Notes: generated by a model not told the origin, from the sequence alone. A stretch of DNA of 64,000 nt from an uncultured bacterium (GCA_963707655.1 OY970172.1:1-64000); one strand, 5' to 3'. Shown: positions 1 through 64,000, counted from the first letter of the stretch. A program made the numbers and translations.

Positions 1-191
1 TTGCATTTGAAGGGCAGACAGAATTGGCATTATTGGCTGATACCGTGTTTATGATTCCCCGCGTTGCTCCCTTACTTGAGCCATTGGCTGTGACAGGCTT
101 GATGCAATTTTTTGTATACCAAATTGCCCTTGTTTTAGAGCGGCCAATTGATAAACCAAGAAACTTGGCAAAATCAGTTACTGTTGAATAG
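1..191 (+). CDS. glmS: Glutamine--fructose-6-phosphate aminotransferase, C-terminal fragment (runs off window start)
   Basis: Manual translation ends ...RPIDKPRNLAKSVTVE* (TAG 189-191), the conserved GlmS C-terminal signature. Confidence 0.93.
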   Translation, partial: AFEGQTELALLADTVFMIPRVAPLLEPLAVTGLMQFFVYQIALVLERPIDKPRNLAKSVTVE

Positions 192-203
192 ATATTGAGA
201 GTA

Positions 204-1106
204 TTATATCTGAATACCAGTTAAACGGTTGAATTCGTCAACGAAGCGTTGAGCCGCTATTGTGTTGTATAATTTTGTAGGTTCGGTGTAACCGAAATCT
301 TCTTTGTATTCATCTATTCGGCGTAGATTTACCAATTCATCTGCGTCAACTGACTCGAGCGTCGCGGTAAAAAAGAAGTCAGGAATATAAGATATGCCAT
401 CGGGAATATAGTCGAAAGCTCTATTATTTAAATTCATTTCTTGCGCGTACAATTCTCCTTGCCGTGTGTAAGAACTTAAGCCCGTTTCTTTGTTTGTCTT
501 CTTAAGTTTTCCCAATTTCAGTGACCATTGAAGTCTGATAAGCATTTGATCGGTCATTCATTGACATGCGATTTGTCTGTGATCTGGCTAGAAGGTAAGA
601 AACAAATGCATCGAATTCATCAAGCATTGATTTGACCTTATCTTTCTCTGCTTGTATCTCTGCTTTGTGTTCTGGCTGGGCGAGTAGCATACGCGCATAT
701 TCCTCATCCAGTTCGTCTTTAGCATTTTTTGCCAGAGGTGCTTGGTGTTTCAACACGTAGTCGATGTCGACTGGTTGGGCTGCCAGCTGGCGGTATAATG
801 CTGCCACATAAGCGGGCAAATTTCTTGTTAATGCAGTAGCTTTTGCTTCTTCAAGTGACGGCATGGCAACAACTAATTCTTGTGGCGTTGGTGCAAGGTC
901 GGCAAGTCGTTTAAAATCGTGCGCGTAATAAAATGCGTCTCGCGCCACTAGAAAGTCCGCCCATTTTCCAAGCAACAAATTCTGTTCAGGTGTCCTTCCT
1001 GTGTTGGTCTCTATCTCTTGTGCGGGCGTGATTTTTATATCCATCGCAGTTAGTGAGGTGGCTATAGCGAATAGGCGGAGAGTACAATGAATTTGAATTT
1101 TTGCAT
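204..1106 (-). CDS. Exported hypothetical protein, probably one gene split by two single-base indels (ORFs 502..1044 and 204..557 plus upstream signal peptide)
   Basis: AAGGAG RBS then ATG at 1106 gives MQKFKFIVLSA; adding one base near 1075 continues LFAIATSLTA-MDIK in frame with ORF 502..1044; ORFs 502..1044 and 204..557 overlap at a GGGAAAAC run. Confidence 0.55.
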
Positions 1107-1202
1107 AGAAAGCGCTCCTTTTTAAAAAATTTTAAACTTTTTCTTCTGCGTGCTGATTATAGCAGCAGCCTAAAATAATCAAAAGAAAATTTAAAGATCT
1201 TT

Positions 1203-1637
1203 TTATGCAAAAAAATCTCTCATTTCACAGGCTATCGCGCTAGCTGCGGTCAGAAATGTTAAGCACAGCATGCTTGTGCTCGCAAAGTCTGTAGCGAAAG
1301 CAAAAGGCTCTGCGTTGTCAGAGTTCGCTGAATGATGGTCGTGTGAGTCCTGATAAAGATGGATATATCGTCTATTTTTATCGGGACTCTGTATTTGAGC
1401 TGCGTAATAATTTCTCTGTGGCCGCTTGGGTCGGACAGCAGATGCCGTGAGAATCCCTTTGAGTGGCAATACACTTTTCTGATCACTATTGGCTTGAGCA
1501 TCCGTTTGCGGAATGATTTCGACTTGAGCGGAAAATCGAACTTGTTTTATAGGAGGTTTTGTTTGATCATCATCCATTGCAAGAAGAGAAAAAGAAAATA
1601 AGCAAAAAACAAATAAAAATGAGTTGTGATTCATCAC
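1203..1637 (-). CDS. Exported hypothetical protein with C-terminal hydrophobic segment
   Basis: 144-aa ORF, signal peptide ...FSFSLLA-MDDD, hydrophobic C-terminus. Confidence 0.65.
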   Translation of the reverse strand: MMNHNSFLFVFCLFSFSLLAMDDDQTKPPIKQVRFSAQVEIIPQTDAQANSDQKSVLPLKGILTASAVRPKRPQRNYYAAQIQSPDKNRRYIHLYQDSHDHHSANSDNAEPFAFATDFASTSMLCLTFLTAASAIACEMRDFFA

Positions 1638-1645
1638 ATATTTCC

Positions 1646-1777
1646 CTATATTTTTTCTTGCGGATAAGAAGTTATTCTTTTGTGTGGAGAATGGGTAAAG
1701 CTCAATCCGGCCACCAAGAGTAATACGAGCCCGGAAACAAGCAATAATGAAAGACGATGTTTATAAATTTTCTTCAT
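1646..1777 (-). CDS. Small (43 aa) membrane or exported peptide, not in ORF track
   Basis: Manual translation MKKIYKHRLSLLLVSGLVLLLVAGLSFTHSPHKRITSYPQEKI*; AGGA upstream; ends 8 nt before the next ORF start. Confidence 0.45.
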   Translation of the reverse strand: MKKIYKHRLSLLLVSGLVLLLVAGLSFTHSPHKRITSYPQEKI

Positions 1778-2100
1778 AAATCCTGTTTAAATAGATGAAA
1801 AATATTATGATCTTATATATAAGGCTAGCGGTTTCTTGTATTCGGTCAAGAAAACGGGTTGCATGTTTTCTGTAATGCCCACTTTACGTGACAATTGTGG
1901 CAAAACATTTCAGTTTGAATTTCATAATCAGAGGCTGACAATGTCGCATAATGCGCTTCTACAGGAATTTTTGCATGCTTTAGCGCCCCGCACGCTTGTT
2001 TAAATTAAATTAATCTATATAATTAATTATAATATTTAAAATTGTTTCAAAGTTGAAATATATACCTCGTGTTTTTAACGAGACCATTTTGGAGGATCTT

Positions 2101-2853
2101 ATGAAATCAATGCAATTCACTTATTTAATGCTCGGCGCATTGTTACTGTCTGCCCCATTAGCAGAAGCTAAACGCGGCATGGCTTTCCAGTGGCCGACCG
2201 GCTCTTATCAGGAAACAAAACATGGAGTGTCTATCAATGCTCGCCTTCTTGATAAAAATGAGACGGCAGCCCTTTTTGATGGATATGGCAAGAGATTGAT
2301 TCAGGGAAGAAATAGCACTATTCCTTTGAAAATTGAGATCATCAATAATAGCGATGCGCTTATGGTCTTGAAAGAAAGCGATATCACCTTGCCGTTGGTC
2401 AATATCAATCCCTCAGCATCCTGGAATATAGGCAGCATAGTCAGCACTGGCTTGTTTCGCCTTGTGGGCGGTAGCGTGGTTATAGCTCTTGGGTTACCCT
2501 TTGCGCTAGTGGGCGGGGTATTGGTTTCGACGGCCATTGTTGGCGCTGCTTCACCCTACGTCATTGCGGGGCCTTTGATTAGTGTTGGGGCATTGTTTAC
2601 CGGTGTTGGCTCGTGGCTGTTTAGCCCTTTCAACACACCGGTCGCACAAAAAAATATGCAGGATCAAACAGAGCCGATCGCCATTTATCCTCAAGAAACC
2701 AAAGACATTATCTTATTTACTTCAGCAAGAACATTACAACCCTTTTCTGTGAGCATGAAAAATCTTGCGGGGCATAAAACAAGCTTCGCCGTGAATTTTG
2801 ATGGCGTCGCTCCTGAAAGAGAAGTTACCTGGATGGGTGCACGCGCTGCCTAA
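2101..2853 (+). CDS. Exported/membrane hypothetical protein with Gly-rich hydrophobic hairpin
   Basis: GGAGG RBS at 2091-2095 before ATG 2101; signal peptide ...APLAEA; long hydrophobic stretch mid-protein. Confidence 0.7.
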   Translation: MKSMQFTYLMLGALLLSAPLAEAKRGMAFQWPTGSYQETKHGVSINARLLDKNETAALFDGYGKRLIQGRNSTIPLKIEIINNSDALMVLKESDITLPLVNINPSASWNIGSIVSTGLFRLVGGSVVIALGLPFALVGGVLVSTAIVGAASPYVIAGPLISVGALFTGVGSWLFSPFNTPVAQKNMQDQTEPIAIYPQETKDIILFTSARTLQPFSVSMKNLAGHKTSFAVNFDGVAPEREVTWMGARAA

Positions 2854-2881
2854 TAAAAGATTATTCTATTAAATAAAGAAG

Positions 2882-2915
2882 AAGAAAGCGTCTGTTGAAA
2901 AATAGACGCTTTCTT
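2882..2915. terminator. Bidirectional intrinsic terminator
   Basis: aagaaagcgtct...agacgctttctt inverted repeat between convergent genes. Confidence 0.75.
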
Positions 2916-2923
2916 TTGGCTTT

Positions 2924-4438
2924 TTACTTCTTATCAAGAGCAACTTCTTGCAATACCAGCGGTTTGTTGGTCACTGCTACCGAGTCGATAAAATCCACCG
3001 CTTTTTGTCGGGTGGCAACTTTTTCGGGGAAGACATTTTGGCCCAGACTATGAATGTTTATCAAGTTAATTGCTTCTCTGAGTTGATTGTCGTTTTCAAG
3101 TACTTTTTTTGCACGTTCCAGCCAGCTCAGCTGCTTGTCATCTTTCTTCTCTTCATTTTTCTTTTTTTCATCATCTTTACCATTGCCGTTTTTTATATAA
3201 TTCGACAATGAGCTTTCGCTGCCATAGAACTTTTTAATCCAGAGCATTTGCTCTGTTGGGGGAAAGCTTTTTTCTACCTCAAAATCAGGAGTTATTCCTT
3301 GCGCTTGAATTGATATATCACCGGGAAGAAAATAGAGAGATTCGGTAATTTTTACCGCACAGTCGTTCCCCACCGGAATCACGTCTTGTACTGACCCTTT
3401 GCCAAATGTTTTTGTCCCAACCAAAAATACCATTGCTTTCTTGCTGTTTTTGGCATTTTTTTCTGCTGCATTTTGTGAATGGAGTTTAAGGCAACCGGCC
3501 AGAATTTCAGCGGCAGAGGCGGTGTAATTATTAATCAAAATGAATATGGGAACATTGGCTGCGATAGGTTCTTTGCTGGTACTGTAACGGCGCGTTTCTT
3601 TGCCATCTTTATCTTTGGTAGTCACCACGAGACTTCCTTTATCGAGGAAAAGACCCGCAATATCAACAACGGATGAGAGGAGCCCTCCCGAGTTATTGCG
3701 CAAATCAATAATGAGTGCTTTATATTTTTTTTCTTTTGATTTTCTTAATAATTCTTCAATCTGTTTTACTGCATTTTCACTAAACATGGTGAGTGAAATA
3801 TAATAAATATCATGCTCTTGTAAGTGGAAACAGAGTGAATTTTGCTCTTTAATCACATCGCGTGTTATGTCAAAAGAGAGCGGATCCATTTGCCCTTCGC
3901 GGGTGATTTTTATAGTAACTTTCGTATTGCGCTCACCTTTTATCTTACTCATGGCTTGGTCCGTGCTCATGTTTTCGAGTGCTTCGCCACCAATCTCGAT
4001 AATTTTATCAAGAGGCTTTAAACCTGCTTTATCGGCGGGACCATCAGGAATAGTGTCAATGATCATCAAAAATTTATCTTTTTGCAAACGGGTGTTATCA
4101 ATAATAATCCCAATACCAAAAAATTCTCCGCTCGTTGATTCGAGCATTTGCTTGTAGTTTTTTGGATTGAGAAAATTTGAATGGGGGTCAAGGCAGTTAA
4201 CAAAACCATCGATTGCCTTTATCATGCATTCTTCTGCATCATTGATTTTATAATGACGCTCTTCAACAATTTGTAATACTTGTGCAAAAGTCCGTAACCA
4301 ATTATAAATGGTTTCTTCATATGTTTTTGGTTGCTCGATTTTTTCTGTTTTGCTTGGCTCATTTTGCGTTGTTGACAAAACAATAGGAAAAAACAAAATG
4401 ATAGCGAGTAAGCACGTTGATTTATTTATACGCATCAT
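2924..4438 (-). CDS. ctpA: Carboxyl-terminal processing protease (S41A, PDZ)
   Basis: LDPHS, GIGI PDZ loop, IDLRNNSGG, TASAAEI (catalytic Ser), TFGKGSVQ (catalytic Lys). Confidence 0.93.
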   Translation of the reverse strand: MMRINKSTCLLAIILFFPIVLSTTQNEPSKTEKIEQPKTYEETIYNWLRTFAQVLQIVEERHYKINDAEECMIKAIDGFVNCLDPHSNFLNPKNYKQMLESTSGEFFGIGIIIDNTRLQKDKFLMIIDTIPDGPADKAGLKPLDKIIEIGGEALENMSTDQAMSKIKGERNTKVTIKITREGQMDPLSFDITRDVIKEQNSLCFHLQEHDIYYISLTMFSENAVKQIEELLRKSKEKKYKALIIDLRNNSGGLLSSVVDIAGLFLDKGSLVVTTKDKDGKETRRYSTSKEPIAANVPIFILINNYTASAAEILAGCLKLHSQNAAEKNAKNSKKAMVFLVGTKTFGKGSVQDVIPVGNDCAVKITESLYFLPGDISIQAQGITPDFEVEKSFPPTEQMLWIKKFYGSESSLSNYIKNGNGKDDEKKKNEEKKDDKQLSWLERAKKVLENDNQLREAINLINIHSLGQNVFPEKVATRQKAVDFIDSVAVTNKPLVLQEVALDKK

Positions 4439-4564
4439 AGACTCCTCTAATAATTGTCTTAAAAAAACTATATCATTCTTATCTTCGCAAAAGCTAATCT
4501 TTATAAGAAATACGCAGTAAGATTGGTATTAATGAAGCATAATTGCTGCAAAAGGGAGAATAGT

Positions 4565-4846
4565 ATGCATGAAAAAAAGCGGTGGCTGCTGCGCATTGCT
4601 CTTGCCACTGAAGTACTGTTGTTTGCTATAACTTTTTTCTTTGACTCACATGGCATGCGTGCGCTCTATGCATTGCAAGCAGAAACGGTAGTGTTGCGCA
4701 ATGAAATTGATACTCTGGGCAGCGAAGTGGCTGTGCTTGAGCATGATATTGCGCAGTGGCATGAAGATGTTTTTTATAAAGAAAAAATGGCGCGCGAACA
4801 ATTGCAAATGGCGCGATGCGATGAAATTATTTATTATATTGAATAA
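4565..4846 (+). CDS. ftsB: Septum formation initiator (FtsB/DivIC family)
   Basis: Short TM segment, coiled coil, EKMAREQLQM...EIIY motif. Confidence 0.8.
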   Translation: MHEKKRWLLRIALATEVLLFAITFFFDSHGMRALYALQAETVVLRNEIDTLGSEVAVLEHDIAQWHEDVFYKEKMAREQLQMARCDEIIYYIE

Positions 4847-4864
4847 AGCAAACAACATTTATCT

Positions 4865-5494
4865 ATGGGATATTACATGAAATATAAATACACATTGCCT
4901 CCATTACCTTACGATTACAGCGCTCTTGAGCCTTATATTGACGCAAGAACTATGGAGATTCATTACACCAAACATCATCAGGCTTATGTTGATAACCTTA
5001 ACAAAGCACTTGAGGGCTATGAGCAGTTACAGCATATTGAGTTGAGTGAGCTGATCGCCGGTATTGATGATCTACCGGAAGAAATCAAAACCGCAGTGCG
5101 TAACAATGGTGGTGGCCACTTGAATCATTCATTTTTTTGGAAAATCATGAAAAAAAATGGTGGTGGGGAGCCAAGCGGCAAAATTGGTGACGCTATTAAA
5201 AATACTTTTGGCACATTCTCTAAGTTTCAAGATGATTTTAATGCAGCGGCAAAAAAAGTTTTTGGTAGCGGCTGGGCATGGTTGTGTATTAATGACCAGA
5301 GAAAAATTTCAATTATTTCTACCCCTAATCAGGATTCACCGATAATGCAAGGGCTCACACCTCTTTTGGGGCTCGATGTGTGGGAGCATGCGTATTATCT
5401 TTCCTATCAAAACAGAAGACCCGATTATATTACTGCGTGGTGGCACGTAATTAATTGGGATCAAGTAGAAGAAAATTTTAAGCAAGCATTATAA
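4865..5494 (+). CDS. sodA: Fe/Mn superoxide dismutase
   Basis: [41 protein letters not shown]. Confidence 0.95.
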
Positions 5495-5510
5495 AAACTG
5501 ATCATGTAGG

Positions 5511-5538
5511 GGCTCCTTGGTATGAAAATCAAGGAGCC
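5511..5538. terminator. Intrinsic terminator between sod and the lipase gene
   Basis: ggctccttg...caaggagcc hairpin followed by T-rich tract. Confidence 0.65.
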
Positions 5539-5560
5539 TATTTTACTTTAATGGATATGA

Positions 5561-7441
5561 TTATCCTGCCGTTGCCAAAGCTTGGTTTTTCTTATCAACA
5601 ATGCTTTGAATAACATCGACAATAAGTTTTTTGTTTTCAACGACAGCAAATTCGGTGAGCCCGCTTAATAAATCGATAACGTCTGTCTTGTAGGTAAAGT
5701 TGAATGTGCTGCATGCATCGTCGGGACAGTTTTTTGGATCAAATGTTTTTGAATACGCATCATTTTTGACCAGTGGCATATAGATAATTGTTGGGCTGGA
5801 GGGATTGTTTTTGTCCTGAAATACCGTAATAGAGTTGGCCACTTTAGCGTAATCTATTGCAGGAAACGGAATGCCTTTTTCTTTGAAATATTCTTCTGTT
5901 TTGCGTAACTCGTCACCGGTGGTGCCGGCAGAATTATCAAACACAAGAATCAGATCAACAGCGCGCTCTTTTTGCAAGAGCGGCGGCATTGGCAAGTTAT
6001 AGTGGATACCGGCATCAAGCAAAGTAAGAGTTTTTTTATTGCCGTACGGAAGACCAAGCATACCAAAGGTAAAATTATTTACCTCAGCAGGGAAAAACCG
6101 CGCTTTGCCAATTTGTACGCTGCCGGCAGCTTTAAGCATATCAAGTAAAAATTCAGGGCGTAGCTCTTTGCCAATGACCGTTAATGCTTCTTTGAGATTG
6201 ATACCAATAGCATAGCCAAAAGTGCCCATGAGGTAACCGAGTGATTCTTGGGGAACATAATTTATTGAAGCGCTATTAATAAAGTGTCTACCAAGAGCCC
6301 AGGGAGGAATAAAGCCGCCCAGGGCATCACTACCAACTTCATAGGGGGTAAAAGATACCCAGATATACGGTTGATATGAGGTAATCGCGTTGTATATGGG
6401 CAATGGCCTATTGCCATCGGCAATGACATTAGCCTGCGAGGAAAGAAAAATATCATAGGAAGAGGCCCCTTTTGCGTTATCAAGAAATAAAGAAGTGAGC
6501 GCGCCGCCATAGATATCAACCATTGAAAGTGGTTTGTCAAAGACAAACTTCTTAAACATATAGCTACCCAGAGCCGGAATTGAGAACCTTGTATTTATCA
6601 AACCATCAGGAAGACGCTTCTTTAAGAAATCTTTAAATTGGGCGGGAGAAAAATTAAAATGCATAGAAGGAGCTGTTTCCCATGTTGCCCCTGATAACGT
6701 TGATTCATACATTATCCCCCCAAGCAGTCCTATTTTGTCCAGGCCATTTTTTGATCCATTGAAAGCGACTGTCGATCGAACACCACCACCACTACCCAAG
6801 TTTGCAATAATTGGTTCAGAGCCGGGAGCAATATTTTTAATACCCATTTTTTTCAGCGCGGTGTTCACTTTTTTGCGACGTGTTTCCACATATTTTTTTT
6901 CTTGGTCACATAAACCACCACCACCCAAACGTACCGAGGCTTGCATGCTGTTGTAGGGGATTTCTTGCCAGAGTTTGCGTAATTGCCCTATAGTCGCAGC
7001 CAGTAATACATTAATGGCTTTTTTTGTTTTACTGATAATTGGTTGAATCACTTTCCAATTAATGTGATTAAATGCTGCTATTTTTCCTTCCACAAAGGCA
7101 ACATAAAAATTATCAAAAAGAGGATTGGCAATGTTTTGCCTCGCGAGTAAATGCAATTCATCGCCAGATATTTCAGGCTTTAAAAGATCGCCAAGAATTG
7201 AGATGGCTAACTCTCTGCTACCCAGATCCCATTTCATCGAAGGCCGTTCAAAAGCGGTTTTGCTATGGGGGGGGAGCCGCTTTGCCGGTGATGTCCGCTG
7301 CGCTTCTTGTAAAAGAATTGTGGTATAGGTGTAATAAGGGGCCGCGTGCAAAGAGATGTCAGATTCATTGTGTAGATATACGGTATCAGCATGCAGTGAT
7401 ATGATCGGATACAATAAGAGTAGTATGCTTTTTTTATTCAT
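5561..7441 (-). CDS. Exported cPLA2/lysophospholipase-catalytic-domain protein
   Basis: Signal peptide; GSGGGVRS oxyanion motif, TLSGATW nucleophile elbow, FTPYEVG, DAGIHYNLP..PLL..ERAVDLILVFD. Confidence 0.85.
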   Translation of the reverse strand: MNKKSILLLLYPIISLHADTVYLHNESDISLHAAPYYTYTTILLQEAQRTSPAKRLPPHSKTAFERPSMKWDLGSRELAISILGDLLKPEISGDELHLLARQNIANPLFDNFYVAFVEGKIAAFNHINWKVIQPIISKTKKAINVLLAATIGQLRKLWQEIPYNSMQASVRLGGGGLCDQEKKYVETRRKKVNTALKKMGIKNIAPGSEPIIANLGSGGGVRSTVAFNGSKNGLDKIGLLGGIMYESTLSGATWETAPSMHFNFSPAQFKDFLKKRLPDGLINTRFSIPALGSYMFKKFVFDKPLSMVDIYGGALTSLFLDNAKGASSYDIFLSSQANVIADGNRPLPIYNAITSYQPYIWVSFTPYEVGSDALGGFIPPWALGRHFINSASINYVPQESLGYLMGTFGYAIGINLKEALTVIGKELRPEFLLDMLKAAGSVQIGKARFFPAEVNNFTFGMLGLPYGNKKTLTLLDAGIHYNLPMPPLLQKERAVDLILVFDNSAGTTGDELRKTEEYFKEKGIPFPAIDYAKVANSITVFQDKNNPSSPTIIYMPLVKNDAYSKTFDPKNCPDDACSTFNFTYKTDVIDLLSGLTEFAVVENKKLIVDVIQSIVDKKNQALATAG

Positions 7442-7613
7442 GAATCCCCCACCTTTTTATAGATATAATTTAGATAGCGCCCATTTCGAGTATAGATGAA
7501 TCAAAATGACCGGCGCAATTATTTAGGGACAGAATAAGCTTTAGCTTTTTAAATCAAAAGATATATACTTTTATTTTAGAATATTCAAAACTCCCTTATT
7601 ATCGCAAATTATT

Positions 7614-9116
7614 ATGATGAAAAATAAATCCATTCCTGCTCCGCATGACCAAACTCCTGAAGCTGAATATGAAGTGCGCGTTGAAAAAGTTGTCAATATG
7701 CGCAAGCTTGGTATTGAGCCATGGCCTTCGTACAAAAAAATAAATGCTACAACAGCTGAAGTTAAAGCTGAATATAAAGATGAAGGGCAATCGCGCGTCT
7801 ATGAAGTCGCCGGCCGCATCATGACTATGCGCTTGCATGGAAAAACCGCTTTTTTTCATATTCAAGATCAACATGGGCGCTTGCAAATATACTTGCGTGA
7901 AGATGTTGTTGGTGCTGAAAATTTTGGTCGCTTTGAGCAGTATATTGATAATGGTGATATTGTATGGATTTCTGGTCATTCATTCAAAACAAAGACCGGT
8001 GAGATTACTCTCAAAGCTGATAACTATGAATTGTTGAGTAAATGCTTGCATCCTCTGCCGGACAAATTTCATGGGTTGAGCGACATAGAAACTATTTATC
8101 GGCAGCGTTATCTTGATCTTATTACCAATCCCGATAGCCGCGAGCGATTCCGTCGCCGCAGCATGATTATACGCACTCTGCGCTCCTTTCTTGATTCTCA
8201 TGATTATGTGGAAGTGGAGACGCCCATGTTGCATCCTATTCCCGGTGGCGCAGCAGCGCGTCCATTTGTAACTCATCACAATGCGCTTGATTCTGATTTT
8301 TATTTGCGCATTGCTCCTGAGCTTTATTTAAAAAGACTTGTTGTCGGTGGCATTGAACGAGTGTATGAGATTAATCGCAATTTCAGAAATGAAGGCATTT
8401 CTACGCGCCACAATCCTGAATTTACCATGCTTGAATTTTATACCGCGCATGAAAATTATGTTTTCGCCATGGATTTTACTGAAGAAATGTTGCGCATGGC
8501 GGCACAAAAAGCAAGCAACAGTTTGCAGTTGCCATTTGGTGAGCATATGTTGAATTTTGAACAGCCATTCAAACGCATTACGCTCAAAGAAGCGGTGATA
8601 GAATTTGCTGCTGTTCAACCGCATGAGCTTCTTGAAGAGAGCATTGATGCGACCTTGCAAGCAAAGAAAGTTTCTTTGGCACAAAAAGATGCTTCATTGG
8701 GACAAAAAATATATGCATTGTTTGAACAATTGGTTGAACATCAATTGATTCAGCCAACTTTTGTCACCCAATTCCCTATAGAAGTCTCTCCACTTGCAAA
8801 GCGTGATCATCATGACATGCATGCGGCTGCGCGTTTTGAACTCTTCATTGCCGGTATGGAGCTGAGCAATTCATTTAATGAATTGAATGATCCTTTCGAG
8901 CAGGCAGAGCGCTTTAAAGAGCAGGTGCAATCTCGCCAGGCAGGTGATAGTGAAGCTCATTATTATGATGCTGATTTTATTGAAGCGCTTGAATATGCAT
9001 TGCCCCCAACAGTTGGTGTGGGAATTGGTATTGATCGTTTAACTATGTTATTAACCGGTGCCACTTCAATTAAAGATGTCATATTGTTTCCTACATTGAA
9101 AAAGAGACAGCAATAA
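7614..9116 (+). CDS. lysS: Lysine--tRNA ligase (class II)
   Basis: YRQRYLDL, GGAAARPF, YLRIAPELYLKRL, FRNEG, GIGIDRL. Confidence 0.98.
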   Translation: MMKNKSIPAPHDQTPEAEYEVRVEKVVNMRKLGIEPWPSYKKINATTAEVKAEYKDEGQSRVYEVAGRIMTMRLHGKTAFFHIQDQHGRLQIYLREDVVGAENFGRFEQYIDNGDIVWISGHSFKTKTGEITLKADNYELLSKCLHPLPDKFHGLSDIETIYRQRYLDLITNPDSRERFRRRSMIIRTLRSFLDSHDYVEVETPMLHPIPGGAAARPFVTHHNALDSDFYLRIAPELYLKRLVVGGIERVYEINRNFRNEGISTRHNPEFTMLEFYTAHENYVFAMDFTEEMLRMAAQKASNSLQLPFGEHMLNFEQPFKRITLKEAVIEFAAVQPHELLEESIDATLQAKKVSLAQKDASLGQKIYALFEQLVEHQLIQPTFVTQFPIEVSPLAKRDHHDMHAAARFELFIAGMELSNSFNELNDPFEQAERFKEQVQSRQAGDSEAHYYDADFIEALEYALPPTVGVGIGIDRLTMLLTGATSIKDVILFPTLKKRQQ

Positions 9117-9141
9117 TATTTTTCAATGCAAGGCGCATCAG

Positions 9142-10879
9142 ATGAATTTTCTACAGGGTGAAAAATATCTTTGGCAGTTGCCGGGTTGCGATCAAGCGGC
9201 TATTTTAGACGTGGCGGCACGCTACAATATTTCTTTTCCTATAGCGCAAACAGTTCTGGCTCGTGGATTTACGAATCCTGAAGCGATCGATTCTTATTTG
9301 TTTAGCTCATTTGAAAAAGATGTTGCCCATGCTTCACTCATAAAAGATGCTTCAAAAACAGTTGACCGTATTATTACGGCGATTAACAATAAAGAAAAAA
9401 TTCTTATATTCGGCGATTATGATGTTGATGGAATCACTTCATCAGCACTGATGATGATTTGCCTCTTGCATTTAAAAGCAGAGGTCAATTTTTTTTTGCC
9501 TCATCGCGTGCGTGATGGTTATGGCATTTCTACCGGCGTGGTGGAACGTGCAGCACAAAATGGATATCGCTTAATTATCACGGTCGATAATGGCATTACT
9601 GCGTTTGCACCGGCTGTAAAAGCAAAAGAGTTGGGTATAGATCTTATTATTACTGATCACCATCGGCCCCAAGGAGCGGTGCCTGATGCATATGCGGTTG
9701 TTGATCCGCAGCAAGAAGATTGTTTGTATCCATTTAAAGTATTTGCCGGCGTTGGTGTCTCATTTAAAATTCTAACTTTGCTCTATGAAAAATTGGGTAA
9801 AGAAATGCCGGTGAAAGCATACGAGCTTTTGTTGCTTGGTACCATTGCCGACGTAGTGCCCTTATTGGGAGAAAATAGATTTTGGGTGCGCCATGGCCTT
9901 GCCTATGTAAATTCGCATGAAAGTATCTCTTTACAAGTTCTAAAGCAAAACGGCAAGCTCGATAAGCCAAAAATTTCAGCAACCGATATCGGTTTTTGTC
10001 TCACGCCTCAAATTAATGCATTGGGACGACTCGAGGATCCGCGTCAAGGGGTTAAGTTTTTAATTGGTGCTGATATTGCCGAGGTTAAAGAAGTTGGCGC
10101 TACATTGTATGAGCTCAACCAGACACGGCGGGAAATAGAGCGCTCCATTATCAGTCAGATCGATGCGGAAATTGAAAGCAAGCGTGTTGATCTTGAAAAA
10201 GAGAAGGTCATTATTGTTGCGAGTGAATCATGGCCACCGGGAGTAATTGGCTTGGTTGCTTCGCGCTTGGTTTCCGCATATGGCAAGCCAACATTGCTTT
10301 TTCATCTCACCAAAAAAGGAATCGCCAAAGGATCGTGCCGCTCTATTCCTGAATTTAATATGTTTAATGCTTTGGCAGCAAACAAAGATTTATTAGAATC
10401 ATTTGGCGGGCATTCATTAGCGGCTGGTCTTTCGCTCAAAGTAGAAAATCTTCCTGTACTCAAGGAACGACTCGAAAAACTTGTTTCTGAACAATTGACT
10501 CCTTTTGATTTGCAACAAAAATTGAGGTTGGATGCAGAAATCAAACTAGAGGATTTAAATAAAAAAATAATAAGCGATATGGGCTTGCTTGAACCATTTG
10601 GTAATGAAAATCAACAGCCAACCTTTTTAGTCAAAGATGTACGTGCAGGTGCAAAAGCCAACTTTATTAAAAGATCTGCATGTTAAATGTTCTATTTTTG
10701 CCGATGGCATAATTAAACAAGTAATATTTTTTAATAGGCCGGCTCTTTTTGAAAAACTGATAAGTTTTGAGCAAGAACAATTTCATGTTGCGGCACAAAT
10801 TTCTGAAAATCATTGGAACGGAAAAGTAAATATTGAATTGATTGGTCTTGATATAGCACAAAAAGAGGGGCAAAAATGA
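9142..10879 (+). CDS. recJ: ssDNA-specific exonuclease RecJ (frameshift near 10640; ORFs 9142..10686 and 10637..10879)
   Basis: GDYDVDG, TVDNG, TDHH, GTIADVVPL, GSCRS, GGH, LEPFG; C-terminal OB part continues in the next frame. Confidence 0.93.
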
Positions 10880-11544
10880 TCATTACCATTGACGGGCCCA
10901 CGGCGAGTGGTAAATCAACGGCGGCACATGCTTTGGCAAAAAAACTTGGTTTTTATTACATAGATTCAGGTCTTTTTTATCGCGCGCTGGGTTACTTATT
11001 GGTTACTAGGGCCGCATATACCGTTGCTGATTTAAATTCTATTAAAGAGAGTGATATTCAATTATACATGAGCCGCTGCCGCTATATATACGATCAAACC
11101 GGAGCGCATATCTTGTATGAAGATGCTGATATTACTCCTTTTTTAAAAACAAAAGATGTTGATGTGTACGCTTCATTGATTGGGGGAACGCCACAGGTGC
11201 GCATTGGCCTGGAAGAACATATGCGGGTATTGGCACGTGACCAGAATTTGGTTATCGATGGCAGGGATACCGGTTCAATTATTTTTCCTCAGGCAGATTA
11301 TAAATTTTTTCTTACCGCATCGTTGGCAGTGCGCGCAGCCCGTTGGCTAGTTGATCAAGGGAAAAAAGGAATTGTGGTTACGCTCCTTCAGGCTGAAGAG
11401 TCAGTAAGCGCGCGTGACGAACGAGATACGTCGCGTCCGGTAGCGCCGCTTTGTATTCCCAAAGGGGCACATGTCATTGATAGCTCTACGTTTACGCAAG
11501 AGCAGACTATAGAAGCATTTTTAAAAATCATACAAAAGAATTAG
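10876..11544 (+). CDS. cmk: Cytidylate kinase
   Basis: ITIDGPTASGKST, DSGLFYR, DGRDTG, RDERD..R.VAPL. Confidence 0.95.
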   Translation: MIITIDGPTASGKSTAAHALAKKLGFYYIDSGLFYRALGYLLVTRAAYTVADLNSIKESDIQLYMSRCRYIYDQTGAHILYEDADITPFLKTKDVDVYASLIGGTPQVRIGLEEHMRVLARDQNLVIDGRDTGSIIFPQADYKFFLTASLAVRAARWLVDQGKKGIVVTLLQAEESVSARDERDTSRPVAPLCIPKGAHVIDSSTFTQEQTIEAFLKIIQKN

Positions 11545-11571
11545 GGAGCAGATTTTCATCGCTCCCTAATT
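11539..11571. terminator. Bidirectional terminator hairpin
   Basis: aattagggagc...gctccctaatt inverted repeat between convergent genes. Confidence 0.7.
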
Positions 11572-11599
11572 ACTTTACTTGTGTAAGTAAGGCGAATGC

Positions 11600-12037
11600 T
11601 TACTTAGCAGCTGGTGTTTTTTCCATAGCACGTTGAATATGCTCAGGAGCATTTTCAATACGTGTCATGCCGGCAGCTGTTTCTGGAGTACATGGCTTAC
11701 CTGTTGTAACACAGCATTCTTTAACTACGTTACTAACGCATTCTACTTCAACGAATTTTGTAGTAGGAACGATCTTAACGTCAGGAACCTCTTTGCAGTA
11801 TTTTTCAACTACACAATAGGTTTCTTTTGGCTCTCTGTAAGTTTTAACTGGACAAGCTGGACATACATCACAGCTCTTGGTTTTGCGTTCGCAACGACCA
11901 GATTTACAGTTTTTTTCTTTACGCGCGCAGCTACCGTTTTCACAACGACGACCACGACGGTAATTTGCGTCTACTGAAGTAGAAACAGCAAATGCTGTTA
12001 CTGTTAAGCAGACTAATGCTAGATAAAGCTTATTCAT
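11600..12037 (-). CDS. Secreted cysteine-rich, basic protein
   Basis: AAGGAGAA RBS before ATG 12037; signal peptide ...STSVDA; 13 Cys in about 120-aa mature part. Confidence 0.8.
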   Translation of the reverse strand: MNKLYLALVCLTVTAFAVSTSVDANYRRGRRCENGSCARKEKNCKSGRCERKTKSCDVCPACPVKTYREPKETYCVVEKYCKEVPDVKIVPTTKFVEVECVSNVVKECCVTTGKPCTPETAAGMTRIENAPEHIQRAMEKTPAAK

Positions 12038-12215
12038 AGCTTCTCCTTTTAGAATGTTAGTATGATACATTACATTTCAACTTCTAATACCATGGTAATA
12101 TATTACCTTGATCAAATTCAATGATTTTGAAATATAATTACAATTAAGAATTTTGCTTCAGGAGAAAGCGGCGATAAATAAGGGATTATTGGGCAGGATG
12201 GGCAAAAGGGAAACA

Positions 12216-12242
12216 GGGGTATATTTGAATAAATACACCCCT
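12216..12242 (-). terminator. Probable terminator after the lipoprotein gene
   Basis: aggggtatattt...aaatacacccct imperfect inverted repeat. Confidence 0.5.
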
Positions 12243-12250
12243 AGGTTTTT

Positions 12251-12496
12251 TTAGAATTTCAGTGTTGAAGAGGTTTGCTTTTCTTCTTCTAAAGCAATAG
12301 TGATCTCTTCCTGGTCATTTATATCAAAATCTTCATGTGCCACCATCATATCATTTTCGGTGTTTGTTGAACGGTTTTCTACCACTTCAACAGATTCATT
12401 TTTGGTGCAACATTTATTTTTTTTGCACCAGCATGCCGGCAAAGAAAGCAGGCTTGCAACACATAAGAGAGTGATAAAAAGTTGTTTTGTATTCAT
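12251..12496 (-). CDS. Small cysteine-rich lipoprotein with acidic tail
   Basis: Lipobox-like LPA-C followed by WCKKNKCC; 81 aa; GGAG RBS. Confidence 0.7.
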   Translation of the reverse strand: MNTKQLFITLLCVASLLSLPACWCKKNKCCTKNESVEVVENRSTNTENDMMVAHEDFDINDQEEITIALEEEKQTSSTLKF

Positions 12497-12537
12497 AAGA
12501 TCTCCCGATAGAGGTTGTTTAAGAATGTACGTTAAGC

Positions 12538-15012
12538 TTATTTAATCTTACTACTTTGCTTTTTCTTTTTTGATTTTGACTGAACTTTTTGCGCTATTTT
12601 TTTAAATGAAGCATCTTCAAAAGCTGCCGGTAAAACTTCATCCATAGTACTTACCATGATAATATTCAATCCTTTAAGATCTATTTCTTTGGCTATGTCG
12701 CGCAAATCATCGTTGTTTTCTTTAGGAATAATAACGGTGGTTATATCATGTTGCTTTGCCGCAAGAAGTTTTTCTTTTAGTCCACCAATGGCAAGCACGC
12801 GTCCTTGTAGGGTGATTTCACCAGTCATTGCCAAATGAGCACGCAATGGTTTATTGGTTAATGCAGAAATAAGCGCCGCACACATGGTAATACCGGCAGA
12901 AGGACCATCTTTTGGTGTTGCGCCTTCAGGAATATGGATATGAATATCTTTTGCTGTATAAAAGACGATTTTAAGCCCAAGATCTGCTGCGCGCGAACGA
13001 ATATAACTTAAAGCGGCTTGTGCAGATTCTTGCATCACTTCGCCCAATTGTCCGGTAAGCGTTAGGCCACCTTTACCTGGGATAACGGTGGTTTCAATTT
13101 CAAGAACATCGCCACCAACTTCTGTCCAGGCAAGCCCGGTTGCAAGACCAATTCTTGTGTTGCTCTCATTCAAAGATGGTTTTTTTGAATTTAGGATAAC
13201 CGAGCCATTCAGTGATCAGTTCAGCGGTGATAGTTATTGATGCTTTGTTTTTATCTTTAAGAAATATTTGAATAACTTTGCGCATTAATTTTGCAATAAT
13301 TCGTTCAAGTTGGCGCACGCCAGCTTCTTTAGTGTATTGTGATATCACCACACGAAGAAGCGCATCACTAATTTTAAATGATTTGCGGTTAAATTATATT
13401 CTTTAAGATTTTTTGGAATAAGAAAGTTCTTGGCAATCGCAAGTTTTTCATCTTCTGTATACCCTGACAAAGAGATAATTTCCATACGATCAAAAAGAGG
13501 ATAAGGAATGCCTTCAAGCATATTGGCAGTTGCAATAAACATTACTTTTGAAAGATCATATTCGATATCAAGAAAATGATCAACAAATGTTTTGTTTTGT
13601 TCTGGATCAAGGACCTCAAGCAGCGCAGCTGCCGGATCTCCATGCACATCGCGACACATTTTATCAATTTCATCAAGCAAAATAACCGGATTGGTATATT
13701 TTGCTTTTTTCATTGCTTGAATGATTTTACCCGGCAATGCACCAATATAGGTACGGCGATGGCCACGAATTTCTGCTTCATCTTTGACGCCGCCCAGAGA
13801 AATACGAACAAATTCACTGCCCAAACTGTCTGAGCAATTGAATGTGCCGAGAGAAGTTTTACCAACGCCAGGAGGCCCAACAAGGCAAATAATAGGTGAG
13901 CGCTCGATAGATTTTGAGAATTTTTTTGCCGCAAAAAATTCAATAATGCGTTCTTTTGCTTTGCTTAATCCAGCATGATGTTGATTAAGAATTTTTTCAG
14001 CTTGAGTCAAAGCTAATGGTATCTTTACTCATTTTGTTCCATGGTAAAGAAATTATCCAATCGATATAGTTTCTACTCACCACTGCTTCAGAGAAAGAGG
14101 TGGCATTTGTTCAAGCTTGCGCAGCTCTTTTTCTACTTTTTCTTGTGCTTCGGCAGGCAAAGACAATGTTTTTATTTTTGCACGAATTTGTGTAATTTCA
14201 GCAGCCTGATCTTCGCGACCCAATTCTTTTTGAATCGCTTTCATTTGTTCGGTCAAGTAGTATTCGCGTTGAGTTTTTTCAACTTGAGTTTGAATGCGCC
14301 CTTTAATACGTTGTTCTGTTTGCAGAATATCAATCTCTTTTTTGAGAAAATAACATAATTTGAGCATGCGTTCTTTAAGATTGGCTATTTCCAAAATTAT
14401 TTGACGCTCGTCAAAAGATAAATTGATGTGAACCGCAATGGTATCTGCAATATAATCCATATCATCGGCATTACGTGCGGTAATGGCCAAATCGGCAGGT
14501 GCTTTTTCATTCAGTTCTGAATAACTTGTGTACAGATCTTTAAGTTGGCGCCACACCGCTTCCAGCTCAACGGTTTGCTCCATGCCCGTGGTGGGTAAAT
14601 CTTCATATTCAGCAGCCAAAAATCCTTCGCTTTGCTCGGTTGCATGTATCATGCGTGCGCGGCAGAGTCCTTCGGCCAGTATTTTTATCGCGCCATTGGG
14701 CATGCGCATTACTTGCAATATGGTTGATCGAGTGCCATATGAAAAGAGATCGGATGCCGTGGGTGCTTCAACAGCGATATCTTTTTGCGTGGTTATAAAG
14801 AGCATTTTGTCTTTTTTCAGAGCACTTTCAACCGCTTGTATAGATGAAGCTCTGCCTACAATAATAGGAATAATGCTTTTAGGCAAAATGACTACATTTT
14901 TGAGCGGTAACAAGGGTAAAATATTGCCATGCTCGCGTATGCTGGGAGCAGCTTCTTCAGCTATTTTGCCGTTAGATATTGTATCGTTTTGATTTTCAAT
15001 CATGATAACCAC
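12538..15012 (-). CDS. lon: ATP-dependent protease La (split by several indels into ORFs 14077..15012, 13345..14010, 13166..13351, 12538..13173)
   Basis: LON N-domain (LPLLPL), [47 protein letters not shown]. Confidence 0.95.
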
Positions 15013-15247
15013 CTTTTATTAAAGCGAAAGCCACTTGATGATAACAACTGCATTATGGCCAATGTTTTAAAGTTCCCCTTATAAAGGGCTTTTTTTATTG
15101 TATTATAAGTTTATGACATAAATCGTATTTTGCCAAATTCAGCGAATATTATACCTTTTTTGTTTTTACAAATGAGTAATCTTTTGTTAAAATCCACTAT
15201 AACAATACGATTTTCATTACTATTTTTCTTCACATCCAGAGAGCAAG

Positions 15248-16645
15248 GTGGCACAGATGAGTCCTTTTTTGGGAATTAAACGGTTTGCAAAGGTCTGGTT
15301 TGGAGATTTTAGCAAGGCCGAATTAAAAAAGTTTGTTTTGCTGGGACTCACCTATGGCATTATTATAGGGGTGTACTGGACTTTGCGCGTGGTAAAAGAC
15401 TCTGCCTTTATGTGTATGGTGGGTAAGTCATATATCCCGTATGCCAAATTGGCATCTTTATTTATCCTGCTTCCCATTGTTTTAATGTACAGTAAAATGA
15501 TCGAGTTACTGCCTCGCCACCGCATGCTCTATGCGCTCACGGCGATTTATAGCGTTATTACCATTATTTTTGGTTTTTTGTTTTTGCATCCGACTTTGGG
15601 CCTTGCCAATACCACTACAGACGTGACCCGCATGGTTGCCTGGGGTTGGTATGTGTTTGTTGAAAGTTATGGATCATTGGTTCCGGCTCTTTTCTGGGCA
15701 TTTGCTACCGATACTACTGATTCAGGTGCCGCCCGTCGAGGGTTTCCTCTTGTCGTAATGATTGCTCAGTCATTAAGTTGCCTGGGGCCCTTGTTTCTCA
15801 CCCCGCTGGCAAGTCCGCGCTGGTTCGGTTCAAGTGCGTATGTTGTGTTGGCTGCGGGAGCAGTGCTGGCCTCTTTATTGGGGTTGGTAAGGATTTTTAC
15901 TGCAGTTGTTCCCCGAGAGCAGCTGATTGGGTATCGTCCGGCGCAGGAAAAAGCATTGGATGATAAGCGTCATCATAAAAAAATAGGTTTTTGGGCAGGG
16001 CTCAAGCTGCTGCTTTCTCAGCCGTACCTATTGGGGATATTCTTGGTAGTGGGCATATATGAAGCTATTATTACCTTAATAGATTTTAATTTTAAGAATA
16101 AAGCTGAAGAAGTCACCTCCGGAGAATCAGAGTGTACTCTTTATCTGGGCAGCTATGCGCTGTGGGTCAATTTAGTTTCATCACTGTGCTTGCTGTTTGG
16201 TGCAAGCAATATTCAGCGTCGCCTAGGGCTGCGCGTTTCTTTATTGGTGATGCCGGTGATTATAGGGTTGGCCATTTTTGCCTTTTATGTACATCCGGTT
16301 GAGCATGTTTTTTTCTGGATCATGGTGGGTGCAAAGGGGCTTAATTATGCAATCAACTCTCCTTCAGTGAAACAATTGTATGTGCCGACCAGCGTTGCGG
16401 TAAAATATCAATCGCAAACGTGGATAGATACGTTTGGTTCACGCGGCGCCAAGGCCTTTGGTTCATTGTTTAATACGTTAAAAGGGCCGTTAAGCAGCGT
16501 GTTTGGCGCGCAAATGGCATTGAATCTGTACTTGGGTTTAAGCGCAGGGTTTTCAGGAATATTGTTGGTTGTCTGGTTTTTCGTTGCGGCCTATTTGGGC
16601 AGGCGCTATAACAAGGCAATTGATAAAAAAGAGGTTGTTTGTTGA
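15248..16645 (+). CDS. NTT/TLC family nucleotide (ATP/ADP) translocase
   Basis: About 12 TM; YWTLRVVKD, YVFVESYGS..LFWAFA, QLYVP....KYQSQTWIDTFGSRGAKA. Confidence 0.88.
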   Translation: MAQMSPFLGIKRFAKVWFGDFSKAELKKFVLLGLTYGIIIGVYWTLRVVKDSAFMCMVGKSYIPYAKLASLFILLPIVLMYSKMIELLPRHRMLYALTAIYSVITIIFGFLFLHPTLGLANTTTDVTRMVAWGWYVFVESYGSLVPALFWAFATDTTDSGAARRGFPLVVMIAQSLSCLGPLFLTPLASPRWFGSSAYVVLAAGAVLASLLGLVRIFTAVVPREQLIGYRPAQEKALDDKRHHKKIGFWAGLKLLLSQPYLLGIFLVVGIYEAIITLIDFNFKNKAEEVTSGESECTLYLGSYALWVNLVSSLCLLFGASNIQRRLGLRVSLLVMPVIIGLAIFAFYVHPVEHVFFWIMVGAKGLNYAINSPSVKQLYVPTSVAVKYQSQTWIDTFGSRGAKAFGSLFNTLKGPLSSVFGAQMALNLYLGLSAGFSGILLVVWFFVAAYLGRRYNKAIDKKEVVC

Positions 16646-16740
16646 CCTGATTTTTAAAAAGATCGCATAAAAAACGATTGTTTGAATAGCTAAATTGGTA
16701 ATTAACATAGTTCTGTTTTATAGCAAAGAGGATAACAACA

Positions 16741-18189
16741 GTGGATACCAGGGGAAATGTGTCGAGCAATCAGACAGGATATTTGTACCGGATAAGAGCG
16801 TATATAGCCTCCTTTTTTCCTTCCCAAAGAGATGAGTATTTTAAATTAATTTATACCACTCTCAGCTTCTTTCTTATTATTGGCGCCTATACGCTGTCGA
16901 AAGAGCTTAAAGATATAATATTCACTGAAATTGTCGGTAAAGAATATATCGGATTAGTAAAATTGATTACTATTTTGATATTGATTCCTTCAATAATGCT
17001 GTATGCAAAGTTTGTTGATGCATTGCGCCGTTACCAGCTCCTCGTGCTCTATAGTCTTTTGTATGGAGTAGTTGGCCTTGTCTTTGCCTTTCTGCTTGGC
17101 AATAAGTCTATCGGGCTACCAAATACCGTGGCGAGTCCGTATCGTTTATTTGGGTGGTTTTTCTATTTTTTTGTTGAGGGCTACTCTCCTTTTGTCGTAA
17201 GTGTTTTTTGGGCGTTTGTAAACTCAATCAATAGTCCTGACAGTGCCAAGCAAAATTATGCAACGATGGTCTCGGGATCAAAGATTGGAGGGATGGCAAC
17301 CGCCGGTTTTGCGTGGGCATTGCTCAGCGTAACCGACGTTAACTCGTTTTGGATGATCTCGCATATTGGCCGTTTGCAGCTGCTCCTTGCGCTGGCGTCA
17401 TGTATGTTGATTTTGGTTCCGGTTGCTATTTATTTATTGATAAAATCTGTGTCTGCCCAACATTTGCATGGATATGAGGCCACATATCGCGTGGAAGAGC
17501 AGCGAGAAAAAAAAGGGCAAAGCAGCACCGGCATTATTTCTGGCTTGGCCATGATTTTGCGCTATCCGTATGTTTTCGGTATTTTCTGTCTGGTACTGTT
17601 TTATGAAACAATATATACCGTATTGAATTACCAAAAAATCTGCATAGCCAAAGAGAGTGCCAAAAACCTTTCTGAATTAAGTGGATTCTTGTTTAAAATT
17701 ATCTTTATTACCCACCTTGTTGGGTTATTTATCTCCCTGTTTGGCACCCGTAGGTTGCTTGAGAAGTTTGGAGAAAAGGTCTGCTTGCTTTTGGTGCCGC
17801 TTTCTACCGCGATTCTCTTTGTCTATTTTAAAATAACCGGCACACAATTTGCCTTTTTCATCTTTTTCCTCATTTTCCGCAGCATTCATTATGCATTTAG
17901 CTACCCGGTACGCGAGAGCCTCTATATTTTAACCGTTAAAGAGGTGCAGTTTAAATCAAAATCCTGGATCGACTCTTTTGGCAGCAAAATTGCCAAAACA
18001 GGGGGATCTACGTTTAATGGCATAACAAGCAGCTTGAGTGTTGCGGCATTTTCCATAGCACAATCAGCATTGTTTGCTGTTTTGATAGGGTTGTGGGTTG
18101 GTGTTGCCTTTTTATTGGGCAAGCGATTTGAAAAAGCGGTTGCCAATAATGAGGTGATCGGTTTGGAAAAAGATAAGATATTAAGCTAA
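16741..18189 (+). CDS. NTT/TLC family nucleotide translocase, second paralog
   Basis: About 12 TM; SKELKD, FVEGYSP..VFWAFVN, ESLYI....FKSKSWIDSFGSKIAK. Confidence 0.85.
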   Translation: MDTRGNVSSNQTGYLYRIRAYIASFFPSQRDEYFKLIYTTLSFFLIIGAYTLSKELKDIIFTEIVGKEYIGLVKLITILILIPSIMLYAKFVDALRRYQLLVLYSLLYGVVGLVFAFLLGNKSIGLPNTVASPYRLFGWFFYFFVEGYSPFVVSVFWAFVNSINSPDSAKQNYATMVSGSKIGGMATAGFAWALLSVTDVNSFWMISHIGRLQLLLALASCMLILVPVAIYLLIKSVSAQHLHGYEATYRVEEQREKKGQSSTGIISGLAMILRYPYVFGIFCLVLFYETIYTVLNYQKICIAKESAKNLSELSGFLFKIIFITHLVGLFISLFGTRRLLEKFGEKVCLLLVPLSTAILFVYFKITGTQFAFFIFFLIFRSIHYAFSYPVRESLYILTVKEVQFKSKSWIDSFGSKIAKTGGSTFNGITSSLSVAAFSIAQSALFAVLIGLWVGVAFLLGKRFEKAVANNEVIGLEKDKILS

Positions 18190-18254
18190 ATTGATTGCAA
18201 TTTAAGCCTATTTTGTTACAATTTTTTATTGAAATAATGCTTGTCTTCTCATAA

Positions 18255-18320
18255 TTCGGGTGGTAATTGGTGATTTGCACCAAACCCAGAAGGCAATAGA
18301 TCATAACCCATACAAGGATA
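18255..18320 (+). promoter_or_regulatory. Putative rpsB 5' leader (S2 autoregulatory structure)
   Basis: GGGT near the 5' end, ttggtg-atttg-caccaa hairpin, ACCC elements before the RBS; resembles rpsB leader features. Confidence 0.4.
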
Positions 18321-18323
18321 ACA

Positions 18324-19172
18324 ATGGTAGATTATAGAGAACTGGTAAAAGCCGGTGTTCACTTTGGCCATCAAAAATCACGCTGGTCGCCAAAAATGGC
18401 TCCCTATATTTGGGGCTTCAAAAATGGAGTTCATTTGGTTGACGTTTCAAAAACGGCAACTCAATTGGAAAAAGCAGCACAATTCTTAAAAGGTGTTGCG
18501 GCTCAAGGTAAAACTATCTTGTGGGTAGGCACAAAAAAAGCGGCGCAATCATCTATTCTAGAAGCGTCTGCTCGTCTTGAAATGCCATACGTTACCCATC
18601 GTTTTATCGGGGGAACTCTTACCAATAACTCTCAGATTAAAAAAGCGGTAACAAAATTATTGCACTATAAAGATGTTTTGGATCGCTCTGAGAAATTTCC
18701 TCACTACACTAAAAAAGAACTTAATGTGTTGCAAAAGGATGCTGAACGTCTTGAAAAGAACGTGGGCGGTATCGTTAATCTAAACTGGCCGGTAGGCGCA
18801 TTGGTACTGATCGATGTTCGTAAAGAAGCATCGGCATTGCGTGAAGCAGCGCGTATGAATGTTCCTGTTGTGGCGTTAGTTGATACCAACAACGATCCTT
18901 CAATGGTTGATTTTGTGATTCCGGGCAATGATGATGCTCCGCGTGCTATTAGAGTTATTGTTGATTATTTGGCTGATGCCGTTGCCAAGGGCGCTGAAGA
19001 AGCTAAAGAAGCTAAAGTTCACGTTGCTCATGCTGCAGTTGACACCAATGCTCACGAAACAACACCGGAAATTCGTCTCACTTTAGAAGAAGATGAAGAA
19101 GAAGCACGCCGCAGAGCTTCTCGCGCAAAAAGAGCGAAAAGAGCTGGCGTAGCAACTCCTGAAGAGAAATAA
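18324..19172 (+). CDS. rpsB: 30S ribosomal protein S2
   Basis: AGVHFGH, VGTKK, GGTLTN, DTN.DP, IPGNDDA. Confidence 0.98.
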   Translation: MVDYRELVKAGVHFGHQKSRWSPKMAPYIWGFKNGVHLVDVSKTATQLEKAAQFLKGVAAQGKTILWVGTKKAAQSSILEASARLEMPYVTHRFIGGTLTNNSQIKKAVTKLLHYKDVLDRSEKFPHYTKKELNVLQKDAERLEKNVGGIVNLNWPVGALVLIDVRKEASALREAARMNVPVVALVDTNNDPSMVDFVIPGNDDAPRAIRVIVDYLADAVAKGAEEAKEAKVHVAHAAVDTNAHETTPEIRLTLEEDEEEARRRASRAKRAKRAGVATPEEK

Positions 19173-19203
19173 AAACTCGCCGGTTGATTGATTTTGATGG
19201 TGA

Positions 19204-19295
19204 GGAGAGATGTCTGAGTGGTCGAAAGAGCACGATTGGAAATCGTGTATGTTCTGAAAAGGGCATCGAGGGTTCGAATCCCTCTCTCTCCACCA
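19204..19295 (+). tRNA. tRNA-Ser(GGA)
   Basis: GGAGAGA/TCTCTCC acceptor stem, anticodon arm cacga-TTGGAAA-tcgtg, long variable arm, GGTTCGAATCC, encoded CCA. Confidence 0.95.
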
Positions 19296-19470
19296 GCCTG
19301 CGCCAAGGCTCCGGCTGGCAGTGCCATGTCTTCTGAGGAAGAGAATTGATATTAATAGCAAGTTCGTAGGCTGTACGTCGAAGCTTGCCGAGCCTGAAGG
19401 CACGGATAAGCGAAGGCTGGACGGGTGGGCAATTAAATGTCACCGTCAAGGCTACGTCTGGCTAGCGCCA
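19296..19470. repeat. REP-like bulged palindrome cluster 3' of tRNA-Ser
   Basis: gcc-tgc-gccaaggc-tcc-ggc (19296-19315), inverted partner 19365-19422, degenerate third copy 19442-19470; similar to repeats after tRNA-Ala. Confidence 0.55.
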
Positions 19471-19591
19471 GTAGTTAAATATTTGATATAAAAGCGACGG
19501 CGCATGACCATTTCTTCTGCGGAAGAGCTTTGACATTAAGAGCAAAGATTCGCAAATCGTGAGATTCATAACTTTGTGATGTTAAAAAATT

Positions 19592-19676
19592 GGGGAAGCA
19601 AATAAGGAGCGGTTACTCATCTTGTCAGGTCCGAAAGGAAGCAGCAAAAGTAATTTATTTTTGTATTTGCTTCCTC
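19592..19676 (+). ncRNA. ffs: Signal recognition particle RNA (4.5S)
   Basis: Domain IV motif TCAGGTCC-GAAA-GGAAGCAGC; terminal helix ggggaagcaaata/tatttgcttcctc; typical position upstream of dnaX. Confidence 0.92.
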
Positions 19677-19725
19677 TTTTTATAATGATTTTTAACAAGT
19701 AAACAAGAAATTGATTTTTACTCCC

Positions 19726-21468
19726 ATGAACACCACACAATTGAATCTTGCGCGTAAATGGCGGTCAAAAAATTTTGATCAAATTGTTGGTCAAGATTTG
19801 TCGTATAAGAATCTTAAAAACACTCTTTATCTGAATCAATTTTTTCCTGTCTATCTTTTTTCAGGGCAACGTGGTTGTGGAAAAACAATCAACGGCCCGT
19901 ATTTTTGCTGCAGCCGTAAATTGTGAGCAATTATCGTTATTTCAAAAAAATCCAAAGCAGTCTGTTTTGCCCTGTTCACTCTGTGCTCGTGTATGGCAAT
20001 GAGTCAGCATAAACATCCTGATTTTATTGAAATAGATGCGGCATCTCACACCGGCGTTGACAACGTGCGCCAGATCATCGAAGCGTCGAGCCTTATTCCG
20101 CTTATGGGGCATAAAAAAATATATCTTATTGATGAAGCGCATATGCTGAGCAAAGCAGCATTTAATGCATTTTTAAAGATTTTGGAAGAACCGCCAGCGA
20201 GGGTTATTTTTATTCTGGCAACAACAGATTCCCAAAAAATTATTGAAACGGTGCGTTCTCGCTGTTTTCAGCTCTTCTTCAAACCAATTAATCAAGAACG
20301 CTTGGTTGAGCATTTGCGTTTTATTTGTGCGCAAGAAAATATTAAATATGAAGATGATGCATTGCCTTTGATTATACATGAGGCTGCGGGATCAGCGCGT
20401 GATGCGATCAATATACTTGAGCAAGTACGTTTTTCCAGCAGCATGGTTTCATCCGTGGCAGTACGCCAGGTATTGGGACACGTCGATGATGAGCGTTTGC
20501 TCCAATTAGTGCGCATAACACTCAAAGGCGAACAAAATGCGCTGCTTGTTTTTTGCAACAAAATAGCGCTTGCTTCATTTGACGCTTCTTACATTTGGCG
20601 CTCAATTATTCATTTGGTTCGTGCTGTGCTTTGGTACAAGCATGGGATCAATAGAGAGCAGGGGGCATTGTTTGGAGAGACTTTTATGCTGCTCGCGCAA
20701 GAGTGTTCTCTCATGCAGTTGCAGCAATTTTTGGAACATCTCTACCATCATGAGCTCATGTTCTCAAAAACTACCACACAGCATTCATTGCTTGAGATGC
20801 TTTTGCTGCAGATCTGTTACAAAAATCGTTCTCGTAATAACTCGGAATCATCTCCTCTGGCGCAAAGCGCTGCGGGTTCTAATGAGCAATCTTATTCAAA
20901 CTCCGAGCATGCGCTTGGCGATGATGAGAATGAAGACAATGAAGAACAAAACGAGAATACTGATGAAGATGCGCATGGATACGAAAAGGGATGGCCCACT
21001 TTTATTCAACGAATTACCGAGCTTAATGACCCATTGCTTGTATCTATTTTTACCCAGGGTGCTCCACTTAAACTTGATCAGCAGCAGTTAGTCGTGAGCT
21101 TTGCTGAAAAGCTTTTGTTCTTTAAAGATTGGTTGAGCGATACCAAAAATATTTGGCTCCCCGTATTGCGCTCTCTGTTTCCCGATGTGGTTGATATCAA
21201 ACCGGTATTTGTGCAGGATCAAGGTGCCACTGACTTGCCGATTAAGACCGTGCAGCAAAAAGATGTAGTGCGTGTTGAAGAAGAAAAGATAATGCCAGAA
21301 AAGCATGCACCGTTTCCCGCCAGAAAACAAAATTTTTCTTTTGGGATAAAAAAAACAGCGAAATATGGCATTGCCATGGACGTTTCAAACAGTGAAGAAT
21401 GGAAAAAAACTAATCTTATTTTGCGTTATTTCCCCGGTACCGTAACAGAAATTAAGGAGAACACATGA
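19726..21468 (+). CDS. dnaX: DNA polymerase III subunit gamma/tau (compensating indels at about 19888 and 19987)
   Basis: LARKWR..F..IVGQ, GQRGCGKT, shifted-frame STARIFAAAVNC...PC..C, EIDAAS, IDEAHML, LEEPP, SRC. Confidence 0.93.
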
Positions 21469-22781
21469 ATAAATTGCCACGCGTGGTACTTGTTGGGAGA
21501 ACTAATGTTGGTAAATCAACACTCTTCAATCGTCTTTCTGACTCAGTCAAAAGCATAACTCTTGATTATGAGGGAGTTACCCGCGATTTTATAAAAGACA
21601 CTATTTTTTGGAATGATCGTTCGTTCGAATTGATTGATACCGGTGGTGTGAGTCTGCGTAAAACTACTGATCCTATCATGCAAGAAGTGCGTGACCGTGC
21701 ACTTGATCAATTAGAAAAAGCTGATGTTGCCCTTTTTGTCTGCGATGGCAAAAGTGGTTTAGTGCCAGAAGATCGTGAGATTTCAAAATTGCTGCACAAG
21801 CTTAACAAAACCGTAATCTTGGTTGTTAACAAGGCTGATGTTGCCGTTGCTCAAGAGCATCGCTACGAATTTGAGCGGCTCGGTCATAAAACGTTGGTAG
21901 CAATTTCTGCTCAACATGGAACCGGCATTTCTGAATTGTTTACCACCATTATCGGCTTAATTGGCAAATCAACAGGGATAGAAGAAGAAAAACCACTGTA
22001 CCGCGTTGTATTGTTGGGCAAACCGAATGTGGGTAAATCATCATTAATGAATCTTTTACTCAAGCAGGAGCGCTCGATCGTTTCTGACGTCGCAGGAACC
22101 ACACGCGAAGCTATTTCTGAAAAAGTTACTTTTTATCAGGAAGATCTACAAATTACCGATACGCCGGGAGTGCGTCGTCAACGCTCGGTGAAAGAGCAGA
22201 TTGAAACATTGATGGTAAAGAGCTCTTTGCGTGCCTTAGACAAAGCTGATATTGTGCTTCTTCTGGTTGATGCGAGTCAGGGAGAGCTGGCTGATCAGGA
22301 ATTAAAATTAGCATTTTACGCTTTTCAAGAGCAGTATAAGGCATTGATTATTATTTTTAATAAGCAAGATCTTATGGAGCATGAGATACACGAGCGTTTG
22401 ACTATGGATACTGACCAATACCAATTCTTGTTGCGCAAAATTGAGCAACTATCTATTTCATGCAAAACAGAAAAGAATATCGGTAAAGTTTTTCCTTTAG
22501 TAAAAAAAGTATGGGAACGCTATTCGCAGCAGTTTTCTCCTGAAGAACTTACGATTCTTTTTAAAAATGAATTAGATAAAAAGCCTCTGTATCATAAAAC
22601 GATGCCGTTGCTGGTGTATCGCGTGCAACAAATCAGCACGGCACCAATTACTATCGCTCTTACGGTGAATACACCGGATTGGTTTGGACCGAGCCAACTT
22701 ACTTTCTTTGAAAATCTCATGCGTGCTGCATACGATTTACAGGGCGTCCCTGTTAAGTTTGTTTTGCGTAAGCGCAATTAG
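21465..22781 (+). CDS. der: Ribosome biogenesis GTPase Der (EngA)
   Basis: Two G-domains: GRTNVGKS/DTGG/NKAD and GKPNVGKS/DTPG/NKQD; KH-like C-terminus. Confidence 0.97.
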   Translation: MNKLPRVVLVGRTNVGKSTLFNRLSDSVKSITLDYEGVTRDFIKDTIFWNDRSFELIDTGGVSLRKTTDPIMQEVRDRALDQLEKADVALFVCDGKSGLVPEDREISKLLHKLNKTVILVVNKADVAVAQEHRYEFERLGHKTLVAISAQHGTGISELFTTIIGLIGKSTGIEEEKPLYRVVLLGKPNVGKSSLMNLLLKQERSIVSDVAGTTREAISEKVTFYQEDLQITDTPGVRRQRSVKEQIETLMVKSSLRALDKADIVLLLVDASQGELADQELKLAFYAFQEQYKALIIIFNKQDLMEHEIHERLTMDTDQYQFLLRKIEQLSISCKTEKNIGKVFPLVKKVWERYSQQFSPEELTILFKNELDKKPLYHKTMPLLVYRVQQISTAPITIALTVNTPDWFGPSQLTFFENLMRAAYDLQGVPVKFVLRKRN

Positions 22782-23173
22782 GGTTTGCTGAGAAAAGCCA
22801 AGCGAGCCGTGAGAGCATTAGCTTTGATTTTAAAGTTAAGTATCTCTTGTTCAAGTTCATCAGCCGTTACACCAGCTTCATTTCTTAATGCTGTATTTGC
22901 ACCATGTTGAATTAACAGTGCTTGCATTCCTTTATTGGTAGCCGCAGCATGAAGCGGATATCCCCCTCTATACTGACTGCCGGTCGGCATGGGAATATTA
23001 GGATCTGCCCCCATTTGTAACAATCTTTCAACGAGTTCGACGTCCTGAGCTATGCAGGCTGTGTGCAAGACAGTTAACCCGTTGCTCGCTTTATTATTAA
23101 TATCGCGTGTCATATTATCCATGCTATGGTTACAATGACATATGAATATAGATAACAAAAATAATTTTTTCAT
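22778..23173 (-). CDS. Exported ankyrin-repeat protein
   Basis: Signal-like N-terminus ...NHS-MDN; GLTVLHTAC...LLQMGADPN, GYPLHAAA...LIQHGAN. Confidence 0.85.
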   Translation of the reverse strand: MKKLFLLSIFICHCNHSMDNMTRDINNKASNGLTVLHTACIAQDVELVERLLQMGADPNIPMPTGSQYRGGYPLHAAATNKGMQALLIQHGANTALRNEAGVTADELEQEILNFKIKANALTARLAFLSKP

Positions 23174-23452
23174 GAAATTGGCCTTTTCAAGAATTAAAGC
23201 TTTAACCTTATGTATATAAACGGTATTGAGGATAATAATACTTGTACAAATAATTAATGAAAACAGAGTGAGTGAATGGTGAAGTTTAGCACCAGTGGTA
23301 TGGGCGTATTATTCATGGTAGATTTAAAAATGTACACGAGAGTTACTGTAGTAAAAAAGGCAATAAAATTGTCTTTTTTACTATCATCTATTTATTTCTC
23401 TTCTTCTTCATGCTTATACTGAAAACATACATCATAATAAGGAGAAAAAAGC

Positions 23453-23788
23453 ATGGACTTTCAAATAACGTATCGCCATATGGAAAACTCCCCGGAGATT
23501 GAATTTCATGTGCGCAAACAAATGGAACGCATTTTACATTTCCTGCGCGATGAACCCACGCCGGTTTATATCCATTTAGTTCTCAGCCCTTCTAAAGATC
23601 ATGCTCATCATGAAGTTGAGCTGGTGATCAAAACTCCTCATTATGATTTGGTAGGCAAAGATGAAGGAGCGGTTTTTTTTGTTGTTCTTGACGGTGTGAT
23701 TGACACTATGTACAAACGACTTGAGCAGGCAAAGCGCAAAGTTGTTGATGGGCATAAAGAAAAAAAGCGTATGGACAAAGGCTTTTAG
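23453..23788 (+). CDS. hpf: Ribosome hibernation factor (HPF/RaiA family)
   Basis: ITYRHME.SP...HV, length and fold pattern of short HPF; AAGGAG RBS. Confidence 0.85.
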   Translation: MDFQITYRHMENSPEIEFHVRKQMERILHFLRDEPTPVYIHLVLSPSKDHAHHEVELVIKTPHYDLVGKDEGAVFFVVLDGVIDTMYKRLEQAKRKVVDGHKEKKRMDKGF

Positions 23789-23801
23789 TCTATTACTCCG
23801 G

Positions 23802-25058
23802 TTAATTTGCCATTATTTTCTTAACATTTTCTTTAGCTGTTTCTATGGTCGTACTCATTATATGTTGCGAGTAAAATTTTTGATCGATAGATACGGCATA
23901 GTCATGGGGATTCGCTTCTTGAAAGCCAAAGGATTTATAGAAATTAATAACAGGGTTTGTTTGATAGTTTGCGCCATAAGCAGCTACCCACAACTCAACA
24001 GCGGTTACCGTAGTATCTTGATGCAATAGGTCAATCATGGCATGCATAAGTTGCTTGCCTACGCCCTTGCCGTGGTAGTTATTGTCAACAAATACTTTAG
24101 TTATACAGACTAAATGTTTTTTATAGCTGTGCTTTGGCGCTTCTCTTTCTGCTTCTATAAGTCCAATCAATGTACCTTCGCTTTCTGCTGCCAGAATCCA
24201 AAGATTTTGCTGCTGACCCTGCTTTTTCTGCGCCAATTCTAATCGCTCTTTCCAGTGATCAATGAGTAGTCCTTCCTCATCTTCTGGAGCGATTGCAAAA
24301 ATATGTGGCTCATTTTGCTCAAGCGATCTTATATTAATTTCTCTGTAAGGATACATGTTGTCGAGGTCAAGCGTGATTATATTAATGTGCAATTGTTGTG
24401 CTGCGGGCATAACAATTTTTGCAGCATCGTTTCGCTTGATCTTCTTGCTTGCTTGCACGGCTTTTTGTATGCACGTTTTCATGCAATAGTGGGGGTGGAA
24501 TACGTGATCTACTTGCGACGCATGTTTATGAGGATTTACTACCTCAAAGCCAAATTTTTTATAAAATTGTATGGCCGCAGGTTGGTTAGAGGATACGCGT
24601 AAATCGAGCGCGGTTATGGTTGGATCTTGGGCCAATAGACTGATCATCTCATTCATAAGCTGTGTACCTATCCCCTGTTTTTGATGCTCTTTATCAACAA
24701 ATATTTTAGTAATAGTTGCCACATGTTTTAAATATGATTCGTTGGTCCATTTTCTTTGCGCCTCTATAAAACCAACAAATTTATTGCCAGCTTTAGCGAC
24801 AAGAATCCATAAATTTTGTTGTTGCCCTTGTTTTGGCGTTGCTTTTTTTACTATTTTTTTCCAATACAGGGCACATTCTGGTAAATCTTCCGTAGTCATG
24901 GCAAAGATGTATGGTTCGCTTTGTTCGATTGTTTTTTTATTAAGCTCTTTATATTCTTGATAGTCGGCTGATACAAGATTAGCTATAGTAACCGTACCAG
25001 CAGCCATGCATTGTATTAATAGAGCAGTTATTAACAATATATGCTTGCTAAGATTCAT
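23802..25058 (-). CDS. Signal-peptide protein with tandem duplicated GNAT acetyltransferase domains
   Basis: Two repeats sharing QGQQQNLWIL, ITK.FVD, HQKQGIG/YHGKGVG acetyl-CoA loop and FYK.FGF. Confidence 0.88.
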   Translation of the reverse strand: MNLSKHILLITALLIQCMAAGTVTIANLVSADYQEYKELNKKTIEQSEPYIFAMTTEDLPECALYWKKIVKKATPKQGQQQNLWILVAKAGNKFVGFIEAQRKWTNESYLKHVATITKIFVDKEHQKQGIGTQLMNEMISLLAQDPTITALDLRVSSNQPAAIQFYKKFGFEVVNPHKHASQVDHVFHPHYCMKTCIQKAVQASKKIKRNDAAKIVMPAAQQLHINIITLDLDNMYPYREINIRSLEQNEPHIFAIAPEDEEGLLIDHWKERLELAQKKQGQQQNLWILAAESEGTLIGLIEAEREAPKHSYKKHLVCITKVFVDNNYHGKGVGKQLMHAMIDLLHQDTTVTAVELWVAAYGANYQTNPVINFYKSFGFQEANPHDYAVSIDQKFYSQHIMSTTIETAKENVKKIMAN

Positions 25059-25168
25059 AATGCATCCCCAAATAAAAATAATTGATGACTACTTTATTAA
25101 TTATACAATTACTTGTTATCAAATTGACCTATTTATTTTTTTAAAAGGGGGAAAAGAAGTACTACTTT

Positions 25169-26956
25169 TTAATGGGATATACAGCTTGCTTCATTTTCTA
25201 ATTCGGTTATGAATTCAGCAATTTTTTTTCCATACAGCTCGCCGCCCCAACGCTTGAGCTCTTGTTCGTTTTCAGGATTTACTATTAAAATAGTGGGAAA
25301 TCCGCGCGCACCAAATTTTTGTGCCACGTTGCCGTTGCAAACAGATGAAGTATCGGAGCCGTCTATTTTGACCGCGATATAGTTTTTCTCTAATGTGGCA
25401 ATAACCTGAGGATCTACAAACAAAGTATTATCAATTGCAGTGCATATAGAACAAAATGGAGCGCCGATATCAACGAACAATAATTTGTTTTCTTGCTTCG
25501 CTTTTTCAAGAGCTTCTGGGTAATTGTGTTTCCAGAAACTGTGCTCATTACGTGCACAGTCTTGGTTTATACTCATGATGTATGTTTTGTAGGCAACAAC
25601 CACGGCCAGTGCTATGCACGCGATGCCGATGATATTTTTAAAAGTGCGCCAGAATTTTGTATCGTGCGGCTGGATGCTGCGTAAGTAGAAAGTTCCGGTG
25701 AGAAATAAAAAGAGCGCTCCCATACACCATACGGCACCAAGAGGCGCGATATAACCCAGAAAATAGAAGCACATGCCCAACATTATAAAGCCAAAGATTT
25801 TTTTGATTTCTACCATCCACATGCCGGCTCGGGGCAAAATTGCCAATGAGCTTGAAAATGAGCCAACTATAAGCAGCGGAACGCTTAAACCAACACCAAA
25901 AACAAAAAGTAGCACGAAGCCGAGCATTACATTCTTTAAGCCGGCGACCAAGGTCAACAAGAAAGCCAAGCCGGGTGATAGGCACGGCGATGCAAATGTG
26001 CCGCTGGCAACACCAAATAAAAATGAAGATAGTAATGAACCACCTTTTACTTTTTGCTGCTTTGGTTGCATAAAGCGGGGAATATGCATTTCATACAGGC
26101 CAATCATTGACAGCGCCAAATAGACCAGAAGGGCGATTATGGGAAGCACCACCGCGGGATGGGTGAGCATGCTACCAAACAGGTGTCCGGTATACGCAGC
26201 CAATAATCCCAAGACGGCAAAGGTTGTGGCTATACCTGTTGTGTATGAAAATGAAATAAGCACATTATACCAGAATGATTTGCTTGCCTGTGATTGAATA
26301 ATCCCCGCCGTGATAGGAATCATGGGATAAATGCAGGGAGTGAGACTCATTAAAATGCCGAGCACAAATACCATTAAGATGCGCAACCACCATGAATCAG
26401 TATGTTCTACTACATCTGAAATCCATTGCGAAAAAGAGCGTTTTGTTACCGTGTTCGACTGTTCAAATTCTTTTTTTGGTGATTCTGGATTGTGCACCAC
26501 TTCAGACGGTTCGGTCGTTGCTGCAATCGCCGATGCTAAATTAATTTCTTCATAGTTGTTGAGTGCAATGACTTCTTCAACATGACCCCGTTTTGATTTG
26601 AGGTAATAAGAAATTAAAAGGGCACTTTCATCAAAGTCTTCTTTGCTGATCGCTTGGGCTTGCAAGGTAATGATTACTTCCGAGTCATTAAAAACTTTTT
26701 TTGTTTCTTTAAAAAGAGGGTCAAAATATTCTGCTGCGTTTGTTGTTGCCTGCCAGGGGGACAATTGAATGTTGGGAGAATCTATCGAACAGGCAAGATA
26801 ATCGCTATACAATGCATCGCCATGAGCCAGAGGAATCGTCAACGTAATATTCATGGTTTTGTCATCAACATATTCGGTTTTGGCACTAACGCCATATAAT
26901 GAACCGGAACTAAAAAAAACAGTGACAACAAACAATGAGCAGAGAAATTTTTTCAT
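25169..26956 (-). CDS. dsbD: Thiol:disulfide interchange protein DsbD-like
   Basis: Signal peptide; TM domain LTPCIYPMIPIT and SPCLSP; PRAGMWM; C-terminal thioredoxin CSIC. Confidence 0.88.
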   Translation of the reverse strand: MKKFLCSLFVVTVFFSSGSLYGVSAKTEYVDDKTMNITLTIPLAHGDALYSDYLACSIDSPNIQLSPWQATTNAAEYFDPLFKETKKVFNDSEVIITLQAQAISKEDFDESALLISYYLKSKRGHVEEVIALNNYEEINLASAIAATTEPSEVVHNPESPKKEFEQSNTVTKRSFSQWISDVVEHTDSWWLRILMVFVLGILMSLTPCIYPMIPITAGIIQSQASKSFWYNVLISFSYTTGIATTFAVLGLLAAYTGHLFGSMLTHPAVVLPIIALLVYLALSMIGLYEMHIPRFMQPKQQKVKGGSLLSSFLFGVASGTFASPCLSPGLAFLLTLVAGLKNVMLGFVLLFVFGVGLSVPLLIVGSFSSSLAILPRAGMWMVEIKKIFGFIMLGMCFYFLGYIAPLGAVWCMGALFLFLTGTFYLRSIQPHDTKFWRTFKNIIGIACIALAVVVAYKTYIMSINQDCARNEHSFWKHNYPEALEKAKQENKLLFVDIGAPFCSICTAIDNTLFVDPQVIATLEKNYIAVKIDGSDTSSVCNGNVAQKFGARGFPTILIVNPENEQELKRWGGELYGKKIAEFITELENEASCISH

Positions 26957-27150
26957 GATATAACTCGATATATAAAGCATAAAAATTGTTTTTTTAAAGA
27001 ATATTGATTATAGTAATACAAAATCAAATCTTTGAGTAGACTTATCTTAATTTGCGGGGCCGAGCCTTTGCCATCGCTGCTAAAGCTGCTATGGCATAAC
27101 AAGTTAAAAAGGTCTGCAAAATCCTCAGATTGAAATAGCAAGAAATTATA

Positions 27151-27230
<80 letters not shown>

Positions 27231-27351
27231 ACCTTCGCTCTGGCAGAGCTACGGTTAGCTGACGCCAGCAAAGGAAACGTCTAAAAATACAAAAATATTG
27301 GTAGAAAATAGCGAAGGTTGTCCGAAGTAGCCGCTTAGGCGAAGACGGACT
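27231..27351. repeat. REP-like bulged palindrome pair 3' of tRNA-Ala
   Basis: acc-ttc-gctctg.cagagc-tac-ggt directly after CCA; inverted partner agcgaaggttgtccgaa-gta-gcc..ggc-gaa-gacggac at about 27310-27351. Confidence 0.55.
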
Positions 27352-27407
27352 CTCCGATAGCATAGGTAATAATTTTATAATCTATTGCTTATGCGGGCCA
27401 CTACTTT

Positions 27408-28523
27408 TCAGTTTCCAATACTGAGCCACATTCTATCAACAATATTAATTGCATACACGTTATCAGAGGTGTAGTTGGTGACGTAAGCGTATTTTCCATC
27501 AGGAGATATTGCTATGGCATCAGGGGATGCGCCGACAATTATAACAAGGCCAAGCACTTTATTGGTTGCAGTATCAATAATATTGACCGTTCCTTGGCCG
27601 GCAGTTAAATCGGTAAATCCAGCGCCAAGATACAGCGTATTATAGTTGCTAGCGTAAGCAAAACGGCCATCTGGCGTGATAGCGATTCCAGACGGTTGCG
27701 TGCCCAGTTGAATAGTGGCGACCAGGCTGTTGCTCTGCAAGTCAATAACGCTCACGGTTGTTCCTACCGGCGCAAAGTTATTGCTGCCAAAATTAGTTAC
27801 ATAGGCATAAGAGCCATTGGGTGTGATTGCAATCCCGAACGGTCCTGAAAAACCGGGTATTGTACCGGTTACCGTATTATCACTCGTTCGTATGACACTC
27901 GTTGTGCCGGTGCCGGGATTGCCATCAACATAGTTGATCACGTAAACGAATGCTCCGTCGGGTGTTATGGCAAGCGATGCGGGGGCGAGTCCTACCGTGA
28001 TTGTATCTACAATAGTATTACTATTTAAATTCACCACGCTGACTGTCGTTCCATTGCCACTGCCAACACCGCCAGGACCACCATAGTTATTGACATACGC
28101 CGTGTTGCCATCAGGGGTTATAGCCATGCCCGATGGGCCATCAAATCCACCAATGGTACCAATGACCGTATTGGTAGCTATATTTATGATAGAGATTGTT
28201 GTGCTGTTGCTGTTGGTAACATAGGCTTTTGTGCCTGTCGAATTGATAGTAATAGTGTAGGGCTGATTAAAACTGGCATCGCTAATGGTTGTTACTACGC
28301 TGTTAGTAGTTAAGTTTAATACACTGACAGTATCGCCACCAGGGATAGTATTGTCATTATTATTCGCAACATACGCAAAGAGATTGTCGGGAGTAACCGC
28401 AATACCTGCCGGATTATATCCCACCCCTATCGTGGCAACAATTCTGTCGAACGCGGCTATATAAACTGGCATGCATAAAAATAAAATACTGAAAAAATAA
28501 TTTCTCTGAATTTTTTGCATCAT
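27408..28523 (-). CDS. Exported YVTN/YncE-family beta-propeller protein
   Basis: Seven repeats of P.GIAITPDG..AYVTN....TVSVI; signal peptide. Confidence 0.9.
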   Translation of the reverse strand: MMQKIQRNYFFSILFLCMPVYIAAFDRIVATIGVGYNPAGIAVTPDNLFAYVANNNDNTIPGGDTVSVLNLTTNSVVTTISDASFNQPYTITINSTGTKAYVTNSNSTTISIINIATNTVIGTIGGFDGPSGMAITPDGNTAYVNNYGGPGGVGSGNGTTVSVVNLNSNTIVDTITVGLAPASLAITPDGAFVYVINYVDGNPGTGTTSVIRTSDNTVTGTIPGFSGPFGIAITPNGSYAYVTNFGSNNFAPVGTTVSVIDLQSNSLVATIQLGTQPSGIAITPDGRFAYASNYNTLYLGAGFTDLTAGQGTVNIIDTATNKVLGLVIIVGASPDAIAISPDGKYAYVTNYTSDNVYAINIVDRMWLSIGN

Positions 28524-28686
28524 TACTGTTTCCTCTTAAGTGAGCGATTAATCATCTTTAACTACACTATTCAACAATGTTAATTAAGATCAAGCTTTTT
28601 GATGTGATGACTAATTTTTCTCAATATTGTTTACTACATCATGTATTGTTTGCCATCATCTTAAAAAAGTTGTTGAAAAAAGGGGA

Positions 28687-29982
28687 ATGATGTCTACGCA
28701 GAATCAATGGGCGCCACAAGATCAGGTTCTTTGGTATCTTAATCAAGAATTTCTGCCGGCATGCCATGAAAACCTTGTTGCCGATGTTGTCATCATTGGT
28801 GGCGGCATGGCGGGACTTTCTGCTGCGCAGGCATTTAGCAAAAGAGGAAAAAAAGTTGTTTTGCTTGAGCAATATTATTGCGGTTCGGGAGCAACAGGAA
28901 AAAGTTCAGGCTTTGTAACTCCCAATGCAGAATTATCTGTGACCGATTTTTCAAAACGTTATAATATGGAAATTGCTCACACTATTTGGGATTTTATTAC
29001 CAGCGGCGTGAATGATATAAGAAATAATATTCAAGATAATCATTTTGTTTGTGACTATATACCGCAAGACACTCTCATAGCTGCTAACAGCATGCGTTCG
29101 CTTAAAACGCTTGAAATCGAATATAATAACTTGTCCAAGCTTGGCTATAAAACTGCATTTTACTCCGCAGATGATCTGCGTACCTATCTTGGTGCAAAAG
29201 GCTATTGCGGTGCGGTTGGTTATGAAGAGACGTTTGGTATGAACGGCTATTTATATTGCCAAGAGATGAAAAAAATGTTGCATGAGCGGGGAGTTAAAAT
29301 TTTTGAGAATACCACGGTCACTGCTATTAATGATCATACGGTGATTACACCGCATGCGCAGATAACCGCTGAGCATATTGTGGTCTGCACTGATCGCTTT
29401 ATGCCTGAGCTCGGCGTATTGAAGCAAGACGTGTACCACGCACAAACTTTTTTGATGGTTTCTGAGCCATTAAACGATGAACAAATACGGGCAATTTTCC
29501 CGGAAAAAAGTTTTTTAGTGTGGGACACCGCTTTAATTTATAACTATTTTAGACTCGCCGCAGACAGACGCCTTCTTTTGGGGGGCGGGAGTATTTTAAC
29601 GACGTATTCATCTTACCCAACTCATGATTCTGGCTACATGTTTAATAAATTGATACGTTATTTTAATGCCAAGCATCCCCATCTATCTATTCAGTTCAAA
29701 CAGATGTGGCCCGGTTTAATTGGTATTTCTAAAGATATTGCGCCGATAAGTGGCCGTGATAGAGATAAGCCTTTTATATATTATGTTTGCGCGTCTGCCG
29801 GATTGCCCATAGCAGCGGCACTTGGTCGGTATAGTGCCGAACATCTTCTTGATGGAAACAATGCATTGGATTCTTATTTTTCTCCATATCGATCATTTCC
29901 TGTTGGCGGCATGTTGCAGTCAATAATGGGCAACATGCTCACTTTTGCGCTGTGCAATGCCATTAAGGTTAACATTCCTTAG
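28687..29982 (+). CDS. FAD-dependent oxidoreductase (DAO/PuuB-like)
   Basis: DVVIIGGGMAGLS, GATGKSSGF, NYFR...RLLLGG, WPG. Confidence 0.85.
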   Translation: MMSTQNQWAPQDQVLWYLNQEFLPACHENLVADVVIIGGGMAGLSAAQAFSKRGKKVVLLEQYYCGSGATGKSSGFVTPNAELSVTDFSKRYNMEIAHTIWDFITSGVNDIRNNIQDNHFVCDYIPQDTLIAANSMRSLKTLEIEYNNLSKLGYKTAFYSADDLRTYLGAKGYCGAVGYEETFGMNGYLYCQEMKKMLHERGVKIFENTTVTAINDHTVITPHAQITAEHIVVCTDRFMPELGVLKQDVYHAQTFLMVSEPLNDEQIRAIFPEKSFLVWDTALIYNYFRLAADRRLLLGGGSILTTYSSYPTHDSGYMFNKLIRYFNAKHPHLSIQFKQMWPGLIGISKDIAPISGRDRDKPFIYYVCASAGLPIAAALGRYSAEHLLDGNNALDSYFSPYRSFPVGGMLQSIMGNMLTFALCNAIKVNIP

Positions 29983-30146
29983 AAATGAAAACAGATACTG
30001 GGCAGTAGCTTCCTTGCTATTGCGTAACTTTTTTGAGCGCAGAACCTTTATGCATAGCAAGATGGGTTGTCTTGGTACTCACTCCATCAATTTCTAAAAC
30101 AACCTACGACAATTTTTCATGTACATTGCGCACGTGAAGCGCACTA

Positions 30147-30419
30147 TTACTTAGTGCTTGATGCGCGGTCATCATTGGGGGTATCTCCATCTGATTGGGT
30201 TTCTTCCAGCGGTTTAGTAGATTTGAGAGCATTTTTTTCCAATGCATTGTCATCACTGAAATAAGATGGATCATTGTGTAATCTAGTAGTACGGCGGAGG
30301 GGAGTTAGGCGAATTATACCGTTGCGATTTATGCGTATGAGCGGTTTTTCTTCAGACCCGCTGATTGCTGATGAGTAAAAAAAAGAAACCATACATACAC
30401 TGAAAAAAAAGTATTTCAT
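30147..30419 (-). CDS. Small exported hypothetical protein
   Basis: GGAG RBS; signal peptide ...SSAISG-SEEK; low-complexity tail. Confidence 0.55.
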   Translation of the reverse strand: MKYFFFSVCMVSFFYSSAISGSEEKPLIRINRNGIIRLTPLRRTTRLHNDPSYFSDDNALEKNALKSTKPLEETQSDGDTPNDDRASSTK

Positions 30420-30572
30420 AATTAAGGCTCCGTTCATAATAGGATTTTTTTTGAAATAGTACGCTACACGGTAACGAACATAACTCATAAAAACAATATG
30501 ACTCTTTCAAGCAAACTATGCATTCAGAGGGTTATTTCAATATTTTTAAAGAACTCTGTTTGCTCGTTTTTT

Positions 30573-31499
30573 CTACGCTGTTTTGGTTCTTGATTCCAAA
30601 ATCTTAATGTTCCCTTTATTCGTAGTGAGTACAATGTTTGCCTCGCCGGTACCCAATATGCCGTCTACTTGGGCTTTTAATTGTTTCCATGAAGCATTAT
30701 CCAATTTAGTGGTGCGTTGCTTGAGAGTGATTAAATGTTGAGAAGTTACCACTCCTTTGTGTGCACTCGCCTTTAAGTTTGCGTTAACTTGTGAAGGCAA
30801 TTTTACCGCAATTAATCCTGATTTTGTTTCCAAATTTATTTTACTGGTTGCAGGAACGCAGCTGTTTTTGACATCAATATTGCCGCTTTGCGTAAATGCG
30901 ATCACGCTGCTTTGTGCATCGTTAATAGTAATATTGCCTCTGCCACAGGTTGCTTTGGTGTTGCCTTTTGCCTGATCAATAGTGATAGAGCCAAAAGAAT
31001 TGGCATTGGCAATTATGGTATTATGGGCCTGTCCTATTTCTATATTGCCTTTGTCTGTTGTGGTGCAGATGCGTCCGGTAACGCCGGCAACTTTTATGTC
31101 TCCTGTCTGTGTTACCAAGTTTACATGGCTTTGCGCAGGTATCAGGAGCATATAATTCATTGATACGGCGGAATCTTTTTGGCTATTCGTGGTAATGGTA
31201 ATGCCATCAGCGGTTGTATCAACTTTCATTTCAATGGCAGAGAGCATTTCAGCTTTTGGTGCCATTTTTGTGGCGGTTAAAGAAATTTTATTTTGTTTCC
31301 ATGTTTTCACCTCAATACAGCCAACGGTATCTTTTACCGTGATGATTGGATTTGCTTTGACCATGAATTCTTGTTGTATGATTTCCGTTTCACCTTTTTT
31401 TGCCGTGAAAGGAATATAATCGCGCCATGTTGCGTGCAATGAGATTGAATTGAACAAGAAAATCATGCTAAAAATATAGATAGGATATGATTGTTTCAT
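30573..31499 (-). CDS. Exported DUF4097/putative adhesin beta-solenoid protein
   Basis: Signal peptide; repeated T.SG.I.I / T.KGNI.I strands. Confidence 0.8.
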   Translation of the reverse strand: MKQSYPIYIFSMIFLFNSISLHATWRDYIPFTAKKGETEIIQQEFMVKANPIITVKDTVGCIEVKTWKQNKISLTATKMAPKAEMLSAIEMKVDTTADGITITTNSQKDSAVSMNYMLLIPAQSHVNLVTQTGDIKVAGVTGRICTTTDKGNIEIGQAHNTIIANANSFGSITIDQAKGNTKATCGRGNITINDAQSSVIAFTQSGNIDVKNSCVPATSKINLETKSGLIAVKLPSQVNANLKASAHKGVVTSQHLITLKQRTTKLDNASWKQLKAQVDGILGTGEANIVLTTNKGNIKILESRTKTA

Positions 31500-31532
31500 A
31501 GTACATACCTCACTTGAGAATAGGATTATTTC

Positions 31533-32960
31533 ATGACTACTACCAAGAAGCTTACAAAAATATCTGACTCTATTCAAAGAATTTTATCAGATGCAGTGCG
31601 CAATTCCCCATTGATCATGACTATCACTCATGAAATTGCCCGCCGGGGCGGACGAGTTCTGTTAGTTGGTGGCGCAGTGCGAGATTTATTGCTCGGCCTT
31701 GCTATTAAAGATTTTGATTGCGAAGTGCATGATATTTCTTTGGAGCAGCTTGAAGAGCTTTTACAACAGTATGGCCCGGTGAATATGGTGGGAAAATCAT
31801 TTGGCGTGCTGCGTTTGCACGGCTTGGACGTTGATTGGTCGGTGCCGCGACGCGACAGTGCAGGAAGAAAACCGCGCGTGGTTATTGATGAACAGCTGAG
31901 CATAAAAGATGCATTCGCACGGCGCGATCTTACTATTAATGCGATGGGGATTGATTTAATAACTCACGAGTTGATTGATCCTTTTAATGGGATGGAAGAT
32001 TTAAAAAACAAAATATTGCGCGCACCGGATCCACAATTGTTTGTAGAAGACCCTTTGCGTTTTTATCGAGTGATGCAATTTATCAGCCGTTTTGATGCGG
32101 AACCCGATGAGCAGCTTTCTGCATTGTGTGCAACTATGGATCTGCGCGCCATATCAATTGAGCGGATTGAAGCTGAATTTGAAAAAATGTTGCTTCGCTC
32201 CAAAGAACCATCGCGCGGCATTCGCTGGATGCAACGGATAGGAAGACTTTCTGAGTTGTTGCCGGAATTGGGTGCAACTGTTGGCGTAGCACAAGAAAAA
32301 GATTGGCACCCCGAAGGTGATGTCTTTGAGCACAGCATGCAGGCGCTTGATGCAGCAGCCCAGTTGGCCTATGGCGACAATGAGCACAAGCTCATTATAC
32401 TGTTTGCGGCGCTGTGCCATGATTTGGGAAAAGTGACGACAAGCAGAGTAATTGATGGGAGAATTCGCTCCCCGGAACATGCGCAAGAGGGAGTTGCGCC
32501 AACAAAGCGCTTGCTCAAACGTATTACTACAAAAAAATCACTGATTGATCAGGTGGCCGTATTGGTACGGTGGCACATGGAGCCGGTATTGTTCGTTACC
32601 AATGGGGCCGGCATTGCCGCATACAAGCGATTGGCAAAAAAATTGGCTCCCGATCTTAGCATGCACATGCTTGCGCAATTATCAGTAGCAGACAAACGCG
32701 GGCGTTCTCCCGATTCACATCGACCATTATCTATAGATATTCCTGCTGTTGATACTTTCATGCAAAAAGCAGAACAGGCGCATATTGCTTTTCAGGCAGA
32801 AGCACCGCTGCTACAGGGGCGCGATCTTTTGGATGTGGTGGAAAAAGGGCCGGAGCTGGGCACAGTGCTCAAGAAAGCATATGAATTGCAGATTGATGAA
32901 GACATTCATGATAAAGAAGAGCTTAAAAAGCGCATTTTGGATTTATACCATAAAAAATAG
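31533..32960 (+). CDS. cca: CCA tRNA nucleotidyltransferase/poly(A) polymerase family with HD domain
   Basis: VGGAVRD, DFD, RRDLTINAM, EDPLR, H.EGDVFEHS, ALCHDLGK. Confidence 0.9.
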   Translation: MTTTKKLTKISDSIQRILSDAVRNSPLIMTITHEIARRGGRVLLVGGAVRDLLLGLAIKDFDCEVHDISLEQLEELLQQYGPVNMVGKSFGVLRLHGLDVDWSVPRRDSAGRKPRVVIDEQLSIKDAFARRDLTINAMGIDLITHELIDPFNGMEDLKNKILRAPDPQLFVEDPLRFYRVMQFISRFDAEPDEQLSALCATMDLRAISIERIEAEFEKMLLRSKEPSRGIRWMQRIGRLSELLPELGATVGVAQEKDWHPEGDVFEHSMQALDAAAQLAYGDNEHKLIILFAALCHDLGKVTTSRVIDGRIRSPEHAQEGVAPTKRLLKRITTKKSLIDQVAVLVRWHMEPVLFVTNGAGIAAYKRLAKKLAPDLSMHMLAQLSVADKRGRSPDSHRPLSIDIPAVDTFMQKAEQAHIAFQAEAPLLQGRDLLDVVEKGPELGTVLKKAYELQIDEDIHDKEELKKRILDLYHKK

Positions 32961-33009
32961 GTTCAATGATCGCAAACGTTTCATTTCGAGCATTAGGCTC
33001 TTGCATGTA

Positions 33010-33448
33010 TCATAAGGATGCGCGCCATAAACCATAAGCGTTACGCAGGTTGCCAGAACTACGTTGTTCCAATAGTTGCATAAATTTATTTTGGGCTTTA
33101 TGCATTGCATCGGATGCCTGATTAAGTTGTTCTTCAGCTCTGCGTAGCTTATCTTGGTCGACATTACCACCAGCGGAGACAGGGGGATCGGGGCATGCTG
33201 AGTGCTGCGTTGGATAGTGACCTTCGTGCTGATTCGTATTCTTTGCATGCATTGACTATTTCTGGATCAGAGTCGTTTAATGCTAGTATTTTAACATTAT
33301 TCCAAAGATCTCGTTCATTCGTTGTTTTTAAGCTCGGATAGGGGGGTTGAGGGATTTTGTGTCTCTGCCCCCATGGGCCAAGTATCCTGCCATTAGAGTG
33401 AATGCGATAATTTTGTTTTTCATGCTCTTGCCTCAATAAAACTTTCAT
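33010..33448 (-). CDS. Hypothetical coiled-coil protein, probably one gene with an indel near 33192
   Basis: ORF 33164..33448 joins ORF 33010..33252 if one C is removed from ATGCCCCGAT (...LSMP-DPPVSAGG...). Confidence 0.4.
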
Positions 33449-33609
33449 TTTTTTATTCAGTATGCAATAAATCGCAATTAAAAAACAATAAAAATTGATT
33501 TATGATTCAAGGCATGGTCAGGATTGCTTTATCTTTCAAAAGATATGCCAGTATAACGGTACTGATCGTCTTCGTTTGCAAAATTATACGCAGTAGAGAA
33601 AGCAATTAT

Positions 33610-34407
33610 CTACGCAACGAACTGTTTTTCCCAGCCAGAAAATTGCTTGCGCACTGTTTTAAAATCAGCGTTTTCGCAGAGAATACCGTGAATTCCTTGT
33701 TCTTGCGCGGCAGCTATATTTTCAGGGCGATCGTCTAGAAATGCCGTTTGTGCCACATCAAGATCAAATTTTTCGAGCAATATTTGATATATTTCAGGAT
33801 CAGGTTTCATCACGCCGGCATCACCCGATATAAGAATGCCATCAAAAAGAGAGAAAAATTTGGGGAATTGCGCTTCAAGCTCTTTAAAAGAAGGGGCATC
33901 CCAGTTTGAGAGAATATAGACTTTGTGACCTTTTTTCTTACATTTTTTAACAAATTTTCTGCCATCACGGATTATTTTTTTTGTTTTTATATAGGTTTCT
34001 TGGTCACCAAACATAAATTCAGCCATGCCCTTAATCACCTTTCTTTCACGGTTATTAAGTACGGTATTATTGACAAGACCGGTATTTATTTCATTTATGA
34101 TTTGTGCCGGAGTCTGTGCGCCGGTCATCCAATCACACATAAGTTGTGGTATAAGATTACCCTGGTCATCACAAGATAGTGCTTCTGCGGGGTTGCGTTG
34201 CTTGATGCTATCAAGAAAATTAAAGAAAAGGGGAACTGGGTTTTGTCCCAAAAATAAGAGATTTAATAAGCCGATCTCTCTCGCGCTATGAAATTTTCTG
34301 GAATCAATTAATACGCCGCCCAAATCAAAGACCACGTTTAAGGCCTGGGCAAGGGGCGCAGTAAAGAGAATTATAAAAAGAAGAGATTTTTTAAAGAATG
34401 CGTTCAT
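33610..34407 (-). CDS. HAD-IA family phosphatase (YihX-like) with signal peptide
   Basis: FDLGGVL, LSN, KPDPEIY, FLDDRPENI; N-terminal ...APLAQA signal. Confidence 0.88.
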   Translation of the reverse strand: MNAFFKKSLLFIILFTAPLAQALNVVFDLGGVLIDSRKFHSAREIGLLNLLFLGQNPVPLFFNFLDSIKQRNPAEALSCDDQGNLIPQLMCDWMTGAQTPAQIINEINTGLVNNTVLNNRERKVIKGMAEFMFGDQETYIKTKKIIRDGRKFVKKCKKKGHKVYILSNWDAPSFKELEAQFPKFFSLFDGILISGDAGVMKPDPEIYQILLEKFDLDVAQTAFLDDRPENIAAAQEQGIHGILCENADFKTVRKQFSGWEKQFVA

Positions 34408-34634
34408 TTTTATTCCTTTTTTTTTCCGATGGGAAGTTGTTATTTTTTGGTGCAAAAAAATCATGAAGTTCTCATCTATTATTTAGTCTGATTGAAATAA
34501 AAAAAATGTCAAAAGCCCCTCTGGGGCTTGAGGGTAAATGGGAAATCGGGAGCGGCATTTATGCTTTTTTTTGCGCCGTTACCAAAGTTGTTTTATACTG
34601 ATACAAAGTCGGTTTCTAAAGGGTTTTTTTAATT

Positions 34635-35015
34635 ATGAACATCTATCAACAAGAGCTTCTTGATCATTACCACCATTCGCCTCATAGGGGTGCGCTGGTT
34701 AATCCTGATTTTGCTTCGCAGGAATATAATCCTTCATGCGGGGACAAGGTCTCTTTTGCTGGGCGCATTGAGAGTAATCTGTTGATAGAGGTGGGATTTG
34801 AAGGTAGTGGCTGTGTGATTAGCCAAGCAGCCGCCTCATTGCTTGCACACAAGGCAATGGGGGCAACTCTTGATAATATTCTTGCTCTTAACACCGATTA
34901 TATGATTAATTTAATAGGCATTACGCTGGGGCCGACCAGATTAAAATGTGCTTTATTACCCCTGCAGGCATTGCAGCAGGGAGTGCATACATATAGTGCA
35001 ACAAAACAGGAATAA
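34635..35015 (+). CDS. sufU: Fe-S cluster scaffold / sulfur-transfer protein (SufU/IscU family)
   Basis: YQQELLDHY, NPSCGD, GCVISQAAAS, RLKCALLP. Confidence 0.9.
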   Translation: MNIYQQELLDHYHHSPHRGALVNPDFASQEYNPSCGDKVSFAGRIESNLLIEVGFEGSGCVISQAAASLLAHKAMGATLDNILALNTDYMINLIGITLGPTRLKCALLPLQALQQGVHTYSATKQE

Positions 35016-36146
35016 ATGATGTTAAATCGTTCTGCATTGTTACATCAATTGGAACAGCGTTCATCAGCACTCTTTGTTGATTATTCCTCTGAATACAATC
35101 ATGCGCAACATATCTGGCGCATTATTGCAGCCGATCCTTTATTTACCTACAAAGCACGTGCAAGCTCTGCATTGCCCGCATGGCAGGGAACGCTTGATGA
35201 AGCAATTCCCGTGGCAACCAATCAAGCGCCGTATCATGTTTTTTCTGTTGACGGCTCACAAATTTATCCTGACAAGCATCAGGGCACCAGCTGTTTTTTG
35301 ATTAATGTTGGTGTTGTTGAATTGCTATACGGGGGCGCTCAGGATCACAAACCATTCACGTATGCCAGTCACCCGTATCTTTTTCTAGAAGATGACGATA
35401 ATGCGCAGACGTTTCCTTTAACGGTTGATTTAGTTAATTGTCGCCGGCAGGAATATGAACTGCGTGGGGCCCTTGATGCAGCAAAAGCAATTGCCTTGGC
35501 ACCGCTTGGCATTCCTTCATTGTTACTCTTTGATGGCTCATTAATTTTTTGGCACCTTGATTCTTATGAAGTTTCTTTAAAGCAGGCTTTTTTATCTTGC
35601 TATCTTATGCTTTTGCAACAGTTATACGAGCAGCAGGTTTTAATGGCCAGTTATGTGAGCTTGCCCAAAAGCAAAGAGCTGGTGAATCTCGCACGCTTTG
35701 CGGTGAGTGAAAAAATTATTCCCGGTTATGATGAAACAGTCAGTCTCGATCATGTGGTGGATAGCTCTATTGTTGCCGATTTTTTATCGCCGCATACCCG
35801 GTCAATCGTCTTCAAAAATAATGCAGCGATTAGTAAGCACTATCCCGCATTCTTGTCTCCTCATTTTTTTTATCTGCATGTGGGCAATGAGATTGGCAGA
35901 GTAGAAGTTCCTGCGTGGATAGCAGAGGATGAGAAGAAGATAGACGCAATTGCACAAATCATTTTGGATCAATCTATCAAAGGGCGCGGCTACCCAGTTG
36001 CTTTGGCTGAAGCGCATGAGCAAGCAGTAATTAAAGGCCCCGATAGAGATTTTTTTTATCATCTGATTTACAAATTGGGCATTGAGCATAAAAAGCGCTT
36101 TAATGTTTCACAAAAAATTATCAAAAAACGTGGTATTGGTATTTAG
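35016..36146 (+). CDS. nurA: NurA-domain 5'-3' nuclease
   Basis: VDGSQI, LFDGSL, RVEVPAW, GYPVALAEAHEQAVI. Confidence 0.85.
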   Translation: MMLNRSALLHQLEQRSSALFVDYSSEYNHAQHIWRIIAADPLFTYKARASSALPAWQGTLDEAIPVATNQAPYHVFSVDGSQIYPDKHQGTSCFLINVGVVELLYGGAQDHKPFTYASHPYLFLEDDDNAQTFPLTVDLVNCRRQEYELRGALDAAKAIALAPLGIPSLLLFDGSLIFWHLDSYEVSLKQAFLSCYLMLLQQLYEQQVLMASYVSLPKSKELVNLARFAVSEKIIPGYDETVSLDHVVDSSIVADFLSPHTRSIVFKNNAAISKHYPAFLSPHFFYLHVGNEIGRVEVPAWIAEDEKKIDAIAQIILDQSIKGRGYPVALAEAHEQAVIKGPDRDFFYHLIYKLGIEHKKRFNVSQKIIKKRGIGI

Positions 36147-36176
36147 AGTAGAGCAATTACACAAGGGGGATTGAGT

Positions 36177-36917
36177 ATGAAGCGTACGGTAACAGGGCTA
36201 TTCTTTGCTCTCATAATGTTTTCATCATCATTGTCTATGCATGCAATGGAAGAGAAGCGGGCAAACCAGGTTTGGTTGATTGTAGCGATGGCAGGGGGTG
36301 TCGTGGGAGGCTGGATTTTTACCGCACTCAAACAATCTGTTGTTGAAAAAAAACTGACAGACTTACAGAAAAAATATAAAAAATTGAAAGCCGATAAGCC
36401 TGACTTAACAAAATATGTTACGCAAGAAGCCTTTGAAGCACACAAAAAACAATCCGCAGAACAGCTTAGGCATGATAAAGAAGACCATAAAGAGCTCTTG
36501 GCCACCTATGCCGCACTCAAGAAGAAAATTAAGAATCTGGATGGAGAAATTGAATCACAGCAGTCAGATCAGTATTCTGGGAGATTGGCCGCGAGTAGTT
36601 CTCTTGCGCGCAGTAATTCTACTCAACATGTGCGTCCGGCTACTGTTACCGCTTCAGATAAAAAAGCAAAACGAAGATCTTTGGGTCTGCCCAACAGAGC
36701 TCGTAACGCCGAGCAGGACGAGATTTCAGTGCACTTTGCTGCTCCGCGGAGTCAATCTCAGCATCGTGTGACTCATGGCGGCGGTCGACAATACACACCG
36801 CTTCTTGAAGAGCCGTCACCACCAGACTCATCACGGCCGGCAGAGTTGTCACCATCAAGTTCATCGCGGTCATCAGAATCATCAGAGCCATCGTCAGAAG
36901 AATCGCACTCATCATGA
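36177..36917 (+). CDS. Exported hypothetical protein: signal peptide, TM, coiled coil, Ser-rich tail
   Basis: ...SMHA-MEEK, hydrophobic VWLIVAMAGGVVGGWIF, heptad region, S/P/E-rich C-terminus. Confidence 0.75.
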   Translation: MKRTVTGLFFALIMFSSSLSMHAMEEKRANQVWLIVAMAGGVVGGWIFTALKQSVVEKKLTDLQKKYKKLKADKPDLTKYVTQEAFEAHKKQSAEQLRHDKEDHKELLATYAALKKKIKNLDGEIESQQSDQYSGRLAASSSLARSNSTQHVRPATVTASDKKAKRRSLGLPNRARNAEQDEISVHFAAPRSQSQHRVTHGGGRQYTPLLEEPSPPDSSRPAELSPSSSSRSSESSEPSSEESHSS

Positions 36918-37030
36918 TAAAATTATTTTAAAACCAGCGTATCGGTGTATACTTAAGGGCGCATGAAAGGGCGGGTAGGAGTGAAGGGGAACAATAATAA
37001 CAACACTATTAATTGAAGGGAACTCTTCAT

Positions 37031-37645
37031 ATGAATATCAAGTATACACGCTTGGCGCTGGCGCTCGTATTGTGTGCATCATCAAGCTCTTATGCAATGC
37101 AAGAATGGATGAAAAACAAGGAAAGAGCTGCTTTGGGAGTATTGTCAGGAGCAACTCTCTTTTTGGGCGGCGTCACCTTCTATCTGTGGAACAAAGTAAA
37201 CAAGCTCACTCAGGTTAGTCAGGTGGTGGGATCTCACCAGCTGGGAGTTAATGCTAAAGCAGCGCATCAAGAGTTACTGAATGATCATGAAGAGCGTCTG
37301 GATGCGCTTGAAGCTGCATGTGCAAACAATAGCATATCCCATAATGATAGTTCACTTCAAGCGGTCATTCGCGACTATGGCCAAGCATTGAATGATCAAA
37401 AAGAACAACTTGCCAAAATAACAGCAACACAAACCAATCATGCAAGTCGCATCAAGCAGCTGTTTGAAGAGCACGATGGTTTAGCTGCTATGGTTACAGC
37501 AAGCCATGATCGCGTTTACTATAAAAAAGCGACAAAGAAAGGCGAGACTGGTATCAATATGTGGAGAGCAGACGAGGAAGATAAATATAAATCAGCATCT
37601 GAAAAATTTGCCGAGCTGATCAAGAATCGCCCATCATCACTGTAA
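37031..37645 (+). CDS. Exported hypothetical protein: signal peptide, TM, coiled coil
   Basis: ...SSYA-MQEW, hydrophobic ALGVLSGATLFLGGVTFYLW, heptad region. Confidence 0.75.
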   Translation: MNIKYTRLALALVLCASSSSYAMQEWMKNKERAALGVLSGATLFLGGVTFYLWNKVNKLTQVSQVVGSHQLGVNAKAAHQELLNDHEERLDALEAACANNSISHNDSSLQAVIRDYGQALNDQKEQLAKITATQTNHASRIKQLFEEHDGLAAMVTASHDRVYYKKATKKGETGINMWRADEEDKYKSASEKFAELIKNRPSSL

Positions 37646-37680
37646 TTATACATGCAATTAACATACGCTGTAAAAAAAGA

Positions 37681-37702
37681 GGCTCCCCATAAAAAGGGAG
37701 CC
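37681..37702. terminator. Terminator hairpin after dnaJ
   Basis: ggctccc...gggagcc with A-tract on the + strand (T-tract for dnaJ). Confidence 0.6.
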
Positions 37703-37710
37703 TTATCTGT

Positions 37711-38844
37711 TTATCCTAAAAATTTCTTAAAAAACCCGCTAATTGCGCCATTGCTTCCGGTTTTTGTGCCGATTGCTTCTGAATATTCATTGAGCAATTT
37801 CTTGGCATCGGCTGAAAGTTTGGTCGGAACATCACACTTTGTGGTTATTACCAGGTTGCCGCGAGTGTTACCGCGCACTTTAAAAAAGCCTTTGCCGGTG
37901 ATGGTAATTGTTTCGCCAACGGGGCAGCCCTTGGGTACTTTGAGTGTTTCTTTGGTGCCATCGATATTTTCTATCTCTATCTGGGAACCAAGCACCAGTT
38001 GCGGATAGGTGAGCATAATTGAGCAGGTTAAATCATCACCCACGCGTTTAAAATGTTTATCGGGCATGACGTTAATTTTGATGATCATGTCCCCTGTTGA
38101 GCCGCCAAATATTCCCGCATCACCGCGCCCGGCAGCTTTTAATTCAAGCTCGTCATATACTCCCTTTGGAATATTGAGGGTGAATTTTTCATACACCTGT
38201 TTGCGACATTGGCCCTTGCAATCGGGGCATGGGGATGGAATGGTAAAGCCTTCTCCGCCGCAGGCGGTGCAAGGCTGGGTATACATGAGGAAACCTTGGC
38301 GAAAGTTCATTTGTCCGCTGCCGCCACATTGGGTACAAACAGCAGGAGAAGTGCCTTTTTTCGTGCCTTTTCCGGCGCATGTCTCGCACGTTATAAAGTG
38401 GCTATAGGCAATTTCTGTTTGTGTGCCCAGATAAGCATCTTTGAGAGTGATATCTATTTCTTTATAAAGATCGTGACCACGTTTTGGTTCAGGACCTGAT
38501 TTTTTACGAGCGCGTCTGCTCCCCTGGCCACCACTAAAAATATCGCCAAAAATATCGCCGAATTGATCAAATATGTCATCCATATTTACGCCACCCTGGC
38601 CGCCCATACCGCCCATATTGGCGCCGGCATGGCCAAATTGATCATACGTTTGCCGTTTTTGCGCGTCGGAAAGGGTTTCATACGCCTCGGCCGCTTCTTT
38701 AAATTTTTCTTCCGCTTCTTTGTTGTTTGGATTGCGGTCGGGGTGATATTTCATCGCCAGTGTGCGATATGCTTTTTTTATTTCGTCGGGAGAGGCGGTG
38801 CGCGCAACGCCAAGTATTTCGTAAAAATCTCGTTTTGTGCTCAT
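37711..38844 (-). CDS. dnaJ: Chaperone DnaJ
   Basis: J-domain HPD, G/F region, four CxxCxGxG repeats. Confidence 0.97.
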
Positions 38845-39084
38845 AAAATCAATTCTACTATTAATGTATAGGTTTGGTTTTTGCCAGAGAAAAAGCTGCT
38901 TTTATTGCTTTAAAGTATAGCAGAAAATAATAATTTTAAAACCGATGCATTTGATACTATTTTAAATGCGGCAAGAGCATTGGTGATCAAAAAATTATGG
39001 CGTTGCCGCATTTAACCGGTCCCAATAATTATGGGCTCTTTAATTGTTCCGTGTTCGCCTATGGGCTCAATCGCGCTCTCGCGT

Positions 39085-40227
39085 TTACTTGCGATCAGCG
39101 GTTTGGCGATTTACAAGGCGCTCAAGCGGTGTTGTGTGCATTGTGCCGTCTGTATCTTGGAATCGATAAAAAAGCATGCCGTTGCTTTTTTCGGTAATGC
39201 CGAGTTTAGTAAGGATGTTTGTTTTTTTGGGTGTTGTGCTCTCCATAATGAATCCGCGCTTAAAACCTCGTTTGCGTATGGTGTTCAGAGCTTTAACCAT
39301 GAGATATTCATCCCAATTATAGTCACGGTACAATGGATTGACCTGTGGTATCCGTATAACATCCGGGCCGACATGCGCTATACGCGCGACGAGTTTCGTG
39401 TGATCAGGCGCCACATTTTTTTTCGCGTCTTCATATGCCGGATAAATCCGAGTTTCCGTTTCGGTAGTTTCGGTTTTGGTGTTGACCACGTGCCACAAGC
39501 GATTTTTCTTGCGTATAATGCGGCTCGTATCCCGATGATAACCAGACAGGTGGTCTACAGGATCTTCTGCATGCGCAAAGTCGAGCTTCAGAACTGCCCT
39601 GTTTGTTTGCGGGGAATATTTAGCAACTTTGAAGCCAAATTTATCAGTCATATCAGCAATGCCGGGAATGGTGCAGAGCCATGAGATTGGTTGGTTTTCT
39701 TCACCTTTGATAAGGTAGAGAGATGCCAGAATGAACTGGTCAATAAGGAGCGGTTGATCATCTACATCCTCTGTAAGCATGCATCGCCAATGTTGTCCAT
39801 CAAATTTTATGGTTGATAATGGCTCTTGCGTAGTTACCATGTTAGGGTCATTCTTTAAAGTTTTGAATAAAAGGACGTTTTTATTCGCGCGATGCAATAG
39901 AGCGTATTTCTCTTGATTAACAGAGATCTCGTATAGGTCAGCAGAATGCCCTATATCCGACCGTACAATATGTACTAATGGGATACCGGTTTCAACATCA
40001 GGACCATTTTCTTTTATCATTGAAGGAGTAGCATTTGACGACGAAGCCAATGGGCTTGGCGTGGCCGGCCTTAAGGGTACCACTATATCGGTATCTTCAT
40101 CTTCCGGCAAAGAACTTGGCGTGCCTGGTTTGCATATGCCGGCAAGTCTGGTAATTGCTCCGTCTGAATCCATTGATACGGCAGTATTGAATAAAAATAA
40201 TATGGGTAAAAGAGCTTTATAGTTCAT
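39085..40227 (-). CDS. Exported hypothetical protein with degenerate GNAT-like segments
   Basis: Signal ...TAVS-MDSD; Pro/Ser linker; DKFGFK and LMVKALNTIRKRGFKR...LTKLGI resemble GNAT C-terminal motifs. Confidence 0.6.
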   Translation of the reverse strand: MNYKALLPILFLFNTAVSMDSDGAITRLAGICKPGTPSSLPEDEDTDIVVPLRPATPSPLASSSNATPSMIKENGPDVETGIPLVHIVRSDIGHSADLYEISVNQEKYALLHRANKNVLLFKTLKNDPNMVTTQEPLSTIKFDGQHWRCMLTEDVDDQPLLIDQFILASLYLIKGEENQPISWLCTIPGIADMTDKFGFKVAKYSPQTNRAVLKLDFAHAEDPVDHLSGYHRDTSRIIRKKNRLWHVVNTKTETTETETRIYPAYEDAKKNVAPDHTKLVARIAHVGPDVIRIPQVNPLYRDYNWDEYLMVKALNTIRKRGFKRGFIMESTTPKKTNILTKLGITEKSNGMLFYRFQDTDGTMHTTPLERLVNRQTADRK

Positions 40228-40434
40228 AGGTAACCGTCCATTTTGTTTGAAGTTTATTTTTAAAATATAAGCATAAACATAATTTAAATAAATGCAAATC
40301 ATGCGTCGCATTTTTTAATAAATTGTTTCAGTCTGTGTAATCATTGGGTCGACAGAGTGGGGGGCAAAAATAAGAATGCCGAGATATCTTTTGTGTACAT
40401 AGTATCAAATCATATGTGAAAGACAGTGCGCGGT

Positions 40435-40471
40435 ATTAAGATCCCTGCTGTTCTGCATTAGGGATCTTAAT
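40435..40471 (-). terminator. Terminator hairpin after bamA
   Basis: attaagatccct...agggatcttaat 12-bp inverted repeat. Confidence 0.65.
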
Positions 40472-40476
40472 AATTT

Positions 40477-43182
40477 TTACCAGCCATAGCTCATGCCGAA
40501 ATGCACTTCATACGGACTTTCATTTGGGCGCGGATCAAGCTTAAAGCCGACATCAATTTTAATCGGCATTGGCTGCGTCAGGCGTATGCCGGCGCCAACA
40601 GCATGGCGATAATCAAAATTATTATTGACAAAGAATTGCGCATTTTGTGCATTTAGATACGGGTTATGCCAACCGGCGCCGCCATCGTAGAAAAATACAC
40701 CCTTAATGCTCATGTCTGGTTGGATAGGGAACAGGAGCTCGGCATTTACCCATAAGGTGTTGCTTGCCCCGACTGAGTCCCCTTGTGGACCAATTCTAAA
40801 GCGCGGGCTTATTTGGCCAAAGAGATAACCGCGTACGCTTGAAGGACCACCCACGTGAAACAATTCACCGTAAGGAATTAGTTTGTTTTTGAGTGGATAG
40901 GCAAAGCCAAGATAATTGTGCCAGTGGAAGATCAGATCATATTCCCCAATCAGCGGAGTGTACCAGTGGAAATCCCAATCAAATTTGCCGTAGCTCAAAG
41001 CACCGCTGACCGGAAAGCCAACATTGGTGCGGACTACCCATGCGTAACCACGACTTGGGTGCATAGGGTGATTTTTCTTTTCCTGGCCCAAGACAACCCC
41101 GATCCAACCCAGAGAGCCGGGGGCGAAGAGTTTTTGCAGCATTGCATTATATTGCAACGCACCCAGAGCAAGATTTGTTAGTAGTGCAGGATCTTCATTT
41201 ATCACCGGTTGGGGCACGTTGACGTATGATATGCCGTCAAGTCCCAGGTTAAAACGCATAAAGATATCAGTAAAATATAATTGTTTAAACACTTTTACAA
41301 AGCCGGTGGTGAGTGATCCGCCGGTGCGTATTTCATTAATGGCATTGGTGAGTTGAAACTCTTCATATCCGGTGCGTTTGTGGTACGCATCAAAAGCGGC
41401 CATGATTGGTTTATCAAAGAGCCATGGCTGTGTAATGTTGAGGCCAAACGTTTTTTCTGATTTTGCAAAGCGGCCGGCAAGGTTCACGCTCACCCCATAG
41501 CCCATAAAATTGGTGTCATTCACGTTCAGTTCTGCAGACATCGCATCGGCCGGCGAAGTAATATTTGCGGTACCGCCATAGCCCAGCTGCATAGAAGCAT
41601 GTCCTGTTTTTGCCTCTTTAACGATCATGTCCAGATCTGCCAGATTTTCATCAATGCGGTTAATTTTCCAGTTAACTCCATCTCGCACTTCAAAGTATCC
41701 CAGGCTCTCAATGCGGCTTTTTGATTCTTCCATAAAATTATTGGTAATCAGCTCACCTTCAGTGAGTAGTATTGAGCGGCGAATAATTTTATCGCGCGTT
41801 TTTTTGTTGCCGATAATGTTGATACGGTTGAGATACACTTGCTCGCCAAGGTCTTGCACAAAGCTAATATTCACCGTTTTTGTGCTTGGGTCAGGTAGTA
41901 TCGACGGCTCAATAGAGGCAAAAATATAGCCGCGGTTTCCCCAAAAATATTCAAGCATTTTAATGGAATCTACCACCTGGTCGCGTGAATAGATGCAGCC
42001 CGGCTTGAGCGGTATCCAGTTAAGCAAGGTTTGCGCGCTGACATCGCCGGCACTTTCTACACTTACTTCACCAACGGTATAACGCTCCCCTTCATCAATC
42101 TCAAAAACAAGCGTGATATTTTTGCATTCATCAAAATCAACCCGAACATCGATTACTTTGGCGCTGATGTAGCCTTCGTTTTGATACATTTGTTCAATCA
42201 TGTGGCGATCGGCAGCAATACGTTCAGGCTGATAAATGCCGGATTGATCAAGAAAGCCAAGGAGCCAGTCTTCACGTGAGAATATAACTGAGCGCAATTT
42301 TTTGCCGCTCATATTGTTGTTGCCGGTAAACTGAATGCGCTTTACCAATGATTTGGGATATTCACGAAAAGTAAAGGTTGCCGTTGCTTTATCTTCTTCA
42401 TCAAGGGTGAGTTGTGAATCGATATCAACAACCGTGTATCCTTTATCTGCATATAATTTTTTAATTTTTTTGCTTATTACCTTGAGCTCTTCCGGATCAA
42501 TCGCCGGCATTTGTGAGAAAGGAATTTTTGCTAAAATGTCTTTGGTAGCTATTTGCGAGTTGCCCACTAACTGATAATCTTTGAGAATTTTTTTTTCTTC
42601 TACAATAATATAAAGATTTAATTCATCCTCACCAATTGGTTCCACGTCGATTTCAATAAATCTGAAGCGTTTTAAATCATGATAGAGTCGTTTGATCAGT
42701 TCGCCGGTTTTTGACGGATCAAAGAGGGCCCCTTTCTGGAAAGAGACACGCGTTAAGATGGCAGCAGTGGGCACTTGTTTGTTGCCCTGCACAATAATAT
42801 CTTTAATGCGTCTGTTTTTCAGTTGCGCAAGAGCGGGATTGCTCATGGTTGCTGATTGCGGTGTGTTTGCCTGTTCTTCTTCTTGATCGTATTCATCTTC
42901 GCTGAGCAATCGTAAATCTTCTTCATCTTCTGGAGCATCGGGTGCGCTGTGAGTTTCTGTTGCGTCGGTTGTGTTATCGCTTTCCGTCTCATTCACTGCA
43001 TTGTCAGCTGGCAAAGGTTCATTGATAGATGCATTCTTTTCATCGTCGTAAATTAATTCTTCCGCTACCATTGCGCTGGTGGCTGCTTGCAGAGCATCTT
43101 CATCTGCATAAATAAAAGTGCAGCAGAGCAAGAAGATAATCCCCAAGCGGGCTGTCTGTGTGTTGTTTTGTTTCGATTTCAT
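40477..43182 (-). CDS. bamA: Outer membrane protein assembly factor BamA
   Basis: POTRA repeats (I.VQGNK, IQFTGN, INIIGNKKTRDKIIRR), VGG..SVRGY loop-6 motif, aromatic C-terminus. Confidence 0.93.
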   Translation of the reverse strand: MKSKQNNTQTARLGIIFLLCCTFIYADEDALQAATSAMVAEELIYDDEKNASINEPLPADNAVNETESDNTTDATETHSAPDAPEDEEDLRLLSEDEYDQEEEQANTPQSATMSNPALAQLKNRRIKDIIVQGNKQVPTAAILTRVSFQKGALFDPSKTGELIKRLYHDLKRFRFIEIDVEPIGEDELNLYIIVEEKKILKDYQLVGNSQIATKDILAKIPFSQMPAIDPEELKVISKKIKKLYADKGYTVVDIDSQLTLDEEDKATATFTFREYPKSLVKRIQFTGNNNMSGKKLRSVIFSREDWLLGFLDQSGIYQPERIAADRHMIEQMYQNEGYISAKVIDVRVDFDECKNITLVFEIDEGERYTVGEVSVESAGDVSAQTLLNWIPLKPGCIYSRDQVVDSIKMLEYFWGNRGYIFASIEPSILPDPSTKTVNISFVQDLGEQVYLNRINIIGNKKTRDKIIRRSILLTEGELITNNFMEESKSRIESLGYFEVRDGVNWKINRIDENLADLDMIVKEAKTGHASMQLGYGGTANITSPADAMSAELNVNDTNFMGYGVSVNLAGRFAKSEKTFGLNITQPWLFDKPIMAAFDAYHKRTGYEEFQLTNAINEIRTGGSLTTGFVKVFKQLYFTDIFMRFNLGLDGISYVNVPQPVINEDPALLTNLALGALQYNAMLQKLFAPGSLGWIGVVLGQEKKNHPMHPSRGYAWVVRTNVGFPVSGALSYGKFDWDFHWYTPLIGEYDLIFHWHNYLGFAYPLKNKLIPYGELFHVGGPSSVRGYLFGQISPRFRIGPQGDSVGASNTLWVNAELLFPIQPDMSIKGVFFYDGGAGWHNPYLNAQNAQFFVNNNFDYRHAVGAGIRLTQPMPIKIDVGFKLDPRPNESPYEVHFGMSYGW

Positions 43183-43365
43183 TGCTATAAGCTCCCGGGC
43201 TTGTTTCTATCTCGTTTTTGTTTATCATTTTTTGGCGAGAGTATTCTCTCTTAAAGTAAGATTAGGATACTCTTTTTTTTGAAATTGGCCAGCACCTGTA
43301 AACTTATAAAAAATGCGGTATGCTTGTTCAGTAGCTCAAATTTATTATCTATGAAGAGATCACGT

Positions 43366-44691
43366 ATGAAAATTACTAATACCTTGTCGGGTCAAAAAGA
43401 GATTTTACAAACATATACTGATAAACAAGTGAAGATGTATGTTTGCGGTATTACTCCCTATGATTATGCGCATGTTGGCCATGGGCGCTGTTATGTTACT
43501 TTTGATCTGCTTGGTCGCGTGTTGAAGAGTATTGGTTATTCGGTCACCTATTGCCGCAATTACACCGATATTGATGATAAAATTTTATCCCGTGCAGCGG
43601 CGCAACTGGGTTCAGCGGCGCAGTATCATGAAATCACCAAAACTTTTATTGCTGCATTTCAAGAAGATATGCAAAAACTCAACTGCATCGCTCCTCACAT
43701 CGAGCCACGCGTTACCGATAATATTGATATTATTCTTACCTTTATTTCAAAGTTGGTTGATGCGGGCAAGGCATATGTGGTTAATGGCGATGTTTATTAT
43801 GATGTTTCCACTTTCCCGTCTTACGGCAAGCTTTCAAAACAAAAATTAAACGAGCTGCGCGTTGGCGCGCGTGTTGACGTGCGTGAAGATAAAAAAAGCC
43901 CGCTCGATTTTGCGCTGTGGAAAAAAGAAACAGACGGTGAGTTTTGGAAAAGCCCATGGGGCTACGGCCGTCCCGGTTGGCACATTGAATGTTCTGCCAT
44001 GGCGGCACATTACCTGGGGGAACAAATAGACATTCATGCCGGCGGTGCAGATCTTATTTTTCCGCATCATGAAAATGAAATTGCCCAATCTGAAGGGCTC
44101 TTTGAAAAGCAATTTGCAAAGTATTGGGTGCATAATGGCTTTGTAATGATCAACAAAGAAAAGATGTCAAAATCGCTCAACAATTTTTTTACCTTGCGTG
44201 ATGTTTTTGCCCAATTTGACCCCATGGTGGTCCGCTTTTATATTTTAAATCATCATTATCGTTCACCGCTTGATTTTTCGTTTGATGATTTAGCAGCGCT
44301 TCAAAAAAGCTATCAACGTTTGTGCAAATTTTTTGTCTCTGTTGGTTCCGCGCCTGAGCAATTGAAGCATGGTTCGGCCGTGGTAGCGCAGATGTTAGAC
44401 TTTTTGCGTGATGATCTGAATACATCAGGCATGTGGGGAGTGTTGTTCGATTCATTGCCCCTGCTGCAAAAAGATGCGCATGAAGCAGCTGCCGTGAAAG
44501 AATTTTTGCATAATACCCTTGGCCTGGCGCTGCTGCCGTTGCCTGAAAAAGAAGTGGCAATCACCCCTGAAATAGAAAAACTGCTTGCCGAGCGAGAGCA
44601 AGCGCGTGTGGCAAAAGATTGGGCCCGTGCCGATGCACTGCGCGATCAGCTGGCTGCGCTGGGGTATGCCCCAAAAGACAAAAAAATATAG
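43366..44691 (+). CDS. cysS: Cysteine--tRNA ligase
   Basis: MYVCGITPY, HVGH, DFALWK, GRPGWHIECS, FPHHENE, KMSKS. Confidence 0.98.
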   Translation: MKITNTLSGQKEILQTYTDKQVKMYVCGITPYDYAHVGHGRCYVTFDLLGRVLKSIGYSVTYCRNYTDIDDKILSRAAAQLGSAAQYHEITKTFIAAFQEDMQKLNCIAPHIEPRVTDNIDIILTFISKLVDAGKAYVVNGDVYYDVSTFPSYGKLSKQKLNELRVGARVDVREDKKSPLDFALWKKETDGEFWKSPWGYGRPGWHIECSAMAAHYLGEQIDIHAGGADLIFPHHENEIAQSEGLFEKQFAKYWVHNGFVMINKEKMSKSLNNFFTLRDVFAQFDPMVVRFYILNHHYRSPLDFSFDDLAALQKSYQRLCKFFVSVGSAPEQLKHGSAVVAQMLDFLRDDLNTSGMWGVLFDSLPLLQKDAHEAAAVKEFLHNTLGLALLPLPEKEVAITPEIEKLLAEREQARVAKDWARADALRDQLAALGYAPKDKKI

Positions 44692-44699
44692 CAATTTTA

Positions 44700-45059
44700 G
44701 CCCTTACGCAGGGCAGATGCGGCAAGTTGTGGTCTTGTCACCACCCTTGCAACCCAGACATTTAAAACCGTGGTTTTAAATATTCCCTTAAAACGCGTCA
44801 AATAGTCCACACAAAATTTTAAAAAAATTTTTTAATGGCCAGTGACGCTTCAGGGATTTTGATTTTATTTTTTCTGTTGTTCACAAAATTTTTGAAGAAA
44901 TCCGGTAGTTTCACCGAGGCCCGTAACGATTTCTTCTGGAAATTGTGTGTGGCCGACATTGAAACGGGGGGAAGAAGATTCTTAAGATGTTAATCTTAAG
45001 CGTGCGAAGTTCAGAAGGGGTCACGAAACCCCTTCTGGCGCTGTGCCCTGCGTAAGGGC
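44700..45059. repeat. 360-bp non-coding element bounded by perfect 16-bp inverted repeats (MITE-like or structured ncRNA)
   Basis: gcccttacgcagggca (44700-44715) and tgccctgcgtaagggc (45044-45059); internal hairpins and cacaaaatttt direct repeat. Confidence 0.55.
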
Positions 45060-45073
45060 AATAAAAGCTTTTA

Positions 45074-45394
45074 TTATCCAAGATAGCTAATAATTTTTTT
45101 GCGAAGTTCTTCTTTATCAATATACCCTATCTCGCGGCCTTTTATCTGATTGTTTTTGATAAACAGAAATGTTGGCGCAGAGGTAATACCATATTGAATA
45201 GAAAGATCACGCGCTTCATCAACATTGAGTTTTAAGAATTTATATTCGGTGCCCATTTCTTCTTCCAGTGCTGCAAAAATTGGCTCCATCATTTTGCATG
45301 GACCGCACCAGCTTGCATAGACATCGAGTACGATTGGTTTTGTTTCCTGTTCAACTTCCTGGGCAAAATTTGCCTTGGTAATGTGGGTTGCCAT
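45074..45394 (-). CDS. trxA: Thioredoxin
   Basis: WCGPC, 106 aa. Confidence 0.95.
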   Translation of the reverse strand: MATHITKANFAQEVEQETKPIVLDVYASWCGPCKMMEPIFAALEEEMGTEYKFLKLNVDEARDLSIQYGITSAPTFLFIKNNQIKGREIGYIDKEELRKKIISYLG

Positions 45395-45482
45395 AGGTAT
45401 CCTTAATGATAGTTATTTAAAAAGATCTATTGCGTTCTAGAATAACAAAAAAAGAGCGGTATGCTGATTTATTTTTCTGTGA

Positions 45483-45527
45483 AGAGGCAGAGTGCGGCAC
45501 TTGATGCGTTGCCCCGCCTCTGCCTCT
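45483..45527 (-). terminator. Hairpin downstream of the S74 adhesin gene
   Basis: agaggcagag...ctctgcctct inverted repeat. Confidence 0.55.
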
Positions 45528-45552
45528 AATAATGTATAGCCTCTTTAGCTGC

Positions 45553-47184
45553 TCAAAGAGAACCGTTGCCTATTTTTTGCTCAAGCGCTTCTATTTTTGC
45601 ATTAAGCAGCGCGTATTGCTCGCTATGTTGTTGCTTCAAAATCTGAATCTCTTCTTGCTGCTCTTGCCAGCCTTTAAGGAGCAATGCATGCAGTTGGCTA
45701 TAGCGCACCGTTTCAACCGCGCCGTCTTGATTATGTACCACCAATTCGGGGTACACGCTCAGCACATCTTCTGCAATTAAGCCATATTGTTTTCTGTTGT
45801 CCGCATCGGTTTTATAGGTAAACTGCACCGGCTCCAATTGCATCAGTTGATCGCTTATTTCAGGCAATGATTCAATATTATCTTTATAGCGCCGTGAAGA
45901 TGAGGGGTTAATGAGTTGTCCGCTCGTAGTAATCTCTACGGTTGTTCCTGCCCCAACAACGCCGCTAATACCAAAAATATAGCAGGCAGTATTATCACTG
46001 TTGCCTATGTAAATGGTGTTATTATCGGTAGGTTGTCCTGCATTGTTAATGTATATGTTGTTGCCGTTCGCCAAGCTAGTATTATTTGATCCTGCTCCAT
46101 TGCTTCTGCTGACATCAAAACCAAGAACGGTTGAATTGCTTCCTCCTGCTGTTGCTGCGGTCCCAAGAGCAATGGAATTGCTTCCTGTTGCTGCTGGCAA
46201 AAAGCCAAGAGCAATGGAATTGAATCCGAATGCAACTGATCCCGCGCCTATGGCAACAGAGTTTTCTCCTGATGAGGTTGCGCGATTGCCCATGGCAATA
46301 GAGTTGCCTCCCGATGCACTCGATCCTAAGCCAAAAGCGCTGTCAGTGCCTCCTGATGCGGTTGTGCCGGAACCAACGGCAGTGTTGCCATTGGCATCGG
46401 TCACGATCAGCAGCATGGTAGTGCCACTGCCTGAAAATAATACTGTTCCGCCGGCTTGTGGGGATGCTTGGAATTTTACCGTTGCACCGGTTACGCTACC
46501 TTCATCGCCGTCAATAGAAGCGCTGCCGCCCACCGTCACCAATCCACCTGGGCCAACAATTAAAGGACTGCCCACAAATGGAGACAGATAAGAGAGGGTA
46601 AGGCTATCGACTACGGTTAAGTTATCTACCGTCAAATTTTCTATAGTCTCATTTTCAACAACAATAGTGCCGACGGTCAGATTCGTAAATACTGCACTGC
46701 CATCAACTAAAAATGCAGGGTTGCCCTGCGGATCATCAATCACTACCGGGCCGTAAAAAACTGCCGGTGTGCTGTAAGGGCGCACACGCGTTGCTGTTTC
46801 ATCTATGAATTCGCTTTCATCACCCATTAATGATTGATAATAAGCCCGTATGGCTTCTTGAATATGGCACAGCGTTTTGTTCTGTGTATCATCCATCGTG
46901 TAGTGAGTATTGATTTCATCAACCATGGCCATTGCTTCTTGCAGTGCCTGTTCCATGGCTTCTTTTTCCAATGTGTTATCTTGGCAGATCGCGGCAAATG
47001 CCGCGGGTGCGGTGCAATCACCATGTAATTCTCTGACTAGAGCGTGCAATTGCATTGCCGCGTGGCGGATATCGGCGCACATTTTTTCTTTTTGTAGGCA
47101 TTCTTGGGTTGGCTCCTGCGCATCGTGGGCAAGGGTTGTACAGAGCGCTACGCTCATGAGCGTAGCAATAAGAAATTGCTTCAT
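45553..47184 (-). CDS. Exported fibre/adhesin protein with YadA-head-like repeats and C-terminal peptidase S74 intramolecular chaperone
   Basis: Signal peptide; 14-aa repeats (NSIAMG..ATSSG, NSVAIG, NSIALG); SSRRYKDNI...L.PVQFTYK...YGLIAEDV..VYPELV; terminal coiled coil. Confidence 0.85.
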   Translation of the reverse strand: MKQFLIATLMSVALCTTLAHDAQEPTQECLQKEKMCADIRHAAMQLHALVRELHGDCTAPAAFAAICQDNTLEKEAMEQALQEAMAMVDEINTHYTMDDTQNKTLCHIQEAIRAYYQSLMGDESEFIDETATRVRPYSTPAVFYGPVVIDDPQGNPAFLVDGSAVFTNLTVGTIVVENETIENLTVDNLTVVDSLTLSYLSPFVGSPLIVGPGGLVTVGGSASIDGDEGSVTGATVKFQASPQAGGTVLFSGSGTTMLLIVTDANGNTAVGSGTTASGGTDSAFGLGSSASGGNSIAMGNRATSSGENSVAIGAGSVAFGFNSIALGFLPAATGSNSIALGTAATAGGSNSTVLGFDVSRSNGAGSNNTSLANGNNIYINNAGQPTDNNTIYIGNSDNTACYIFGISGVVGAGTTVEITTSGQLINPSSSRRYKDNIESLPEISDQLMQLEPVQFTYKTDADNRKQYGLIAEDVLSVYPELVVHNQDGAVETVRYSQLHALLLKGWQEQQEEIQILKQQHSEQYALLNAKIEALEQKIGNGSL

Positions 47185-47351
47185 TCGGCTCCTTTTTTAG
47201 AGAATGAGAATGGTTATTATTGCACTATGAAAAAATAGTAATAATAAAAAGAAGGCATTGTAAAGTGATTGATAAAAATCTGGACAATAGATACGCGCTT
47301 TATCTATGTTAAACATCAAGATGATAGCTTAACAAAGAAGGAGAAGAGAAT

Positions 47352-48053
47352 ATGATGCGCAGTGGAACAGATGATAAAGGATACTTGGTTCGTATACAAG
47401 ATCTGATGTATCGCGTGTATGGATGGATGTTTACGGGCCTTAGCGTAACGGCAGCAACCGCCTATTTTGTGGCAACATCGCCAAAATTGATTGCCGCTTT
47501 GTATGCCGGTTGGTTGCCCCTGCTGCTCATAATGATAGTGCAGTTTGCTTTGGTATTTGCGCTGAGTGCTTTTTTATCGCGTCTGAGTTTTCCTGTTGCG
47601 GCGGCATTGTTTCTGCTCTTTTCTGTGAGTGTGGGAGCCACGATGGCTTCTATTTTTCTTGTGTTTACGGCATCATCAATTTTTGTGAGCTTTTTGGTGG
47701 CGGCATCCATGTTTGGGGCCATGTCATTATACGGTTACCTAACATCTGCCGATCTTTCAAAAATGGGCAGCATCCTACTTATGGGGTTGGTTGGTATCAT
47801 TATAGCATCTTTGATAAATCTATTTGTGAAGAGCTCTCGCGTTGATATGATCATCTCTTTTGTTGGGGTAATTATTTTTACACTCTTGACCGCATATGAT
47901 ACACAAAGAATAAAGCAAATTGCACAACAATTAAGTGCCGATCATGAGATGATGGGCAAAATTTCTTTATTCGGTGCCCTCGCTTTGTACCTCGATTTTA
48001 TTAATCTGTTTCTTTTTCTCCTTCGGTTTTCAGGCACGCGTAGATCGGAATAA
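47352..48053 (+). CDS. Bax inhibitor-1/YccA (YbhL) family membrane protein
   Basis: 7 TM, VYGWM, TAYDTQRIK, ALALYLDFINLF. Confidence 0.92.
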   Translation: MMRSGTDDKGYLVRIQDLMYRVYGWMFTGLSVTAATAYFVATSPKLIAALYAGWLPLLLIMIVQFALVFALSAFLSRLSFPVAAALFLLFSVSVGATMASIFLVFTASSIFVSFLVAASMFGAMSLYGYLTSADLSKMGSILLMGLVGIIIASLINLFVKSSRVDMIISFVGVIIFTLLTAYDTQRIKQIAQQLSADHEMMGKISLFGALALYLDFINLFLFLLRFSGTRRSE

Positions 48054-48084
48054 AAATATACTTAAAAAAAGAAGGTAAAATAGC

Positions 48085-50139
48085 ATGAAAATTAATATTC
48101 TTGTATTGCTCTTGTTTGCCACCGGGTTTGGTAGCGTGGATGCGCGCTTTCGCGAACGGGGCAAATCAGCCGGTGCCGCTTCAAAAAGTAAGTTTTTTTT
48201 GGCAACACATATGGACGTACCACAAGAAAGTTCTGATGAAAATGGGGCCGATGCGTCACCGGAGCAATCGGCAGAAGCGCCACAAGCAGGAGAAGCAGCA
48301 GTGGCTCCTGAACAGTTAGCAATAAACGAGCCACCGGTAGAAGCAGGCGTAGCCAATCAGCCGCCGATGGAAACACCGTCTCATACGCGAATCATACCGC
48401 CTGTGTATGTAGAGCATGATAGCCAGGCAGCTTCAGCGATGCCCATTTCAGCGGCGCCTGTTGCAGCTGTTGAAAAAAACGAGAATTTAGAAAAAACATC
48501 TCCCGTTCAGGTAGCCTTGGCAGAATCGGGCGGCTTTATTAATGAATCAAAAATGAATCTTGATAATAATCCTGAAATCTTGGAGCTTCTTGCCAAGAGC
48601 AATGTGGGATTTGACGTAGCAAAAAAACAAAAGCAAGTACAAGCATTGGTTGATAAAGCAATAACGTTTTTTAATGACCACACATTGGATGAATGTTGTC
48701 ATGAATTTGTTCAGGGAAAAGCATTTCTTGAAGGAGAATTGTATATTTTTCTTCATGATTTGCAGGGCAATACTTTTGCCAATGGGTATCATTATGAGTA
48801 TGTCTGGAGAAATTTGTGGGACCTCAAGGACCAGTTTAATACCTACATAATCCAGGAATTAATTAAGACAGCCAAAGAAAAAAGAGATTGGGTGACCTAT
48901 TATTGGTATGGCGCGACCAAAGTTTCATATGTAAAAGAAGTAGTAAAAAATGGTAAATCATACGTAATCGGCTCCGGCTATTATTCTCATTCAAAAGATG
49001 ATCAGGTAGTTGCTTTAGTAAAGGGAGCGGTAGCGCTCTTTAATCTGCTGGTTAACAAGCAGGGGTATCCGGCGGAAGAGGCTTTTAGCTCATTTAGTTA
49101 TCCTTTGGGTCGTTTCGTGTTTGGTGATTTGTATATCTATGCGCTTGATTTTCAGGGAATGCAGGTTGCCCATGGGGATCGTCCCGGATTAATTGGTACC
49201 AATGCGTGGCAATACCAAGATGCAAAAGGCACATACGTGAATCGGGAGATTGTTAAAAAGCTTAAAGAATCAAGTTACGGCGGTGTATGGGTAGAGTATG
49301 TTTCCAAGGGAGCGCCCAAACTGGCATATGCTGAAAAAGTGGTTGATGAAAAGAAGAAAATTGAATATTTCATTGCCTGCGGTTATTACCCAACAGCAAC
49401 GCGTGCGCAAGCGATAGATTTGGTTAAGCGCGGTTATGAATATATGAAACGCCAAGGCAAAACCCGTGCAGTAGAAGCCTTTAGCTCCAAGCGAGATGAT
49501 TCATTTCGCTTTGGTGACCTTGCTTTATATGCGTACACTACCAAAGGAGTGAGCATTGCCGATGGGACAAATGCCGAGATTATCGGTACCAATCAATGGG
49601 ATTGGAAAGATGAAGATGGAGTTTTGTATATCCAAGAAATTATTAAAAAGGCACAAGAGGGCGGTGGTTGGGTGAATGTGAGAATAAGAAATTCATTTGA
49701 ATCATTGTACATTGAGCCCATAGAATTAGGATTAGAGAAATATGTTATATTAACTTCATTTTTCCCTATATCAAAGAAAGAAACAGCACTGCTCTTGGTC
49801 AAGAGCGCCGTAAGTATTCTCAAATCGAATACAGAAATGGAAGCTATGCGTGCCTTTACGCAACCCGGTTCATTTCTGCGGGGTGATTTATTTATTACCG
49901 TGTATGATTCAGAGGGAATATGTCTTGTGCATGGGGAAAATTATGATGATATTTGGAAGAATATGCTTGATGTTAAAGACGAGAACGGCAAGCCCTATGT
50001 GCGCCTCTTGATCAATGAAGTAAAGCGTGGCCCGGTGCAATTAACCTATACATTGCGTGGAGCACAAAAAACAGTTTTTGCTGAGCAAGTGGTGAAAGAG
50101 GACAAGACATACACTGTAGTCTGTGGCTACTATTTATAA
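48085..50139 (+). CDS. Exported multi-Cache-domain protein (about four sCache_2-like repeats)
   Basis: Four repeats of A..LV.KA....., GELYIF/GDLYIY/GDLALY/GDLFIT, N.W..KD..G, GWV.Y, GYY; no TM or kinase/MCP output domain. Confidence 0.8.
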   Translation: MKINILVLLLFATGFGSVDARFRERGKSAGAASKSKFFLATHMDVPQESSDENGADASPEQSAEAPQAGEAAVAPEQLAINEPPVEAGVANQPPMETPSHTRIIPPVYVEHDSQAASAMPISAAPVAAVEKNENLEKTSPVQVALAESGGFINESKMNLDNNPEILELLAKSNVGFDVAKKQKQVQALVDKAITFFNDHTLDECCHEFVQGKAFLEGELYIFLHDLQGNTFANGYHYEYVWRNLWDLKDQFNTYIIQELIKTAKEKRDWVTYYWYGATKVSYVKEVVKNGKSYVIGSGYYSHSKDDQVVALVKGAVALFNLLVNKQGYPAEEAFSSFSYPLGRFVFGDLYIYALDFQGMQVAHGDRPGLIGTNAWQYQDAKGTYVNREIVKKLKESSYGGVWVEYVSKGAPKLAYAEKVVDEKKKIEYFIACGYYPTATRAQAIDLVKRGYEYMKRQGKTRAVEAFSSKRDDSFRFGDLALYAYTTKGVSIADGTNAEIIGTNQWDWKDEDGVLYIQEIIKKAQEGGGWVNVRIRNSFESLYIEPIELGLEKYVILTSFFPISKKETALLLVKSAVSILKSNTEMEAMRAFTQPGSFLRGDLFITVYDSEGICLVHGENYDDIWKNMLDVKDENGKPYVRLLINEVKRGPVQLTYTLRGAQKTVFAEQVVKEDKTYTVVCGYYL

Positions 50140-50178
50140 TAAGCAGATAACTGATTATATTTCAGCGAGTAAAGCAAG

Positions 50179-50208
50179 AAAGGGGCCGCGATAATCGCGG
50201 CCCCTTTT
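50179..50208. terminator. Bidirectional intrinsic terminator
   Basis: aaaggggccgcga-taa-tcgcggcccctttt between convergent genes. Confidence 0.85.
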
Positions 50209-50234
50209 ATCTGATCAGAATAGCGTGAGAAAGA

Positions 50235-51947
50235 TTACTCAGTTTTCTCTTTGGCAAAATAGTTGCTGTGGGCAGTAAAGGGAATGTGATGAGGAAGAGT
50301 AACACGTGCCGTTAACTGCAGAGTTGATCCATCAAGAATAATTAAAGATGAGAAACCTGTTTTTGTATTTAATATCGTAGCGAGCAGTACACCGTCATCT
50401 TCTGATTGTCCTTGTGGTTTGGGAACAAATACCGCTTCGCTCATATAGCAATAGTCTTGGTGCCAGCTGATGCTGTTGCCCGTCGTGGTATCAATTTTTA
50501 TAATGCGATCGTAATAACATTCTTCATGGCTACTGTTCAGTCCATATATATAGCGGTACGGTCTTGCAGCGTAGTCAGGATTAATGCGGGGCATTTCTAT
50601 TTTTATGGCGCTTAACGGACTGCTCACCGCCTTTGAAGAGTTAAGGTCCAACGCAATGCGAGTAACGGTGCCTTGCGCAAAGCAGGTAGGGTGCTCTTTG
50701 ATATTGTGCAAATAAAATGATCTCATAGATGAACTGTCAGGCAGCGCTATTAAATCAACAAAAAGCTGTTCGCCGGTATCATAGGCATTGATGTGGTGAA
50801 AAGCAAAGAAGGGAGCAAGCTCGTAAGAGCGCAAAACATCGCCGGTTGCTTTGCTTATTACCGTAATTTTTGTTTTCTGTTTTGGTTTCCACTGAAAATT
50901 TTCAATATATGGTTTTCCACTCATAACCAGATCATAAGGGCTCACCACAAAAGGAACTTCGGTGATGATAAGATACCGTTTGCTCATGGCAAAACTATGT
51001 ATATAAGAAGGATAAGAAGTGGCAATAGTCGCAATGGGAACACGATTCATGCTGTTGGGATTCATTTTGTAAATGGTGTAGCTGCTTTTTTTAGCAAATG
51101 TTGTTGCGATATTATACAGCTGTCCGGTTTCAGCATCCAGTAGAGGATGTGCCGAGCTTACATGAGGTTCCAAATCATCATTATAGGTATACATGCCTTT
51201 TGTTTTTAATGTGCGCTGATCATAGGCAATCATATGAGGAGTTTCAGTAAGTGCCATGCAGCAATTGCCATGATGCACAATGTTTACATTGGTATTGTCA
51301 TAATGCGGTCTATCTTTTGATGGAGACATTGCCGCAGCAAGACGTGAAAAATATGATGCGTTGGGGTCACCGGCGCAGGCGGCATCGCTAAATTTTCCTT
51401 TTTGCATTGATTCGCATGAATAATTTGTTTCCAAAAAGCGATTTACATAAGAAACATAGCCGTTTTTAAATGAGAAGCGATGGACCATGGAAAAGCCTTC
51501 TAGCCAATGCTTTGCGCAATGGGTGCCGATTTCAAATTTAGCAGGGCCAATTGATACAAATGAGCCATAAAGCCAAATAGGTATGATTCCTTCAACGTCG
51601 GGGTTTTTTAATTTAAATTCTGCGTTGAGTGAGCTAAAGCCTTTGCAATAGTCTTTCTGATGAAGATGCGCAGGAAAATCTGATGACGCAGTAGCAGGAA
51701 GTAGAGGGGCAGCTGTCTCCGGGAGTTGTGCAGATTGCCTATTTTCTTCATTCTGTTGCGGCGCAGGAGCAAGAGCTGGTGCCGGTTCTTTTTTTTCACC
51801 GGTGATTGTTTCTTCAGCGCTGATAAGAGCAATGGGAGCCGGCTCGACTTTCTGCTTTGTTGGCGGATAGACAAAAAAAGTAGCAAGAGCTGCTGAACTC
51901 AGTGCAATGATGCAGAAGGAGCGAAATGAAAAAAAAGTATTGTTCAT
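50235..51947 (-). CDS. Carotenoid cleavage oxygenase (RPE65/CCO family) with N-terminal anchor
   Basis: G.IP.WL.G, four Fe-ligand His (SAHP, YIHSF, FHHINAY, TAHS), EMPRIN, SEAVFVP...EDDG. Confidence 0.9.
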   Translation of the reverse strand: MNNTFFSFRSFCIIALSSAALATFFVYPPTKQKVEPAPIALISAEETITGEKKEPAPALAPAPQQNEENRQSAQLPETAAPLLPATASSDFPAHLHQKDYCKGFSSLNAEFKLKNPDVEGIIPIWLYGSFVSIGPAKFEIGTHCAKHWLEGFSMVHRFSFKNGYVSYVNRFLETNYSCESMQKGKFSDAACAGDPNASYFSRLAAAMSPSKDRPHYDNTNVNIVHHGNCCMALTETPHMIAYDQRTLKTKGMYTYNDDLEPHVSSAHPLLDAETGQLYNIATTFAKKSSYTIYKMNPNSMNRVPIATIATSYPSYIHSFAMSKRYLIITEVPFVVSPYDLVMSGKPYIENFQWKPKQKTKITVISKATGDVLRSYELAPFFAFHHINAYDTGEQLFVDLIALPDSSSMRSFYLHNIKEHPTCFAQGTVTRIALDLNSSKAVSSPLSAIKIEMPRINPDYAARPYRYIYGLNSSHEECYYDRIIKIDTTTGNSISWHQDYCYMSEAVFVPKPQGQSEDDGVLLATILNTKTGFSSLIILDGSTLQLTARVTLPHHIPFTAHSNYFAKEKTE

Positions 51948-51959
51948 TTTTTCTGATTC

Positions 51960-53744
51960 CTATGTTTGCGTGCGAGTAATAAACTGATTAAGTTCGTTTT
52001 CTTTATCATTAGCATCTACATACTGCGAAAGCAACTGATTTAAATGCGGATAGTTTGCCAAACAATGCATTTCATTGTCCGGGCGCTGTATCTGGGCAAT
52101 CATGCTGCTTATTTCTTTGATAGTGTGCCGATCCTCATCGAGCATGGGAGTGAAGTCCGCATCATGTTTTAATATTTGCTCCATGTTGGTCATAATCTGT
52201 TTAATGTAGATCATAAAATAATCGGCAGTATTAAGTTTTTCTTGCGCGGCTTCTTCCATGAGTTCTTTTAAAAGCCCGAGCCTACGTTCAAGCGGTATTT
52301 GTGGATTGGTATAACCATCAGGAAGTTTATTTGAGAATTTTCTGAGAATTTTTAATTCATAAGGGTCTTGATTCAAAAAATCTTTAAATGTGTTTATAAG
52401 GCCAGAATCAACGTGCCTATACTTTGAATCTGCACATTTTAACGTTATCTTTCCCTGTGCATCAGCGTCTACCAGTATGGTGACCCAGTGGCCATACGTG
52501 CCTCTCATTGCTGTATCAGCGCTCCCGGCATGTTCCATGTTGCCGATAATAAAAGCAAATTTTGTAGCGCGTTTTTCTCTGAGCGCTTGTATAGTTTCGC
52601 ACACGGCGTCAAATTCTTCATCGCTACCGGCAAACATGCGCTTAAATTCCTTCAGGCTGGGAATCACTGCATACGTTGCCTGATTCATGCGTAAGTGTTC
52701 TTCTGCAACCTTTTGAATATCGGCGCGATCCAGATCGATGTTTCTTCCGGCCAGCTTTTGCCATGCTGAAAGTGGGAATTGATTACTGTTTTCTTCTGCC
52801 GTGGGGCCGTCTTCCTCTGCGTTGAGTAAGTAAAAAGCATTTTTAAGAGCATGAAAACCGCAGGTGTTATCCGTTTGTCTACTCACCCTAACATGATTTA
52901 TTTCAGGTATAATCGGTTGAGTTGTTGATGATTGATGCTGACTAATAGCTTGAGCTTGTCCAGATGTGTGAGCAGTAAGAGCTTCTTTAATCGTGCCTCG
53001 TACATGCTGTAGTGCAGCATTGTCACCGCGATGAATCGATTGTTTGACTGCATCATTTTGCATTAAGGTATTAATAAAACCATGATTTAAAAGAGTGGCC
53101 AGCTGCTCTGCTTCGTCTCTGTTGATTGTTGGCTTATTTAAAATGTGGCGAGCTTTTCTGTGACACCGTATGTCATTAAACAAGTGTGATAGGTAATTTC
53201 TCAGATCGTTTTGTTTGCGTTGCGCAAAATCATCATCAGATTCTCCGCTTTTTTGCACCAACACGGGCGGGAGATGATTAAAGCGATTGTTAGGAGCAGC
53301 CAGTAATTCGTCCAGTGCTTTTTGTTCTTGTTCTGCGAAAAATTTTTGGTACAAGGGAAAGGGCTTGTATATGGTATTTGTATTCGCCAAAGCAGAGGCA
53401 TAGTGCGTTGAGCTCGCCGGTCTTGGCTCATTGTGCTCGGGAAGATAGCCCTCTTGTAGATATGTTTCATAGTTGGGAAGAGCATCAGATAGTTCCCTCA
53501 AGGCATTTTGGTTCGCTGCGTAATAGACAAGAATATTGTCAGATGAGCGGTCTTTTGATCTATTGCGTGTGGGATTAAAAATCGCTTTTTCCCATGCAAG
53601 GCCAAAAATCAAGGGCTGCTTAGTCTTGTTAAGAAATTTGTAATCATCACCATGTTGCCACTTATTGGACCATTTGTTGATGCACAAATCGGCATGCGCC
53701 GGCATAGATATAATAAAGCACAAGAAGAGCATCGTTTTATTCAT
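51960..53744 (-). CDS. Exported protein with papain-fold (Josephin-like) cysteine protease domain
   Basis: Signal peptide; RQTDNTCGFHALKNA, GHWVTI, CADSK give a Cys-His-Asp order. Confidence 0.65.
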   Translation of the reverse strand: MNKTMLFLCFIISMPAHADLCINKWSNKWQHGDDYKFLNKTKQPLIFGLAWEKAIFNPTRNRSKDRSSDNILVYYAANQNALRELSDALPNYETYLQEGYLPEHNEPRPASSTHYASALANTNTIYKPFPLYQKFFAEQEQKALDELLAAPNNRFNHLPPVLVQKSGESDDDFAQRKQNDLRNYLSHLFNDIRCHRKARHILNKPTINRDEAEQLATLLNHGFINTLMQNDAVKQSIHRGDNAALQHVRGTIKEALTAHTSGQAQAISQHQSSTTQPIIPEINHVRVSRQTDNTCGFHALKNAFYLLNAEEDGPTAEENSNQFPLSAWQKLAGRNIDLDRADIQKVAEEHLRMNQATYAVIPSLKEFKRMFAGSDEEFDAVCETIQALREKRATKFAFIIGNMEHAGSADTAMRGTYGHWVTILVDADAQGKITLKCADSKYRHVDSGLINTFKDFLNQDPYELKILRKFSNKLPDGYTNPQIPLERRLGLLKELMEEAAQEKLNTADYFMIYIKQIMTNMEQILKHDADFTPMLDEDRHTIKEISSMIAQIQRPDNEMHCLANYPHLNQLLSQYVDANDKENELNQFITRTQT

Positions 53745-53875
53745 AAAATCCCCCCAAGATTTCTGAAAATTCCCGCAGTTAAGCGGTTAAAATATTTACT
53801 GTAGAGTATATTCTAATTGAGGTTTTTTGTCAAAATTACCTGGCGGGGGGGTGCGTTCTTGGATTATTCAGATGG

Positions 53876-54289
53876 CTATGATTGCCAGGAAATCCCAAGG
53901 CTCGTATTAAGTTGACCCAGCATTTGCGGCTGGTTCGGCTGTGGGATCTCGTCTGGTGTATAAAATGTGGGATAGGCAAGGTTCAGGAGCTCGCTGCTGC
54001 CAGACAAATAGTTGCCTTCCGGCTCTGATCGAGCGTGTGATTCTGTATCGCTTGATTCTTGCCCTTCTAAATCGGGGCGCCATTTGTCGCGGGGTTTAAT
54101 AATTGCAATAGATGCCGATACTCCGAGCGCCGGCCTTTGTGTTGAAGATTCAAAGTTGCTGAGCGTGTATCCATAATGTAATTCTTCAGGAGACTCCGAA
54201 CGTGACGAGCCGGTAGATTTCAGGTCCATGCTTTGTATGTGTGCTACGGGCGCCATGAGTGCTATGAGTAATATGTATATGTATTTCAT
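53876..54289 (-). CDS. Small exported Ser/Pro-rich hypothetical protein
   Basis: Signal ...AHIQS-MDLK; low complexity. Confidence 0.65.
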   Translation of the reverse strand: MKYIYILLIALMAPVAHIQSMDLKSTGSSRSESPEELHYGYTLSNFESSTQRPALGVSASIAIIKPRDKWRPDLEGQESSDTESHARSEPEGNYLSGSSELLNLAYPTFYTPDEIPQPNQPQMLGQLNTSLGISWQS

Positions 54290-54426
54290 CTGATTCTTAC
54301 CCTATTTTGTATTTGCTATGATATGTCTATAAGCATTCTTCAGAGTAACGAATTTGAATAAATATTTCTAGATCATTCATTGGATAGGCCAGATCGCGCA
54401 TCAGAATAGGTAGTGACGTGCCTTAT

Positions 54427-54468
54427 GTGAAAGGCTGCGTGTGAAAGGCTGCGTGTGAAAGGCTGCGT
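54427..54468. repeat. Tandem repeat, 3 x 14 bp (gtgaaaggctgcgt)
   Basis: Three perfect contiguous copies. Confidence 0.9.
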
Positions 54469-54483
54469 GTGTCGTTGTATATA

Positions 54484-54521
54484 AAAAAAAGAGCGCTGTT
54501 ATATGCAACAGCGCTCTTTTT
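54484..54521 (-). terminator. groEL terminator
   Basis: aaaaaagagcgctgtt...aacagcgctctttttt. Confidence 0.85.
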
Positions 54522-54544
54522 AATTTTATTGAACTAATGGGCTA

Positions 54545-56198
54545 TCAAAACATGCCGCCCATGCCGCCCGGCATACCGCCACCCATTCCTGGATGTGCCG
54601 CAGGAGCATCTTTTTTCTCTTGCGGAAGTTCGCTGATGGTTACTTCTGTTGTCAAAAGCAAGCCGGCGATAGACGCAGCATTTTGAATTGCAGAGCGAGT
54701 TACTTTGGCAGGATCGATAATCCCTTCTTCGATCATGTTTACGAATGTACCGTTCTTCGCATCAAAGCCCATGTTAACATTAACATCTGCTTTTACTTGA
54801 TTTACGATGACCGATGCTTCAAAACCGGCATTGTCAACTATGATACGCATTGGTTCTTCAAGTGCGCGCCACACAATTTGTGCGCCCAATTTTTCATCGC
54901 CAACGAGTGTTAAAGCATCAACTGCTTTTTGTGCACGGAGTAATGCAACACCGCCACCGGCAACTATGCCTTCTTCAACTGCCGCTCTGGTAGCTGAAAG
55001 TGCATCATCGATGCGATCTTTTTTCTCTTTCATTTCAACTTCAGTTGCGGCACCCACTTTAATTACTGCAACACCGCCGGCCAGTTTGGCAAGGCGTTCT
55101 TGCATTTTTTCGTGGTCGTAATCTGAGCTGGTGTTTTCAATTTGCATTCTGATTTGTGCAACGCGGCCTTTGATTTCAAGCTCGTTTCCTTGGCCTTCAA
55201 TAATGGTGCAATTGTCTTTGGTGAGCACCACGCGTTTTGCAATACCAAGGTCATGCAAGGTCAGTGTTTCAAGTTTGAGACCAACTTCTTCAGCAATTAA
55301 TTTTCCGCCAGTCAAAATTGCAATATCTTCTAACATTGCTTTGCGACGATCGCCAAAGCCAGGAGCTTTTACCGCAGCAATATTAAGTGTGCCGCGTAGA
55401 CGGTTAACCACGAGAGTTGCCAATGCTTCGCCTTCAACATCTTCAGCAATGATGAGTAATGAGCGACCGGTTTTTGCAACTTGTTCCAAGATAGGCAACA
55501 AGCTTTTCATACTGCTGATCTTTTTTTCATAAATCAAGTATCAATGGGTTCTCAAGCTGTGTTTCCATTTTTTCTGTATTGGTTACAAAATAAGGGGAGA
55601 GATAGCCGCGGTCAAATTGCATACCTTCCACAACATCCAGCTCGTCGTGCATTCCTTTTGCTTCTTCAACGGTGATCACGCCATCACGACCAACTTTTTC
55701 CATCGCTTGCGCAATCAATTGGCCTATTTGAAGATCTGAGTTTGCAGAAATGGTTGCAACTTGTTCGATCTCTTTTTTACTGTCAACTTTTTTTGACATT
55801 GCTTTAACATGATCAACAACCGCTTCTACTGCTTTTTCAATGCCACGCTTTAATGCCATGGGGTTGGCGCCGGCGGTAACATATTTGTTGCCTTCGCGGA
55901 AAATCGCCTGTGCAAGCACTGTTGCAGTTGTTGTGCCATCACCGGCTACATCAGCAGTTTTGCTTGCCACTTCACGCACCATTTGTGCGCCCATGTTTTC
56001 TAACTTGTCTTCCAATTCAATTTCTTTTGCAACGGTTACGCCGTCTTTGGTAATTGCAGGAGCGCCATAGGAGCGTTCAAATATTACATTGCGCCCACGG
56101 GGCCCGAGAGTAATTTTAACTGCGTCAGCAAGGGTATCAACCCCTTTGCGCACTTTTTCGCGTGCCGGTGCACCAAATACTATTCTTTTAGATGCCAT
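54545..56198 (-). CDS. groEL: Chaperonin GroEL (single-base indel near 55535)
   Basis: [39 protein letters not shown] tail; two ORFs join at [13 protein letters not shown]. Confidence 0.96.
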
Positions 56199-56201
56199 GT
56201 T

Positions 56202-56561
56202 TTATTCCTCTTTATTTTTATTATTGTTATTTATTGCGGCGAACATCTCTGTAATAGACTGCAGCGTTGGACGTGCGGTAATGCCAATTGATGCGAATTC
56301 TGCGATTCCATCATGAATTTGGGGTGTATAGTTTGTTCTTATATCATCAATGCGGTGGCCAATGCACAGGCACTCATCAGGGCCAAGATCATTATTGTTT
56401 TGATGGCACTTTGCATGGATGGCGATCAATAGGGACAGATGGGCAACGATCTGCATGTTGCTGAAATTCTGACAGAGTTGTGTTGTCGGTTTCGATTCTT
56501 GAGGTTGAGTCGCGCGCATGCCACTAACCGCTAAACAGAGCACAAGTATTATTTTCTTCAC
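56202..56561 (-). CDS. Small exported Cys-containing hypothetical protein inside the groESL operon
   Basis: Signal peptide; ATGA overlap with upstream ORF; ends 3 nt before the groEL ATG. Confidence 0.7.
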   Translation of the reverse strand: MKKIILVLCLAVSGMRATQPQESKPTTQLCQNFSNMQIVAHLSLLIAIHAKCHQNNNDLGPDECLCIGHRIDDIRTNYTPQIHDGIAEFASIGITARPTLQSITEMFAAINNNNKNKEE

Positions 56562-56842
56562 TGATTATTTTCCTTGGTGTCAGATATGTTGCGCATGGTG
56601 TACAGAAGTTGTGTGTGTTCTTTTGTATACATATCGAGCAATTGTGTGCACTCATTGCTGTTGCCATTGAGTGATTGGCATTCTTGCAATTTTACTGCCA
56701 AAGAAACCAATCTCATTTGATGATGATGTGGCGTATTCACCTGAGATGTAGGAATTGATCTGAGTGGCAAAGCTGTTTCAGAAGCGCTCAACCCGCCTAC
56801 AGTGATCGTTGCTATACAAAGTGCCATGGTTATTCTATTCAT
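56558..56842 (-). CDS. Small exported hypothetical protein with C-x9-C, inside the groESL operon
   Basis: Signal ...GGLSA-SET; starts 30 nt after the groES stop. Confidence 0.7.
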   Translation of the reverse strand: MNRITMALCIATITVGGLSASETALPLRSIPTSQVNTPHHHQMRLVSLAVKLQECQSLNGNSNECTQLLDMYTKEHTQLLYTMRNISDTKENNQ

Positions 56843-56872
56843 GCCGGAGCCCCGTCCTTACTAGTATGCAGA

Positions 56873-57160
56873 TTACTTATCCAAAATGCCTAAAATTTCA
56901 TCTTCACGAATAATTAAATGATCTTTGCCTGCTTCGGTGCCGGAATACTTGCCAAAATAAACGGTATCGCCAATTTTAACGGTGAGCGGGGTTATTTTGC
57001 CATTGGCATCGATGCGACCATTGCCGGTAGCCAAAACGGCCCCCAATTGCGCTTTTTCTTTCGCGGCATCGGGAATAAAAAGACCCGCCGGGGTTTTTTC
57101 TTGTTCCTCTATGCGCTTTATTAAAATACGGTCGCCAAGTGGACGTAATTTTTCAAACAT
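56873..57160 (-). CDS. groES: Co-chaperonin GroES
   Basis: LRPLGDR, GLFIPDAAKEK, VKIGD.VYFGKYSG. Confidence 0.97.
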   Translation of the reverse strand: MFEKLRPLGDRILIKRIEEQEKTPAGLFIPDAAKEKAQLGAVLATGNGRIDANGKITPLTVKIGDTVYFGKYSGTEAGKDHLIIREDEILGILDK

Positions 57161-57448
57161 ATAAATGTCTCCTTAAAACATTAAAGTGTACTGTTCTTGT
57201 TAGTTTTTATAGCGCTATTTCAATCTGTTTTTATCTACTTTACATTGAGCAATATAAGAGTAGCATAAAAAATATCTAACAATTTCAAACCATCTTTCTT
57301 GATAGTAAGTGACTCAGATATTTTACAGTGTTATTGTATGGTTTTTACCATATTTTTGCTTGTATTAAGGTTTTTTCAATCAATATTTTTTCAATGCTGA
57401 TTCATTCTTTCAAGTTTACCAATTTTGGCATATTCAACAAGTGCCCCC

Positions 57449-58666
57449 TCAATAAAGCAAGCCTTCGGAAATCCAGCCTTGAATTACATTGGTTCTCATT
57501 TCCGGATCCGTTTGTTTCCAGCGGAGCGTCATTGTTTGGATGCCCGTCAGAGAAGGAGGATTAGCAACAAAACCAAATTTTTTAAAGAATTGAGTATTGT
57601 CCTTATCTAGTGTGGACAAATCGCCTTTCTTTGCAGGGTCAACCGTTACGCTATCATAGCCATTTTTTTCGAATTCGGCTAAGGCTGCGGCCATTAATGT
57701 GTCATCATCAATCGTCTTTGTGGGAAAATGAATGGGCTGTTGAGCATAGTCGTCTATGAATACTGATTCACGGTTCCATCCACACTCGCGCCATCGTATG
57801 AATCCTATTTTTTCTCCGCGATAAAATGCGCCAAATTCACAATAGTGAGGATCTTTTTTATATTTGATTACATTATTAGGCAGAGTTTTTAGCAATGAAT
57901 TTTTAACATCATACTCCGCTAAAAATGGAGAATTTCTGTCCAGATAGTGTATAAAGTGCTCATTGTTATTGGCGAGTGTTATAGGATCTTCATTGTTTTC
58001 AAAATCAAAGACTCGAAAGACAACAGATTCTTTTGTTGCCTCATCACCATCGACTCGTCGCGGTTCATATTCTGGTGATAACCGTTTCTCTATTGTTTCA
58101 TCTTTGAAATCGGTTGCACCAAGAACATTCCAAAAATCTCGTGTGGCTTCGCATCCCTGCGTGGGTTTAAAAATAACCCGAGGATACCCTTTTTTTTGGA
58201 ATTTTTGCATGGCATGCAGACATAGAGTAGAAGCGACCCAAGGGTCTAGATGGCCATCTCCTGTAAGAGGCGGTCGAGTGATCGAGCTAATGCATGGCAA
58301 TGTTTTGTCTTGCGTGGTGACATACTGATAATTGAGCTCTCCTAGTGGTGTGTGCTCTGTAGTGTAGCATGCGTCAAGGCGTGTATTGAGCGTAGCCTCT
58401 AGTTCTTCCGTGAGAAGACCTTTTCTCTTGAAGAACTCATAATCGTAGCGCACTTCAGCTTCTTTGTGGGGGGAGCTCACGTATTCTTCAGAGCGGCGCA
58501 GTTCTATTTTTCCGCGCGATTTCATACATGTTACAACTGCAGATGGTTTGGGCACTATTCGTGAAGGACAAAGTTCATGTGCTTCGGCTTCTGCGGGTAC
58601 ATCCATTGCATTGATGTGAAAAAATGTACTGAATGCTACGAGCGCTAAGCGCATAGTGGTTTTCAT
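57449..58666 (-). CDS. Exported hypothetical protein with two degenerate GNAT-like segments
   Basis: Signal ...HINA-MDVP; LHAMQKFQKKGY...DFWNVLG and LMAAALAEFEKNGY...FFKKFGF. Confidence 0.65.
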   Translation of the reverse strand: MKTTMRLALVAFSTFFHINAMDVPAEAEAHELCPSRIVPKPSAVVTCMKSRGKIELRRSEEYVSSPHKEAEVRYDYEFFKRKGLLTEELEATLNTRLDACYTTEHTPLGELNYQYVTTQDKTLPCISSITRPPLTGDGHLDPWVASTLCLHAMQKFQKKGYPRVIFKPTQGCEATRDFWNVLGATDFKDETIEKRLSPEYEPRRVDGDEATKESVVFRVFDFENNEDPITLANNNEHFIHYLDRNSPFLAEYDVKNSLLKTLPNNVIKYKKDPHYCEFGAFYRGEKIGFIRWRECGWNRESVFIDDYAQQPIHFPTKTIDDDTLMAAALAEFEKNGYDSVTVDPAKKGDLSTLDKDNTQFFKKFGFVANPPSLTGIQTMTLRWKQTDPEMRTNVIQGWISEGLLY

Positions 58667-58774
58667 ATAAAATTACCTCTATTTTATACCATGCCTATGT
58701 GCTGCGCGTCAGTTGATGATTTCTCATTACAGGAGCGGTGTTGGTGTTTTTAACAATTTTTTTTGAGCCGTCTA

Positions 58775-59236
58775 TTAACAGCAAGAATTAGGATTTACCT
58801 GTTTACAGCAACTTTCTGCTGTAACTTCTTGTTTGCAGCAGCCATCAGATTGATCAACTTTACTCATGATATCGTGTAATTTTTCAGGAGTTGGTTGATA
58901 GAGGTCAATTATGTTACCGCTGGGATCTTGAATGCTGGTCATAATACCATGGGAAGCGGTGATAGGGGCGCTGAGAAAATTAATACGATCTTTTGTCTGT
59001 TCGTATGCTTTTTCCAGATTTTCTATCTGAAGAACTATGCCCGTGCGATTTTGTTCAGGTAAGTCCTGTGCAGGGCAAAGGCCTATTTTAATGCCATTGA
59101 GCTCAAACTCGGCCCAGCGATCTTTCATGCGGAATTTAAGTGAGAAGCCCAGATCATGATAAAAGGCAATGGCGGCATCAAGGTCCCGCTGCATTAAGAT
59201 GATCATGGCGATCTTATTTATAGATAATAGTGTCAT
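58775..59236 (-). CDS. VOC/glyoxalase-family protein with Cys-Cys-rich tail
   Basis: DLDAAIAFY..LGF, DPSGN.I; C-terminus GCC...SCC...SCC. Confidence 0.85.
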   Translation of the reverse strand: MTLLSINKIAMIILMQRDLDAAIAFYHDLGFSLKFRMKDRWAEFELNGIKIGLCPAQDLPEQNRTGIVLQIENLEKAYEQTKDRINFLSAPITASHGIMTSIQDPSGNIIDLYQPTPEKLHDIMSKVDQSDGCCKQEVTAESCCKQVNPNSCC

Positions 59237-59370
59237 AATATACCCCCAAATAATTAATTAAACATATACTTATTTTACCAATTCTATGATATTCAACAAG
59301 TCTGGCAAAAAATGGGTAAGCTATGATAAGCTCAAGGTCAATAAATAATTACTGATAAAGGAGATGTACC

Positions 59371-60024
59371 GTGGCCGATATTTATCCCTCATTACTCAAC
59401 CGCAATCTGGTCCAGCTTAAAGCTGAATTGCAGCGGCTTGATGAATACGTTAAAGGTTATCACATAGATGTTATGGATGGCCGCTTTGTACCCAACGTTA
59501 CCCCCGGTGTGGCAGAGGTAAATACTATAGCCAGTATGAGTATGCGTACTGAACATTGGGTCCATCTGATGGTCGATGATCCATACCATTATATACAATC
59601 ATTGCTGCTTGCCCCGGGCGGGACCGTAACATTTCACTTTGAAAGTAATTGTGATGCTGGAGACACTATTAAATCAATAAGAGAAAAAAAATGGAAGCCT
59701 TCGATAGCAATAAATCCAAAAACTGCCGTAGAAAGCATTCTTCCCCTTGTCCACCTTGTGGATCAAATTCTCATTATGTCTGTTGAGCCCGGTTATTCTG
59801 GGCAGGATTTTTTACCAGAAGCTATAAATAAAGTTGAGCTATTGGCCAGTTACCGCGCAACGGGCAAACTTAATTTTAGAATTGCTGTTGATGGTGGGAT
59901 CAACGCGAAAAATATAGGGATGCTTGCCCAAAAAGGGGTTAATGACTTTGCGGTTGCCTCGGCAATTTTTGCTACCAATGATGCAGTTGAAGCACTGAAA
60001 GAATTACAAGAGCGGATACGCTAG
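59371..60024 (+). CDS. rpe: Ribulose-phosphate 3-epimerase
   Basis: HIDVMDGRFVPN, VHLMV, MSVEPG.SGQ, VDGGIN. Confidence 0.95.
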   Translation: MADIYPSLLNRNLVQLKAELQRLDEYVKGYHIDVMDGRFVPNVTPGVAEVNTIASMSMRTEHWVHLMVDDPYHYIQSLLLAPGGTVTFHFESNCDAGDTIKSIREKKWKPSIAINPKTAVESILPLVHLVDQILIMSVEPGYSGQDFLPEAINKVELLASYRATGKLNFRIAVDGGINAKNIGMLAQKGVNDFAVASAIFATNDAVEALKELQERIR

Positions 60025-60027
60025 TTT

Positions 60028-60504
60028 TTATAGGTTTTGTAGTTTTGCTTCGTTTTCCGCTTGTGTAAACATTTTTCCTGCATGATATTCGGCAAGAGCG
60101 GTATGAGGATCACCGTCGCGCTCAAAATCAATCTTCATATTGGCAAAATAGGGCATCATGTGTGCGCCGAAGCGGCTATAAAAAGGAATTGAGCTGTTTG
60201 TGGGGACCCAGAATACTGTTTTTACCCCCTCATGTTTCATGTCGTCAAAGGCTCTAAGCAGCAATTGGCTGCCGATCCCATTTTTTTGATGCTTCTTTTC
60301 TACGTCTAATGAAACAACAAGCGCTGATCCTTGCTCATGTATGTCATATAGAATGTGAGCAGCCTCGCGCCCGTTATGATGTGCTCTGATAGCCATTGAG
60401 CCAAAGTTATTTTCTGTGGTGAATGTATACGTTGCTCCGGCTGATTGGATGCAAAAAACAAGTACGGTAATGGGGATTTGCGTTATGATAGATTTCATTT
60501 TCAT
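60028..60504 (-). CDS. Signal-peptide GNAT acetyltransferase
   Basis: LDVEKKHQKNGIGSQLL, IPFYSRFG. Confidence 0.85.
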   Translation of the reverse strand: MKMKSIITQIPITVLVFCIQSAGATYTFTTENNFGSMAIRAHHNGREAAHILYDIHEQGSALVVSLDVEKKHQKNGIGSQLLLRAFDDMKHEGVKTVFWVPTNSSIPFYSRFGAHMMPYFANMKIDFERDGDPHTALAEYHAGKMFTQAENEAKLQNL

Positions 60505-60551
60505 GGTTAACCTTCCAGATTTCCACTTGGGATAAATATTTTTCCTACATA

Positions 60552-61004
60552 CTATTCTTTTTTAATGCTCTGATCGTTGTTGTCATCAAAAGAAATAAAC
60601 ATCCAGTGACCATGAGATGATGCACCAAATCGTTTGTAAAAAGGTATCGTCTCTGGGGCAGCAACCCACGACGCGTGCTTGATGTTGTGTTCTTTCATGT
60701 GTGCGAAGGCCATGGAGAGCAACTGGGTGCCCAGACCTCTTCTTTGGTATTCTTCGTCTATATCGAGTTCGTACACCATCGCACAATCAGTTCCTTCATC
60801 ATATGCAATGTCATATGTTACGCCGCCAATATATTTTGATGTATCGTTCTTTAATCGTATGTCGATACTCGCGAGGTTTTTAGATTGTATTGTTTTTATG
60901 AAAGCAAATTCTGTTTCAATAGTGTGCTGCGGTGCAGCCATTGCGCACGCTTGCGTTTGGTAGAGGCACAGTATAGCGGTAATTAATGAGATGAGCTTTG
61001 TCAT
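60552..61004 (-). CDS. Signal-peptide GNAT acetyltransferase (tandem paralog)
   Basis: LDIDEEYQRRGLGTQLL, IPFYKRFG; ...QACA-MAAP. Confidence 0.85.
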   Translation of the reverse strand: MTKLISLITAILCLYQTQACAMAAPQHTIETEFAFIKTIQSKNLASIDIRLKNDTSKYIGGVTYDIAYDEGTDCAMVYELDIDEEYQRRGLGTQLLSMAFAHMKEHNIKHASWVAAPETIPFYKRFGASSHGHWMFISFDDNNDQSIKKE

Positions 61005-61220
61005 TATCAAAATCCCCCCGACAATTCAAAATTATAAAAATAGATAACCAGTTTTTCGCATTGCTATATATAATCAACCCTACCAATAGTGCTCAATTTG
61101 TCAATTTATCTATGGTTGGATGTTTGTTTTATTCTTATTTGACATGAAAATAAGAGGGTTGCGGGTAAGTGGGACAGCTGCTATACCGCGTGGGGAGCGG
61201 TGCAAAGCAGGAATATAAGC

Positions 61221-61258
61221 AAAAAAAAGAGGCAGACTTTTTAGGTCTGCCTCTTTTG
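61221..61258 (-). terminator. rpsA-ndk terminator
   Basis: aaaagaggcagac...gtctgcctctttt with poly-A on the + strand. Confidence 0.8.
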
Positions 61259-61278
61259 AAATCAGATGAGAGGTTAGT

Positions 61279-61698
61279 TCATCGATTCGTATTGTTAGCG
61301 AAGAAAATTCCCAACTCTTCTTGAGCTGTCTGGGCAGCATCAGAACCATGGGTTGCATTTTCTCCGATGCTTTTACCAAACTTCTTTCTAACGGTTCCCT
61401 CTTCGGCTTGTGCCGGATTGGTTGCACCCATTAGATCGCGCCATGCTTTAATGGCATTCTCTTTTTTAAGAGCCATTATAATCAGCGGGCCCGACGTGAT
61501 AAATTCAACCATTTCACCAAAGAACGGCTTATCTTTATGTATTGCATACAATTGATGCGCCTGTTCTTTGCTCATGTTGATTTTTTGCATGCCGGTAATG
61601 GTAAAGCCATTATGTTCAATCATATCAATGATTTTGCCGCTGTTTTTTGCGGCAACAGCATCGGGCTTGATCATTGCAAAAGTGGTTTCCTGAGCCAT
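61279..61698 (-). CDS. ndk: Nucleoside diphosphate kinase
   Basis: TFAMIKPDAV, H.DKPFF, GATNP, NATHGSD; start taken at MAQETT. Confidence 0.97.
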   Translation of the reverse strand: MAQETTFAMIKPDAVAAKNSGKIIDMIEHNGFTITGMQKINMSKEQAHQLYAIHKDKPFFGEMVEFITSGPLIIMALKKENAIKAWRDLMGATNPAQAEEGTVRKKFGKSIGENATHGSDAAQTAQEELGIFFANNTNR

Positions 61699-61699
61699 C

Positions 61700-63547
61700 T
61701 TATTCTCCTGATTCGTCATTGCCGCCTTTTTGACGAGCAGCATGTTTTTCAAGTTCTAATTGCAACAGGCTCTTGCCTCTTCCTTCTGAAATTACTTCTT
61801 TAGGAGCCTTTTCTTTTCTGCTTGTTGCAGCAGGTGCGGCATGAGAAGCCTCTTTTTTAGGAGCGGCCATTTTGGTTTCGCGTTTTTCATCTTTTGCAGA
61901 TGGTTGTAATTTGAGACTGAGACCAAGTTTGCGATCTGTCTTGTTTACATTGAGCACGCGGAATTGAGCAACTTGACCAACTTTGAGCACGTTTTCCACT
62001 TTTTCAACATTGTGGTCGGCTAGTTCAGAGATGTGTACAAGGCCTTCAATGCCGATTGGCAATTTTACAAAGGCACCAAAATTGGTGATCTTTGAAACTT
62101 CACCTTCAACCAGTGAGCCAACTTTGTATTCTTGCTCAATTTTTTCCCATGGATCTTGGCTGAGTTGCTTGATGCCGAGGGAAATTTTCTTGTTATCTTT
62201 ATCGATACCAAGAACAACCGCTTCTACTTCATCACCCTTTTTGTAGATATCTGTTGGGTGATTGATATGCTCGGTCCAGGAAAGATCTGAAATATGAACA
62301 AGACCATCAATGCCCGGCAACAACTGAACAAAAATACCGAAATCGGTAATGTTGCTTATAGTGCCTTTAATCTTTTGGCCAATTTTGAATTGTTCATTAA
62401 CTGATTCCCACGGATTTTTATCGAGTTGTTTGATGCTCAAAGACATGCGGCGATTTGCTACATCAAGAGAAACAACAACGATTTCAATTTCCTGACCAAC
62501 TCTAAACTTGCTGTTCAAGTCATTGATACGATCTGTCCATGAAACTTCAGAGATATGCACCAATCCTTCAACGCCACGTTGTATTTCAACAAAGAGGCCG
62601 TAATCGGTAATGCTTGAAATTTTGCCTTTAATCTTGTCGCCCACTTTAATAGTTTCGGCAACTTTTTGCCATGGGTTGTCAGACAATTGTTTAAGGCCCA
62701 AGGAGATCTTTTCATTGCTCTTGTCAAAAGAAAGCACTTTAACGGTAATGTTTTGGCCAATCTTCAACATTTCGCTTGGATGAGCAATGCGTCCCCAGGT
62801 CATATCAGTAATATGAAGCAAGCCATCTACGCCGCCGATATCAATAAATGCGCCATAGTTGGTAATGTTTTTAACTTGTCCTTGAATGACTTGCCCTTCT
62901 TTGAGGGTATCAAGAACTTGTTTTCTTGTTTCACTGCGTTGTTCAGAAAGATATTTTCTGCGGGAAATAATAATGTTGCCACGTTTTTTGTTGAGTTTGA
63001 GAATATTGGCAACAACTGTTTGGCCAACATATTGGTCAAAATCAAGAACGCGTTGTAAATCGATTTGTGAACCGGGCAAGAATGCAGGAATGCCCATGTC
63101 AACGTTAAGACCACCCTTAACTTTGTGAGTGACAATACCTTCAACTGGTTTGTTCTCTTCAAAGAGCTTGGTAACATGTTCCCAGGCTTTGAGTGCTTTT
63201 GCTTTTTCATAAGAAAGGACCACATTGCCTTCAATGCTTTCCAACTCGTCAAGGATTACTTCAATGACATCGCCTGGCTGAATTTTTTTCAGATCAGCTT
63301 CGCTGAATTCATAGCGCGGGATAAGGCCGTCTGATTTGTAGTTGATATCGACCAAGACTCCATCGGAATCTACGCGAACAACTTTACCATGGACCAATTT
63401 TCCTGGATTGAGGGTATCAAAAATACCTTCATATAAATTGCTTAATTCTTCTAATTGTTCTTTATTTAAAGAAGTTTCTTCATTTTGAATGAGAGATGCC
63501 ATATCCGCATGGGCAAATTGGCTAGAACGAATGAGTTCTTTTGACAT
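61700..63547 (-). CDS. rpsA: 30S ribosomal protein S1
   Basis: Six S1 repeats (YGAFIDIGGVDGLLH, FGIFV..GIDGLVHIS, etc.). Confidence 0.98.
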   Translation of the reverse strand: MSKELIRSSQFAHADMASLIQNEETSLNKEQLEELSNLYEGIFDTLNPGKLVHGKVVRVDSDGVLVDINYKSDGLIPRYEFSEADLKKIQPGDVIEVILDELESIEGNVVLSYEKAKALKAWEHVTKLFEENKPVEGIVTHKVKGGLNVDMGIPAFLPGSQIDLQRVLDFDQYVGQTVVANILKLNKKRGNIIISRRKYLSEQRSETRKQVLDTLKEGQVIQGQVKNITNYGAFIDIGGVDGLLHITDMTWGRIAHPSEMLKIGQNITVKVLSFDKSNEKISLGLKQLSDNPWQKVAETIKVGDKIKGKISSITDYGLFVEIQRGVEGLVHISEVSWTDRINDLNSKFRVGQEIEIVVVSLDVANRRMSLSIKQLDKNPWESVNEQFKIGQKIKGTISNITDFGIFVQLLPGIDGLVHISDLSWTEHINHPTDIYKKGDEVEAVVLGIDKDNKKISLGIKQLSQDPWEKIEQEYKVGSLVEGEVSKITNFGAFVKLPIGIEGLVHISELADHNVEKVENVLKVGQVAQFRVLNVNKTDRKLGLSLKLQPSAKDEKRETKMAAPKKEASHAAPAATSRKEKAPKEVISEGRGKSLLQLELEKHAARQKGGNDESGE

Positions 63548-63757
63548 AAATAGTGTGCTCCGGTTGATTATCCAAGAAAATGGTAATCAAGTATGAGGGT
63601 TTAAGGTTAAACATATAAAACTTTATGTTTGTAGGGTAGCAAGAAATTGCTGAAAGAGCAAATAAAAAACCTTAAAAATCAGGGTTTTTTTCTACTTTGC
63701 CATAAAATGGAGAGTAGAACCCTTCGCAGTCTTGGCGCGGTAGGGTCGGCTTCAGAT

Positions 63758-64000
63758 TTAATCAAGAGTATAGATTGGATTGGGCACTTTAAATGCTTTG
63801 AGTGCATAACCACCCAGCAGGTCGCTTTCTTGATCACCAATATTGGCTACAATGCTGTATCCCTGTTCTTCAATCTGGCGTCGAGCGGCACTTTTAAAAG
63901 GCATAATTGAATTTGCATTGTCATCTTCGGGTTGTAAGTATATCCCTTGCCATGAGGTGAACCCGGCACTCTTCAGGTTTTGCTCGGTTGCTTTGCGTCG
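63758..64000 (-). CDS. HAD subfamily IIIB acid phosphatase, C-terminal fragment (runs off window end)
   Basis: Manual translation ...ATEQNLKSAGF...FKSAARRQIEEQGYSIVANIGDQESDLLGG...FKVPNPIY.LD*. Confidence 0.88.
   Translation of the reverse strand, partial: RRKATEQNLKSAGFTSWQGIYLQPEDDNANSIMPFKSAARRQIEEQGYSIVANIGDQESDLLGGYALKAFKVPNPIYTLD

Follow-up and report, generated by a model that had tools for sequence, protein, structure and literature searches.

The window analysed in our study is a stretch of 64,000 nucleotides (GCA_963707655.1 OY970172.1:1-64000) from a Babeliales (Dependentiae) genome of 1.09 Mb (G000, 88.6% complete), and the bacterium is likely a parasite of protists. An earlier note on this DNA had listed ten exported proteins with a methionine directly after the signal peptidase I site. 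All ten junctions are present in the sequence at the starts it gave; eight of them stand as Met(+1) cases, one in a frame-broken gene and one in a doubtful gene, whereas in two GNAT acetyltransferases the Met probably lies at position -2. With a slash marking the predicted cleavage site, the remaining six comprise an ankyrin protein of 131 aa (22778..23173, minus strand; NHS/MDNM, +1 Met codon 23120-23122), an ORFan of 246 aa (36177..36917, plus strand; MHA/MEEK, 36246-36248) that matched only itself among 3143 candidates, three proteins without a Pfam family, of 204 aa (37031..37645, plus strand; SYA/MQEW, 37097-37099), 380 aa (39085..40227, minus strand; AVS/MDSD, 40171-40173) and 137 aa (53876..54289, minus strand; IQS/MDLK, 54227-54229), and an ORFan of 405 aa (57449..58666, minus strand; INA/MDVP, 58604-58606) with no counterpart in 60 relatives.

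The frame-broken gene (502..1106, minus strand; no Pfam family) has a signal-peptide-like start at 1106, where an ATG is preceded by AAGGAG and the frame closes after 14 codons at the TAG at 1064-1062; SLTA is followed by MDIK in another frame, and the MDIK ORF (502-1044) is out of frame with the start. The note had reached this junction by repairing an indel; two short public-run contigs (X2 and X4; one study, depth about 2) span the place without a gap, so a sequencing error is unsupported. The doubtful small ORF (1203..1637, minus strand; LLA/MDDD, +1 Met codon 1575-1577; no Pfam family) begins with a GTG at 1637, one codon ahead of the ATG at 1634, has a coding score of -3.2 and was not called by the gene caller. 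The two GNATs are an exported tandem RimI-like acetyltransferase (23802..25058, minus strand), related to the membrane-anchored GNAT family described below (hhalign probability 96.8), and a second exported GNAT (60552..61004, minus strand), whose adjoining paralogue (60028-60504) carries a site without Met. Neither of the two GNATs is likely to be a Met(+1) protein, since in both the best site chosen without regard to residue +1 falls two residues past the Met and since a tandem-GNAT-like protein of another genome (G058), with an N-terminus similar by eye (unaligned), lacks a Met at that place. As the note had observed, the envelope proteins BamA, CtpA, DsbD, DUF4097 and YVTN propeller are without the motif; BamA (40477..43182, minus strand) has a predicted mature start of Asp-Glu-Asp.

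All cleavage sites in our study are predictions of our own heuristic rather than of SignalP. The blind rule places the cleavage while ignoring residue +1; the tolerant rule misfires where Met is at -3 (for example, in the MYA/A ankyrins of G058), and because of these false positives we gave weight to the blind rule, the strict rule and the shuffles. The strict rule was set up with the data already in view, as was the [ASG][DE] class. From 510 initial proteins, we left out 47 that have at least three membrane segments farther along the chain and one straddling a tile; before the class counts, a further 12 of 462, which lay outside the Pfam scan, and 38 cytoplasmic false positives were removed.

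The Met-Asp junction is a real and genome-wide pattern. Met occupies the blind +1 site in 67 of 404 signal-peptide-like proteins, 9.1 times background, as against 3 of 132 controls (p=1.8e-6), where it stays at background as the earlier note had supposed. Of 388 signal-peptide proteins, 61 have the motif [AGSC]M[DE] within residues 13-35 (1000 within-protein shuffles gave a mean of 7.4 and a maximum of 17), and so do 9 of the 545 other genes, at least 2 of these 9 being signal peptides that our filter missed. After a blind Met(+1) (n=65), the next residue is Asp in 38, Gln in 7 and Glu in 3, and L/I/F/W/Y in only one, as against 77 of 323 after other +1 residues. Host-like NatB-type termini, M[DENQ], thus make up 48 of the 65, in agreement with the note; host NatB itself is a doubtful writer, since NatB works mainly on nascent chains at the ribosome. 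The code also reaches beyond the Met starts that the note described: Ala/Gly/Ser-Glu takes turns with Met-Asp within families.

By sequence, the 63 M[DE] proteins group into 56 families. Their -1 residue is Ala in 38, Gly in 11, Ser in 10 and Cys in 4 (partly by selection), -3 is Leu, Ala, Val or Ile in 50, and signal length is 15-29 residues (median 19), so that by our heuristic they fit the Sec/signal peptidase I layout of a basic n-region, a hydrophobic h-region and small -3/-1 residues. Codons at -1 and +2 match genome usage, which is neutral, and we found no DNA motif or Kozak-like signal at these junctions beyond the encoded amino acids.

The junction is largely confined to eukaryote-type and orphan proteins. 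Under the tolerant rule, Met(+1) is found in 12 of 31 eukaryote-type proteins and 90 of 265 without a Pfam match, compared with 1 of 38 envelope proteins (p=1.4e-4 and 9e-6), and a Met or [ASG][DE] start, a category picked post hoc, in 24 of 31 ankyrin/WD40/C2H2 proteins versus 2 of 38 envelope proteins; the enrichment that had been anticipated for eukaryote-like and lineage-specific proteins is therefore borne out. With a Met-trained matrix, M/A/S/G/T/V starts number 17 among the 20 eukaryote-type proteins and 12 among the 26 envelope proteins (p=0.007). Relatives of two window proteins were sought for orthologue conservation and none was found; in the one testable orthologue pair, from 76 kb of G001 plus L001 (66% identity), the Met is lost.

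The rule is unevenly spread across Babeliales: a DNA-based proxy of the motif counts at least 20 in 20 of 80 genomes and at most 8 in 50 of 80, and ankyrin-rich G059 has x-Pro starts instead (10/47). A weaker form of the rule is weakly indicated in a Holosporales-like group of alphaproteobacteria, with strict M[DENQ] in 9/175 versus 0/132 (p=0.006), blind Met(+1) in 10/175 versus 3/132 (p=0.11), and a proxy density not significantly above that of small control genomes (p=0.11); its Met(+1) cases include Met-starting LRR and Myb proteins. ChpT was found in one of four symbiont-like alphaproteobacteria, so that their order is a putative assignment. Plasmids searched for ankyrin proteins yielded no set of protist symbionts that could be used.

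The Sec-dependent two-step route that the earlier note had envisaged is present as a type II secretion gene set: the genome encodes GspC, two GspD, GspE, GspF, GspG, pseudopilins and a prepilin peptidase. T2SSE, T2SSF, T2SSG and A24 are above Pfam cut-offs; GspC and the two GspD are best NCBIfam names under equivalog cut-offs, a PilM-like protein occupies the GspL position, and the GspM match is weak. Of the two GspE genes, one has a broken frame in our assembly and is intact in 4/4 relatives. All seven Babeliales tested have two secretins (2-3 matches each), and searches of the genome for T6SS TssC and VirB4 gave no match. The Met-Asp proteins may be substrates of this system.

A candidate modifying enzyme is a single-copy GNAT (G000:C1:891419-892000), encoded in 52 of 61 Babeliales genomes. 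Of 149 homologues, 125 have a transmembrane segment, with the N-terminus placed inside in 107 and outside in 6, and the catalytic domain is predicted to face the periplasm from an inner-membrane anchor. The model (pLDDT 93) has a GNAT fold, and its acetyl-CoA motifs are intact: R132-G-K, T160-R, N164, A167, Y171 and G175-F are conserved in 71-100% of 147 homologues. Among its 15 best PDB profile matches, 14 are N-terminal acetyltransferases; by structure, Ard1 (Z 18.9, rmsd 2.0, 138 aligned) lies beside a GNAT of S. aureus (Z 19.6) and PA4866 (Z 19.2), so that N-terminal and small-molecule acetyltransferases are tied (Z 17-19.6). The first match in the ESM Atlas returned GNAT clusters only, with no taxa. 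Among the 54 genomes that encode the enzyme, the motif proxy is at least 9 in 26 and at most 8 in 28, whereas none of the 10 without it reaches 9; every rule-rich genome tested encodes the enzyme, and at family level the count is 5/13 versus 0/8 families (p=0.06). No clear orthologue appeared in the Holosporales-like alphaproteobacteria. In G000 the gene lies beside secretin genes, an adjacency not kept in G010, G028 or G030. No AT-1/AmpG-type transporter was matched in G000 (88.6% complete), a point against capping in the periplasm, where acetyl-CoA would be needed, and pyruvate dehydrogenase E2 and acetyl-CoA synthetase had no match in 5/5 genomes.

As the best reading, we tentatively propose that the Met-Asp junction is a protective N-terminus selected on host-bound cargo, which we consider plausible. 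Signal peptidase I would cut and expose Met-Asp or Ala-Glu, the cut cargo would then reach the protist host by way of type II secretion, and these ends would spare it N-terminal degradation in the host cytosol. Met-Asp and Ala-Glu are the termini most efficiently acetylated in eukaryotes, and the first residue of either lies outside the primary destabilising set of the Arg/N-degron pathway in eukaryotes; for these reasons the cargo would survive there. It is more speculative, and rather unlikely, that the anchored RimI/NatC-like acetyltransferase uses acetyl-CoA from the host to cap these ends in the periplasm, much as glutaminyl cyclase acts on Q-rule termini in Bacteroidetes. Several points count against this reading, besides the uneven spread of the rule and the loss of the Met in the orthologue pair. 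Sec cargo commonly has an acidic +2 residue or an Ala-Glu start; exported enzymes dependent on cytosolic cofactors mostly lack the rule, and (GlnA, nucleotide-sugar enzymes, AAA ATPases) show Met(+1) in 7/78, no different from envelope proteins (p=0.19), many of them beginning with degron-type residues; and in Plasmodium an analogous lumenal NAT candidate is reported not to acetylate exported proteins (PMC10038149).

A second translation start yielding a cytoplasmic isoform, which the note had raised as dual starts, would explain the in-frame ATG, and the broken gene at 502-1106 could be made no other way; it was rejected, with next to no probability left to it, since a Shine-Dalgarno-like site precedes none of the 63 internal Met codons but 30 of the 63 first starts and 135 of 2212 random deep Met codons. 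A specialised signal peptidase paralogue preferring Met at P1' is suggested by the presence in tandem of two signal peptidase I genes, at 730997-731989 and 732628-733602; in the latter, Ser-Ala-Glu replaces Ser-Met-Glu after the catalytic serine, at a position that would be part of the S1 pocket. We rejected it as very improbable: locus number does not track the rule (a single scored locus goes with 32-67 motif matches in G008, G016, G017 and G028, and two loci go with none in G021), and such an enzyme accounts for neither Asp nor the Ala-Glu alternative. The Met could also be a relic without present function, a former initiator codon in genes that came from a host or virus, or were newly born, and later gained a signal peptide, or it could be part of one copied module. 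The motif is indeed mostly on orphans, varies greatly among lineages, tends to sit in arrays of paralogues, with 17 of 62 gaps below 3 kb, and is gone in the orthologue pair; nevertheless, Asp follows the initiator Met of ordinary genes in only 13/243, against 38/65 here, and DNA-level conservation past the amino acids is absent, which makes a relic improbable. A copied module was rejected, as the 12-residue stretch ahead of the site shows no greater likeness among M[DE] proteins (0.163) than among others (0.193).

The main rival is an export address, in which the type II system or a periplasmic chaperone would recognise the x-Asp/Glu end, with or without a cap, and so sort host-bound cargo from envelope proteins, the end being comparable to the end of cut PEXEL proteins, whose consensus is xE/Q/D, or to the +1 Phe of complex-plastid presequences; we regard it as unlikely, if the strongest of the competitors. 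The sharp split between eukaryote-type and envelope proteins, the 56 unrelated families with this feature alone in common and the paired secretins speak for it. However, few-motif G030, G058 and G059 also have secretins, G059 with its preference for x-Pro; an alphaproteobacterium with no secretin match (G184) still has a few Met(+1) proteins; and type II cargo is usually recognised via folded surfaces. Elsewhere, the +1 residue is a sorting signal in ochrophyte plastids (10.64898/2026.03.27.714854), and the Q-rule proved to be no sorting signal (PMC5837995).

A two-residue mature N-terminus that parts eukaryote-type and orphan cargo from envelope proteins offers an immediate way to list candidate effectors in Dependentiae, where nearly half of the genes are for secreted proteins of unknown fate and where we know of no effector signal. 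It also makes testable whether host N-degron and acetylation rules shape the Sec-exported effectors of intracellular bacteria. The wider proposal, that Babelota hold a bacterial counterpart of the PEXEL pathway, in which the Met-Asp or Ala-Glu end exposed by signal peptidase receives, from a dedicated periplasmic N-terminal acetyltransferase using host acetyl-CoA, a cap that licenses type II export and makes the effector look like a host protein, and that Holosporales-like symbionts reached the same termini independently, seems to us unlikely.

Among published systems, we found no description of a Met-first rule, in a literature search that reached few subscription journals. In passages of two Dependentiae studies (PMC4378268, PMC6561590), the secretome includes many ankyrin and orphan proteins with Sec signals and T2SS is the sole system reported in Babela; "methionine" is absent from their main texts, and those passages give no +1 rule. 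The Bacteroidetes Q-rule (PMC5837995, PMC10653852) differs in its residue (Gln, as opposed to Met/Ala/Ser/Gly with acidic +2), in its breadth (most substrates and the envelope, as opposed to about 1/6-1/4 with the envelope skipped) and in its enzyme (glutaminyl cyclase, as opposed to a candidate GNAT). In our genome, Gln at the blind site is at background (19/404), and glutaminyl cyclase PF05096 gave no match in the 88.6% complete assembly. RimI, archaeal Ard1 and Naa30 are the best sequence matches of the anchored GNAT family and share its fold, but they are cytoplasmic, whereas the anchored enzyme has an N-terminal membrane anchor, a domain predicted outside the cytoplasm and a RimI-model score of 47.5 bits, under the cut-off of 86.4. 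Should it prove to modify these termini, it would be an acetyltransferase that acts on protein N-termini in the periplasm, a kind of enzyme not described in the literature searched. Eukaryotic NatA/NatB and the N-degron pathway involve the same Met-D/E/N/Q and Ala/Ser/Gly-acidic termini; host Nats are mostly co-translational, whereas here the terminus would arise after export. A further likeness is to Plasmodium PEXEL, where a protease bares a new N-terminus on host-bound cargo and acetylation occurs in a secretory compartment (PMC10038149). The second residue of the PEXEL terminus is acidic or Gln. At our junctions, -3 to -1 read aliphatic-x-small, with no Arg among the common residues as an RxL would have; PEXEL is the work of plasmepsin V on an upstream RxL in a eukaryote, whereas the Babeliales termini lie at ordinary signal peptidase I sites in a bacterium.

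Genes and signal peptides of the source genome (G000) were called with a purpose-written gene caller and heuristic, not with SignalP, which gave 1055 genes, 510 of them signal-peptide-like (a loose set, false positives included); the cleavage-site score ignored +1 and all later residues. At these blindly placed sites, Met was found at +1 in 68 of 440 proteins in the first run and in 67 of 404 with the pipeline common to all genomes, or 9.1 times background, while no other residue exceeded 1.6 times. Our controls (E. coli, Acinetobacter, Sinorhizobium, Paracoccus, Ralstonia, planctomycete-dominated rpsB loci and the compared genome G262; 958 kb) had Met(+1) in 3 of 132 cases (p=1.8e-6 vs G000), and in a shuffle test 61 of 388 signal-peptide proteins of G000 carried the motif, against a shuffled maximum of 17. 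After the blind Met, the +2 residue was Asp in 38 of 65 proteins and acidic in 41 of 65; where another residue stood at +1, it was acidic in 72 of 323. A bulky residue directly after Met was avoided (1/65). The 63 M[DE] proteins (Met followed by Asp or Glu) have a median length of 179 aa and represent 56 families. Since the motif codons follow ordinary genome usage and a Shine-Dalgarno site precedes the internal Met in 0 of 63, the signal is at the protein level, not the DNA level. One copied signal-peptide module was ruled out, the signal peptides of these 63 proteins not being copies.

The earlier note had proposed ten window ORFs with Met after a signal-peptidase site as a candidate code for effector export and host mimicry. 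All ten junctions occur in the window sequence, and six of them (23173, 36177, 37031, 40227, 54289 and 58666) show Met(+1) clearly and belong to credible genes. The ORF at 1634/1637 matches the motif, although its score as a gene is poor. The indel repair assumed at 1106 is unsupported, because two low-depth contigs from one study cover the place without a gap; the MDIK ORF is out of frame with the 1106 start. The two weak cases (61004 and 25058) turned out to be exported GNATs, whose Met is more likely at -2 than at +1. The window (bases 1-64000) belongs to a single contig of 1,091,075 bases with 41% G+C, 88.6% complete. At 12538-15012 and 54545-56198 of the window, lon is broken up into four separate ORFs and groEL into two; outside the window, gyrA and one gspE of G000 are fragmented as well, all probably through assembly indels, and an intact second lon lies at G000:C1:846599. 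The window also encodes a lysophospholipase (PLA2_B; 5561-7441), a surface protein with a YadA head and an S74 self-cleaving chaperone domain (45553-47184) and an exported carotenoid-oxygenase-like (RPE65) protein (50235-51947).

A Pfam scan covered 450 of 462 candidates, and the matches were sorted into classes by eye. Under the tolerant rule, Met(+1) was found in 12 of 31 eukaryote-type proteins (ankyrin, WD40, C2H2) and 90 of 265 proteins without a Pfam family, and in 7 of 78 other enzymes and 1 of 38 envelope proteins. Eukaryote-type proteins without Met mostly start with Ala-Glu, Gly-Glu or Ser-Glu, and Met-Asp and Ala-Glu starts alternate among paralogues. When Met and these alternatives are combined, a class set after inspection of the data, the counts are 24/31, 129/265, 23/78 and 2/38, respectively. 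Among envelope proteins, frequent first residues are Asp, Leu, Tyr, Phe, His, Lys and Gln, which destabilise proteins in the eukaryotic cytosol. The secreted multi-C2H2 zinc-finger arrays at G000:C1:358647-364929 and 727109-730060, all with Met(+1) (MV, ML, MG, MD), are candidate nucleus-directed effectors. We also identified normally cytoplasmic enzymes with signal peptides and no Met rule (nucleotide-sugar pathway, glutamine synthetase, adenylate kinase and a PyrE-PyrF fusion; G000:C1:862264-879723, 789552, 1023353, 540412), six AAA ATPases with signal peptides, one of which contains three AAA domains (G000:C1:341073, 473115, 693490-697405, 1050371), and, outside the window, two proteins in which a signal peptide precedes a lone MutS domain V (MutS_V; G000:C1:70392-72551 and 227909-229642). 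A polymorphic-toxin-like secreted pair (G000:C1:316142-318043, 1006585-1008489) shares near-identical signal peptides but differs in the nuclease-type domain at the C-terminus, Ntox17 in one protein and colicin D in the other.

The spread of the motif was followed with a DNA-level proxy, which required a start codon, three hydrophobic codons and small-Met-Asp/Glu; it gave 41 matches in G000, 27 of them on the candidate protein list. In 80 Babeliales genomes, the proxy found between 0 and 84 matches; 20 genomes, among them all five members of family f11, had at least 20, and 50 had at most 8. The reversed pattern gave 0-4. Direct samples agreed with the proxy: G001, G010, G028 and G064 contain clear motif cases, and no M[DENQ] case was found in G058 (34 proteins), G059 (61) or G030 (12). 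G059, which lacks the membrane-anchored acetyltransferase described below, has x-Pro starts in 10 of 47 proteins, mainly in one ankyrin array (L125-L126; mostly LPA, MPK, IPA, with uncertain cleavage position). An x-Pro start is another way of blocking aminopeptidases and N-recognins.

A candidate writer of acetyl caps is an anchored RimI/NatC-like GNAT (G000:C1:891419-892000; - strand of L102, 8754-9332) that adjoins truA and is a core gene, present in 52 of 61 Babeliales genomes and 36 of 36 of its own family. Its relatives comprise 308 representatives (50% identity) at E 1e-10 or better, the named ones being TM6 and Vermiphilus proteins; Vermiphilus pyriformis is among the carriers. The protein has one N-terminal membrane helix followed by the GNAT domain (pLDDT 93), whose soluble part spans residues 35-193, and positive charge precedes the helix in 107 of 125 homologues. 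Sequence favours Naa30, Ard1 and RimI; structure does not separate N-terminal from small-molecule acetyltransferases. G000 has seven RimI-like matches in six proteins, the anchored GNAT being one; each of the six carries either a membrane anchor or a signal peptide, and none of the seven matches exceeds the RimI cut-off. All 10 genomes without the anchored GNAT have at most 8 motif matches, and 26 of 54 carriers have at least 9 (p=0.003 by genome, which overstates the association); by family, the comparison is 5/13 vs 0/8 (p=0.06). Pyruvate dehydrogenase E2 and acetyl-CoA synthetase had no matches in five of five genomes; therefore, acetylation would need host acetyl-CoA. The example of Plasmodium indicates that a well-placed acetyltransferase is not necessarily the writer (PMC10038149).

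Outside the phylum, we sampled Alphaproteobacteria, the class of G077. Twelve carriers of an ATP/ADP translocase were examined; each has T6SS TssC and none has VirB4, which we take to be the Holosporales profile. The strict rule (M[DENQ]) identified 9 of 175 proteins in nine of these carriers, one probably a mis-start, vs 0 of 132 in controls (p=0.006); the blind rule gave 10 of 175 (p=0.11). The Met(+1) proteins of these genomes include one LRR and one Myb-domain protein, with one outer-membrane barrel as a counter-example; in the Holosporales-like G270, a protein with a Myb DNA-binding domain (L177:13649-14722) has a signal peptide and a Met-Asn start. The proxy had a density of 2.6 per Mb across 54 genomes of this kind vs 0.8 across 22 others, but 1.7 in the 10 small ones among these others (p=0.11). 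Among the matches listed, signal peptides judged in frame by eye numbered 23 of 121 in translocase carriers vs a doubtful 3 of 29 in the rest. Convergence on the rule is thus likely but weak, and the alphaproteobacteria sampled contain no clear orthologue of the anchored GNAT.

According to two reports, Babeliales/Dependentiae members described so far are intracellular protist parasites very rich in signal-peptide proteins (PMC6561590, PMC4378268). In Chromulinavorax, 44% of all genes and 78% of those for ankyrin proteins encode a signal peptide (PMC6561590); in Babela, 79 of the 126 ankyrin proteins have one, and the sole detected secretion system is type II (PMC4378268). The ribosomal protein S2 of G000 has its relatives in Babeliales/Dependentiae/TM6, and from kinship and gene content, we infer that the G000 organism dwells in protists. 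At 881569-889981 it encodes gspC, two copies of gspD and genes resembling PilM/GspL and GspM; gspF, gspG and pseudopilins lie at 1043343-1048018, and it also has two gspE genes and a prepilin peptidase. One gspE is frame-broken, probably through an assembly fault, because it is intact in four relatives and contigs of related strains differ there by single-base indels. Two signal peptidase I paralogues flank one unrelated gene (G000:C1:730997-733602), and in the second, Ala replaces Met after the catalytic serine.

Upon the established enrichment, class split, protein-level coding and gene sets, a mechanism may be built in which signal peptidase would cleave directly before Met, cargo would pass through the T2SS into the host, and its exposed N-terminus would protect it there. 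That Met-Asp and Ala-Glu starts form a protective N-terminus is quite possible, and we favour it tentatively, because the permitted starts begin with residues that escape the Arg/N-degron pathway, Met is almost never followed by a bulky residue, the rule appears in two unrelated lineages with differing secretion equipment, and the nearest precedent, the Q-rule, stabilises proteins instead of sorting them (PMC5837995, PMC10653852). It is important to note that exported enzymes needing cytosolic cofactors mostly do not follow the rule and that an orthologue at 66% identity has Phe-Glu in place of the Met-Asp of G000; both count against a simple reading. The motif might instead be an export address, which is rather unlikely and could operate alongside protection. 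A historical relic fits worse than either and seems improbable; a preference of signal peptidase itself fits worse too and is very improbable, and a second translation start, likewise a worse fit, is scarcely credible.

Among planctomycete control loci (L036-L048, L052, L055; mostly Phycisphaerales and Isosphaera), the commonest +1 residue was Gln (11/31); the sample is small, but the bias resembles the Q-rule and lies outside Bacteroidetes. Searches directed at the motif or at the organisms found no description of the motif in the literature covered, which includes few subscription journals. The Met-first rule resembles the Q-rule in its working; however, it fails the defining tests of the Q-rule and is therefore a new variant, not a member.
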